From Phoronis australis (taxonomy: Eukaryota; Animalia; Phoronida), in contig NMRA01000568.1 of assembly GCA_002633005.1 (NCBI GenBank), positions 207,842 to 271,841 of the forward strand: a stretch of 64,000 nucleotides of DNA, read 5' to 3'. Below the pieces are notes generated by a model that had not been told where the DNA came from, ran no database searches, and saw only the letters and a list, made by a program, of their open reading frames with translations. Each line of letters begins with the position of its first letter. Position 1 is the first letter of the stretch. Shown here piece after piece: positions 1-64,000 of the stretch. Made by a program: the position numbers and the translations under genes.

Positions 1-668
1 GAGTACAAGATTCCGGTTTGGCGTTGATTAATTTATCAAAAATTAACTTTTTGTTAAAGAAAATTGCCAGGAAGTGTCGAAAGCGCTGCAACGNGCAAGA
101 AACGAATTTTACTTAAACCACTTTTCTCGTCTGTATGTCGGCGTGGCAGTTATTGAAAGAAAATTGTCAAGAAGTGTGTAACATGCATCGCTACGGTACG
201 TATGATTTTACGCGTACTCGTAATCAACACCCACTTTTTTCTGTTTATTTCTTAGTCATGAAAAAAACTTGAGTACCAATTCTATCGACGTTAAACACGA
301 GGGATGTAATTCGACAGAAATGGGGGGAGCAGTCCTTTAATTTTGTGAAGATTTTTTATTTATAAATGCTAAACACCTGAAGATGTCCAAAGAAATAATC
401 GACTAAAGCGTCGTGGCAATGTAAATAGGCTACACCATAGTGTAGATAAACCAATAGATTTTAGAATGGATATAAATGTTTGGAATTCCTTCATGAAATC
501 GGGAGTTTTAATTTAATGTCTTTGTTATTGTTTTTGTTTTTGTAGCTGTAGTAGTAGTCGTAGCAGCAGCAACAGCAAAAGCAACAGCAGTAGTTCTTGT
601 TATTGTAGTTATTTTTTGTCAGATGTTGTCGCTAAGTGTACCCAGTGTTTGCTTTAATTGTCCAGTAG

Positions 669-928
669 GTCTTGTGGCCGCAACAAACGCAGAAGTCGAA
701 CTCCCCTACTTCCTAAAGTGTCTGGCTAAATGCCTCGATATGCCGTTGGATAAAATCGAACAGTTGTTTAAAAAGTGCGGGAGAAGACGGCAATGCTGGT
801 TTAATAAACTTGGTGTGGAGAAAGGAAAGTGCCTCCGCAGTTGCATCAAGTTGGATGATGAAAGCAGTGACGTCACATCCGTTGAGCATGAGATCAAACC
901 AGGTCAGTCATTAGGCAAGAATATGTGA
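669..928 (+). CDS. Small 6-Cys secreted-peptide-like gene, copy A (probable terminal coding exon)
   Basis: Within ORF 623-928. After NAGNAG acceptor tccagtag reads GLVAATNA-EVELPYFLKCLAKCLDMPLDKIEQLFKKCGRRRQCWFNKLGVEKGKCLRSC..., a signal-peptide-like end plus the Cys framework shared with three paralogs. The upstream exon was not identified. Confidence 0.7.
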
Positions 929-3132
929 AATTTGAGCTAAATCTTGTCAGCAATTCTCAGGTAAAGCGCAATAACCTACTTCCGTGCAAAATGCGTTTTC
1001 TCCTGCACAAACATGTATTCGAAATACAAACAGCTGCTCAGAAGAGTAGTAGGATGAAACGTAAAGCGCTTATTGCTACCCGTCAGTATGGAGTACAAGA
1101 TTCCGGTTTGGCGTTGATTAATTTATCAAAAATTAACTTTTTGTTAAAGAAAATTGCCAGGAAGTGTCGAAAGCGCTGCAACGGTATGGTGAATGCCAAA
1201 TCCTCGGAATCTAACGTAGCAGGCCAACGTTTATGTCATTGAGTTGGTACAACGTATTATTTTACGCCGACTGGTAATCAACATTATCTTTTTCTGTTGT
1301 TTTTTCTGTTTTGAAACAATAGAGTACTAAACAACGATAATCCTTTATGCGTAGGGTCAAAATTCCAATTTATCGACGTCAGTATTTGTGTTGCCGGTCT
1401 TTTTACCTCAACAAAACGGAAGAAGCCGAGCTTCCCGTGCTTATCAGGGGCCAGCCAAATGCCTCGTACAAAAACAATATTTTTACATGTTTTGTGTGAA
1501 ATAAGTTGAGAATTCCGGTAAGCTTCGTAACTTGCTGGGCAGACCACTTCACGGAATACTTGCGAAATAGTCAATTGTCCTAATAGAGCCATGCTGTACG
1601 TCTTGGCGTTCAAGACAGATGAGTGGTCGCCAGGTTTGGCTGAAACAAGCTAGAAACGAACCAGTAAGGGGAAATAATAACAGTTGTTACGTAGCAAAAA
1701 GCGAGCACAGCTGCTTTTTTGTGATACTTAACATTGAAGTTATTGACTTACTCAGTGGCTGACCCAGGATCATGGGCAAATGCACTTTGGCATCGGATCG
1801 ACTTGCATAATAGGCACGTCCTATTCCTACAGTACAGCAATGCAAAGTAACTGAGCGTGGCGTCTGGACCACATGGTCCTTTTTTTAAACTGGGTCAGAT
1901 ACACTACACTTCTAGTTTAACTGACTGGACATCAAACAGTTTTTCAATGTCTGTCTATAACCATGCTTGTTCAATAAAGTAAACAAAGTTCCCTTCGTGA
2001 TAATAGATTTGCCACCATCCTGTACAGTACACTTAACGGCATAGTGTATACTGTGGTTCCGGGCTCGGACTGCAGGGAATTTACTCAGAGAACCGTAAAG
2101 ATTAACGAATCAGACGTACACCCAACACTGCCCGACAGGTCTGCAGTTTAACGTCGACGTTTCTGTATGTGATAAATAGAAGCAGGACAAAATGCACGGC
2201 CACGTGACCTATTCGTCACCAAACCACGTCATTTCAAATTGCCAATCGTTGAACTTCATTTTAACATACAATTATTTCACAACAGGAAAGATAAAAGTAA
2301 CGTACAGCTGTACATGTTTTAAGTTTTTAAGCAGATCTTCCTTTATACATGTACATGCTGTGTTGAAAGTCATGCTTTGTAAGTCTTCTTTGACGTTTTC
2401 TCATTCACGCAACACGGCGGACATATGGAGAAACCCCACGTTGGCAAATGTTTACCAAAGAAAGTGCCGTTTCCAGCAAAACAGGGTAAAAATTTAATAA
2501 CTCCAAAGGGTCTACTCTCTGCACTCGAAACTGGACTCGAAAATTGACCAGTTGCATGACAAGCTTACTGAAACTAACACATTTGTTAATGCACTAAAGT
2601 GACTGGTTAAGTTTTGATTCCTAGTTGAGTCTAAGAATATACTTTGGGCTCTGGTTAATGTATGAATTTAAACAAAACTCCATTTTGGTTTGAGCAGTAC
2701 TAGTGTGCAGCAAACAAAATTTGACCTGCATTGTACATTGTAGTTGTGTGACGAGTGGCAGAAGAATGGAGGTCTTAGTTTCACGAACTGTTTGTATGCT
2801 CAAAAATGCGCTGTCCTTTTAAATGATAAATCAAACACTACTAGTACATTATAAAAAATGACAACAAATAATAGTTTAGTCGTAAGGTATCATTATAAGC
2901 AAACGTATTAAATAAATTCGGACAAATCTGTTTAAGAGATAGCGCTCTCTGTGCCTATATGTATATTCACAGCCGGGTGCTCCATTGAAACCATTTTCCG
3001 AACATCATGTGCAAGGAAAAGTCCTGCACGCTCGTTTAAAAGTTTGAGATGAGATCTGTGGTGTCTCGATATCAAAAAATACACCTGCTCGTCCCTTACT
3101 ATACTATTGTACAATTTTCACTTATTTTACAG

Positions 3133-3359
3133 GCGACGCAAATGTTTCTGAAGAGTGTTTAGCCAAATGCCTGGGAGGATCTCAGCCAGATGTCGCCCAG
3201 TTGAGCAGAAAATGTTACAGCGTCATCAAGTGCTGGATGAGAGAAGTTGGTGTCAAGGGATTCCTTTGCGCCGCCTCTTGTTTGAGCGCCAAAGAGAAGA
3301 CTCCTGCGGAGAGTTATTCGTTTTCCGCGACGTTGACTGCAAGCGCAAACAAGTCATAA
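3133..3359 (+). CDS. Small 6-Cys peptide gene, copy B (exon not in the ORF track)
   Basis: Acceptor ttattttacag|GC, then DANVSEECLAKCLGGSQPDVAQLSRKCYSVIKCWMREVGVKGFLCAASCLSAKEKTPAESYSFSATLTASANKS*. Cys spacing is identical to copy A. Confidence 0.65.
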
Positions 3360-6300
3360 AAGATCGCTTCTAAAGATGTAGGCCTAGTACTGAAGATTTC
3401 CTGTAAATCGTCTTCTTGGTTCTTGATTTTTAACGTTTTAAGTGATTATAAAACAGCGTTCCACCCTAAAATGAACAATTGATTTAAACCACTGATGTCG
3501 ACTTGTTCCTTGTTAACATGATAGTGATTTCGAGGCTGGCAAAGAATCGACTATTCGCTGTTCTTCGTAGCATGTTCCCGCCTACAGGCCAACCTATAGT
3601 GCCTGGGGATCCTTTCCACTAAAAACCAATTCTCGGATGGTCTAGAATTTTCCACGAAAATCAAGCAAAGGCGTAGGAAAATCTGTCCGAGACTCTAAGT
3701 CAACGGACAGAAATTTAAACTGTGCTCGAACAGACAGAAGACAAAACGCTTCGAGAAACGCAAAAGACAAAAGTAATCATTTTTGGCTCTTTTTGGTCAG
3801 ATTGCAAACCTATGGCTAAAAAAAGACCACAGTTGATAGATTATTCAACTGGCCCACGCTCTTAAGCAATAACGAACGGTCGGTTCTCCTGAAGTCCAGA
3901 AATTATCCCTCTGATTAAAGAACAATTTGAGATCAAAATCATGCGGTAAGTAGTCTAAACGAGAGTTGGTTGTTACGATGGAAGGCCGGTCTACAGCTGC
4001 TGCAAGCCAACAAAGTTAGTGCAGACATTAATAAGTGCTTTATAACATGTGCAGAATAATCCCAAGACGAGAGCAATGAACCAAGTTTAGGCATGCAGTG
4101 CAGCGACGCCTGTGAACCTAGTCTTTGAAACCGGAGTAACGAGAGCTGGTCTTTCGTCTAAACGTGAACAGAATCTTTTCGGTGATCTGGAGTGAGGTTA
4201 ATGGACACGATGTGAAGTGTTGATGGATGTGATGTGAGTTTAATCCTGACTGATTCATGAACTTGTGTTTTTTGTTTTAATAGCGGTATTAGAAAAATCT
4301 TTAAATCCCGTAGTTTCGATAAACAAAGCCTGCAGTACGACCTGAGCGACAATTTGTGTTCTTTACTTTATACAGTACGTGCATGTATGCCTGTTCAATA
4401 TTTATACATTCATTTGAATTAGACACTGGTTTTCGTCTTTATTGCCTATTCATTCTTCAGGATAATCCAGCTAACATACACATGTATACATGTCATGCTG
4501 AAGAATTCAGATCGTACAAATCATCACCGACCACCGTCTATTTCACCCTATAATTCATACTATAGGCCACGAATAAATTCACTGCCAATATGCATTCGTT
4601 TTAATTCTTTGTGTTTAGTAATGCGATGTTTTGACCTGAAAATAAACATTTTTTGATATTATTTCATTCGAATTTTGATTTCATGACGATTGTTCGCTTG
4701 TCTCAAAATTTTCAGACCCTTATTATAAACAATATCAAACTACAATAAGCACCAGGCTAATTGCTGACAGACAAATCATGCCCAATACTCCAAAACCACA
4801 CATAAATGGATGGAACTACTTTTGACCAGGTGCATCAGTTTAATAAAGAATTTGAGGGACATAAATCAAAAAGAACAGTTTATAACCAAGCTTTCTGGGG
4901 TAAATGCGAACATCCGTCCGGGGATTATATAGATGAACCAGTGAGACAACTGAAAACCCGAAATACCAGTTTTAACATATACTAAGAATTGCATTATTAT
5001 TTACACAAATGTTAAACAAAGCATTGCACAACGTCAATGGAAAAATTTCAAATCTACAGATCAAATCAGGACTCGGGAAAGTCTAAGAAATGACAGTAAA
5101 ATAAAATACCGCATGTACATGTTGTTCTAACAAGTAAGCTTGTATAAGATAAACAATCCCCGTTTCTTCATAAGTGGTTTATACAAGAAAAAGAAGCGAG
5201 CAACTAATGAGACACAATTTGAAACAAAATTTGAGGAACTGAATGCAGTGTAAAACTTTAACATTCATCAGAGTTACAGTAACTGCAAACAATGATAAAA
5301 ATAATAAGGATGGAGAAGAAAGGTAGTTCCATTTCACTTATTTAATTAGAAGTAGTAGTGTAGAACAGAACGTGACAAATTGATGTAGAAGGGTAACAAT
5401 GTACACACACTGTTGGATGTACATATATTTTGGCATAGTCAAGGAATGTTCAATAGACCCTATTTTCAACTGAAAATGTCATTAGTCGTTGGCCAAATGA
5501 GTATCGGAATTATTGTTGAATTTTAATCACTTGCTTTCGTAAATAAGCACATTCTTTAACTGCGTGTTGCTGCAGTTATAAGATTATTTCCAACCACACA
5601 TATTAATATCGCTAATTTTTCTTTTTAAGGTGTAAATGCTTAAACATTATACAACATATAGTGTAGCTTATATACATGTATAAACGAAATTGTGTTCGCC
5701 TTCGTGAGGTGAATATACTTACAGTTGTAGCTGTCAACGTCTGCTCAAATTCGATTACGGCCTGACTTAGGCTAGAAAGCATGTACATGTACATGTACAA
5801 TGTTATTTTTATCCATACTCCCTGAAAAACAACACAGTAAGTGTCGAGTAAATTGATGAATTGGGTAAATGTCCTTAATGTTTTTATCAGCAGAAAAACA
5901 AAGCAATTTAAGCAAAACAGCAGGTGGCTAAATGAGCTACTCAGTGAATACAATCAGAATGTATTATTCGAAACCAGAGATCAGAGTGATGAGTAACAGC
6001 AGTGTTCACTGTAACTTATAGTGTTAGTAGAGTGAGTGCATACACAGCATACTCACATGTCAGAGTGGTAATTGTACAAGAAATACAATTGTGCAGTACA
6101 CTTCAAGTGTTTGGGTCATGTAAACGAGAATAAGATGGAATGCAGTAAGGCCACGCTTTTACTTTGCGACACTTTATTGAATCTAAACCACTTGTTCCCT
6201 GACATAGAGAAAGCAACTATCACTGTTTCTGCAACATACACGGATTATGCTAACGATCATCCTGTCGCTTGCAACCAATGCTTCTTCGAATGGGCAATGT

Positions 6301-8554
6301 GTCAATATCATAGACCAAGTAAGTCTCCTACTTGGTCACCTACTTAGTCTAGCTACGGCATCAACATGTTTACTACAGAAATGAGCAGTACACAGTACAT
6401 CACATGGATACTCAGGCTGATGGACTATAGAAGTTACTCGACAGAAAACAAAGCAAGTTGTAAATTAGTATTATTTTCTCGTTATTCATAAGTTGTTAAA
6501 GTGTTTAGTAGGTGGAATTTTGACATTTCCTTTCTGTTAAGTCCGTTCAGTGAATTTTAAAAGTGAAATTAACCTTTTCCTATAGTCAAATTGCATGTTT
6601 TTATTCATAGAAAGCTCTTTAGAAACTTCAGAGGTCAGCTTGTTTCAGAGAAATGTAGCTTTTCAGATTTTAGGCCTTGTTCCCTGCAACAGAAAAGAGA
6701 AGGAAACAACCAGAAAAGAGTAGGAAACAACCAGATGACCACATGGGATTGCCACTTTTAAGGCCAGGGGATACTTTGATTTGTTGTTATAAGAATGAAA
6801 CAAAAGTAAGATTTTGTCCTTGGGGGTTTGCCATCATTCCGCGACATCATGGCGTGGACCTCATTTTGCGATACTTTTTGTCATCATCTGATCCTGTTCT
6901 CTGTGTGTGATAACATCTCCTTGAGAAAGAATTAAGTTTCACGTACCGGTAGGTAAACTGTTGTTTACAGCTATATTTATTTTTTGTTGTATTCAACCCA
7001 TTACATGTAACTACGGAAAATAAAGCAAATGCCGTGGATGGTTTAGACGAGGCACTAACAAAACACAAATGAATTACCAATTAGTGATTGCACACTCAGT
7101 TAATGTTAAGTAAACTTAATCGAAGAGGATTTATTTACAGACACCCTGAGTACATGCATAGCTATTTTCTCTTCTCTTAATGACAGAGCTTTAATGGGTT
7201 AAATGTGCATTTTGGTGCTGTCTTGGGCCTGAAGTTCCCTATCTGTTTATCCTGGTTTTATTTCCACTGTCACATATGAATCAGTCTCAGTGACCCTATC
7301 TGAATTGGTTACAGGTCACAACCCACACTATCACTACAAATATAATAAAAAGAGACAGACTACTGTACTTGGGATTATATAGAAACTGAAGCAATACACA
7401 ATTACGGCCATACAGTGTATGACTCAACTGTGTATTAGTCCTGTTCACTTCAAGGTTGTTAACCAAGCATACATGTACATGTATGTGGAACGTTTCACTG
7501 AACATGTACATGTATAGCCAAAACCTAGTCTGGGATCGAAAACAATGATGATGGTTGCAAGAAAACGCACTAAATTGTCAAATGGATTTAGTGGTTGAAC
7601 TCTACCATGAAAAAAGCATAGTTTAAAAATTGTGACATCAGCGTAATTTCAAGCTGCAAGGTCACCTTGGTTAGCTTCCGTCTCATTTTGGGATGCATAA
7701 AAATTGTAAACAATATTGCTTATTTAGGTTAATAATGTCTAAGATTCTCTTGATAACTCTTGCCAACTTTATTAAAGTCTGGCATTTTTGTGTCTTGTTC
7801 TACTCACAGGTGTTCATTTAAATGGATGACGCCAATGACGTCTGCTTAACCAACTTACACAGGGACATACGTATAATTGCGCAACTGAAATAGTTCTCAA
7901 TATATGACATAGCTGTAAAGCTATTATATCCCCTATTACGAAAATATCGTGACGTTCTGAAAAGTGCATGAATGAAACTGAAAAGCTTGTAATGAAAATT
8001 TGCATTCATACACTAACTTCACATTGACTAATTATTTTATAAAATCATGAATAATGGATGTAGAAAAAAATCGATGTCATCTCATACACTGTTTTTGTGT
8101 TGTTTTTGTATATTTTAACGAAAAGTCTTTAAGTATTTATAAAAATTCATTAATTTTATAGCGTGTACAGAATACGAGGCTTGGTGTTAAGTTCCAATGT
8201 TCACTATTACTACTACATGTACTAGTGATAACAGGGGGTCGGTAAGTTGACACTTTCTAAGTTATAAACATAACAGCAGTCCGAGAGCTGCACTGCTGTA
8301 GCTTGAGACCACGAGAGTTTTTCTCATATGCTAGACTTTGGAATACCTATTCTAATGTGCATAACCCTCCACCCACACAAACGCGCAGTAGCATAGTCGA
8401 TAAACAAAACAAGCAGTAACACGACAGTAAGACTAAACGAACAGTTCAATAGCGGAGTTGCAACGCCGCCATATTGGAAATGGGTCAGAATGTTGCATTG
8501 TGGTTAAGCCGGTAAACAAGTACGTCGGCAAGCGTGGGGGCGAACCGGCCACAG

Positions 8555-8800
8555 GGAGGTTATACGTGTTGTGTGCCTGGCATGCTATAATACCAGTTAG
8601 CGAAATAAAAAATTTAGTTACTACCTGTTTCCCAAGGATCAAGAACTGCGTTAAACATGGGTCAGAGACATCGGTAGAGCTGGTAGCAAAGGCCGACTTC
8701 GTGAATTCTTTCCGACTTCGTAGCATAAAGTGTGCAGCGCTCATTTTGAGGGCGGCAAGAAAACGTATCTTAGAAACTGCCCAACAATATCTCCCTTCAA
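8555..8800 (+). pseudogene. Degenerate THAP zinc-finger (DNA-transposon-associated), truncated by the gap
   Basis: Reads GGYTCCVPG/CYNTS*RNKKFSYYLFPKDQELR*TWVRDIGRAG...FFPTS*HKVCSAHFEGGKKTYLRNCPTISP. It has the THAP C2CH signature (CxVPGC, FPKD, W, VCSxHF, PTI) with stops and a frameshift. Confidence 0.75.
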
Positions 8801-8822
8801 AGAAACAGTAACAAATACTCCA

Positions 8823-9787
8823 NNNNNNNNNNNNNNNNNNNNNNNNNNNNNNNNNNNNNNNNNNNNNNNNNNNNNNNNNNNNNNNNNNNNNNNNNNNNNN
8901 NNNNNNNNNNNNNNNNNNNNNNNNNNNNNNNNNNNNNNNNNNNNNNNNNNNNNNNNNNNNNNNNNNNNNNNNNNNNNNNNNNNNNNNNNNNNNNNNNNNN
9001 NNNNNNNNNNNNNNNNNNNNNNNNNNNNNNNNNNNNNNNNNNNNNNNNNNNNNNNNNNNNNNNNNNNNNNNNNNNNNNNNNNNNNNNNNNNNNNNNNNNN
9101 NNNNNNNNNNNNNNNNNNNNNNNNNNNNNNNNNNNNNNNNNNNNNNNNNNNNNNNNNNNNNNNNNNNNNNNNNNNNNNNNNNNNNNNNNNNNNNNNNNNN
9201 NNNNNNNNNNNNNNNNNNNNNNNNNNNNNNNNNNNNNNNNNNNNNNNNNNNNNNNNNNNNNNNNNNNNNNNNNNNNNNNNNNNNNNNNNNNNNNNNNNNN
9301 NNNNNNNNNNNNNNNNNNNNNNNNNNNNNNNNNNNNNNNNNNNNNNNNNNNNNNNNNNNNNNNNNNNNNNNNNNNNNNNNNNNNNNNNNNNNNNNNNNNN
9401 NNNNNNNNNNNNNNNNNNNNNNNNNNNNNNNNNNNNNNNNNNNNNNNNNNNNNNNNNNNNNNNNNNNNNNNNNNNNNNNNNNNNNNNNNNNNNNNNNNNN
9501 NNNNNNNNNNNNNNNNNNNNNNNNNNNNNNNNNNNNNNNNNNNNNNNNNNNNNNNNNNNNNNNNNNNNNNNNNNNNNNNNNNNNNNNNNNNNNNNNNNNN
9601 NNNNNNNNNNNNNNNNNNNNNNNNNNNNNNNNNNNNNNNNNNNNNNNNNNNNNNNNNNNNNNNNNNNNNNNNNNNNNNNNNNNNNNNNNNNNNNNNNNNN
9701 NNNNNNNNNNNNNNNNNNNNNNNNNNNNNNNNNNNNNNNNNNNNNNNNNNNNNNNNNNNNNNNNNNNNNNNNNNNNNNNNNNNNNNN
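8823..9787. other. Assembly gap (N run)
   Basis: Continuous n characters. Confidence 1.
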
Positions 9788-9930
9788 TCGGCTGAAGGGT
9801 CGGCTGTGGGGTCGCCTTATGAGTCGGCACTGCGGGCGGCTGCCGGTCGGCTAATTTTTAGCCGACCGGTCGGCTAATTTGCCGACCGGTCGACGGCCGG
9901 TCGTCGACCAATTTCCGACCGGTCGGCCAA
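9788..9930. repeat. GC-rich array of gccgaccggtcggc palindromic units, possibly a DNA-transposon subterminal region
   Basis: Repeated ccgaccggtcgg motifs in both orientations, ending in gtgatgtgtgctgta next to the gap. Confidence 0.5.
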
Positions 9931-11468
9931 AAATTCGTGATGTGTGCTGTATTTCGAAAAATCATGAAAATTCGCAAAGCGAAGCTTTTGCGGAGTATAT
10001 CAATTCACTGGATTTTTTAAGTTCAATTAGACAATTTTACAAACATAAAACTGTAATTTCCAGAGGACCTTCTCAAGCAACGGACAATGTCGCACTATTT
10101 TTCGTTTTTTTACTCTCTAAATTGTATATAACTAGAAAAAAATTGATGACCTGACAGATGACATCAATTGCTGCACGTTTCCTGATTTTTAAAAAATAGA
10201 TCTTTGGAGCCCAGCCCTTGAAGGCTTCCTTGATGACATTCACGTGGCTACCTTTTTCCTGTTTTTATCAACAATTTTTTTTAAGGTAGCTCACAAAGAG
10301 AGGGCCAATGTTGGAATCGATTACCTCTATTTCCCTGTTTTTTTTCTGAAATCGTACAACCGGCTTTCATGTTCAGTAAAGTCACTTCTTGCGGTGGAAT
10401 GAACCGTCACTTATTTTAAGCTTAATGATGTTTACCCTTTCATCTTAGGTGTCCCATTTCAGAAAGGACACTCTCTCGGGGCGGTTCGGGTGAATTGTTT
10501 ATTTCTTCATACACTGCCAAGTATTCACGAGGGGAACTTGAGATTCCAAATTCATCAAAAAAGACAAAACATCCGAGCACAGAACAGCAATGTCAAGTCA
10601 TTTTTCACAAACAACCAATAAATGTGAACAATACAATAGGATATACCGCCATTGAACAGGTGGAATTTGAAGAAGGTGAAGACCACTATTTGTACATTAC
10701 ACAGAATGATTACTACCGATGGTTAGTTATAATATAATGTTACTTTTTCCCGTATTATCACAAGAATATTATTTCTTTTGAAAATCGTTACTATGGGTTG
10801 TTTGTAAGGAATTCGCAATTATCGAAAAGACTGGGGGCTAGGATTTGTGATGGACCTGTACATGACGAACTGGGGTCCTTACAATACTCGCGATAATAAA
10901 CAAATATCAAATATTCAGCATGTTTTTGAGCTCAAGTTTAATTCGTGAACCGTTATAGGAACCTCTGAAATGATCAAAAATACACCTTAATCAGAATGCC
11001 CCATCTCCCATGTTCTCCCGTTTGCCTGTCAGAAATTTGTAAGCATGCTTATAACATTTTTGCTTAACTAAAATAACTGTCAAAGACATTCATTGATGAA
11101 ATTCGGACAGTACATGTACCTAAATATACCCAAAATTCAAATGACAATAAATGCATTAGTTTTTTACTTGGGCAAAAGATCTGTTGTTTAAACTCATTAA
11201 CAGGGGATCAAAAAGGAAATAAGTCATAAAATCAAGGTAAAGACATTGCTCATCAATTCGATTGTTGGTTTCTGATTGATGATTTTTTGGCAATTAGAAG
11301 CTAATCTAGTAAGAAATGACAATGCTTCAATGAACTTAGTTGCAAGCTGACATTGGGAAAATTCGATCTACATTGTATGATCAAGACCCCAATTAGAAAA
11401 GTACACTAAACAATTTTTGTATATCTGAAATAAATCTCAAAGATATTGATGAATGCTGGACAGCTCTA

Positions 11469-11848
11469 CAAGGTGTCCCAAAATGTTCTCACACTTCAAA
11501 TGATTGTTTCTTGACTTAGGAAATAGATAAGTGGGTTTAAAATCACAAACAGTGAATTGAAAAACAAGTTTAAGTACTTAAATAAATAAAATTAAACTCA
11601 TTGCTGATCAGCTTGGAAAGGCTGTATTTGCACTTCCTTGATGTTTTTAATTTCCAGTAGTATTGCGCAATTAACTTTTTTCTTCAAAACTGAATCGTTT
11701 GCTTGCCAGTTGCGTGCATATTACAGACGGAACACGTCATAACTGACTGGTCTAAACATGCAGTAGGCTCGTGCAGAATCTCAGAGATCTACGGGAACTG
11801 AAATTGAAGTCGAGACGATGAACTGCCTACGTTTTGGGACACACTCTG
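11469..11848. mobile_element. Probable Tc1/mariner-type MITE
   Basis: Imperfect TIRs ta-CAAGGTGTCCCAAAATGT ... ACGTTTTGGGACACACTCTG-ca. No coding capacity seen. Confidence 0.45.
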
Positions 11849-13059
11849 CATCATTTTTCCCAGGCACCAGAAGCTGGACTATCGGCAGTGTTTCAACAAG
11901 GGATTCTCAAACGGCCCTAAAGGCATCATACCAGGGAAATTCGGGAACTCACCATTCCAATATTTAAATTTACACCTGGGATACGCAAGCACCACTTTAC
12001 TGTAGGACTCATTTACGTACTGTATTATCCTGTTCCCAAGATACACGACACAGAGATATACATGTAAGGCGGAAATGCTTCACTTTTTGTTCAATTGTGA
12101 CTGAAGTTCGAGGCGCACCTTTATTTTCTATCATGATGTGGACCTCAGTGCCTAATATATATTAATTGTATGGTTGGTAACCTGCTTGATAATTTGCCAT
12201 AGGTACATGTACAGTAGTGTTGAAGGGAGTGTTCTTGTAAAAGCATACTCCGAGCCTTACATCGGTGGATACTTCGTTAGCATGTGTGTTACCGTGGAAA
12301 CCCCGTTACACTCAGTGGTGATGTCGTTTGTTTATATTTTTTGTTTTGACACGGGTCTTGAAACATCAAGTGTTTTTACTTTGAAGTTAGCCATTTTACC
12401 CGCTGATGTAGGCTGACAATGCCTTGAATTAACTGCTGATAGTTGATTAAATAAAATGTGGATGGTTTACGAGATCTGGGAAGCACCAGAAGAAACTACC
12501 CTAAATGGACTCTGTATTCAATAGTCTTCTTGACACAGACCAGAGCTAATGATTTTTTGGCCTTACACAGCCAATTCAGTATTGCAAAAAGTTCATATTG
12601 AAATTTAAGCTCAATGTCTTACTTAAAGTATGCATTGATTTAAAAAGGCTTCTATTTTTTATTTCTTGTATATAAAATATAGAAAAAGATTCCCCAATAG
12701 CGGCTAAAGTTATATAATCGCACCTCAGTACATGTATTTCTTGTTTATTTGTTTAACTGCCTGTATAGATTCTGATATGTTGAAAATTTCAGGTTCACCA
12801 TTTTTTGATGACAAAGCAAAAGATGACATCGTATCGTAGTGGAGAGTTTTCAAGGAAATTGTGAGATTGATATGTAATCATAAAATCTCTATAGACGTTG
12901 TGCTAGTCATGTTACTCAAAGAGCACATACATTGTAAGTTGAGTTGAAACAGAAATCGTTTAAGCAGTTCGTACACGAAATTTGATTGTTAGAGAATATG
13001 TGGTTTGGCTTCATGTAGTTCTAATATTGTGCTTTTTGTACATTACTCTGATTTGAAAG

Positions 13060-13247
13060 TCAGAAATGGTTTCCTGAACTGCATGGCCAAATGTTTGGAT
13101 AAATCGCTGGCTGACATTGAACAAAGGTACAACGAGTGTGGCGCTGATGTAAAGTGTTGGGCGAGAAAGGTTGGCTTTGAGGGATACACATGCGCCGCGA
13201 AATGTATTCCGGTTACCTATCCTGTGGAATTGCCAGCTGAAGTTTAA
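13060..13247 (+). CDS. Small 6-Cys peptide gene, copy C (mature-peptide exon; possibly a pseudogene)
   Basis: RNGFLNCMAKCLDKSLADIEQRYNECGADVKCWARKVGFEGYTCAAKCIPVTYPVELPAEV*. A candidate phase-matched signal exon at 12882-12933 (KISIDVVLVMLL...; donor gtaagt) lacks a clean ATG ahead of its hydrophobic stretch. Confidence 0.65.
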
Positions 13248-14544
13248 GTTGAAAAAAAGTCTGTGACAAGTACGTTGTTTATTGTACAATGTTGAAATTT
13301 ACCAATGTGCCATACTAGGAAGACATGCAATAGCAAAATACTGTAGTACAAATGCTGTGACATTTTCTGCAATTTGAGTGGACGAAGTTAATTTTTTAGT
13401 CATTGGTCTATCAAAAGTTGAATTAATCTGAGCGATTCCGGATGTCCTGTAATCATCACTGAATCAAACACCAGTGTTCAGCCACAGCAAAGGCAAAGCA
13501 CTCCAAATTTCGGAAATCACAGAGAGATTATTCCTTTAGACATGGCGTATCGCTTCAATTAGTACATTTTGTTTATGTTCATTTTTAGTTCTTTAATCAA
13601 ACACGTTAGTGAGTTTTTTGTTGAAACTGGATGTTTACCGATAATAACAGAACAGGATAATCAACATTATTTTCCCTTCCAGACACCTGCTGGTCACACC
13701 TCGAGACCTGTATTTATTCTAAGTCTGATGATTCAGTTCGAACGCTATCTCGAACCCAGCATTTCCTGCTTTCCGCAAGACAAACAATGGATACTTTAAT
13801 TTCATCCATAGAAACGTGCACCAACATTCTCAAAAATCCATTTGCTTGTTAAAGTATTCTCAGTGGTGAAATTACATTACACAACAATTATAGTGTAGAC
13901 GTACATTCTACCATAACTGTTTTTAAAAACAGAAGCTGTGATGCCTTATTTCTATTTGTACAAAACAGGTTGCAAAATGCATTGGGCACAGACCAGAGCT
14001 AATTATTTTATTTTTAGCCTTACACAGCGAATTCGGCATTGCAAAAAATCATCTTTAAATTTAAGCTCAATGTCTTATTTTAAGTATGCATTGATTTAAA
14101 ATAGCTTCGATTTTTTATTTCTTATATATAAAAATTTCGAGAAAGGTCGTCCAGCAGTGGCTAAAAAGATACAAATGTATAGTATCACATCAGTATTTTT
14201 GTTTGTTTGTGTACATGTATATGTCTGTATATTTTGCCAACACCTAGGATTCAGAGATGTTAACATTATCGTATTCATCAATAACTGACGGAAGAGAAAA
14301 AGATTACAGAGTATCATGGAGTAGGCATTTCTGTGAACATTTGAGCTTGATACATGTATTTAGTGATAAAATCTCTATAGCCGTTGTGTTTATCATGTCA
14401 CGCAAACAGCACACGAATTGTGTTGCAGTAGAAAGTTTTTCAATACATGTAGTTTGTAGATGAAATTTGATTGACAGATAATAAGTGATTTGTGCGTTTG
14501 TAGTCCTAATATTGTGCTTTTTATACATTACTCTGATTTGAAAG

Positions 14545-14750
14545 GTGGCAACAATTTCCTGAAGTGCATGGCCTCATGCCTGGACAAAACGATGGCAGAC
14601 ATTGAACAATGGTACAACGAGTGTGGTACTGATGGAAACTGTTGGTTGAGAAAGGTCGGCTTCATGGGCCTCACATGTGCCGGACGTTGTACGCTTAACA
14701 CGGGATCTCTGGAATTGTCCGCTGTAGTTAAAGTTGAAAAAAGTCTGTGA
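14545..14750 (+). CDS. Small 6-Cys peptide gene, copy D (possibly a pseudogene)
   Basis: GNNFLKCMASCLDKTMADIEQWYNECGTDGNCWLRKVGFMGLTCAGRCTLNTGSLELSAVVKVEKSL*. Candidate signal exon at 14368-14419 (KISIAVVFIM...). Confidence 0.65.
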
Positions 14751-15394
14751 CAAGTACGTTGTTTTCTAGATAATGTTAAAATTTACCGGTTTGTCATACT
14801 TAGAAGACTTGCAATAGCAAAAGAGTGTAGTATAAAGTTGTGAAGTTTTCTGGGATTTGCACGGAGAAAGTTAATTTTTGTTAGACATTGCACTGTCAAA
14901 GTTGAATTAATCTAAGTTATTCCGGATGACCTGTATCACTGAATCAATCACCAGTGTTCAGCCAAAGCAAAGACAAAGCACCCGAGAGTTCGGCAATTAC
15001 AGAGATATTATAACTTAAAACATTGCGTTTCGTTTCAATTAGTTCTTTGTGCATTTGGTAATGTTTAATTGTTTAGTCAAAAATGTTTGTGAGTTTTTTT
15101 GAAGCTGGAGGTTTACCGATAATAACAGAACATAGTATGCAACATTATTTTTCTTTCTCGACACCTGCTGGTCACCACGCAACTGGCCCTTATTCCAAAT
15201 CTGAAGATTGAGTCCGAACTGTTCCTCAAAGCCCGCGCTTCCTGCTTTCCGCAGGACAAACAATGGAAACTCTTCATCCATACAAATGAGCACAAGCATT
15301 CTCAAAAATCCATTTGTCTGTTATTCCTTTCTCAGTGGTGAAATCACATTACACATCAATTATAGTCTATACTACGGAGATTTTGTTGGGCAGA

Positions 15395-17145
15395 TCACTT
15401 CACGGAATATCATCAAAAATCAATCGTCCTAATAGGTATATGCAGTCCGTCTAGGCGTGCGAGTCAGTTGAGAGGTCGCCAGGTTTGAAAGCAACAAGCT
15501 AGGAACCAGTAAGAGGAGAGGATAATAGCTGTTACCTAGCAACAAGCGAACACAGCTGCGTTTTTGTGTTAGTTAACATTGAAGTTATTGACTTACTCAG
15601 TGGCTGACCCAGGATCATGGGCAAATGCACTTTGACATTAGACATACATACTTAGGCGCATCATATTCATAAAGTACAGCAATGCATGGGTTCTGGACCA
15701 CATGGTCCATCTCTGAATCCGGGTCGGATACTAGTTTACAGGACAGAACGTAAAGCAATGTTTCAATTTATGTTCTTTGAAAAATGTCTGTCAATAGCAA
15801 TCTTGCTCAATAAATTAAAGAAAGCCCCGTTTGTGATTCTAGAGTGGACACCATCGTGTAGAAGTAACGGCGTGGTGTTTACTGTGGTTCTGGGCTCGTT
15901 CTGCACGAAATATACTCAAAGAACCGAAAAAAACAATCAGTTGTACACCCAACGCTGCCCGACAGATATGATATTTGACGTCCACGCTTGTGCGTGTGAC
16001 TATAACTTGAGGGCAAAATGCACTTCCATCCTACCTACTGGTCACCATGTGCCGTCATGAAAATTTTCAAATTGCCAATCGTTCAAATACATTCAAGGAC
16101 AACATTTTGAAATTGCCTATTGTATGGCAACAATTCAGTTTAACATTTTTTTTTTCACAACAGGAACGAATAAAGTAACGTACATGCAAAGTTTTTAAGC
16201 AGATCTCCCTTTATACATGCCGTGTTGAAAGTCTACGGCCGTCTACAATTGCTTTAAGTCAACATAGTGCAGATCATAATAAGTGCTTTAAACTGCGTGC
16301 AGAATTATTCCAATACGAGAGTCTTTGAAACAGGAGTAACAAGAGCTGGTATTTTGACTAAACGCGATCAGATTTTCAAAACAGGAACGAATAAAGTAAC
16401 GTACACGCAAAGTTTTTAAGCAGATCTCCCTTTATACATGCCGGTCTACAACTGCTTTAAGTCAACACAGTGCAGATCATAAGTGCTTTAAACTGTGTGC
16501 AGAATTATTCCAATACGAGAGTCTTTGAAACAGGAGTAACAAGAGCTGGTATTTTGACTAAACGCGATCAGATTCTTTTCGGTGACCTCGAGAAAGGTTT
16601 AATGACACGATGTAAAGAGTTGGTAGGTCTGACGTAAGTTGAATTGTAATTGTTTTGTGAAATAGCGTTGCCGTTGTATTGATAGGTGCGTTAGAAAGTC
16701 TTTAAATCCCGCTGTTTGGATCAAAAATGAATGCAGTACGACCTAAGTGACAAATTCGTGTTCTATTTTATACCAAAATGCTTGTTAAATACATTCATTT
16801 AAATTACATAGTGGTTTTCGTCTTTATTGCCAATTAATTCTTCAGAATAACGTCGGACCGAACGTACATGCATGAACGTAAATACACGGAAGCATCAGCT
16901 GGCTTAAAAGCTGATATGCCATGCTGAAAAATCCAGATCATACATATCACCACTGATCACCGTCAATTTCACACACCCTATAGATCATACTATAGGCTAC
17001 GACACTACAAATTTCCATTCGATTTAAATCTTTTCTCGTGGTAATTTACTTGTTTCCAGTATGTTAATTTTATTACTATGATTTGACCTGAGAATAAACA
17101 GTTTCTGAGGTTATTTCTTTCGAATTTTGATTTTGCATGATCTTT
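15395..17145 (+). repeat. Segmental paralog of ~1540-2370 and ~3990-4690, with an internal ~220-bp direct repeat (~16158-16375 and ~16380-16575)
   Basis: The block ttaacattgaagttattgacttactcagtggctgacccaggatcatgggcaaatgcacttt occurs at ~1728 and ~15573, and other blocks are colinear. Confidence 0.85.
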
Positions 17146-17177
17146 GAATCCCTGTTCTGATGCCCATTTAGCACTCC

Positions 17178-17233
17178 ACGCGCGCGCGCACACTCACACG
17201 CACACACATAAACGCACACAAACACACACACGC

Positions 17234-17287
<54 letters not shown>
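17178..17287. repeat. (CG)n/(CA)n microsatellite
   Basis: Direct reading. Confidence 0.95.
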
Positions 17288-17288
<1 letters not shown>

Positions 17289-19610
17289 GCTGGATCGATT
17301 GACAAAACACGCAGTAACACGACAGTAAGAAAACGAACAGTTTGTTGTCTTTTTTGTTGAGAAAAATACGCCCTTGGCCCTACAGTGAAGGTGAGATCTT
17401 CAGGCACAAAATGGAACATACTGGCTCCTGACACAGTGACATTTACGAGGATTGAAGTTCTTGAAAATAGGTCACGGTGTCTTGAAAAATGGCTGTTGCG
17501 ATCCTCGGTTTGAGAAATCGTCGCCTGATCACGTCATCTGGAGGTTCCACAAAGAATTTTTAGTAATATCACGCTACAAGAGATGTCGTCAAAAGTTTCA
17601 AGTATCAATGCTTCGGATCATTTTAAAGAATGTGAATTGACAATCGGGCTCAAATGTTTTTGCTTCGGGACGGAATGAAGTGATAAGTGATCATATGTCT
17701 AAACCCAGATAGCATTACTACATGTATTTCAGGCAATGCAGTGCATATTCATGATACATGTCTGCATTTAAGGTTGTATTAATCACTTATCGCGTCTTGA
17801 TGCTCAGGCCTCCAGTTGGGTAAGTGATGCATCCACACGTTTTAATGAATTACAGTACAGCCACTGAATTATTAGACTTCCACCGGTCTACCTCACGTCT
17901 GGACAGACCAGAGCCCAACCGGAACACAGGCGTGAGAGAAATCCGTCACGGTTGTCCCATGCCTACTCTCCGGGTAGCTCTCACGCTTACCTCCAGTTTT
18001 ATTAACGCCTTCCTCACGCTTTCCTCACGCCTTTGGTACATGTACATGTACATGTAGCTGTGGTAACATACATGTACGGTACCGTGATGGTGCACCGGGC
18101 TAATAAAAATATCATCTAGATCTGCATGTACAGGTGACGTTGTTTGTGTAGCTGTCGAGTAAGCCGTTGTTTCGGCATTTTATACCACTGAGTTCCGACA
18201 AACTCCGCATTTAATCGTATTTGTCGTACAAACGAACTCCTTTAACTCGTCTGGCGTTACCTTTATGTTGTCCAATTTATTACTGCAAATCATGTCCCAT
18301 CAACGACTTGACCGTGGTTAGGTTAGTAAAGTTTAGATCAATTTAGTGGCCTAGGTAAAGACGAACAAACGCGACCCTCTACACTCGTTCATAGCTTACA
18401 CGGTTGCAGTCTTCACGAAACTCATTACTGCTGGATATTTATTTCGCCCTAAAAATAGCCCACCCATCTTGCTTGCGCACTCATGTATTGTCTCTCCGTG
18501 GATTCTTGCACCGCACTCAGAGGAACAGAAAATTTCAATGGGCTTGTGTGACAACATGTAACACCCCTACTGCGAGTGCATAATAAGTCTCCAACCCCTT
18601 GTGCGGGTTTATTTGTAGCCCATCCCCTTAGTAGTTCGGTTCCATGTAGTCTACTTGTCTGACTCGTCAGATGGTCGTGTTCACTTTTTCCGTTTTTTTT
18701 TGATTCTATTCTGTAGACAAATTACTAGTCGTAAATCCCGGGGGTGAATTACAGTACAAAAAAGCTAGTTGAAAAGCTGACCGATAGAAAAGTTCGCATA
18801 CATTTTACACCGTGGTTTATCCAATAAAAGACCGGTAGTTAGGGATGTGATAAATACGCAGCAAGATTCTGAAGTAATTTCACCTAAAATATCTGATAGT
18901 TTAATGATGTCCGTGAAAAACATAATAATTTTGGTGCATTCTCTGTACAGTGCTAAGAGTGCAAAATAGTCATAGAAAATAGGCAAGTTTAATATAGCTT
19001 ACATTAAACCGAAAACAAATAATGAAAAGTAACAAAGACGGGCAACAGAAAACTCACTATAATATTAGCACTACATATTGACACACTGGTGGACGACAAA
19101 AGGCCGAGCAAATGTTTGATTTGAAATTATAGTGGGCACAACTGATTGTGCAATTTTTTCAAACAATCAAAATCTTTTAAATTATGATCAGGTAGCTTCA
19201 TTATTCAAGTATCCCTAAAACAAATGAATATCAATTACCACATCAATCAAAATGAAATGAAACCAACTAACGCATTACTATGTAATCCCTCGGCTGGCTG
19301 TGCCTTGCGGCGACATTACAAAGTAATGTAACTGCCTCCACAGAAAGAAGTATGCGCACCAGTTAGAAGTGACTTGATTGTCACTTTTGAAGTTGTACTT
19401 TTCTGGAAGTTGGTCTATTTTCATTCAAAGTTTTTGGTATTGTTTTTATAAAAAGGCAAAAGTTTACCATTTCAGTGGAAACGGCACACTTAAATTTAGA
19501 CTTTGAAAGTCAAAATTCTTTTATTTACCCGGGGTCTGATGTCAGTTGAATTTGTATACATATGCAGGTGATGTTATATAAACATTACCATCAAGGCACT
19601 AGAGAGAAAA

Positions 19611-19679
19611 GATAGATAAATAGATAGATAGAGAGATAGATAGATTTATAGATAGATAGATAGATAGATAGATAGATTT

Positions 19680-19738
<59 letters not shown>

Positions 19739-19740
19739 TA
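19611..19740. repeat. (GATA)n microsatellite
   Basis: Direct reading. Confidence 0.95.
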
Positions 19741-19902
19741 GATTATTACATGGCGAAGTCGTTATCCCCCGTTATCTAGAGCCCGAGTGGGTTTCGGAGA
19801 ATTATCGCCCGAGGGGCATTATCCCCGAGGGTGATAATTCTCCAAAATCCACTCGGGGCCCTAGATAAGGGGGGTAACGGCTGAGAACATGTAATAATCT
19901 AT
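19738..19902. repeat. ~165-bp imperfect inverted repeat (long hairpin)
   Basis: Paired arms: atagattattacatg/catgtaataatctat, ttatctag/ctagataa, cccgagtggg/tccactcggg, ggagaattatcgccc/gggtgataattctcc. Confidence 0.9.
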
Positions 19903-20332
19903 TTATACCACATACTAAACGAGAAACATTGCAATGAATCGATCTACCTTTTCTGACTCTCCGCGACTTTGTAACTACTTTCTAGGTCAGAGGCCCGGGT
20001 CGGTGGTCGCGACCTTTTAAGAAAAGCCGGGCTATTTTTGTCAAATAATGCTTTTACTCAAAACCTATTGAAAACTTAAATAGAATAGAAATAAATTGAA
20101 TTTATAAATTAGGGTTTACCAACTATTATAGCTTAAAACACGTTTTTTTCACGCTGAGCGCGGCTTTAGACGCTCTGCGGCTGGGTTAAAGATCTTTTAT
20201 AGGCCTAACTATCCCCAATTCCCGTACCAGTATGAATTTCAAAAAATAACGTGACTTGGCTGCGTCAGATGTGATATGCGACGTTGATGTTGAAATTGCG
20301 CCATATTTTTTATGTTGATTTCCTTTGTTGGA

Positions 20333-20820
20333 TTATAATTCATATATTGCAATGTAGGCATCCTGGGGAGGCTTGGATGTACTTGTGACTGTAGAGTCGT
20401 CAAAATTTATCCATTCCCATGCTGACGATTTAACACAGCATGTATAATGACCACCCGTCGTCTTTCTTCCATGGTGTTCAATGACTGCTTTTATTTTGTA
20501 GCCGGAGAGGTCATACGAGGAAATCTTTGTGTTGATTTTTTCACCATTAGTCGCGGTACGTAAGATATGAATACAAAGGTATTTTGGCGGTTTTACTAAT
20601 GACCATGTGAGCTGGCCACTGAGACTATTACAGTTTGGGCAACTAAAGTCCTCGATGTCCAACGACGTCCACAAGCTGTGCCACAACTCCTGCATAGTTA
20701 TTTCTTTCCTTAGCGTTGGGAGGTAGACGGTAAACTCCCAGTCTATCTGTGTTTTTTCCTTTGTTGTTGTGCAGTTATTACAGCTCCTAGTTTGCTTCTT
20801 CACGCGTTGGAAGGTACTAG
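20333..20820 (-). CDS. Ubiquitin-specific protease (peptidase C19) C-terminal half
   Basis: Two CxxC Zn knuckles (CNNC, CPNC), PPKYLCIHILR, His-box AVIEHHGRKTTGGHYT, then WINFDDSTV and AYIAIYE. No Cys-box (GLxNxGNxC) was found upstream. Confidence 0.8.
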
Positions 20821-23800
20821 CTAGATAGATACAAATAGTCATGCACCTAAACAAGTTGTTCCTACTTTGTCAGTGCAACTTAAAGTGACAAGTTAGAGTG
20901 GAACTTGAAGTAGCCGAAGGTAAACAACTAAATTTCAGTTTTACTAAGACTATACATAGTCATTGATTACTTTAGAAATATCAAAACAAGGCAATGGGAG
21001 CCGCTTGGATGAAAACCGCCAATACCTATATTTGTACTAGTCAACAATATATCTCACTACATGAGCGATACATTAACTTGTGTTGAGTATCAACAAAATG
21101 ATTATGTATCTATGTAAAATGTGTACATGTACATGTACATGTACATGGACACTTACCTACAAGTATAGGGATTACAATACAAACTACCGGTGCAATAATG
21201 GGAGAAACTAAAATAAGGTACAGATTAAGAATGATATAAACTAAAATTTAACGTGGTTGGGTCAACGAAGAAAAAAATGAATGAATACGGTATGCATTTA
21301 ATTGTACTAAGAGAAAAAAAAACATTTGCAAAGTAAAAAATTACTAAAAATAAAGAATAACAATGGCTGGGCAGGCAAAATTATATGGTTGTATGATTGA
21401 AGTTTATTACACGTGTTTTTTTATTTCCAAGTTGGTTATGCCAAATCTTTTTTTTCGCTACAGGGTACAGGTGTACATATTTCGTATTTGAAGTTCTCCG
21501 AGAATAAAGACAAGACATTTTGTTTGACATATGTAAAATATTGAAAAAATGGCCAATTTTTGTGAACAGGGTTTGAGATATGCTGAAAATGAGCTGCGGT
21601 TGATCTTTGCAAACCCTGCCACATCTCTTAACTGCCCTCAGGCAGCGAACGAATCTTTAAACCTTAAAATTCTTTGTCCGAGAGTTGTGCTTGCGAACGT
21701 GCACAAAGACATGTTTGCGAGCTTGGTATATCAAACCGTTAATCTCGTATCACGCCATTCTGTAAAGAACGAATACGCGACTAGTGATGCCTCGTTCAGT
21801 TTTTAACCAAGGTGATTTTGGTTACCATCGTTAAAGGTTTACATGTGACATTTACTCGTTTCAAAGAAGCATGCAGGGCAGAAAGGCAGGGATTGTATTC
21901 AATATTTGTCACATCCCAATGGGTTTGATCTAACGCTGCTGTCAGCGGCTCACGTGGATACCGGACCGTTACGTAGATTGTCATTGTATAATGGATAATT
22001 CTGAGGTGTCGATTCGACCTTTCGTGTACACGCACGTGCGGCTATTTGCATTCTTCTAAATCTGAATGTTCAAAAGGTTTGCTTATTTTTGCTCGGAATT
22101 AAACATTTACAAACAAGGTTACGCAGCTTGATTTTTTATTTTTAAAAGTGAAAATTTGGTCGAAGAAAGTGGGATATTTATGCAGACCACATGCTGTTTT
22201 AAAGTTGGTCTCAACTGATTGTCAACTGAGATGAGAAGAGGTTTTGGGTCTTGCAAAGACTTTGAGGTTCGTTATTCCTTGAGATCTTGCTCGGCGAATC
22301 AAATAGTCATGACACGTCGTGAAAAGTCAGTTAGCCTCAAACCCAAACATAGCAGAGTGGAAGTTCTTTCATAGCCCAGAAGTCACATGAACTTTAACTA
22401 TAAAGAGCTGTTCGAAAAAAATTCATAGTTCCGAGTTTCATCTAAATCAAAATTGTTTCTAGGGTTTTTAGACTCTTGAAAAGAATGCTGCGTTTGCCCG
22501 CTGTTAAGGAAGGACACGTTGAGCAAACGGTTGAACCGTTACTTAAAAATGTGATGACTCTGGAAAGTCAAGGTGTTACAAGGAAATTACATGTAAGCAT
22601 GGATATGTAAATTTTAAGGTTTTCTTCACTCTGGTCTTTTGGGTCAAAATCTGAACACATTACTTTGAATTCATGCATTCTTTAGAAGGACAATTATACA
22701 TATACATATACATGTAAGGTGCACAAATAAAAAACTCGTTTAATTTATGTGTCCGGGTCTCGCCATAAGAGCTGTTAGTGCCGATCCAGTCATCGTTCTA
22801 TCACGTAAGGACGCAATGAATACCTACGAACACAAATGATCTGTGAGCTGGTTAGTTAGTAGCACAGAGTTTTGACCGGCACAACTATGTTTGTACATCT
22901 AGCTGGTGCACTTTTAAGCTATGCTGCCCCTGGTGTCAACCGACGTAATAAAAATACGGGAACGGTTGGTTCACCACTATATTTCCGGGAAAACCTTGAA
23001 GAAACAATTAGTAGCAGCTGAAAATCAAACAGATAACGACTCTAATCAACCAGATAAAAATTGTGAAGTCCATGAAAATCAATGTAGACACCCTTTCACA
23101 AAATGGTTGTAGTGACCCTTTAAATAATTGCGGGGCCGAACAAGAAATGCCTGGTAACAGCTAAAATACTACAAATCGCTGTAAGCACACTTGTATATTA
23201 ATGAGTAGAAGTAAACTAAACAATCAACTAATGGTCTGAAGCATACTGAAAATGGTCAAAATAATTTCCATGTACGTGTTTCGTAGGGCAAAACACATGA
23301 GGAAATGTCATAACACACGACCCGGAAGTACAGTAGTTATCAGAGGAAAAAATCAGAATTTGAAGACAAAACACACAAACGAAAAAGAATCACTGTTGAG
23401 GCGACACTTAACAGTTCAAGAATTTATTTTTTCAAGAAAAGCAAGAGAAAATGTATACTCATTTCTCATTGGAAATTATCGTTAAGTTGCACATTACCTA
23501 GACGAACGGTGTGAGCGCTTGTACTTAGGAACACGTACACGAGAATGTGACCTTACCAAATCCTAATTTACACATGGAGATAACTGCAGTTGAATAAAAC
23601 ACTGTCTTCGATCAATTGTAGTTTGTAATAAAGAAAATTTGCTGCCATTATATACTGATGCATAATATAAAAAGTATTGATAATAACGATGTTAGGCTTT
23701 CGTAATAATACCGGTTAGTTATAACATAGCGCTTTGCTGCTAAGTAAGCCGCCATGGTTCAGACCTGGCCAAACCCCTGGGATGTCAAGTATGTTAGCAG

Positions 23801-23837
23801 TGTCATTTTTTCCTTGGTTATATCCAATATCGAAACA

Positions 23838-24106
23838 ATGTGAGAAAGATCTCTTTACGAAGAAAAGATCCCGAGATCCAAGTCAAAATATACCAAGCTC
23901 ACAAGAAAAGTCTTCGCGTACATACACTAGTACAAGTCCTGGACAGAGAGTTGGATGATATGAGGATTCGTTACCTAAGGGAGGTGAAGAGACGTGACCA
24001 ATTTCGTAAAGATCAATTGCAACGGCGGATCATTACAACACACTAACTTCGCAACGCGTTCTACAAATATGAGGAGAAACAGTATAGTCAACAGGCGTTT
24101 GGTTAA
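23838..24106 (+). pseudogene. Stem-loop-terminated helical protein family, copy 1 (subfamily B); premature stop
   Basis: ...PEIQVKIYQAHKKSLRVHTLVQVLDRELDDMRIRYLREVKRRDQFRKDQLQRRIITTH*LRNAFYKYEEKQYSQQAFG*. TAA replaces the Gly of THGLR, and the start region is disrupted. Confidence 0.8.
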
Positions 24107-24155
24107 GACAGATTGGCCACTTCTGGGGAATCCTCAATTCCACAATAAAAACAAC

Positions 24156-24202
24156 AGCCCTTTTATGGGCTACCCACAATCACCAAAAAGAGCTGCTCGC
24201 TT
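24156..24202 (+). terminator. Histone-type 3' stem-loop + ACCCA + HDE-like element (copy 1)
   Basis: aacaac-AGCCCT TTTA TGGGCT-ACCCA (top pair mismatched), then AAAGAGCTG at 24187-24195. Confidence 0.75.
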
Positions 24203-26549
24203 AATATGATGGTGAATTATCTTATGATTTACCGGAAAAATGAAACGTTCTGTTGTCTTCGTACTTCTGGCAGTCAAATTAAATAAGTTGTCTCTTGAAA
24301 TTTGTTCACAAAGAACAACTTAATGACTGGATATGACGATTTGAAACATAATTAAGATCAACTATGGCATCATGTATAATGTTTTGGGTGACAAAAGTTA
24401 CCTGCAAATTGGCCGCATTAATGGTATTCAGACGGTAGTCTAGCATCATCAATTTAACTGATTTCAGTTACGTAACCAGCCGACACGAAACTCTGGTAAC
24501 TAGAAAAACACAAAGCGCTGCAAGACATGAAACTAAAATTAACTCAAATTTATACTTCGTTAAAGTGTTCTAAGTCTTGCTTGAACATATGGAAAATGAA
24601 AAAAATATCTTTTAATAATTCAAGGTTAATATATTAAATTAAAGGGGAAAAGAAGGGAGGTTAGTGGATGAACGAGAATATTCCTTGCTTTTATTAAAGT
24701 TAAGGGTCGTCATTACGTTGTATTACAGATAGCTGGCCTTAGTACATATCCTCACAGTTAACTCAAACGCAGAACCAAATTGGCGCGTAATTCTTGACTT
24801 CCTCAACGTCACTTCCGGAGTACGGCACGAGTAAGTATTACAAGAAGCCATAAAAGTGAAAAACATGTCTGGGATAATCAACGAACCTTATTTTAACTGA
24901 AAATGGCGTGAAAAAAGATTGCCTTCGCATTAAGAGATTGAGAAAATTTTGAAGAGGTTAGAGGGCTTTCACTCGCGATCCGTAAAAAATGGATATTTAT
25001 CTAGACCGCTTTTGGCTTTAAAGTTGGTTTCAACTTATTGTCATTTGAGATGAGAAGATGGTTTTGGTCTCGCTAACTCTTTGCGGTTCGTTATTCCTCG
25101 AGATCATGCGTGGCTATTCAAATAATCATGATACACTGTACGTCGTAAAAAGTCACTTAGCCTAAAAGCCAAACAATAGCAGACTGGAAGCTCTTTCCAA
25201 GCCAAGAAATCACGTTTTGCAAGTAAATTAATATTGGACCTGTGGGTTTTAAGATTTTCTGTACTGTGTTCTTTTGGCTCAAAATCAGAGAACGTTTCTT
25301 TGAATTCAGGAATTCTTATGAATATATTCATAAGCGTACATGTAAGTTCCACAAATAAAACGACCATTTTAATTTACAATACTTAAAGACTATCGTTGGT
25401 ATAAACTTGTTTCTTGCTCAGCTTAGACGTGATTCTGGTATTGGGAAGATGTGACAGTTACTGGTCATTTTTGAAACCCCGATTCGATGAGGTGGGCGTC
25501 CGGGGCTCGTCATGGGAGTTGTTAATGTTGATCCAGTCATCGTTCATTGACCAAGAGTGCCTTCAATAGACATAAAAACGAACGAACACAAAGGATCTGT
25601 ATGGTGGCTAATTAAAGGTTGCGGAAAAGTAGTACAGTTTTGAGCAAACGACACTTTTAATGTTTGTAGTTGGCTATCTCGCGCATTTTACATCTATGTT
25701 GCCCCCGGTGTCACCCAACGTAATTAAAACACTGGAACAGTTGATTAACCACTAAATTTCTCCAAATTCTTGAAGAAACAAAGGACAGAAGCAAACAATA
25801 AAACAGATAAAGACTCTAATATACTAGATATCAATTGTAAGACCCATAAAAGTGAATGTGGACACCCTTTAAGAAAATGGTTGAGGTGAGCCTTTAAAAA
25901 ACTGTGGGGACGAACAAGGAAACTCTGGTAACAGGTAGAATAGTACGAATCGCTGTAAGCACACCTGTATATTACTGAATAGAAGTACAGTATACTATAC
26001 AATCAATAATGGTCTAGAGCATATTGAAAATGATAAACATATGTTACGTGACGTGAGAAAAACACACGAGCAAATGTCAAAACCCGCGGAAGCAGTTACA
26101 AGAAAATCAGAACTTGAAGATAAAACACTCAAACCAAAACGACTTGCAGTTGTGGGCGACAGTTAACGTTTCAAGAAATTCCCATATTTAAAAGAAAAGC
26201 AAGGGAATGTATACCCATTTCCCGCCGGAAATTGTAGTGTACTTGCACATTACCTAGAACACTGTGCGAGTGGTTTGGGTGTTTGTCAGTGGGAACACTT
26301 AGTATGCGCTTACCAAATACCAATTTACACATGCATATAACTACCGCAAGTGCTGATGAACAAAACACTCTCTTTTCGGCCACTTGACCTATCGCCAGGA
26401 TTATGACGGCCGGCTTAATTGACCAATCAGAAAGCAGCATTATTGGCACACGTTCGTCTGCGTTTCCAAGCCGCCATTTTACCCGACAAACCACACACAG
26501 TCGAGTAAAACCTACTTTAGTCTATAGCTCAAGAAATTGTCCGCTAAGA

Positions 26550-26705
26550 ATGGGAAAACGGTGTTGATATGACGTGTGTAGCACCGACAGCCGTTATGCT
26601 ACTTCAGAATAACATCGAGTCATTTTTGGCATGTCCTAAGCCGAAAAATGATGTTGAAAAGCGTAAACTATGGATCAAACTGTACTGCCACACGAGCAGC
26701 TGAAA
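26550..26705 (+). pseudogene. Degenerate THAP-like N-terminus (transposon remnant)
   Basis: MGKRC*YDVCSTDSRY.../PKPKNDVEKRKLWIKL/PHEQL resembles THAP C-x4-C...FPKP...W, with stops and frameshifts. Confidence 0.5.
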
Positions 26706-27422
26706 TTAGCGATGTTGCTTGATAACTCGAAGGCTATAATAAACACAAACATATTAGTTCCAAGATACGCACTTTTCAGCTTAGTGGTGGCTATGGTGCA
26801 GGGCTATCTCAGATTTTGACTCCCGAGTTTCCTACGTCTGGCCGCCTTTGTCACGGCACCTGCTGGATCTCAGCACTCTAGCGGTAGTCCCCGGAAATTG
26901 TTGTTTTCAAGGACATTTTTATTTTATTTTTTTTTAATTATTTCAATCTAATGGACATTGTTTAGTTTCGTGTCAGAGTTGCATTTTTGTTATACATAAA
27001 CCGTAGGCTGGTGTTCAACTGAACTTCTCTCCCGGTCAAAATTCAGAGATTTGATCGGCACAGGGAAGGGCTCTGGATTACTGCCGGAACTCAAAGCCTT
27101 GGTCGAGCTGTTGAATTACTTGATGAAGTGTACCTCTAGTATATACTAAGTCTGCAGAGAGGGCTCATTTTGAAGTTGTTCAAACATGATATTTAGATTT
27201 ATGAAGCTTTAAAAAAGAATTTGAGTTATTTTTGTAAATACCCTATTTTTGCAACTACCACACCAGACTTGTATTCTTTTGTAACCATACCACGACTTAG
27301 TGATCATGCTATCTTCAAAGTTAAATGAAAGCTACCTCTATGGAATGAAACTACAAAAAATGCCAAGTTCATAAGAAAATAGGCCTAATGTAAATGTCTT
27401 AATGGTGCAAACGGATAATTCC

Positions 27423-27751
27423 ATAGGCGGATTTAGGGGGGATGGGGACCCTACCCCCCCCCCTTGGCTGCCGCAAGAAAAATGAAACAGGAACAGCATG
27501 AAGCGTGAGGAAATATTGAGTTCAGTAACTAGGACCGGTAGCGGAAGAGGGGGACTCAGTCCCCATATCGCGGCGGAATCGTGTTCCTGTTTTTTTAGTC
27601 TACTGATAGATTTTCTGAACAGAAGGTCCAACGGTCTACATCCCTGGCCCCTGCAACTTTCGGGGCGCCTATGCACATGCAATCGCACTTTGCCCAATTC
27701 CACGAGGCAACATATGTTGGGCCCCCCTGTGGTATCCTAGATCCGCCACTG
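27423..27751. mobile_element. Possible hAT-like MITE
   Basis: GC-rich block bounded by ggcggatttagg ... cctagatccgccactg inverted ends. Confidence 0.45.
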
Positions 27752-28631
27752 AATTCCAGACATTAATTTGACTTAGACACAGCACCAGACCTACCGGAGC
27801 TAACCGTTTGCCTAGGACGAGATGAGTGTGTACCTGAGCTATGAACCTGGATTTTTTGACCAAAATATTTCGTTACAAGATTAGAAAAGCGTAAACAGTG
27901 CTATCGAGTCGACCTAGTCAGAGACTATAGTGCATGTGTAGTCTATAATCTATGACCTACTTTACTCCAGGAGTCCCACCAGTTGTGACCTACTTTTCAT
28001 TTGGCGAAATTTAGCAGACGACAAAACAAAAATATCGGTGAATCTTCATTGATTTTAATCAAAAGATCATGAAGTGAAGGTGGCCCCGAGGCCGAGAAGT
28101 TCATCGGATTTTCGCTGGCTTATCGAGCACTTATTTTTTCATCGCCACCTTTACAAATTCCCATATCGTGAACGTACGATTCTATGTTGAAAAGCATCCC
28201 CTCTTGTCCCTGTCGAAGCGTTTTCAAATAGTGCAAAAAACCCATCTATTCCACCAGGAACGTCGTTTAGCGACAGTGTATTTAGCTCTGACATCTCGTT
28301 CGATTGTCGGGTATCAAGTGACTTTTTGCAAAGGGGCGGAGCTTGCGATAGGTCAATTCTAGCTTGTAATAAAGAACATTTGCTGCCATTACATACACTG
28401 TACAAATGTTTAATGATAATGATGATAATAATAAATAACAATAATAATTATAATAACAATAATAACAATGTTATATATTTGTAATAATACCGTTTTAGCA
28501 AAGCACGTGACTATAATCTAGTTCGCCATGGACTAGATCTGACAGAACTGCCGGAATGTCACGTACGTTAGCGGTGCCAATCATCATGTTTAGGTTACAT
28601 CAAATATCGAAACACTGTCAAACAGCTCTCT

Positions 28632-28921
28632 TTACGAAGAAGTGGCAACAACCTCGTACTCGCCAGTGTCTCCCACACTGACATCAGTGGACAGTTTAGC
28701 ATACACTCCCTGTGGGCCTTGTGACTCACATGCATTTCTAAGTCTTTCATAAACGGGCACCTGTGGCAGATTAGCGTACGTCACGTCCTCAGCACTCTGG
28801 TAAACTGTGGAGTTTATTTCGGAGTAGACGTCATCTTGAACCTGATTGTCGTCAACGAGCTCAGATGTTCCCATTGTCCTGATTTTGTCCAGCATTTCAA
28901 AGCTTGGTCCAATGGGCATAC
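28632..28921 (-). CDS. EGF-LamG receptor exon 6 (last): Tyr-rich cytoplasmic tail
   Basis: Acceptor caacag|GT, phase 1. GMPIGPSFEML...DVYSEI..TVYQSA..VTYANL..PVYERL..GVYAKL..GEYEVVATSS*. Confidence 0.75.
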
Positions 28922-30026
28922 CTGTTGCAACATACATGTACTTGAAATTATAATACAGTGGTTTTGAGATTACTGTCACGTTCAAAGTTGAAACACGCCG
29001 AAAGAAAATGTCTCAAAATCTTTCAACGTCATGGTAATCAATTTCGTATTAAAACCAACACTTCCCTTGCTATCTTTTCAAGAGGAACCGTCGTGGAACT
29101 TCCTACGGTATACATGTAGATACTGAGGCAGGCAAAAATGAAACTCAGTGCTAACATGGGGTGTCATATTAACCATTCTCCAAAAGTCAATCTTAACCAT
29201 GCTCTTCTGAATATTATCAAATCCGCCAAATTACATCAATATGCATTAAAAACGTGATCAATATTGAAGAAATCAAGATAGAATGTTTGTCAATTCCCGT
29301 TTGGTACTGCAATAATGAGACAAGGTTAAAAACCATTTTCCAAACAAATGAGATTCTCGTTTCATTTAACGCAAATTTGAGACACTACACTGGTGTAAGT
29401 GATATTTTGCGAGCACAAAATCTTGCAGAACATCCTGAGAAGAAATTTTGAATCAATAAATTTTAGTGGCCACTATTGATTGGATGATGCTTGAAATTCA
29501 TGTATCACTCGAATTCAAAGAACACAGTTTTAACCAACCAAGAACCATATAATTCTTATCATGGAATCTAATTAGCCACTATGTGGCGAAAAGTGCTTTA
29601 AATCGGTCTGAGTTACAGCTGCGAACGGTGGAAGGGCGGATGCCGGAATGAGATGGCAGCAATTTACAGTACCCACATATTAAAGGGGATATGCTTGTAC
29701 TAAACCACTTTTTGATATCTTTCAACTTTATAACAAGAACAAGTAGCTGAGGGGCAATTTCTGTCCATAAAACTATTACAGCTTTGACGTTAAATCTTCA
29801 ATAGTAAGCTTCCTCAGAGCTTCCGCCGTAATTCTTTCCCTTTGAAACGCTGGGACAAACTTTTGTAACCCCAGCGATTCCAGCAAGACCATAACTGCAT
29901 AATCTAAAATGATTATTGGTATTCATAACATCAATAATATTCTTCAAAATAGTCTTTAAAAGCCCAAATGAGAATAGCATTATTTCAGTAATGTGATCCT
30001 TGAATATGAAGTGGAGAGTTTCTTAC

Positions 30027-30066
30027 CTAACTTCCGGCAGTCATTTGTGTTTAAGCCAGCACTGAC
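30027..30066 (-). CDS. EGF-LamG receptor exon 5
   Basis: atttcaag|VSAGLNTNDCRKL-G|gtaaga. Phase 0 to 1, exactly bridging exons 4 and 6. Confidence 0.6.
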
Positions 30067-31660
30067 CTTGAAATATAAATTATGATTGTTATATTCGTTC
30101 CAAACAATATCGTATCTAACCTCATGACAATACAAGTAAACAAGGTCCAGGCTAATAACAGGTTATTTGAAGCCTATTTCTTGTCGCAAACAGGCACACA
30201 CCTGTTTGCCAAGTTTGCCCTAATTAGCAACTGACAAATTTAATTTGTGCTGTAATGAGAGACACAGTTAATTTATTGCTTTGGCTGTCAAGCGTCAGAA
30301 ATTCACTGTTTCGTTTTCATATATATTCTCGTTATTATTTCATCTACTTTGACTTTGTCGTAGTCCACTGCGAGGAGTTCCAACCACTCTAAAAGCATAC
30401 TGCGTGAACTTCGGGGCGAATTCCGAAGAAATTGCCCTCCCCGTGTTCGCTGATGTTGTACTCCTCCCCCAATTTTACTTTAACCTCCAGTTGGTGTTAG
30501 CTTTACGACCTCTTTAGGTGTCGCCCCCACTCCATACAGTAGCTATACGCCTTACAAACAGTTTCAAACCAATATCTGTTATACGGCTTTTTATACAGTT
30601 GTGTGAGGTAATGTAACGAAGCGGGAATAAAATTCAAGGCAGAAACTATCCTCTGACACAGCGACACCTATACTGAAACGTGGGCTTCTGGAAACAATAT
30701 GAACAATATACTGTACTGTTCATACAGGATATTGACGAAGAGTGAATCGCTAGAAAAATTGGGAGTATTTTAATATAATTTAGTACCGACACTCGTCTTT
30801 TTTACTAGTTTTACTATTTTATATTCTTATCAGTTGGTAACTGCACGACATTCCAGCATCTATTTGATTTGTTTATTAAAATTGCCACCAGTTGCACACG
30901 CCTGTGTGCACAGTTCTTGTTTGGGCTTAAGCAACTGGATCGGAGCTCCCTCGATTTTGTTTACTTCGATCACTATCTTTTAATAAACTGCAACTATTCA
31001 AGTCAAAGGTGATTGCTATACTACATACTGTATAACAGTAATTTGAAAGGGGATATCCCAGATTTCAACCAATGGGAATGACTGAATGTTACGGCGTGAT
31101 TACTGTAACCAACAGAAGCTGGTCAAACAACATTTTACAGAGCCACCTTTCGTTGCACAGTGAAACAGTGTGAACTGAAATGAGTCTATTGACCATCGGC
31201 GGGCCTGGGGAGAAGCCAAGGACAAAAATCGTCCTTCTTTAATTATGAAGTACAGTGTACTCATGCTAACCTTCATGTCACCTTCCGTTCAGTCTGAACT
31301 CAGTGTGGGTCTGTCAGCACTTCATTTCAGATATCTTCATGAATAATATGTTGTTTCATCTCTGTCCGTTAAGGAATCTGCATGCATATTGTACGTATAA
31401 AACAGTCTTGTGTAATCTTTATGCTTATGTATCTAGCATCCGTTCTAAATTAAAACAGGTTCTGTGCTGACAAGAAGTCGAATAAGAACCACGGTGTATT
31501 CTGTCAGTGTGGTCAGTGTTATGAAGCCGCTAATACAGGAATAGAGACCATGCAGGTGGCAACATTTCCAGACAACAGTGATGGCCGATCCAGATAAGGT
31601 TTATCCTAGCTTTGTTTTTATAGATTGACTTCGAGCATTAGCTATGTTCAATCATCTTAC

Positions 31661-31751
31661 CGTGTTGTTTGCAGAAGTCATAACATGAACCTCGGAAGTA
31701 GCCTCTGGTTTCAGCTGTGATGACGTCCGTGCTTGCTGTTTGGCACTGGGT
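31661..31751 (-). CDS. EGF-LamG receptor exon 4
   Basis: taacag|(R)PSAKQQARTSSQLKPEATSEVHVMTSANNT|gtaaga. Phase 2 to 0, open frame. Confidence 0.65.
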
Positions 31752-32474
31752 CTGTTACTTGCAAAATAAAAGGAGGCGTATGCTGTGAACTTAATATACC
31801 ATAGAGATGACAAACTGTATTAGAAAATACAAACGAATTAACATTTAATCATGGTGTGAGAATGTTAACTAAATTTGGTCAATTAAGAGTCAAACCACAC
31901 CCCATTTTTGAGGATGTATCGTTGTAATTTTGAGTTTCTAATGTGACTTCAGTTACATGTACAATAAAAGGGTAATAGCGATTATGCTTTTACTTTCGTG
32001 TAACGTTTGACTTAGGGCGCAGAAGACGATCATTAAGTCGTCTCTTCTAAACTATAACACTTCAACATTTCGAACGTCTTTATTCTGAAAAGCATTTTCA
32101 TTACATCATCAACATACTCTTGAAATGGTGTTGTTAATGCTCTGAACCTAACACAGCCTAAAATGGACACATTTGACAGATTACTTTATAGTGTACACGT
32201 GCTACTTGTGGTGCCATCTGGCGGAGATATGTTACAGAAATCAAATCAGAAAGTGGGTTTTAATTTGAGTAAAGGCTGTTTGACCCAGTCCAATAGTAAA
32301 AGAACGGTTAAAGTATCGCATAATACATGTACAAAAAAGAACGTTCACTTGTATTTCCCATTCAGCTGTAACTTCACTGCAACATGCGATACAAGGAAGA
32401 AATGGGCTAACATTTATTTACAAAATGAGTACTATTAACAGTTTTTCTACACAGCCTGCTTTTGGTCGAAGGTA

Positions 32475-32620
32475 GAGAATTATATCATAGTTCATACTAT
32501 AACAACTAGGTGTCTCTAGCGTTTAGAGATTTATATCACACTTAATAATATAAGCACTAAGTGTCTCTAGTTTGTAGAGATTTATATCATAGTTCATACC
32601 CTAACCACTAGGTGTCTCTG
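32475..32620. repeat. ~50-bp tandem repeat, ~3 copies
   Basis: Unit resembles tagagatttatatcatagttcatactataacaactaggtgtctctag. Confidence 0.8.
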
Positions 32621-32904
32621 TACCTAGTTTCCAACCATGTTGTCCCCACCACTACATTTTGATATTAGATAGAGGTGGGAATTGTCGCCTTTTCCAGGTG
32701 TATTCACTTCAGATCTGGTTTATAGTAAATTTTCGTTATCATCAAGCTATCCAGAAAGCATACCCTTTACTTGTACTTCCATGTCTCCATCATTCTTTCA
32801 ATAAATGTTTAATGCGAAATGAGAAATGTTTATCTAGAAGGATACAACATATTCAATAACAGTTCCATGTTACTGGGGATTGGTAACGCTGAGGGGGTTT
32901 ATCT

Positions 32905-33395
32905 AATCACAGCCGATATGCACCTACCTTGCTCGTTAACGTTTTCAACCATCGGGTACTGTGGTCTTTCTGAAACTGAATGGAGTTAGTGTGTGTGACG
33001 CCTGACCGTTCAGTCGCAGTCAAAAAGAGCATTGGAATCTACTTTCCAAAAGTCTGCTATCACAGATCATACTTTTCAGACCAATCTTATGATTGGCTGG
33101 GAGAAGAAAGGTATTTTAGGTAATTATAGTAGCAGGTTTTCCAGATGGATATGGGAGTCTGTTTACACCAAGAAAAGGGACAAGCAGTGTATGAAAAGAG
33201 ACTGTGGTCAGTTTAAGCTGGACCCATCATACACTGGACTACTCGGGAAAACGACCACGGAGGGCGCTCATCATCACCCTCGTGATGTTCCGTAACATCA
33301 CACCATAGTTCCATTCAGTTTGAGAAAAGTTACAGTACTCGATGGTCAGTAACGTTAACTAGCAAAGTACGTATACATGTATCTACTGTGAATAA
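32905..33395 (+). mobile_element. 5'-truncated Penelope-like retroelement with inverted terminal repeat (intronic)
   Basis: ORF 33032-33295 (KSAITDH..N..IGWE...R.I.ES...MKRD.G.FKLDPSY..LL) resembles the C-terminus of the PLE GIY-YIG endonuclease. ~32925-32990 is an inverted copy of ~33300-33366. Confidence 0.7.
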
Positions 33396-33471
33396 ATGAA
33401 CTCTCGTTAGGAATCAACATAACTATTGTTAAATCAACAACATAGATCGTGCAACATAAAGCTTCAAATAC

Positions 33472-33622
33472 CTGTGTGCACCTGAGCCAGACAGCGATAA
33501 CACGCCCCTTCTTTTCAGTGTAACCATAACTACGACAACCGTCAGCACTATCAATACCACAGACACTGAGACGGCAATACCGGCTGTTTCACCTTGTGTT
33601 AAGCCTTTGAGAGTACTGACAT
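33472..33622 (-). CDS. EGF-LamG receptor exon 3: transmembrane helix
   Basis: tttctag|DVSTLKGLTQGETAGIAVSVSVVLIVLTVVVVMVTLKRRGVLSLSGSGAHR|gtattt. A hydrophobic span followed by KRR; phase 1 to 2. Confidence 0.8.
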
Positions 33623-35931
33623 CTAGAAATACAGTTTACATGTATCACTGAAGGAAGATTGACATGCGTGAGAAAACGTCAGGGGGCTTTTTCGGAAACA
33701 ACCATTTTCCTGAAGTGATTTTGCTTTCACAAAAAGCTCCCTGATTGTTTAGGGAAAAGTGAAGGGACTTACCCGGAAATTTATATTGCTTACCACAACG
33801 CACTGGTTTGGTTGTGAGTTTTAAAAGTGTTATAAGGAGTAAGTGACGTACGTATGTACACCGATGGTGGCAACGGAGGAGCTTATCTATTTCCACATAA
33901 TGTTTAACTTTCATTAACTTGATACACCAGACACACAAAAAGACAGGCTTCTCATTAGAAATAGTTTGGCTACATTAGATTAGTCCGCCGACGTTATTGG
34001 CAAGTCCCCAAAATACTTGAAGTATTTTAACGGTTCTTTTAAGAACAAATTTGAAAAACAATGACACATTTTCCATACATTTGCATGCTCCATAAATGCA
34101 AAACTGTCACGAAAAACCCGTGCCCATTAGGTCTTTTTCGGTCGCTGCCTCCGATAGTGCCCCAATCGGAGCTTGATGTTATTGGATACTCCTTCGGAAA
34201 TCCCCGGTACACTGCTAAATTTCTAGTGATATTAACTTGTGACTGAGCCTAATAACCCAAACGATGCGCACGCAGTCATCAATGAGTAGGCAGAAGAATT
34301 CTCACTTGTACATGTATTTCCTGTAACTCAATTTAGCAAATTATAAATTCATGAGTTGGACATTCCAAATTCTCATCACCGTTGTTGTTCAAGTTTGTTC
34401 CACGTGCTGAACCAGTACTACTTCACAAGTCTTAGCGTTGTATAGAACCTCATGAACACGTCAATGTATTTTGCCAGATATCTACAAAACTATGCATTTT
34501 AACTCACTAAAGGTATATTTATATATAGTAGAGAGCCTGTGAAATTTGATTAGTGACTTTTCACCGATCTTCCATTAGTAGGGTAGCTTGGCGGCCACAT
34601 GTACAATATTGCAATAAAGAAATGTGCGTTCACAGCAAACAACGGTACAGGTGTGTAAAATTGTTTTTGACAGATTCATATGAAATCCTATCGGCCATTT
34701 CCGAGACATGATGTTACAGTATGATATCAAACCAAAAACATCTGCATTTGTTTTAAACCCATCGAAATTTAACAATGCTTCGTGCAAAACTTTTAGGATG
34801 AATTGTGCATACTTTTAAGTTAAAATCCAAACTTCAATTGTGTTTGCATATAAAGCACCAGAAAAATTGACGTGGCATAACTATCAAAACTCAATAAGCT
34901 TCATACATGTATTTTCTAGCTCAAGTTACATGTAGAACGTGCATGAATGTTTTTGCTAAACAGAGCGTGTGTTCATATGATAGAAAGTGTCTTTGGTGCC
35001 ACTTTTCTTCCTCATCTGATGAAGAGTCGAATGCTAAAAAGTTAACGACGCTTAGTTCAATAATTTTGGCGAAGAATTCCATGCGCGCTTTATGTTGAAC
35101 TAGTAGATCTGAAATTTAGTGAGTTATTATAGTTACAAATGCACGTGTATCCATAACTATATCTACATGTATGCATGTGTATGTATGTGTATATGTAGAT
35201 GCATATTTACTGGACTTTAAAGTATTTACATGTACATGTATACCAGTTTCCTCATTGTCTAATCTTATCAGTCTCGACATACATGAATGCCTTTTTCGTG
35301 GCACTATTTTTAATTTTGGCAATGGAATTTAATTTTACAGTATTTAAAATGACGTCATGCTAAATATATGTAGCTAGTTGTACAGGTCTGCCGGCTTTAC
35401 ATTGTAAACAGAAGCCCAGGCTAAGTTCTGTAGTTCCAAGATATCTTCATGAAATATTTGCATACGTGCGGGAAGCATCCAATTCTATCTAAGTTCAGTG
35501 CCATGAATTAACGTTTTCAACCAATCACTCCAGCGGTCGCTTTTTCGCCATGTTTCGCCAGTAAGGTCTAGAGCACACTCGCGAAACCTTTGCAGTTCAT
35601 TCGTGTGAAGTTGCGTGATCTCGGTTTACGAAACACTACCCTGCCTTTTTGTCTTGAAAAATGCTTTCAAAAGCATCCAAAAAGCCAATAAAACGCACAG
35701 TCAAGTACGTATACTTAAGTCTTACACAACATCAGTTGACAATGACCTCCAATTGTCCTTTGAACACACTGGACACAAGAACGCTGGTGACATCACCCAA
35801 TAAAGAGAGGTGTCTCAACATTTGAATGCCATTTCTAAATACACTGTAACTACAGCACACATACATGTAGACACATACGCGGAAAATTTTTGACACAAAA
35901 TTACTATGAGATAAATTGATCTTGAGCTTAC

Positions 35932-35982
35932 CATCTTCATCTGGAGTTATTTCCACATATGAGGGTCGAACCCTTGGTTTCC
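35932..35982 (-). CDS. EGF-LamG receptor exon 2
   Basis: gtttacag|GKPRVRPSYVEITPDED|gtaagc. 51 nt, symmetric phase 1-1. Confidence 0.55.
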
Positions 35983-36705
35983 CTGTAAACAATGCAATAC
36001 AGAAGACAATAAGTTGCAATTAAGACAAACACTTGCACTTTACCAATGGAACACCGCGGCATTACAATCTGTGAGGACCATTTTGGAAAGCAATGTGTTC
36101 AATGAAGAGGTAAATCCCTTTTGAAATGTTACAAAAAGAGGCTGTTGTTTTAACCAAAGGTTTATGTACGATATAAATGTGCCGACCGAAAAACATCTTT
36201 GGTATGAACACGGAGACTATTGTAAAGGAAAGTTTTAACGACGAAGCCTTATGAAATGGGACAAACATTGTAAATATATTTTTTAAAAACTACAAACACG
36301 CCATGAGAGCTTCATAGATTTAAATTTGTCCCACAGCAATGAAAACGAGAGGGCTAAAGTATTTTACAAAACAACCTACCGATCTCATAGAAGAGAGGGT
36401 AAGTGATGAGTAGGTGGGGGCAAAGCCCCTGACAGTTTGGCAAAATCGGACGATCTCGCCTTCTGTCCTCGTATTTGGTATGAACGTGGCAAGGCCACCA
36501 TGAAATCGACTGGATGGCAACAACTAGTATTCATGACTGACTTGGATGTTTCTTTGGTTGATGCGACAACGGCTGAATGGCAACAGCGTTAGTGGCTAAC
36601 TGTAGAATGTTTGACTGCAACTGGGAAACAATTGACTTAGCTCTTAATATATCAATATCAAGTTTCAGTTGCTAAAGGATAGGCAAATGTGTGCTTCACA
36701 CTCAC

Positions 36706-37864
36706 CATACTGGCATGTCTTCCCATAATACGGATGTTGACAGGTACAATAGTAATCAATCCAGGCATCATGGCACAAGCCCTGCCCATTGCAGGGGTCG
36801 GGAGTGCACTGCATGACCCTAGGACAACCCTCAGTCACGTTCACCGTGTGCTTGTAAGTGGATGGTAATTGCATTACATGTTCTAACTTCCAAAAGAGAA
36901 AAAACAGGTAGACCGTAATGGTGATATCTCTCAGACAGCCAGTGAAATTGTTCTGCGATTGTGAACAATTTCTGCACCCGTCACTCACTGTTCCGATCAC
37001 AGTGTCAGTGCTGGTTTCCCGGAATGACAGTCTCCAAACAGATTCCAAATACATATACTGCCTGATAGTGTCATTGCCATCGCCGTATAAATCCGCTCGC
37101 AAAACGCTGGAATTGGATAGCCGAATGAACGATAAACCCACTGTATGCCACTCTCCGTCATTCACCTTGCGGTCAAACGTCAAATTCTTGCTATTGCAGG
37201 CAACTATGAGTTTCGACTGGAAAATCTCCATCAGGCAGAAGTCATCATCGGCGTCCCGAGGAGGCTTATGGAAGAACAAAACTCCATTGTCCAACGTCGT
37301 CTTGAAACTCAGTTCAACCGAACTGACACGCCAGATCCTGGAAACATTCAGCATAATACGAGAGTAACTGTTCATGGACACCGTAGTGGCGTTACTGCAG
37401 GTATCTCCCGTATACCCTGGTAGACACTTGCAAGAGCTTGCCTGAGTCACACCATCGCTCTTGAGAAACGGCTGGCAGGTGGCGTTGTTCTCACACCGAT
37501 TTCCAATGCCATAGCAGCCTGTCAGCTCAACGCTGCAGTTTCTCCCAGCAAACATTTTACCTTGCGAGTCGACGCTAGTTAGACATGCACATTTATAGCC
37601 CCCCGTTTGATCAGTGCACGTTGCACCATTCTGACACGGAAAACTCTCCTCGCACTCATTAATGTTCTCACTACAGTTCCTCCCCCTCCAGCCTGCGGCA
37701 CACGTACACACGTAGTCGTTCACCAGATCCCTGCAAGTGGCGCCATGTAAGCAAGGTTTACCTAGGCACTCATCTATGTCAATTTGGCAGTTGACCCCTG
37801 ACAAACATAGAACAGAAATAATTAACACGACCACAATAAACACTGATGATCTCTCAGCATCCAT
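36706..37864 (-). CDS. EGF-LamG receptor exon 1: signal peptide, 3 EGF (two Ca-binding type), laminin-G, EGF; Crumbs-like ectodomain
   Basis: Signal MDAERSSVFIVVVLIISVLCLSGVNC, EGF starts DIDEC and NINEC, LamG motifs LSFKTT..NGVLF, VNDGEWHTV and FTGCLRDI, terminal EGF CHDAWIDYYCTC. Donor TATG|gtgagt, phase 1. Confidence 0.92.
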
Positions 37865-40818
37865 TTCATCTTACTAACATACAAATACTATAATTAATAT
37901 CCTCGTAGAGTTCAGTGGCTGTCTCAGGGCTAGAAAATCTAGCCACGATCCCGTGCTTTCAGTTAAAACACACTGCAAATTCTTGCATAAGCTCGCTTAG
38001 TCTTGCTCTTTAGCGAGGGCCTAGCGAGGTCCTCGCGTTGCTGAACTCTACCCGGATATAAAAGCAACGTGTCAGCCAAATTCAAATATTCGTGATTGTT
38101 AAGTGGCTTCACTCCTAGAAACTGTTAATTCCTGATATCATTAATTCAATGTATCAGCCAAGCGTCTTTTCAACGAGACAGTTATTTTCATCCCAGGACG
38201 TGAAGTACTCCTGATATTCTTATGAGGCGTTGAATGGTTCAGTGAGATGATATCTTGAAATCTTAATAAGTTTTTGAATTAAAAAATAGTAGCGAGGAAT
38301 ATACATTTTTTCTACCTCGTCTCCTCATTACCACAAACTGTAAGTAACAGGTTAATTAGTTTTTGGTATTTCCGCCGCTCAAACAAGCTAGTGCCATGAA
38401 ATATCAAGGATTAATTTACATGTACTGTATAGTGAATTTATAACTCCACATAAGAAAGTAGATTGCTTTCATATTGTTGCTCTTTCAAAAATTAAAAATG
38501 AATTCCTGGAAGATTTCATGCCTCTCAAAGAAAATGGATTATAGTGCACTGTACATGATTTCCTAATTCATTTGGTTATGGGCAACTTAATACAATAGAT
38601 ATACCAGGAAAAACAAAAGGGTCAGCTTTTGGAACACCCGATATGTATATATACATGTACATATACTGTACATACACGCACGCAAGCACACACATACACA
38701 CACACACACATGCATGAACACACACGCGCGCAAGCGCGCTCACAAATATACATGGATATGAAACATTTCCGTTTGCATGTAGACCAAAAATTCGCATTTT
38801 GTGTTATAAAATTGTTTTGAAAGTATTAGTAAAGAATTAAAGATTTGGTTGAACAGGAATTATTAACACAAATTGCGTCCCACCTTTCACCACCAAGATA
38901 ATAAGAATTGAGACAGGTGACAACGATGAATCAGTCATTGTGTTCTTCAAAGTCTAGACCCGGTGACCATGACGGCTGTAGTATTTTCCGACTAACGTAA
39001 ACAAAAATGAATTAAACACGCGTTGAAATGACCATTGTTTTTGATCTGACTGCAGCATAAGGAAACAACCTTTTCGCTAGGATATAAAGCGTTTGGTAGA
39101 CAACGTTAAGCGCTACCTACAGTACGCCTTAATTGTTGAGCATTACTTTTACTCAATTAATTGGACAATCGTGCATTAAGTTCTACCTGGGCTATGTTCC
39201 AAACAGCTAATTTTTGCACGAGACTTAGAAATTCTTCGCGATAAATCTGCATGCCGCATACGAAGCACGTGACCAAACTTATTTGCGAAGGACTTGGGTG
39301 TACTGGCGCAGCCCTGATTGGATGAATGCATTCAGGTAGTGACGTACATGTAGGACCACAAACAATAATCAGCGGTCCATGATGACGAACTGCTTTCTAT
39401 TTTCAGCTTATACGTGCTGGAGTGAAAAATGCAGATCAGCGAAATGCATTAGCAGTCAAATACATATGAGGGGCGATCGGCTGGAAATTACTGCGCCTGT
39501 CTTCGACAAATTTAGTTTAAATGCCGTCCCACACAGTCAAGTCTTAGATACACCTACTGTACATGTATGATCACTTGTGAAGTTTAATGTACTTACTGTA
39601 TTAGGAATCACATCTAAGCAACTTCATTTGAGTAATTCATGAAGCAAGAGCATATACTTTAAAGTTTCCAATTTTGATAGGGATGATCAAACTAGTAAAT
39701 TATCAGTGGAACTAGACCAGAAATGTATATTATGTTTGGACTGGGACTAAGGACTCGTCTAATCAAGAGAAAGTACTGTATCCATAATTTAAAGATGAAA
39801 ATAAATTGTATCAAAATAAACTGAAAACTAAATTGATGTACATTCAATTGGCGTAGGCGCATTGTGCGAATTTATATCTTACGCAAGTATTTCCTATGCA
39901 TTCATTGCACGATCCAAATAGCTGGGATTATTTTTAATTAGAACCCGCGTATTATATCGTTCATTGCTTTACTTTCATTGTGCATGTATGGTCACATGCG
40001 TCTATTTCATAATGTACAAGCACAGCTTCCGAATAAAGGCCCACTAGCCTGAAGACACGTATGCATACATGTATATAGTCTTTACGTGAAAAAGAAATAT
40101 TGAAACATTGATAATTGGATGTAATGCCAATGAGTGTTTGAAATATTTCAGAATCTTGGCCATTATGAGGATGTGAGCAGACCTACGTGTATACATGTAC
40201 ATCTGTCGCTCGCTAAAGCTCAATCAACATTTGCGCACTAGCCCCAAAGACAATTGATGGTTAAAGCATGTCGTTAGCCTGAGATCGAAACATCAAAATG
40301 TCAATTTATTAATTGAATTAAGGAATTAGCGTGAGGATTTATGCCTTTTCACAACTTGCAGTATCGAAATATCGTTTACTTTTAGTAGTGAACCTTCGGC
40401 GTAGTGAAACGTCAGAATACATGTAGTTAACTGTTACCATTTCCAGCGCTGTAAGTAAAACGCAAAAATACAACCAGATAATAAATTTCGTCAAGTCATT
40501 CTCAGACCAAAAAATTCCCCCGGAGTATGTGATGAGGTGTAATCAAGCATTTTAGCACGCCTGATTTGAAAGTTTGGCGGAAGGTAACGCGAGAACTTTC
40601 ACTTTCTGGACCGTCACGGGATCTTCATTTCCATCCCATCTCAGGAACAAACTATAGAGCTGTGAGTCATCGTTGTGTTTACAGATTTTCTTTCCCACCT
40701 AATTAAGCTGCGTCAAGGGCCTTACTGACAACTCTTCAGTGTCGACCTTTGCAAAATATCAAAGGTCCACCGTTCTAGAAATGTGAACCACCCCCGCGCA
40801 ATGCTGGCTACAGACCTG

Positions 40819-41066
40819 GGGCCCGTTCCAACAAAACTGACTTAGCTAAGACAAATCTTAAAGTTTAGTAAATTTTAAAATAAAAGTTATACTTGTCTCA
40901 AAACCAATTCAAGAAAGAGATCTTAAATTTGACTTAAGTGTTTGACATAAATTTTGCCTTAATACTGACTAACTTGCCGAATGTGGAAGTTTCAACGTTT
41001 GAAAGTTAAGACAAATCTTAAACTTAAGTCAAAAATGAACTTAAGTCAGTTTATTGGGACAGGCCC
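40819..41066. mobile_element. PIF/Harbinger-type MITE with CTG target-site duplication
   Basis: TIRs GGGCCCGTTCCAACAAAACTGACTTA / TAAGTCAGTTTATTGGGACAGGCCC, with CTG at 40816-40818 and 41067-41069. Confidence 0.75.
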
Positions 41067-41384
41067 CTGCATTTTATCATAAGTACACCTTGTTGACTCA
41101 GTGTTATGGCGACTTTGGGAATGAAAAGACTGAGAGTATACGAAGCTGTTCTGTACCTGGCAGGAGATTCGATTTGATTGAAAGCCCTTTAATCTTTGAC
41201 CTCGGATAATTAATAAAAACATATCCACGCGGTTGTGCGGTTCCAAGGTGGTTCTGCTGAATCTATTTTTCTCGCTACGCCGCATATATTTTGTATTTGA
41301 AGTTTCCCAAGAATGAAGATAAGGTATTTTGCTGGAAACATGTAAATAATGCAAAAAATGGCCAATATTTGTGAACGAGAGGTC

Positions 41385-41660
41385 TCGGAGGAGCGACACT
41401 TGGCGAAATTACGCGAAAACAGGACCATGGGGAGGACGACGACGACGATGATGACGATGAAGGTGGAGATTATGAACAACACGATAACATTCATGTGACT
41501 AGCGAACAAGTCAGTAAGAAATAGCCTGCAGTCTTGTTCACGCACCCGGTAAACTACCACAGTGCGAGAGCGCTCGGAGGAGCAATATTTGGCGAAGACG
41601 ACGACGACGATCATGACGATGAAGGCGGAGATTATGAACAACACGATAACATTCATACGA
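41385..41660. repeat. Direct duplication containing (GAC/GAT)n tracts
   Basis: gacgacgacgacgat...gaagg(t/c)ggagattatgaacaacacgataacattcat occurs at ~41436 and ~41597. Confidence 0.85.
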
Positions 41661-41734
41661 CGAACTTAGATGTCATAAATTAGTAAGAAATAAGCTACAC
41701 TCTTGTTCAAATAAACTAAACCAACATCAATGCA

Positions 41735-42846
41735 GTAAGAGCGCTCAACAAAGGAACAGCGCTATCAGAAAATCTCAAATAAATCGAAAAGTAGACGTCC
41801 TAGAAAAAATGGAAAACATCTTCTGTAAGCCCGTTCCAAATTCTACCTAAATTGATAGTTTCGCAACATTCCATAACTTTTTAAAAAACTGAATTTTTGC
41901 GTTTTTATTTTGAAATTCAAAGTCAAATGACTCGAAAACGGTAAGTCTGAGAAAAACGCTATCACAGAATTTTTGAAAGAGCAAGCTTTGTTCCCACAAT
42001 CCAAAATAGGTGGCGCTACCTGTATGTGACAGGGTAGGGACAGCCCTATTGGAAAATCTCGAATAATTTAAAAACTTGACGTCGTAGCGAAAAATGGAAA
42101 ATATCTTCTGAAAGCCCGTCCAAAATTCTACCTACTTTGATAGTTTCGCAAAATTCAATAACTTTTCGAAAATATTGAAATTTTGCGTTTTTTTGAAATT
42201 CAAAGTCAAAAAACTCGAAAACGGTAAGTCTGAGAAAACCGTTATCACAGAACTTTTGAAAGAGCATACTTCAAGGAATCCACATGCAAAAATTCACGTC
42301 ATTTGCTCTTCCCGTTAAAAAGAACGATTGAAACCGTGTGAACATGCGCCACAGCCGCCATCTTGAAAGAGACTTCCGGTTCAATAAACTTTTTAAAAGC
42401 TTATTAAACTCATCAAACACGTGACCAGTTTGAAAGTGATTGGTTTGCAAATGCGCCCTCTACAGGAGAAAACGTTTTTGGCCTTATTTCGGGGTGCGCA
42501 TGTGCCACTTCCAATATTTCCGCCATCTTTGACCGGAAGTCAACGATTTTCTGCACACTTGTAGCACATGCGTTTTAGTATAATCGTACCGATTTTCAGC
42601 TACAGGTATGTACGTCGAAAAAATGCGGCCTCTACAAGCATTTGACTGTGAAATCAGATACAAAACGGCCATTTTGTATTCGATCATGACCAAAAACAAT
42701 AGCGTTCCAGTACTTCCCGATCTACACGTTGTGTGCAAATTTCGTGAAAATCGGACGAGAATTGCGACCTGTAGAGAACGAACAAACAAAAAAAAAACTT
42801 TCTGTCAGTCCAACATACTTGGCGGAAGAATTCTGCCAAGTAATAA
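41735..42846 (+). mobile_element. Probable HINE/DINE-1-like (Helentron-associated) non-autonomous element with an internal ~220-bp duplication
   Basis: 3' hairpin tacttggcggaa-gaa-ttctgccaagta (42816-42842) preceded by (acaa)n and caaatttcgtgaaaatcgg. ~41760-41985 is repeated at ~42047-42265. Confidence 0.5.
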
Positions 42847-45800
42847 GGTTTGAGATATCCTTAAGTAGTAAATTATTTTAAGATCTTTCGCGTATTTTAA
42901 GCAACGAGTGATATAGTTCACTTCAGATTGAACGTGGGCCCTAAAAGACATACTGAATTCAATTTTCATTTGAATTTATTAAAGAAAATTTGTGATTGGT
43001 TGGATTTTTATTGTTCAAGGAATTGCTCTGGCCGTGTGTTCTACTATCTAATACAATTTTTTCATCACTTAACCCCGGCAATCATTTACATACAACCAGG
43101 AAGACGGCAATCTCTTCCTGATGGACTAACTCAAAAGGGCTCTAACAATTGTATAAAAATGCTGAACCAGTGGAAAGCACCGTGTACCTTGTTATCGAAT
43201 ACATGTACATCGATATGCCGAACTGTGCCACCTGGCGTAAGTAATGGAAGGATTTCAATCTGACTGCAGATATACGAGGAAAATGAATAAAGAGATGTTT
43301 TGTTTAATTCAACAACCGTAAGCCCATGACTCCATACAAGCTTCGCAAAATGTCAACGAAGAACTACCTCGACAGCCGACGGATAAAAAGATGCTACGCT
43401 TAAACAATGAATTATGTTGCAAAGTATGCAAGCCTAAGGCTTCGAAAGCCATTATCAATTAGTAACACCAGCACTGTTATTACACAACGATGAACAATCA
43501 CGTATCACACATGAACAAATGAACGTGAAAATTGCATTAAGAAAGAGCATGTTCCAAAGGATACTGGTGGGGAAAATCAATGCACAAGCATGGGCGGCAC
43601 ACCATAGGGGGCTGAAGGGGAGCTATAGAACCTCACTTTTTTCAGTTGTTTTGCCGCCTATGACAAGTACCCCGAAACAGGGCCATACTTATTCAACTAC
43701 AGACCTACAGATTATACCGAGTCCTTTGCGTCGGTTGACACATTTTACGCTTCGTGAGCACACTACATATAACTGACCGTCGAATCAGACTAGTCGGAGC
43801 TTGTATGGACGTACATGTACTCCGACCCAACTATAGGAGCTGAGTTTTGTACGACTTGGTAGTTTGAGGTAGAGTGTGTCCGACTGATTTTGCTCCGACT
43901 TTCGTTGGACCTAGGAGACGTCTCACGCAACTTTTGAATCACGGTCCACATGATCTGATTGTTTTCAGTATACATAGGCGATTACAGCATAAATTTTGCC
44001 AGCTGTACCGCTTTTGGTGGGACCGTCCGGCTTTTCCACAACTTGAACCACGTCACACCGCAGTCTCAACATATACTTTTGCTCTGTTATACACAATACA
44101 CCCCGCTTTCCCCTTTCTAATTCACAAAGACGACAAAAAACGCCCACGATATTCTTTCTGGATATTGCCGGATGACATTTGCACCTTTCTGCATGAATTT
44201 GATGCTTAGGTGTCTGTTTAAATTGTTGACAAGCCATACTTACCGTTTAGGAGCGTTAGGTATACACATCAATATAACACAATAATTCGCAACTTATGAA
44301 ACACATACTTACATGTATAAACGCATGTTATGTTTAAGGAAGTATTTGTCTCTGTGGTGCGCAATTTCCTCTTTGCATAGGTCAAGCTGTACAAGATGAA
44401 CTGAGGAAACACTTCCTCCCAAAGTCGTCTGTAATTCGAATAAGGGATTGTTATTTGCAAAAACGGAGACAAATAGCTGAGAGTAATCCTAAACTGCCGA
44501 TATATAATCAATTTAAAAAGAAATACAAAACTGGATAATTTTTAAAGTTTCAGTGAGTATACCCCGTGCAAATATTATGTCCATGGCATGTTTTTGTAGT
44601 TCCAGCCATGATTGAAGTAAGCAGGCACTTGAAATTGGATGGGGCAAACAGAGTGTTCCTTCTGCCCCAATGTTGTGGAAGACGAGTATCATTTCCTTCT
44701 AATCTGTGATAATTATTCTGAATTGAGAGAAAAATATATTGAAGTGTGCGATTGGAATTTTCGTCTTTGATAAGTTCAACAGACTGATGTAAACAAGTGA
44801 TGATGCTAAATTAGTTAATATATGCAAATATATAATTCATGCTTTTCGTATCTGTGATAGCTTGCTTCACTCATATGTATGTTGGGTGTTGTTCTTTTGT
44901 ACAGTCGGCCCATGGCCTTTATTACAGAAACAAATGATTGAAATTCATCTCACTGAGGCATGTCATTTTTGGAAAGAAAATATCTGTATCTCAGCCATAT
45001 TGATTTAAACATCTGGGACATGGTACAAATCACACGATTCTGAGTGTGATGACTCTGGATCTTAGGTAATCACACAGTGCACATGTACCTGTACACGTAC
45101 ATGTATATAGTTTTATGGGTCGAATACCGTGTAACAGTATAGGTGCCCTACGAAAAAAGGCGATTGAGGCAAAATTGAATTGCAGGCACTGAGAAATTAC
45201 TTTGCAAAAAGTATGTTTAAAAGTTAACAGATCATGGAAATGGGTGCTGGATTCAAGAAATAAAGCTTCATAACAACATTCGGGTAAAAATATGTAAGAC
45301 CTTTGGCAAATTATCAATTTGACTCAGTTCGAAATATTATACCTCAAAATGATTGACCAACGTCCAATGAAACATCCAGATGATATGTTTCCCTAACAAA
45401 GAGTGTTAAAACTGTTTGTAAAAGGTCTGTTTTTAAAGTATGCAAGTATAGATTTCCTGGGTCTTTAGGTATTTGCTTTAGCTATTTTTTTTTCTCTTCT
45501 TTCTCTGGTATGGGTATGTAGCATAACATATTCTATTACAATAGTCTAATGTCTGAATCAATTTTTATTGATTATTCTCCTTAAGTTTAACCAACCAAAA
45601 GAATGTTCAATAGGTAAATACTCAATTCGAAGGTTTTTTATGTACTCCATCCAACAAACATACTTTTCTTTAAACAGCATCAGGAGACTAGCGTAAAGCA
45701 TTCTCACGTACACTTTAAAAGTCTTTTATCATTTTTTGCTATTATCACATTTGAATTGATTTTTAAATTACCCGTGTAAACTTAGCAAGCATATTTTTTT

Positions 45801-46127
45801 TTCAAAATGCACCTTATGTTGTATTTACTTTTGATGATTTCAGTTGCAAGTATATTTTTTGTTCACCATGTCCCTAATTTTTTAATTATGTATTTACTGA
45901 CGTGATTTCTGTGTTAAACTATACATTCACTCTGACTAATTAATTCACGCACCAACTGGAGAATTCAACACTTGCTAGCTTGAGGATAACGAGGGAGTTT
46001 TTGTATACGGAGGGATGGAGTATTCTGTTAATCGGCAGCAATTAAAGCTAAAGCCATGTTGTATCCTGTCATGCAGTACTTGATCAGAAGTGAGTTGTCC
46101 GGTTTCCAGAGCCACCAACAAGTTGTA

Positions 46128-46166
46128 AAAAGTGAACATTTCATTTGGTTAGCCCTAAACAGGGCT
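46128..46166 (-). terminator. Histone-type 3' stem-loop (copy 2) with partly deleted downstream element
   Basis: Minus strand: caaac-AGCCCT GTTT AGGGCT-AACCA-AATGAAATGTTCACTT. Stem at 46151-46166. Confidence 0.65.
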
Positions 46167-46191
46167 GTTTGTGGTGTATGTTTGAATTAAG

Positions 46192-46461
46192 TCATTCAAA
46201 CCAGCAATTTCGTGAAGCCTTAAGACGAAGGAGAGTAGAAACAGGTGAGCTTTTCTTTCACCGTAGTGGTAAACATGTCGCGCAGTCCATGGGTGATCAT
46301 CTGAAGCTGTTCGAGGCAACCGCCTTCCCACTATTCAGCGCCCTCTCGTAGAGGATGTCAATATCTTGCAGTTCGTTGTCTAACAAATCGATTTGCTCGG
46401 CTGCTTTCAAGTATTTCTTCTGCATGTTGTAAAGTTTTTCATCACATGCAAATTCCTCCAT
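46192..46461 (-). pseudogene. Stem-loop-terminated helical protein family, copy 2 (subfamily A-like); frameshifted
   Basis: MEEFACDEKLYNMQKKYLKAAEQIDLLDNELQDIDILYERALNSGKAV.. then, out of frame, MITHGLRDMF/YHYGERKAHL..., ending TTTGAATGA like copy 3. Confidence 0.8.
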
Positions 46462-49374
46462 AGTGTCGAAAACGAAAACGAATGTGCACTCCATACCTAG
46501 TAGAATGATTGTGAAGGCTGCGTTGCTACTCTTTGTTAGTCGAACATTGTTTAATGGCACGTGTCCTTATACATGTAACAGAAAAAAGGTTTGATAATTC
46601 ATTAGGTCCAATTAACGCTGGATTTGCACTTTCATTATTTTAGTAGGAAACGTAGACTCCTTTTGTTTGGCTTACTCAACCTCAACATGATGATTAAATT
46701 CCATCAAATAAGCAATACATGTAACTGATAAAATTCACCCTATAACTGGAACTTAATTGTTCTAATTTTAACACAAGCATAACATTCAAATTTCTGACAT
46801 CATAGAAAGAAATCACCGATAAGTCTGTCCCCAAAACTAAGCCTACTCCTTCAGAATGGGTAGGTTGAGAGGTGAAACACACATGCATCAGTTGTCCACA
46901 TTTTATAGTCAAGGCGCAAATTTTTACAACTGAACATTTTTTGCATCAATGACCCAAATAATCTACGATCGGTCTGTTGAATGCCGTGAAAAATTATCAG
47001 ATAGGTGTCTGAATCAGAATTGAATTGAAGGCAGTGTGACAGCTACCTAGCAAAAAAGTACACCGGAATTTAAATATAAAACGGAATTGTGTGCTGAATT
47101 CAATATAGATTGTTCCACAGACCGTTTATGTATAGGCTGTAGCACCTTAGAAAAAGTAGAAATTTAGCTGAAATCCGCACACTGTATCTCAAAAATGGTT
47201 GACCTGGTTGAAATGAATCTCTCTTGTGGTGTGCGTTACACAATGGCCGTAAAAAATCAAGGTTTTCTAAAAAGCTCTGTTTTTGAAAGAGGGTGATGAA
47301 CATTGGCGTTGATTCGAAAACGAAATGAATAATTTAGACAATTGATGCGCACTTGTATCAAACAAAATTTGGTTACGTCATTAATTTTCTATGAACGTGT
47401 CTTGATTGTTTTTGCTAAATTTGACTACTATATGGTCAAGAGGTCAAATAAGTTGTACAGGTTTTTTCTTTCAAGAATACATGTATGTGTACATTTCTGG
47501 AAATCCTATATTTACAGTGTATGTAGGTTCATGGCTCAGAATGCACAGATTAATTGAAAACGCCTTACCTAACTTAAGCTTCCTAATACCCCAATTTGAC
47601 AATAGGCAATACCGTAAAGGAGACAACAATGCAGTAGGTCTGATAGGCGGGTTGCGTGAGGTGACTGTGCCATTGAAGGGAGAGATTTTAATCTGTTGTA
47701 TACTACTACTGAATGGCTTTTCAGAGTGTGCAAAACATCAGCAAAGTTCTGTAAACAACTATTTGACAGATTTTCCGTGCCATGGATTCTTGTCAGAATT
47801 TCTATTAGTTCCAAAATATTCAGAATGACGTCTTCACTCAACTTTCAAATGGGTCACGAAAGTCTACTGCAAACATTATATACAAATCAGACGACCACAT
47901 AATTTTCTATTTCCAACTATTTGAAGTGACTCAGTATAAGGCTTCTTCGTCAATATTTACTTAAAGATTTGTTACGTGGAGTTTTAAAAATTATAAAATT
48001 TGGCCATTGTGAAACATCATGTGGCGCGGTATTATTTCAACCAAAATAAAATAAAATAAAATGTTTTAAATTTTGACATGTTTGGATTATGCTCAGCAGT
48101 TTTATTGAACTAATCAATCACCTAATACGTCCAGTAATAATTCACAGCTTTTTTAACTTATTTTTAAAAATCAGCCTTTGGGCTCATTAAATCTAACAAA
48201 TGATGTTGTTTTTGACGACATGTAATGAAATATACATGAGCAGATCCAAGATATCATGAGGAGCACCAACTTTTTCCACAGCGAATGCGAATCTTGAACT
48301 ATCTCAATTGCTGATTCGTTTTACAATTGTTGTAAGCATTGATCAAGTATTGCGCGGTTTGCAATGCATAACCAGCTGCTGTATTGAGACAAAGTTACAT
48401 CTTGAGAAATATCGGTTCAAAGTGTTGCACAACTCGTTACTGGGAAACTGGGGTTACCTTAGCATCGTGTTAAATAAAACCAATATTCATTAGCATGTAA
48501 ATTGACATTTCCTTTTTCAGACATTCACCGAGAGCGAAACTATTTTTATTTTCAACTGAAATAGTTACATGTACGTAAAACAGGTCAGCCATAGACTCGT
48601 ATCTTGGTCTTGTTGTTCATTTTCATCCAACAAACACATTGCTCGGTTTGCTTCTATAAATTCAACACAAAAACAAGTATACGGCCTTATACTAGGCCAT
48701 TTAAATCATTCCGTAATTTCTGCATGCTCAATGTTGCACCACGGCAACCGTGACAATTCTCTAAATGAAAAACTAGAATTCGTTTGTTTAGTAAAGACGA
48801 TACAAAAACCGTTTGGTTTCCAAATTAATGTGACTCGTATTACTCCAAAAAGATTCATCTTACAGTCATACTTAATGAAAAGTAAGACCTAAATTGGAAG
48901 AAAGTTCGATTGCCATTGGGTACCTATAAAGACACAGTGGTAATGCAGGTTATTGGCAAAAATATCAACAGAAACTTTCTGCTGTAGAAAAGAAACCTTT
49001 TTTCAGCAACATCGTGAATTATTTTCTACTTATTGACCTATCCGTCTCAGATGAGTGAGGGTATTTAAAAGGAAATTGTAAAAATTTTGAATATTAATGC
49101 ATTCTTGTCTGAAAAAAGTGAACCGTCCGTTTTTATGATAGAAGGGCTGTCAATTTTGTTTCATTCAAAGTAGAATATTCGTGGTTTTGAGGTTCATACA
49201 AGTATACACGTAACATGATTAGTGAGTTGTACATGTACAACGACAAAAAAAGACACCTACACTTGTGGCCACAGACATTCAAGGTGCGAAACGTCACACT
49301 TGAAAATATTGTATATTGTAGTCCGGTTCACCCCTTTGGCGGTTAATCCAACCTCTGTGAAGCATAAAACTTCG

Positions 49375-49396
49375 TGACGTCATGGAGTCACGTGAC
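49375..49396 (+). promoter_or_regulatory. CRE (TGACGTCA) + E-box (GTCACGTGAC) ~100 bp upstream of copy 3
   Basis: Perfect palindromic motifs. The same pair lies at 56975-56995 before copy 5, and TCACGTGAC at 52412-52420 before copy 4. Confidence 0.5.
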
Positions 49397-49490
49397 ACTG
49401 AACACAGCTTGGCTAACTGGAAATAAAAACGCTGACTTCAGAATCAGTCTACTCACATTTAAATTCAAATTCAGATTCGTTCTTACCACG

Positions 49491-49763
49491 ATGGAGGGTC
49501 CTACGCTTGATGAACAACTTCACAACGCCCAGGCAAAGTGCTTGATAGCAGCAGAACAAGTCGAATTATTGGATCGAGAACTGCGAGATACCTACGAGAG
49601 GGTTCTGGAAAGTGGAAATGCAATTCGCCGGGAACAGTTTCACCGGCGCGTGATGATCACGCATGGACTGCGCGATATGTTTTACCACTACGGTAAAAGT
49701 AAAGCCCACCTGTCTCTATCCCTCTTTCGTCTTAAGGGTTTGGGAGATCGCTTGTTTGAATGA
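49491..49763 (+). CDS. Stem-loop-terminated helical protein family, copy 3 (subfamily A), open 90-aa intronless ORF
   Basis: MEGPTLDEQLHNAQAKCLIAAEQVELLDRELRDTYERVLESGNAIRREQFHRRVMITHGLRDMFYHYGKSKAHLSLSLFRLKGLGDRLFE*. ATG in good context (ccacgATGG). It has an in-frame 3-codon deletion (DIR) relative to the repaired copy 5. Confidence 0.8.
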   Translation: MEGPTLDEQLHNAQAKCLIAAEQVELLDRELRDTYERVLESGNAIRREQFHRRVMITHGLRDMFYHYGKSKAHLSLSLFRLKGLGDRLFE

Positions 49764-49789
49764 GTAATTCAGACATACACCAGAAAAAC

Positions 49790-49836
49790 AGTCCTTTTAA
49801 GGGCTAACCAAATGTTCCAAAACGAACTGTTCACTT
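49790..49836 (+). terminator. Histone-type 3' stem-loop + HDE-like element (copy 3)
   Basis: aaaaac-AGTCCT TTTA AGGGCT-AACCA (one U-G wobble), then AAAACGAACTGTTCACTT. Confidence 0.75.
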
Positions 49837-52509
49837 AATATGATTTGATTGTGAGGGATCCGAAAACCTGACGGCACAGTTATGTCAAAAACTACTTAGT
49901 GATAAAACACAAAGCGGCATTTCATTTCAGCCTAGTAAAATATGTAAAATAAAAATAGCCTCTTTTGAACATGTTCTGTACAGATACTAATAAAGTAATG
50001 CATTTGTTTATTATTGAAACAAACATATAACACTTCAGGCACCCAAAAATATTGTAACTTTAATTTGAAACATTAAACCCATCATAGCAAGTTTATATAT
50101 TGAAATCACCAGGTTGGCTGATTCCGGTTGTCAAACACCCAGGAATGAGCACCTGCAGTAGCAAGGATAAACAACGCATGCGCATTTTGAGATTGCATGT
50201 CTGTCGCTTATTGTTTCTTGTAATTTTTACGGTGTCACTCTTTTAATGAAGAGCAATTGAAGCAAAGAGTGGCAAAAACACAAAATCAGCACTTTTCATT
50301 CCAAGACCATCACTTCCTTGCCGCTTCACGACTTAAGCTATCGTTAGTATATGAAAAAAAAATTCTTACACATTCCGAAAATGTGGTCAACATCTAATGC
50401 TAATAAACTATTGTTTTCAAATCTGTTGAAAGTTGTTGTTCTTGACGACAACCTTTCATGGTTCAAAAATACAAGAAGACGTACAGTGTATACATGTATG
50501 GGAAATCATGAGGGTACCAATTTTCTCCACCAGGAATAAGAACTACTCTTCGAAATGTTTTAATTTCTGGTGTGGTAATATTTTCCTGTCAAATGTTGAA
50601 TGCCAGTCACTAAATACGAAACGATTTGCAGTGCAGTACTGCTCATATGTTTGACGCCAATGTACTGAATCATGTTTGCATATTGAGAAATATTCATTTA
50701 AAGTCCTGCTCGTCACGTTACTGTAAAAGTTAATATACTAAATCATAATCTGTTAATGAAAGCGGATGTTCACTAGGTTGTCAATTAAAAATCTCTTTTG
50801 CAGTGTTTTACTGAGAGCGTGGGTAGTTTAGTTCTTCAATTTCGTTACGTGAACTAGTTATACGTAGCATTTTGTCTTGTTCCTGCATACATATTCAGTA
50901 AAATAACGCATTGAGGGGCTTGTTCATAGTGTTAGAATGCACAAAATTATGATGGCATAGGCAAGTACATGTAAGGGTGAGGGGGAAGGAGGGACGGAGG
51001 GAAGAGAGGAAGGGAGAGAGGGACGGACGGACGGAGTGAGGGAGGTGTGGAAGGGAATCTCATTTGTACGGGTTAAATTACAATAGTTAGTATACATGTA
51101 GATGTCAATTTCATGATAAGATGTTCATTACATGCATGTATATTCATTTTTACAAATCTTTTCTCAATAATAAACATGAATAAAAATCGTTCAGTAAATG
51201 TATGAACTGAAGTGGCATAGCAATGAACAGAAAAGCCATATTGGATGAGAATATACGTTTGCGTGTCATGACATGATTTGGAATGTATTTTTCTTTAATA
51301 GTATCAGATGGCTTGTATTGCATGTTCTTATGTTTTCACTGACGCTTCTGCTATAGGAAGAAGTTAGCGATTCAATAACTGCCAACGTGGGGTCTGGTGG
51401 GTGTATCAATACGTAACAATGTGGCCCTACTGTTAAGGGAAATATTAATTTTGAGGACATAAAGTTCGAATAGATATTTGAAAATTGAGTTTTCAAGATA
51501 CGATTTAAACAAAGTTTCATTGAAAAAATGAATCATTATCTAGTCTAATGTTGCCATATTCATTACGACTGGATACTGTATTTTGAAAATACTTTTAACT
51601 TCTGCGATTGAATTTCGTTTTTTCATGAATTGGCATTCAAGACCATAAATAAATGCAATGTTGTTTAAGTAATATAAATCGATAAATTAAGTCTTTTACT
51701 TGTTTTTTTAAACATGTAAAACAGTGCAGAGTGTGTCCTTTACTTTCTTGTAACCTATTTGTGCAGCATCGCTTGGCCCTTTACAAGTACGAATAAATTC
51801 ATCAACTGCACTCAATAAGTTTATTCATTTCAGCACTAAATTGTAATTTAACACGTTGCAGGTTATTTAGATTTTTCCTCCCTGATTTACAAATAATCTA
51901 CATTTACACAATTAACAGATACCATATGTATATTCATGATATGTACATGGAAATATGATTGAGAGCTAATATTTGAAAGCGCAATAACCTTAGTTTATAG
52001 CCTGAGTTTAAACATGTTGACCTTTTGTAACAGTATGACGTCCAATAAACGTGGGTGCGAATGACTAGATAATTGACACGTCCATGAAAAATGTTTTCAA
52101 CAAATATTCCTGCAATCATCATACAGCCTTTTCACTTAAGTATCTTTCACTTTTTAAATAAGAAGTTAAAGTTGTACAACATTTATTGAATGGGGGTAAC
52201 TTGCTTTTAAGATCCACTATTATCTGCTATTTTTCGTAACTACATGAATATGAACAGACCAGTCGACCAGTCATCACTAACTGTTACACAATGGCATTCT
52301 ACGTAAAGGGCCGGATCCAGATGTGCCGCTGGCAGTAATGCGGATTAAACTGCCACAGGTCATAAGTACTTAACATAATCTCTGCCTAAGTGGCTACCAC
52401 ACCTCTTTGAATCACGTGACACCATCTCAACATATATTAGCTTGGCCAACCAGTGTTGGCTAACAACTGATCAAGACATTGTTTGTGACGTACAGGTTCA
52501 TAGTGTAAA

Positions 52510-52774
52510 ATGACGGAACCCGAGATGCAAGTCCAAATATACCAAGCTCATCAGAAATGTCTTCGCGCACGTACACAAGTACAAATCCTGGACAGAGANG
52601 TTGGATGACATGAGGATTCGTTACCTGAGGGCGGTGGAGCGACGTGACCAAGTTCGCAAAGATCAAATGCAGCGGCGTATCGTTACAACGCACGGGCTTC
52701 GCAACGCGTTCTACAAATATCAGGAGAAACAAAAGAGTCTGGTTCTCAATCTACGCGAACAGGCGTTTGGTTAA
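52510..52774 (+). CDS. Stem-loop-terminated helical protein family, copy 4 (subfamily B), 87 aa; intact if the n at 52599 is spurious
   Basis: Skipping n52599 gives MTEPEMQVQIYQAHQKCLRARTQVQILDRELDDMRIRYLRAVERRDQVRKDQMQRRIVTTHGLRNAFYKYQEKQKSLVLNLREQAFG*. Copy 1 has gacagagagttg with no extra base. Confidence 0.8.
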
Positions 52775-52835
52775 TACATGTATATGTACACATTGACGAC
52801 TCTCGTGGAATCCTCAAGTCCACAATAAAAACAAC

Positions 52836-52882
52836 AGCCCTTTTAAGGGCTACCCACAACTACCAAAAAGAACTGCTCACTT
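52836..52882 (+). terminator. Histone-type 3' stem-loop + ACCCA + HDE-like element (copy 4)
   Basis: aacaac-AGCCCT TTTA AGGGCT-ACCCA, then AAAGAACTGCTCACTT starting 15 nt after the stem. Confidence 0.85.
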
Positions 52883-55800
52883 TACAACCCGGTGAATTAT
52901 TTAAAAATCATTTTACCGGAATGTGAAACATGCTGTTGTCCTAGCATTTCTGCCAGTCAAATTATTTAAGTTGTCTCTTAACATTTGTTTATAAATAACG
53001 GCTTAATGACTGGATATGACGATTTTAAACATAATCTAAGATCCATCATGGCCTCATATATAACCTTTTTGGTGAGAAACGTTACCTTCAAACAGACGCC
53101 TTTATGGTAGTCGGATAGCAGTCTAGCATTATCAATTTAACTTATTTCAATTACATTTCCCGTCGCTATGAAACTCGTGAAACTAGAAAAACGCAAAGCA
53201 CTGCAAGCGATGAAACTAATATTAACGCAAATTTACATTTTGCTACCCATTTTAAAGTTTTCTAAGTCTAGCTTGAACTAATGAAAATTGAAACATTCAT
53301 CTTGAAATAATTCAAGAGTGCAGTGATCTTTTTGATGAAATGAGAAAAGACATATTGATTACAGTACCAACGCAAGTATTAGTCGGGAATTTCACAAAAT
53401 GTACCGATACGTCTACCATTGTCCTCACTTTCATCTAGCGATCACCGTGCCCCAAGGTATTATATACTGTTGAAATATCTATTCTCCGGGTGTGGGTGAA
53501 TAACAACTTATTCTCCATATTAGCAGTAGCCGCAATGTCGCAGGGTACGTTACGAGATGTGTATGGGGATTCCACGCTAATATTCATCGCGGATTCAAAT
53601 TTTTGAATACTACACTGTACATACATGTATACCCGGCGAACGAGAATTTTTCCCCCGAGCACATTGTAACTTTGAATTTGAAAAATTTGAATCCATAGTG
53701 ATCGTTTTAGATATTAAAATCGTGATTTGATTTCTGTTGTGGAATGCTCAATTAGGAATACCTTTCAGTAGCCGCTGATTGTCATACATGTACGTTGATT
53801 GATGGTCATGCCTTTATGGCTCAGTATGGTCAGATAGACGTTTACTTTAACTGGAGAAAGTGGACGGTTTGTGCTAAATCATTCGTAAACACAGCAACAC
53901 GGAAGTGGACGGTCACACAACCAGTGTCTTCATGCTAGTTTCTACATTTAAAGACCTCATTTTGCAAACGCAACGACTGATACAGCCCATGTTATGTGGC
54001 GAGTCGGTCACAACGTTTTGCTCGAGGAAAAGTGTTGCAGAAAAAAATATGCATGCACTTGGTTGCCGGGGAAAGTGTAGAACTTCCCTTTTGTTTGATA
54101 AATACGAGGAAAAACTCGTCGGCTTGTAGAATGGTAATGAAAGTGTGACAAATACTGGGATAACTATACTGGTCTAAGATTCAATAAATTGTTGTCTTTT
54201 ACATACAATGTAATTAAAATTGCTGCACGATAACTTTTGAAACGTAAATACAAAAAATGACAAAAATTGACAGTTTCTCCAGCCATTTTATCAGTGATTA
54301 CGAGACAAGTGCTTCGCCATTTTAGAAAACGAATGTCAAGGTTGGTTTGGGGTTGGGTGTAACAGAACAGTTCTCATTATGATTAGCCTTGCAAAACACA
54401 CATCACTAGATTTGTCACGTATTTTTCACACTGTCGCAAACGGTATGCAAAAATGACAGGGTTTCAATCAGTTCACATCAACAGCCCTGCAGATGCACCC
54501 AAAGGTTTTAATGTGTCTTGTATTTTTGGTCCTTTCACTCTTATTAAAATCAAGAAAGCTAAGAAAAACGAAGGGACATAAATTCGGCACTAGTCTCTAC
54601 AAAACCCCCAATTGTGAATTGTGAAAGGAAATTTCTTACAAATTCCAAAATGCGGTCCAAAAGTACATGTACATGTACAGTTCACAAACTAATTTTTTTG
54701 CAAGTCCGGTTTGTTTAAGAGCTACCTGAAACCGCAGCCAATTTCTCAGTCGCTAGACAGCAATGCACAAATGTAATACAGTAAGGGAACGCTATCATAA
54801 AGACGTCAACNTTTTTCTCATGCTCAACATGTCTACAAACAAACCACAATAACTGAGGCTTTACATGTGTACTTGCAAGACCTAAATAAAAACTCATCAC
54901 CAAGAGTGGTCTATCCATAGATTTAACATTTTGGCACTGCAAATTGGCCGTGGCCGCCTCCTAACTGTTCAGTGGCACCTCCGTGTGTTGTCGAATAATC
55001 AGGCAGAACCGATTGTTGATCATTAAGCGAACGTTAGGAAGAAAAAGGAAAAAAATGATTGTGTTTATACAGGTGAAATTTCAAAAATCAAATTTAATGT
55101 ATCGTTTTTCCCGTTCTATCACAAACATCGAGGGTAGCCGTATAACTTTTGTGTTGTATATTCATTTTTACTTCTCATTTTTTCGTGGATGTGAAGTATG
55201 CACGTCAATTTTATGTGAGTAACTGCGAATTTGTCCAAGATTACGAATGGCGTGCCAAAACGGAGATATATTGCTGAATGGACAAATTTGACGATAACGT
55301 CATACCAGGTCATTCAAGGCTACTGTTTAATTTAGCGTTATGGAGATAACAATATTTTCCTTTGCGACCACGCTTGGATTATACAACTGTAGGTGTAGAA
55401 TTATGACTTGGATTATGGTCCGTCACCTAATCGGCGTTCTCTGACAGGTCTCATTATCTCAGTGGAAGGCAGGTGATAATATTCGCGTCATTGAAGGGAG
55501 TGATTTTAATCCGTGGTATACATGTACTGTACCTCTACTGCATGACCTGACAGAGCGTGTGAAAGATGTGGAAATATTGTAAACAAGCACGTGGCTGATG
55601 TATGGTCTATTGGTTATTGTCCGTGTCAGACTAAATTACATGTATGTAACTGTAAATTTCAAAGAAAAGTTCAAAGTTTAACTCTGGAACAGAATGACGT
55701 CATCATTCAGCGTTCGATTTGGCTTCAAAAATCTTTTTATTCACATCAGAATTAATGTACAACTCAGATGAACACTCATTTCTACATCTCCAACTTCCTG

Positions 55801-57068
55801 ACGATAGTGTACAAGACGGCCTATAAAGGCTTGATCATTATTTACTTAAAGCAATTTTATGCGAAATTTTACAAGTAAAACTTAAAAAATTTGGTCGTCG
55901 TGAAGTTTGATATCGTTCGGCATTATTTACACCAAAATGAAATAAAGTGTTTTATCATTACTTTTTATTTCTTTGAAAAAAATCGTGTTCAACTGTTTTA
56001 TTAAGTTTGTCAATATCGTAAAACGTATAGTTAACTGCTTTCTGGGACATGTGTCCAGCTTTTTCAACATATCTCTACCGCACATTTTTATAGGTAAATA
56101 GCTCCACTTCATTTCACCGACCACTTCATTTTACTTGGTCTAGTTACCGTACAGTAACCATTTGGAATTTTCTACCGTTACGTGACACGGCTATTGCAAC
56201 ACCATATGCGGAATAAAGGTGTTTGACATTAAACCCTCTTGAAAAAAGTGGAGTGGATTACTATACTGAGGCTGAAATACATCCCAAAATCTAACGTAGG
56301 TGTTATACTTTAAAAAAAAACCGAAACAGCAACTTTCTTGTCGTAATAAAATGATCGCGCAGCACCATCAATAATTTTCAAAAGTATGTTTTTGGCTAAT
56401 TAAATAAGAAATGTCATTGTTTTTGATGAAAACACATAATGGCGCAGAGATACACAACGGGGTACATGTATGTACTGTAGGGTATAATGAGGGTACTAAC
56501 GTTCTCGAATAATATAAAGAAGTATAGGATAGTTTAATGTTTTGCTGCAAGCTGTCAAAGCTTAAATGCCAATTAGTAAATAGTACACGATTTGCAGTAC
56601 AATATTCTTTTAATATTTGACGCAGTTGTACTGAATCAAATTTACATCTTGAGAATTATTTGTTTTAAATCCTGCATGGCACGTTACTGCAAAATTGTTG
56701 AATGCTAATGAATTGTTGTTGGGAAAATGTGTACAATCCCGTTCTTAAAAGGGCTATCACTTCAGTTTCATTCAACGTAACATAATCACAGTTTTGAGGT
56801 CCATATAAACTTCATTTGATTAGTGACTTATCCAACAACACGCAAACCAACAAAAGACATCTACATTTGTGGTCACTGAGATTAGAAAAATGTGGAAGGA
56901 GTCAGTTGTGAATAATATAGTTCGATTCATCAACTTTAACCGTTAATCCAACCTCGGTAAAGTATCAAACCTCGTGACGTCATGGTGTCACGTGGTACTG
57001 AACACAGCTTGGCCAACAGAATCAGCCTACTCATACTCGAGTTCACATTCAACATCGTTCTCGCCACA

Positions 57069-57355
57069 ATGGACGATCCTACGCTTGATGAAAAACTTAA
57101 CAAAGCCCAGGCAAAATGTTTGAAAGCAGCAGAACAAGTCGAATTATTGGACCGAGAGCTGCGAGATACCGACATACAGTACGCTACGAGAGGGCTCTGA
57201 AAAGTGGAAATGCAGTTCGCCGGGAGCAGCTTCACCGGCGCATGATGATCACGCATGGACTGCGCGACATGTTTTACCACTACGGCAAACGAATAGCCCA
57301 CCTGTCTCTATCCCTTCTTCGTCTAAAGGGTTTAGGAGATCGCTTGTATGAATGA
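57069..57355 (+). pseudogene. Stem-loop-terminated helical protein family, copy 5 (subfamily A); +5-nt frameshift
   Basis: MDDPTLDEKLNKAQAKCLKAAEQVELLDRELRDTDI/RYERALKSGNAVRREQLHRRMMITHGLRDMFYHYGKRIAHLSLSLLRLKGLGDRLYE*. TA is expanded to TACAGTA at 57175-57181. Confidence 0.85.
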
Positions 57356-57381
57356 GTACTTTTGTCATACACCAGAAAAAC

Positions 57382-57428
57382 AGCCCTTTTAAGGGCTACC
57401 CAAATGTTCCAAAAGGAACTGTTCACTT
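57382..57428 (+). terminator. Histone-type 3' stem-loop + ACCCA + HDE-like element (copy 5)
   Basis: aaaaac-AGCCCT TTTA AGGGCT-ACCCA, then AAAAGGAACTGTTCACTT. Confidence 0.85.
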
Positions 57429-58362
57429 CATACTTTCTGTCGGTGTGTCTGGTAAACTGAGAACCCACTATACACCATAAATTGCCTTGTGACGGAACAC
57501 AACGCCGGATTTTATTGACACCGAGTGTAAAAGAAAAGCAAGATATTTAAAATGAAAATGAAAAATCCGGTTGAACGTGTACTTGTTAACTACGCCATGT
57601 ACTTTTTATTTTTCCATAAAAACACACAAAATTCATTCAGTAGTTTATCGTTCAAAGATAACATAAATAAAATGATTCAGACATAAGCAAAATCCTATCT
57701 GACTCTGTGTACAACATTTTTATCGGTAATCAAGAAAAGTAGATGCAGGGTTTTGTAAAAGAAACACTGTTTGTCAATGTTGTGCGATGGTAAACAATTA
57801 TTTTTAGCATACTGGAATGTATTCTTACCATACCTTTATGTAGAGAATACATCCGCAAGGCATGTTTAGGATGTTTCACAGATTGGCGTGAAATTTCTTT
57901 GAACAAGCTCTAAATCATTGCAGACGCACAATTGAATGTATAAATTAAAGACGAAAAGAAACAAGGGTAGTGGGTGAACGGGGATATCCTTTGCTTAAAT
58001 TAAAGTTAAGGTCCGTTAGTAGGTTGTATTTCTGACATGGGGTATGTACATTCAAAAGTAGTTTTAGTATATATTTTTCTCTATTCAATTATTATTAATA
58101 ATAAACATGAATAAAATGTAGATACAGAAGAAGAGAGGACGTATGTGAAGTGATTTCTTAGAGGAAAATATAATTTTAAGTGTCATGACAAAACTTGAAA
58201 TGTACTTTGGTATAAAAGCGTTAGACGTAACATATTGCTTGTCTTCAGTGACCTCCTGATGAAATTGCAAGAAAGTGTTTGAAAATGCCAGTCGTAATTA
58301 TTTATGGAGACGTTTTGATAGAGGTATAACATATATTAATCCAACCAACCAGTACTTAGTTA

Positions 58363-58680
58363 TACAGCAATATGAAATCTAGTCAAGTACATCAAATACA
58401 TAGTTGTACAGCAATATGAAATCTAGTCAAGTATATCAAACACATAGTTGTACAGCAATATGAAATCTAGTCAAGTACATGTACATCAAACACATAGTTG
58501 TACAGCAATATGAAATCTAGTCAAGTACATCAAACACATAGTTGTACAGCAATATGAAATCTAGTCAAGTACAGTGTACATCAAACACATATACATGTAG
58601 TTGTACAGCTACATGAAATCTAGTCAAGTATATCAAACACATAATTATACATGTATATCAATATGAAATCTAGTCAAGTA
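58363..58680. repeat. ~44-bp minisatellite, ~7 copies
   Basis: Unit tacagcaatatgaaatctagtcaagtacatcaaacacatagttg. Confidence 0.95.
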
Positions 58681-61600
58681 CTTCGAACAGGTTAGAAACA
58701 TATAGCGAACCCCATAAAAGCTAATTGCTAGAAAAAAGCACACCACCTTGACTGGAATCTCTCAGGAGCCAATTTATAACTGTAAATAACCTATTCCTGG
58801 CTGTGGTAATCACATACCTCCCGTAAAAGTGACTGCGATTTGGTTTAAACTTTTGCAGTCTTTGCCTACAGTGTATATAAATGAAATTTCGCAAAGCAAA
58901 TTCAAAAATTCACAACTTCGAATCTACAGCTTGGAACTCCAAACAAGGCGGTATACATATTCAACTGCAGAGGGAAGTAGCACTGACTCATCATCCATTT
59001 TTATAAACATCTCCAAAAATTTTGAGCAAGTCAACATTGCCAATACAAATGTAGTATTGTTTCACAGAAGAAACACAAAGACAACTCACAAAAACCTATT
59101 TTCTTTAAGTAAGAGTTTGTTCCAATAAGTTTGTGGTTGATACGGAATTGAAACAATCTGAGTCTGACAGAGGAAATATAATGGTAGATTATAGAACGAT
59201 TTTTTCCAAGACTGAGTATCAACAACCAAATGGATTTCTCTCTCCCACTTCAATTCCGCAACGGGTTTATATACAGTTTACAAAGGAATAATTGATAGAT
59301 TTTCCCCGTTCCATTATTTTCCGAGGAGAAACCCAAGTCCGGTGAAACTCCAAAGTACATTTTAATACGTTGGCACTCCAAATTGGCCGCGGCCACGACC
59401 TAACAGTTGAGTGCCACTTGCCGATTGTGTTCATTTGTATTGCGTTGTAAGATAACCACGCGGAACCGATTGCCGATCACTAAGGGAATTCCGTTTAACG
59501 TGTGTGCTGCATATTCAATTTTATTAGCCAATTTGCGTGGCGGTGAAATATTCCCGTCAATGTAACCCGTGTAACTGTTAATTTGTGCAAAATTACAAAT
59601 GGCGGGGTCAAAAATGAGGTATTTAGCTGAATGCAAAAAATTTTCGATAATGTCATACCAAGTTCTTGTAAGGCCATTGCTTATGTGACCTTCATAGAGA
59701 TAACAATATGTTTGCTATACAACCACGTTTGGATTAAGGGTGTGGAGTGACGTCAGAGAGTAGGGCCCGTCGCCGAATTTGAGTCTTCTAAGAGCTCTCA
59801 TTATCTCAGCGGCAGGCAGCGGATAACTTTGAACCCAGTGAAGTTTGAGATATTAATACACCGTACAGGTGTATACGCTACCTCTATCACTTGGCCTTTA
59901 GGAGCGTGAAAAAGATGATGAAAATATTGATAACAATTATTTGACAGGTGTATCTGTGCCATTGACTCTTATTTGTGTCAGAAATAATTATATTTCTCGT
60001 AACGCCCAAAAGTACAGAGTTTAAAGCTTTCACAGAATGACGTCCGATTTGGTCACTAATATTAAGTTTACTCTCCTCAAAATGTATTTACAACTCAGAA
60101 GATCAATTATTTTTACATCTCCAACTATCTGAAGTTACTGTAGGCCTATAATGGTTTGATCAATATTTACCTCAACCACTCGTTAGTGAAATTTTATAAA
60201 GAAAATTTATGTAAGTCGTTCATTGTGAAATTTCATGTCTTGCGGCATTAGTTCAATCAAAAGCAAAATGTTTTAAATTTTGAAAAATCATGCTCAACTG
60301 TTTTACTCAGTTAGTCCAACTTGTAAAATGTACGGTTTACTGCATCGCTGCAACAGGTGTCGAACACTTTTAACATAACTATTACGTCCACTTCAATGTG
60401 TTAAACACGTCACATCAGTTTTTACCTCTTCATTTCACTTCGTCTGATTACCATACAGTAAACATTTTGAGTTCCCTACGGACACGTGACTCGGCTATTG
60501 CACCGCCATATGTAGTATAAAGGAGGTTGCAATATTGCAGCAACAACATTCAATTTAATTGACATGAAACTCTCTTGACAAAAGGCTAATGGAAGAACAT
60601 ATTATTGTGGACATTCATCCAGACCTAGGTGTTACACTTTAAAAAAACAAAACCGAAGAAGCAAGTTTTTCGTGGTAGCAAATTTACGGGCTCTGCACCC
60701 TTAGATATTTTTAAAAATAAGACTCTTGGCAAATTAAACTTAATGAACGTTGTTGCTTATGTTCCATCACCCGTCGGTAAGAAACTCGTGAAACTAGAAA
60801 AACGCAAGGCACTGCAAACGATAAAACTAAAGTAAATGCAAATTTATATTTGTTACTCAATTTAAAGAGTTCAAAGTCTATTCTAAGTCAAATGAAAATT
60901 AAAAAATTCATCTTTTAATAATTCAAGAGTGCAGTGACCGCTTTTATGAAGTGAGAAAAAAAGGCATGATATCGATTGCAGTACAGACACAAGCATTCGT
61001 CGGGAATTTCAAAAAATGTACCCACAAGTCTGCAGGTGTTCTCACTTTCTTCTAGCGGTCACAATGCCTCAAGGTATTATATACAGTTGAAATATCTATT
61101 CTCCGTGTGGTAGTGAATGACAACTCTTTCACCATATTTGCTATAGCCGCAATGTCGCAGAGTGTGTTACGAGATACATGTATGTATTGGGATTCCACGC
61201 CGCTATTCATCACGGATTCAAATTTTTAAATACTACATACATGTACATGTAGACCAGCTAAAACGAGGATTTTTTTCACCCACACACATTTTAATTTTTA
61301 ATTTGAAACGTACAATCCATGTTAATCGTTTGAGATATTAAAATCACTAAGTGATTTTAATTCTCTTGTCAAATACGCTTTCAGTAGCCGTGAGCAACAG
61401 TTGGGTATACGTATACGTATTGTAGAGACTGATATCTCTACCGACGATTGTCCTCCGTGAATTAATGATCTGCCAGTATGGCTCAGTATGATCAGATAGA
61501 CGCTGACCTCACTGCAGAAAACGAACGATTTGGGCTAAACACTGCAACACGGAAGTAGACACTTAAACAAGCACTTCCCCGATGCCAGGTTCTACATTCA

Positions 61601-64000
61601 CTGCTCTCATTTTGAAAAGACAATGACCGACACAACCGTGTTAAAAGTGAATCAGTCAAAGAGTTTTGCTCAAGGAAAAGTGTTGAAGAAAAATATGGAT
61701 GGACTTGGTTGTCGGAGAAAGAATAGAACTTACATTTTGATAAATGTATACATGCAAAAATTCGTCGGCTTGTGGAATGATAATGAAAGCGTCTCGGAGA
61801 CTGAGGTAGCTATACTAGTCTAGGGTTCAATAAACGGTTTACTTTTCAATGCGGTGTAATCCACATTGCTTAAAGACTTCTCATTATACGCAAACGGAAT
61901 AAAACGGACAAAAATGGACAATTCCTTCACCCATTCCATCAGTGACTATCAGCCCCTCGCCATGTTAGAAATCTAATATGAAAGCCGTTGTCTGGTCCGG
62001 TGTAACTGGACACTTCTTTCTACGATTAGAGTATCAAACCACAGAGCACTGGATTTGTCACGTTTTCTTCACACTGTCAAAAACAGTGTGCCAAAAATGA
62101 CACGTTTTCTGTCAAATCACAACAAAAGCCTTATAGTTGGGCACAGAAGTTTTTATTGAATCTTAACGTAGAATTGAACATAAAAACTTCTTAAAATATG
62201 TCATTGAATTTTTTACGCAAAAATGTATCATTTTCATTACACCATATCTTATATGTCAATTGTCATTTTGTGTTTGATTTTACTTTATTTCTGTTTTTGT
62301 TGATAAAGGAAGTTATTACATCCGAAAATTTCAAATTTCAGTTGATCCATTCTTGTTGTTTTATTTACCGATTTATATTGAATCTTGTAATTTTGGTCCT
62401 TTTACTCCTATTAAAATCAAGCTAAGCTAACAAAAGTGGGGGACACGAAATCAGCACTTTTTTGTACAAAACCAGCACTTGTCCTCCGATGGAGGACAAA
62501 TGTCACCATTAGCTTACGAATGCAAATTTCTTACACATTCCACAAAATGTGGCCTAAACGTACTGTTAACATACTAAAATGATGCAAGTCTGGCTTGTTT
62601 ACGTGTTATCTGAATTCCCAGCAAATTTCTCAGTCGGCACCCAGCAATGCAGACAGAAATGCAACAAGGGCCAGCTATCATAAAGACGACTATACATGTA
62701 GCTACAGCCGAGCAAGTGGTCTTTTTTAATTCTCAAAATATTCACAAATACAAACAAACCACTTTCACTGAGTCTACATCTGTACATGCAACACCTAAAT
62801 AAAAGCTGATCCCCACGCCTGGATTTTAACTACATTTTAATATTTTGGCACTGCAGACAGGCTGTGGTCGCAACCAAACTGTTCAGTACCACCTCCGTGC
62901 GTAGTGTCAGACAACCAGGCAGAACAGATTGTCGATCACTACGCGAAAGTTAAAAAAAAGAAAAAGGATCACGTTTATGAAGGTTGAAATTTAAAAATTC
63001 AAATTTAACGTATCGGTTTTCCAGTTAGATTCACAAACATGAAGAGAAGTCGTGTAACTTGTGTGTTGTATATTTGTTTCACTTGCCAATATGTAGCTGT
63101 GAGTTTGTGCAAGTTCATAAATGGCGGTGCCAAAAACGAGGTGTTTCTATGAATGCACAAAATTCTCGGTAATATCATCCCAGGCTCATGTAAGGCCATT
63201 GTTTAATTGACCGTAATAGAGATAACAATATCTTTGTTATAAGACCATCTTCAGATTATAAGTGTGGAGTGATGAATGGATTATGCTCCGTCACTTAACT
63301 GGGGTTCTCTAAGACCTATCATTATCTCAGTGGCAGGCAGGCGATAATGTTGGTGCCAGTGAAGTGAGTGATTTTAATCCTTGGTATACTGTACCGACTA
63401 CTGTATGGCCTGCCACAACGTGTGAAAGACATGGAAATACTATAAACGATCACGTGGCTGATTTATCGGTCACATGGACTCTTGTTAGTTTCAGGATTAA
63501 TTGTATTACTTGAAACTTTCAAAGAAAATTCAAGAGTTTAATTTTGCAACAGAATGACGTCATTATTCAGCGTTCGATTGAGCTCCCAAAATTAATTTTA
63601 TTCGCCGCAAAATGAATAAACAACTCGGGTGATCAATAATTTCTACATGTTCAACTATCTGAAGTGATTGTGGGCCTATAAAGGTTTGATTATTATTTAC
63701 TTCAAGCAGTCCAATGTGGTTTTTTAATAAAACTTAGAGAATTTGATCACTGTGAAATTTTATGTTGTGAGGTAATATTTAAACCAAAATAAATTAAAAT
63801 GTGTTAAATGTTTTACTTCCTTGGAAAAATGCACTGTTTAATTGATTTTATCAATCATGTAAAAGGGATGGTTTACTGTTTTTGCAGTATGTGTCGAACT
63901 TTTTCAACAAATGCCGAGTAAAGCAGGTTGTACACAAAAGACCAGTTGAACACTATACTGAGGTTGAATTGCATCCCAAAATATAACCTGGGTGTTGCAC

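What the first reader, a model, noticed from the sequence alone, without database searches (positions are those of the whole stretch)
23838..57428. Non-histone intronless gene family that ends in histone-mRNA stem-loop + U7-type downstream element
Seen: five paralogs (23838+, 46461-, 49491+, 52510+, 57069+) each carry a 6-bp-stem/4-nt-loop hairpin, consensus AGCCCT-TTTA-AGGGCT, 25-61 nt after the stop. It is preceded by an A/C-rich leader and followed by ACCCA/AACCA. Four copies have a purine-rich AAA(A)GA(A/G)CTG-like element ~13-15 nt downstream. The signal is kept in both diverged subfamilies and both orientations while the surrounding UTR differs. Established: this architecture (GGYYYU-UUUN-ARRRCC-ACCCA + HDE, short UTR, no introns) is the SLBP/U7 snRNP signal and is regarded as essentially specific to replication-dependent histone mRNAs. 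Here the basal pair is swapped G-C to A-U on both sides, and the SLBP-critical second G-C pair is retained. The protein shows no histone motif I recognise. Inference: a non-histone family made as non-polyadenylated, SLBP-bound, possibly S-phase- or oocyte-regulated mRNA.
Basis: partly seen in the sequence, partly recalled or inferred. Interest (0 to 1): 0.93.

Follow-up and report, generated by a model that had tools for sequence, protein, structure and literature searches.

The report
Non-histone genes with histone mRNA ends
Five copies of a small unnamed animal gene here, and most of its relatives in other animals' DNA, end in the RNA hairpin thought to be reserved for histone messages, so animals likely make a non-histone protein through the tail-less histone message pathway, although no such RNA end has been seen yet.

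Summary
All five hairpins lie 25-61 nt after the homologous stop. Rfam Histone3 finds four (33.0-21.1 bits; none reaches the cut-off of 34). Four have a purine-rich element at +14. One more lacks three codons, and only 52510 looks whole.

The protein belongs to an unnamed invertebrate family (119 relatives, no Pfam). It is predicted to be a two-helix hairpin, not a histone fold.

The main test: among 55 homolog loci from metagenome by-catch with enough 3' DNA, 42 carry the histone stem-loop right behind the gene. Most are the canonical G-C form, three pass Rfam's cut-off, and the stem covaries. A conserved mollusc/priapulid clade (0 of 4) and an intron-bearing clade (0 of 3) lack it, mirroring replication-independent histones.

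Most likely these mRNAs are SLBP/U7-processed and tail-less. That is inferred: the RNA reads were too few to show ends, and at least one runs past the predicted cut. Eight literature searches found no report. This scan has noted what is probably the same family on other genomes.

The parts
21593..21758 (-). Sixth copy, decayed 5' fragment of a B-type gene, no hairpin
   Evidence: blastn 72% over 141 columns to the 52510 copy; stops and frameshifts; no Rfam hit
23838..24106 (+). B-type copy, broken (ATG followed by TGA and out of frame; in-frame TAA at 24044; 21-nt deletion)
24156..24171 (+). Histone-type stem-loop, top pair broken
   Evidence: Rfam Histone3 23.8 bits; fold
24185..24195 (+). 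Downstream element, best match to human U7 5' end (10 contiguous pairs)
   Evidence: duplex -15.4 kcal/mol, below the 0.5th background percentile
46192..46461 (-). A-type copy, broken by several frameshifts
46151..46166 (-). Stem-loop with full stem but G at loop position 1; purine core of the downstream element deleted
   Evidence: no Rfam hit
49491..49763 (+). A-type copy, open 90-codon frame lacking three codons in helix 1, including the near-invariant Arg
   Evidence: AlphaFold model
49790..49805 (+). Stem-loop (one G-U wobble); predicted cut near 49810
   Evidence: Rfam 21.1 bits; fold
49819..49829 (+). Downstream element, one interruption
52510..52774 (+). B-type copy, 87 aa if the N at 52599 is an assembly artefact; best candidate for a live gene
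   Evidence: N left out in the X1 contig (depth 144 of 144) and 2 RNA reads
52836..52851 (+). Perfect stem-loop; predicted cut near 52856
   Evidence: Rfam 32.3 bits, E 2e-5
52865..52875 (+). Purine-rich downstream element
57069..57355 (+). A-type copy with 5 extra nt near 57175 (frameshift); other copies or alleles lack them
57382..57397 (+). Perfect stem-loop; predicted cut near 57402
   Evidence: Rfam 33.0 bits, E 1e-5
57411..57421 (+). Purine-rich downstream element
49081..63912 (+). About 7.6-kb tandem duplication (49081-56072 versus 56691-63912) that gave the two forward A-type copies; no B-type gene is found in the second unit
   Evidence: self-blastn, flanks 70-79% identical

Best explanation
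These are copies of a small, intronless, non-histone invertebrate gene family that carries the histone stem-loop and a purine-rich downstream element just behind the stop codon, so live members are likely cut by the SLBP/U7 pathway into tail-less mRNAs that would be made and destroyed on the histone schedule. SHOWN: the element, its position, its conservation and covariation across lineages, and its absence from an intron-bearing clade and from a slowly evolving clade. INFERRED from the known pathway: SLBP binds the hairpin, U7 snRNP pairs with the element at +13 to +24, and CPSF73 cuts five nucleotides after the stem (near 52856 and 57402). PREDICTED: the product is a two-helix antiparallel hairpin with a basic core, in most relatives followed by an acidic tail. 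I commit to a small nuclear partner of chromatin or nucleic acid needed in bursts in rapidly dividing cells, but that step is only about 25% likely. In this window the family is in birth-and-death turnover: one copy looks whole, one doubtful, three broken.
For: (1) 42 of 55 homolog loci with 60 nt or more of 3' DNA have the hairpin: 37 by Rfam, 5 by pattern only. L040, L035 and L036 pass the gathering score. 33 of 36 Rfam hits with a clean stop lie 20-60 nt after it, median 35; metazoan histones have a median of 30 nt (10.64898/2026.10.14.759114, section 9).
(2) 40 of 41 Histone3 hits in 117 kb scanned on both strands are on the gene's strand. 37 follow the matched gene, 2 follow tandem copies, and 1 is a duplicated 3' end.
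(3) G2-C15 and loop U3 are invariant in 40 distinct rows. Pair 1 switches G-C/A-U (27/13) and pair 4 U-A/C-G (14/11). Covariation is 0.262 against 0.148, 0 of 500 shuffles.
(4) A purine peak lies at +14 to +19 after the stem.
(5) In the window the 50-nt element is 94% and 90% identical within pairs, against 66-82% for flanks; dN/dS is 0.30-0.45.
(6) The hairpin is absent where an intron is present (L049, GT-AG; clade 0 of 3) and in the conserved clade (0 of 4, support 99/95).
(7) A TATA-like box lies 40-150 nt before the ATG in 23 of 27 hairpin loci against 2 of 11 without.
Against: No RNA end was seen. Three RNA runs (18-19% of each read) gave only scattered paralog-derived reads and no pile-up of ends. 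Two reads join at the hairpin, and at least one runs 42 or more letters from the hairpin start, past the predicted cut; whether it is sense, antisense or precursor RNA is unknown. 13 of 55 loci lack the hairpin, and 6 of these (L009, L019, L029, L043, L050, L061) fall outside the two explained clades. None of the window hairpins reaches Rfam's cut-off. Pair 4 is unpaired in 15 of 40 rows. Pairing to human U7 is unremarkable for 3 of 5 window copies (-9.1, -8.2, -5.7 kcal/mol; 12% or more of background reaches these), and this animal's own U7, SLBP and histone genes could not be examined. The loci are related, so the counts are not independent: 20 of the 42 fall in one 70%-identity cluster. The covariation rows were chosen for having the hairpin. 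In human cells SLBP bound only histone mRNAs (PMC4604434).
Confidence: 0.7

Rival explanations
1. The hairpin is real and SLBP-bound, but the mRNA is mostly or partly polyadenylated further down (an H2A.X-like two-ended message); the hairpin serves translation or storage more than cleavage.
For: At least one RNA read passes the predicted cut. AATAAA/ATTAAA occurs within 300 nt of the stop in 11 of 29 hairpin loci examined, and downstream of three window copies. H2AFX is bimorphic (PMC4604434, passage).
Against: The downstream purine element is kept at fixed spacing, which is needed only for U7 cleavage. 18 of 29 hairpin loci have no poly(A) hexamer within 300 nt.
Confidence: 0.12
2. The family is a selfish or virus-derived gene that captured a histone 3' end and spreads by duplication, using the host pathway without benefit to the host.
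For: High turnover with many broken copies. Depth over the genes is 129-252 against about 45 on most flanks, so more copies exist in this genome. Tandem copies in L008, L011, L029 and L057/58, and a copy inside a 5S rDNA array. An unchecked note of this scan describes a Polinton gene with such ends.
Against: No relative in IMG/VR viral contigs. Duplicated units include kilobases of ordinary flank, with no terminal repeats seen. A slowly evolving clade is shared by gastropods, bivalves, octopus and a priapulid.
Confidence: 0.1
3. At the level of this window only: all five copies are dead or dying, and the hairpins here are relics of live paralogs elsewhere in the genome. This is compatible with the best explanation for the family.
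For: Three broken frames, one frame lacking a conserved Arg, a sixth fragment, two damaged hairpins, and almost no well-matching RNA reads.
Against: 52510 looks whole with a perfect hairpin. dN/dS is below 0.5, and the element is better kept than the flanks. A tail-less mRNA would be lost from poly(A)-selected libraries (library selection unspecified).
Confidence: 0.3
4. The protein is a diverged histone or histone-fold derivative, or the hairpins are chance matches, so nothing is unusual.
For: Only that the 3' element is otherwise histone-specific.
Against: The AlphaFold model (pLDDT 90) has two long helices, 6-40 and 44-81. No histone appears among Pfam hits, PDB sequence hits, or the listed Foldseek and VIA rows. 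Strand and position bias of the hits across 60 loci.
Confidence: 0.03

Closest known systems
Metazoan replication-dependent histone genes: 3' stem-loop (Rfam RF00032), HDE, SLBP, U7 snRNP, CPSF73
   Same: 6-bp stem and 4-nt loop, invariant G2-C15 and loop U3, A/C flanks, short stop-to-hairpin distance, purine element about 13-19 nt downstream, no intron in the coding region, multi-copy and clustered, compact TATA promoter in most homologs.
   Different: The product is not a histone: predicted two-helix hairpin, no Pfam family. The window copies have an A-U basal pair (also seen in L002-L007, L017 and L044/45). No histone gene was seen next to any copy by eye in the part of the ORF list shown (output cut; short contigs). 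Processing is not shown.
Replication-independent histone variants (H3.3, H2A.Z): polyadenylated, with introns (PMC13525598, passage)
   Same: The family also has hairpin-less branches: one with a GT-AG intron (L049) and one slowly evolving clade.
   Different: Polyadenylation of these branches is inferred from the missing hairpin only; 3 and 4 loci were examined.
Generic helical hairpins (ESCRT-III/CHMP4 core, ING dimerisation domain)
   Same: Two antiparallel helices of about 35 residues; best VIA Z 10.1, rmsd 2.0 over 77 residues.
   Different: No Foldseek hit at E 0.001 or better, identity 15% or less in the VIA rows, and scores tied with many unrelated coiled coils; not taken as homology.

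Membership tests
Histone-type (SLBP/U7) mRNA 3' end | 16-nt stem-loop matching RF00032 | tested here: met
   4 of 5 window copies hit (E 1e-5 to 0.31), all below gathering 34; 37 of 60 homolog loci scanned hit, 3 above gathering
Histone-type (SLBP/U7) mRNA 3' end | G-C at stem position 2 and U at loop position 3 | tested here: met
   invariant in 43 aligned rows, including all five window copies
Histone-type (SLBP/U7) mRNA 3' end | Hairpin about 25-60 nt after the stop | tested here: met
   25-61 nt in the window; 33 of 36 homolog hits within 20-60 nt
Histone-type (SLBP/U7) mRNA 3' end | Purine-rich downstream element at fixed spacing | tested here: met
   4 of 5 window copies; A/G peak at +14 to +19 across 46 distinct rows
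Histone-type (SLBP/U7) mRNA 3' end | Complementarity to the organism's own U7 snRNA | tested here: inconclusive
   own U7 not available; human U7 as stand-in is strong for 1 copy, moderate for 1, weak for 3
Histone-type (SLBP/U7) mRNA 3' end | Mature, non-polyadenylated end just after the stem | tested here: inconclusive
   too few reads; no end pile-up; at least one read passes the cut
Histone-type (SLBP/U7) mRNA 3' end | SLBP binding, U7 dependence, S-phase coupling | not testable with these tools
   needs experiments
Histone proteins | Histone-fold or H1 sequence signature | tested here: not met
   no histone family in Pfam for the window protein or 18 aligned members; no histone among PDB sequence hits to E 5
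Histone proteins | Histone-fold three-dimensional structure | tested here: inconclusive
   the model is a two-helix hairpin; histones are not among listed fold matches, but absence from a list does not exclude them
Viral or mobile-element cargo gene | Relatives in viral contigs or element boundaries around copies | tested here: inconclusive
   two IMG/VR scans found none; eukaryotic mobile elements are poorly covered there; no terminal repeats seen

The most novel reading that the evidence does not exclude
Invertebrates have a second, ancient class of non-polyadenylated mRNAs: an unnamed helical-hairpin protein family that uses SLBP and U7 snRNP. Like histones, it comes as multi-copy stem-loop genes for dividing cells and as hairpin-less, intron-tolerant genes for steady supply. 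The protein would be an unrecognised replication-coupled partner of chromatin, overlooked because its mRNA escapes poly(A) selection and the family seems absent from the usual model animals.
Probability: 0.5. Interest if true: 0.95.

Novelty: new variant of a known kind. Interest (0 to 1): 0.86.

Why it matters
Replication-dependent histone mRNAs are stated to be the only known cellular mRNAs without a poly(A) tail, and SLBP bound nothing else in human cells (PMC4604434, abstract; PMC5054213, introduction). A conserved non-histone client would overturn that rule and point to a protein whose supply is tied to histone supply. It would also explain why the family has stayed unnamed: poly(A)-based transcriptomes and single-cell atlases would miss it. 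The claim is cheap to test, because the predicted RNA ends are known to the nucleotide.

Tried and rejected
No whole genome is held for this window, so copy number, own histone genes, SLBP and U7 were not examined.

Sequence searches. A single-sequence search with the 49491 protein found nothing; a profile of window pieces was needed. Pfam, PDB-sequence and fold searches gave only coiled-coil noise. The ESM Atlas gave one unnamed eukaryote cluster at 0.87, a lead only. A search for longer fused forms gave one protein, a Mya arenaria gene model made of three tandem units; this is weak evidence that the domain stands alone. IMG/VR holds no relative. A hairpin-pattern scan of IMG/VR gave 5 stretches, none behind a family gene or a recognisable histone.

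RNA. No RNA holder was listed for the stretch; this is no evidence either way. A finer RNA view of the gene ends was not obtained, so transcript ends stay open. DNA around the named mollusc, nemertean and priapulid proteins was not obtained, so their hairpin state is inferred only from unnamed loci of the same clade.

Rejected matches. The weak matches at 34027 and 30912 lie behind no family gene and were set aside as chance. The bacterial promoter scan is irrelevant here. The tree has few columns and long branches, so I draw no order of events or root from it.

Rows dropped. L046 was not scanned with Rfam. L060 and L061 were left out of the tree. Promoter counts used 27 of 42 hairpin loci (near-duplicates and two with doubtful starts removed) and 11 of 13 hairpin-less loci, with patterns chosen after viewing. 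The covariation alignment used 38 locus hairpins plus the five window ones.
Full report
OBSERVATION. The window is animal DNA: 37% GC, microsatellites, and an EGF/laminin-G exon. Rfam's Histone3 model, which knows nothing of this finding, hits four of them at 33.0, 32.3, 23.8 and 21.1 bits. None reaches the gathering score of 34, and one further hit at 34027 (E 9.8) lies behind no family gene. A purine-rich element begins 14 nt after the stem in four copies and is deleted in the 46461 copy. Between subfamily A (46461, 49491, 57069) and subfamily B (23838, 52510), blastn aligns only the hairpin and downstream element. In a global alignment that 50-nt block is 86% identical against 64% for the coding DNA.

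STATE OF THE COPIES. Only 52510 looks whole; its N at 52599 is left out in the covering DNA contig and in two RNA reads. 49491 is open but lacks three codons, including an Arg found in at least 90% of the family. 57069 has five extra bases, which a contig at depth 83 of 130 and one read in each of two RNA runs lack, so other copies or alleles are in frame there. 23838 and 46461 are clearly broken, and these two also have the damaged hairpins. A sixth fragment lies at 21758-21593(-). The two forward A copies come from a tandem duplication of about 7.6 kb whose flanks are 66-79% alike, while the 3' element is 94% and the coding region 90% alike. dN/dS is 0.37, 0.45 and 0.30 on small counts. Summed contig depth over the genes is 129-252 against about 45 on most flanks, so the genome holds more copies (not a copy number).

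THE PROTEIN. A profile of window pieces found 21 relatives among 1.84 billion representatives (E 8e-8 to 8e-4). A second round found 119, with named records from gastropods, bivalves, octopus and a priapulid, plus a nemertean, all called hypothetical or uncharacterised. No Pfam family is shared. AlphaFold on 57 sequences gives a confident two-helix model (pLDDT 90; helices 6-40 and 44-81). Fold searches return only generic helical hairpins with tied scores. In 128 relatives the core has a median net charge of +7, and 74 of 99 tails have net charge -3 or lower. The window proteins lack the acidic tail. The window copies group with one unnamed protein on long branches, so their place in the tree is unsure.

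DOES THE HAIRPIN FOLLOW THE FAMILY? A metagenome scan returned 61 loci encoding relatives, most likely by-catch animal DNA, taxa unnamed. Six end within 60 nt of the stop. Of the other 55, 42 have the hairpin behind the gene: 37 by Rfam among 60 loci scanned and 5 more by pattern. Three pass the gathering score (40.2, 36.5 and 35.9 bits). Of 41 Histone3 hits in 117 kb read on both strands, 40 are on the gene's strand. Two follow upstream tandem copies in L008 and L011, and one is a duplicated 3' end in L015. The median distance from the stop is 35 nt, with 33 of 36 between 20 and 60 nt (L034 set aside for a 3' frameshift). The loci are redundant: 20 of the 42 fall in one 70%-identity cluster, but hairpin-bearing genes sit in many separate branches. 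In 40 distinct hairpin rows, G2-C15, C5-G12 and loop U3 never vary. Pair 1 is G-C in 27 and A-U in 13. Pair 4 is U-A in 14, C-G in 11 and unpaired in 15. Covariation exceeds all 500 shuffles and all slid controls; rows were selected for having a hairpin, and relatedness inflates this test. So most relatives carry the canonical G-C form, and the A-U form of this window recurs elsewhere (L002-L007, L017, L044/45).

WHERE IT IS MISSING. Thirteen loci lack the hairpin. Four belong to a slowly evolving clade (support 99/95) that holds the named mollusc and priapulid proteins. Three form another clade (100/99); in L049 a GT-AG intron splits the coding region, and L048 breaks off at the same donor. 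The remaining six are unexplained; L061 is broken and L009 may hold a decayed element. Hairpin loci usually have a TATA-like box 40-150 nt before the ATG (23 of 27, against 2 of 11) and a GTGTCA motif (18 of 27, against 2 of 11) (post hoc patterns, related loci). This split resembles replication-dependent versus replication-independent histones, the latter being polyadenylated and typically intron-bearing (PMC13525598, passages seen).

RNA. Three RNA runs of the same species label, read at 18-19%, gave 83-124 reads each on 8.4 kb, mostly on an unrelated repeat, with 94-96% matching only in part. There was no pile-up of ends. A few reads come from paralogs, mostly with the first mate on the plus strand; library selection and strandedness are unspecified. 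Two reads join at the hairpin and at least one extends 42 or more letters from its start, past the predicted cut. This counts weakly against clean cleavage, but could be precursor, antisense or pseudogene RNA. Expression and ends are therefore unresolved.

MECHANISM. [quoted passage not shown] Every cis feature named there is present. Pairing to nucleotides 3-18 of human U7 (sequence from a passage of 10.64898/2026.06.11.731563) is strong for 24185 (-15.4 kcal/mol), moderate for 57411 (-11.1, top 4% of background) and weak for the rest; the animal's own U7 is unknown. I put SLBP/U7 processing of live family members at 0.7. The protein's role is a guess: a basic helical hairpin, often with an acidic tail, made on the histone schedule suggests a chromatin- or nucleic-acid-binding partner (about 0.25).

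PRIOR KNOWLEDGE. [quoted passage not shown] PMC5054213 (first quarter of the text seen) says the same and found no unambiguous U7 in basal deuterostomes. The 2026 survey looked downstream of histone genes only and never uses the word non-histone. Searches for a published non-histone case returned none, judged from listings and the passages named; subscription journals are largely not covered. PMC5368982 (passages) added nothing. This scan's own unchecked notes describe what is probably the same family in other genomes. Sequence look-ups did not link them, I had stated my reading before seeing them, and they are not independent support.

VERDICT. The feature is real, conserved far beyond this window and, as far as searched, unpublished. 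It is not a histone gene, but it is built to be processed like one. I class it as a new variant of a known pathway, a first non-histone client family, pending one RNA-end experiment. Interest 0.86.

Noticed in passing
window 20333-20842 (-): Intronless 169-codon ORF with the C-terminal part of a ubiquitin hydrolase domain (Pfam UCH, E 1.5e-15), single copy in the window; may be element cargo or an exon.
   Followed up: partly
window 36665-37864 (-): 399-codon ORF with signal-like start, EGF repeats and a laminin-G domain (Crumbs-like layout, label recalled), encoded as one long exon.
   Followed up: partly
window 28353-28641 versus 23612-23864: The upstream region of the 23838 copy is duplicated (70%) without the gene; the ATG at 23838 may belong to this unrelated segment rather than to the gene.
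   Followed up: partly
window, about 100-130 nt before 46461, 49491, 52510 and 57069: Shared CACGTG box, in two copies as TCACGTGAC, overlapping or beside the GTGTCA/TGACAC motif that is enriched before hairpin-bearing homologs (24 of 34 upstream regions against 13 of 140 background).
   Followed up: partly
L044 and L045: A family gene with an A-U based hairpin sits inside a tandem 5S rRNA gene array, on the opposite strand; histone genes are also linked to 5S genes in some invertebrates (PMC13525598).
   Followed up: no
L064:2-1220 (IMG/VR contig of 16 kb): A long ORF without Pfam match ends at or just before a canonical histone stem-loop followed by an A-rich tract; a possible viral use of the signal, or host DNA.
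   Followed up: partly
L059:59-2778: A hairpin-less member lies directly upstream of a TFIIIC-subunit-6-like ORF and an HMG-box ORF in a compact genome.
   Followed up: partly
L015:653 and 908: Two near-identical stem-loop plus downstream-element units 255 nt apart behind one gene.
   Followed up: no
window 54539-55100: Very high-copy repeat (summed contig depth above 20,000) that is transcribed on both strands as part of other RNAs.
   Followed up: no
window 8823-9787: 965-base assembly gap; bases 1-93 are repeated exactly at 1091-1183.
   Followed up: no
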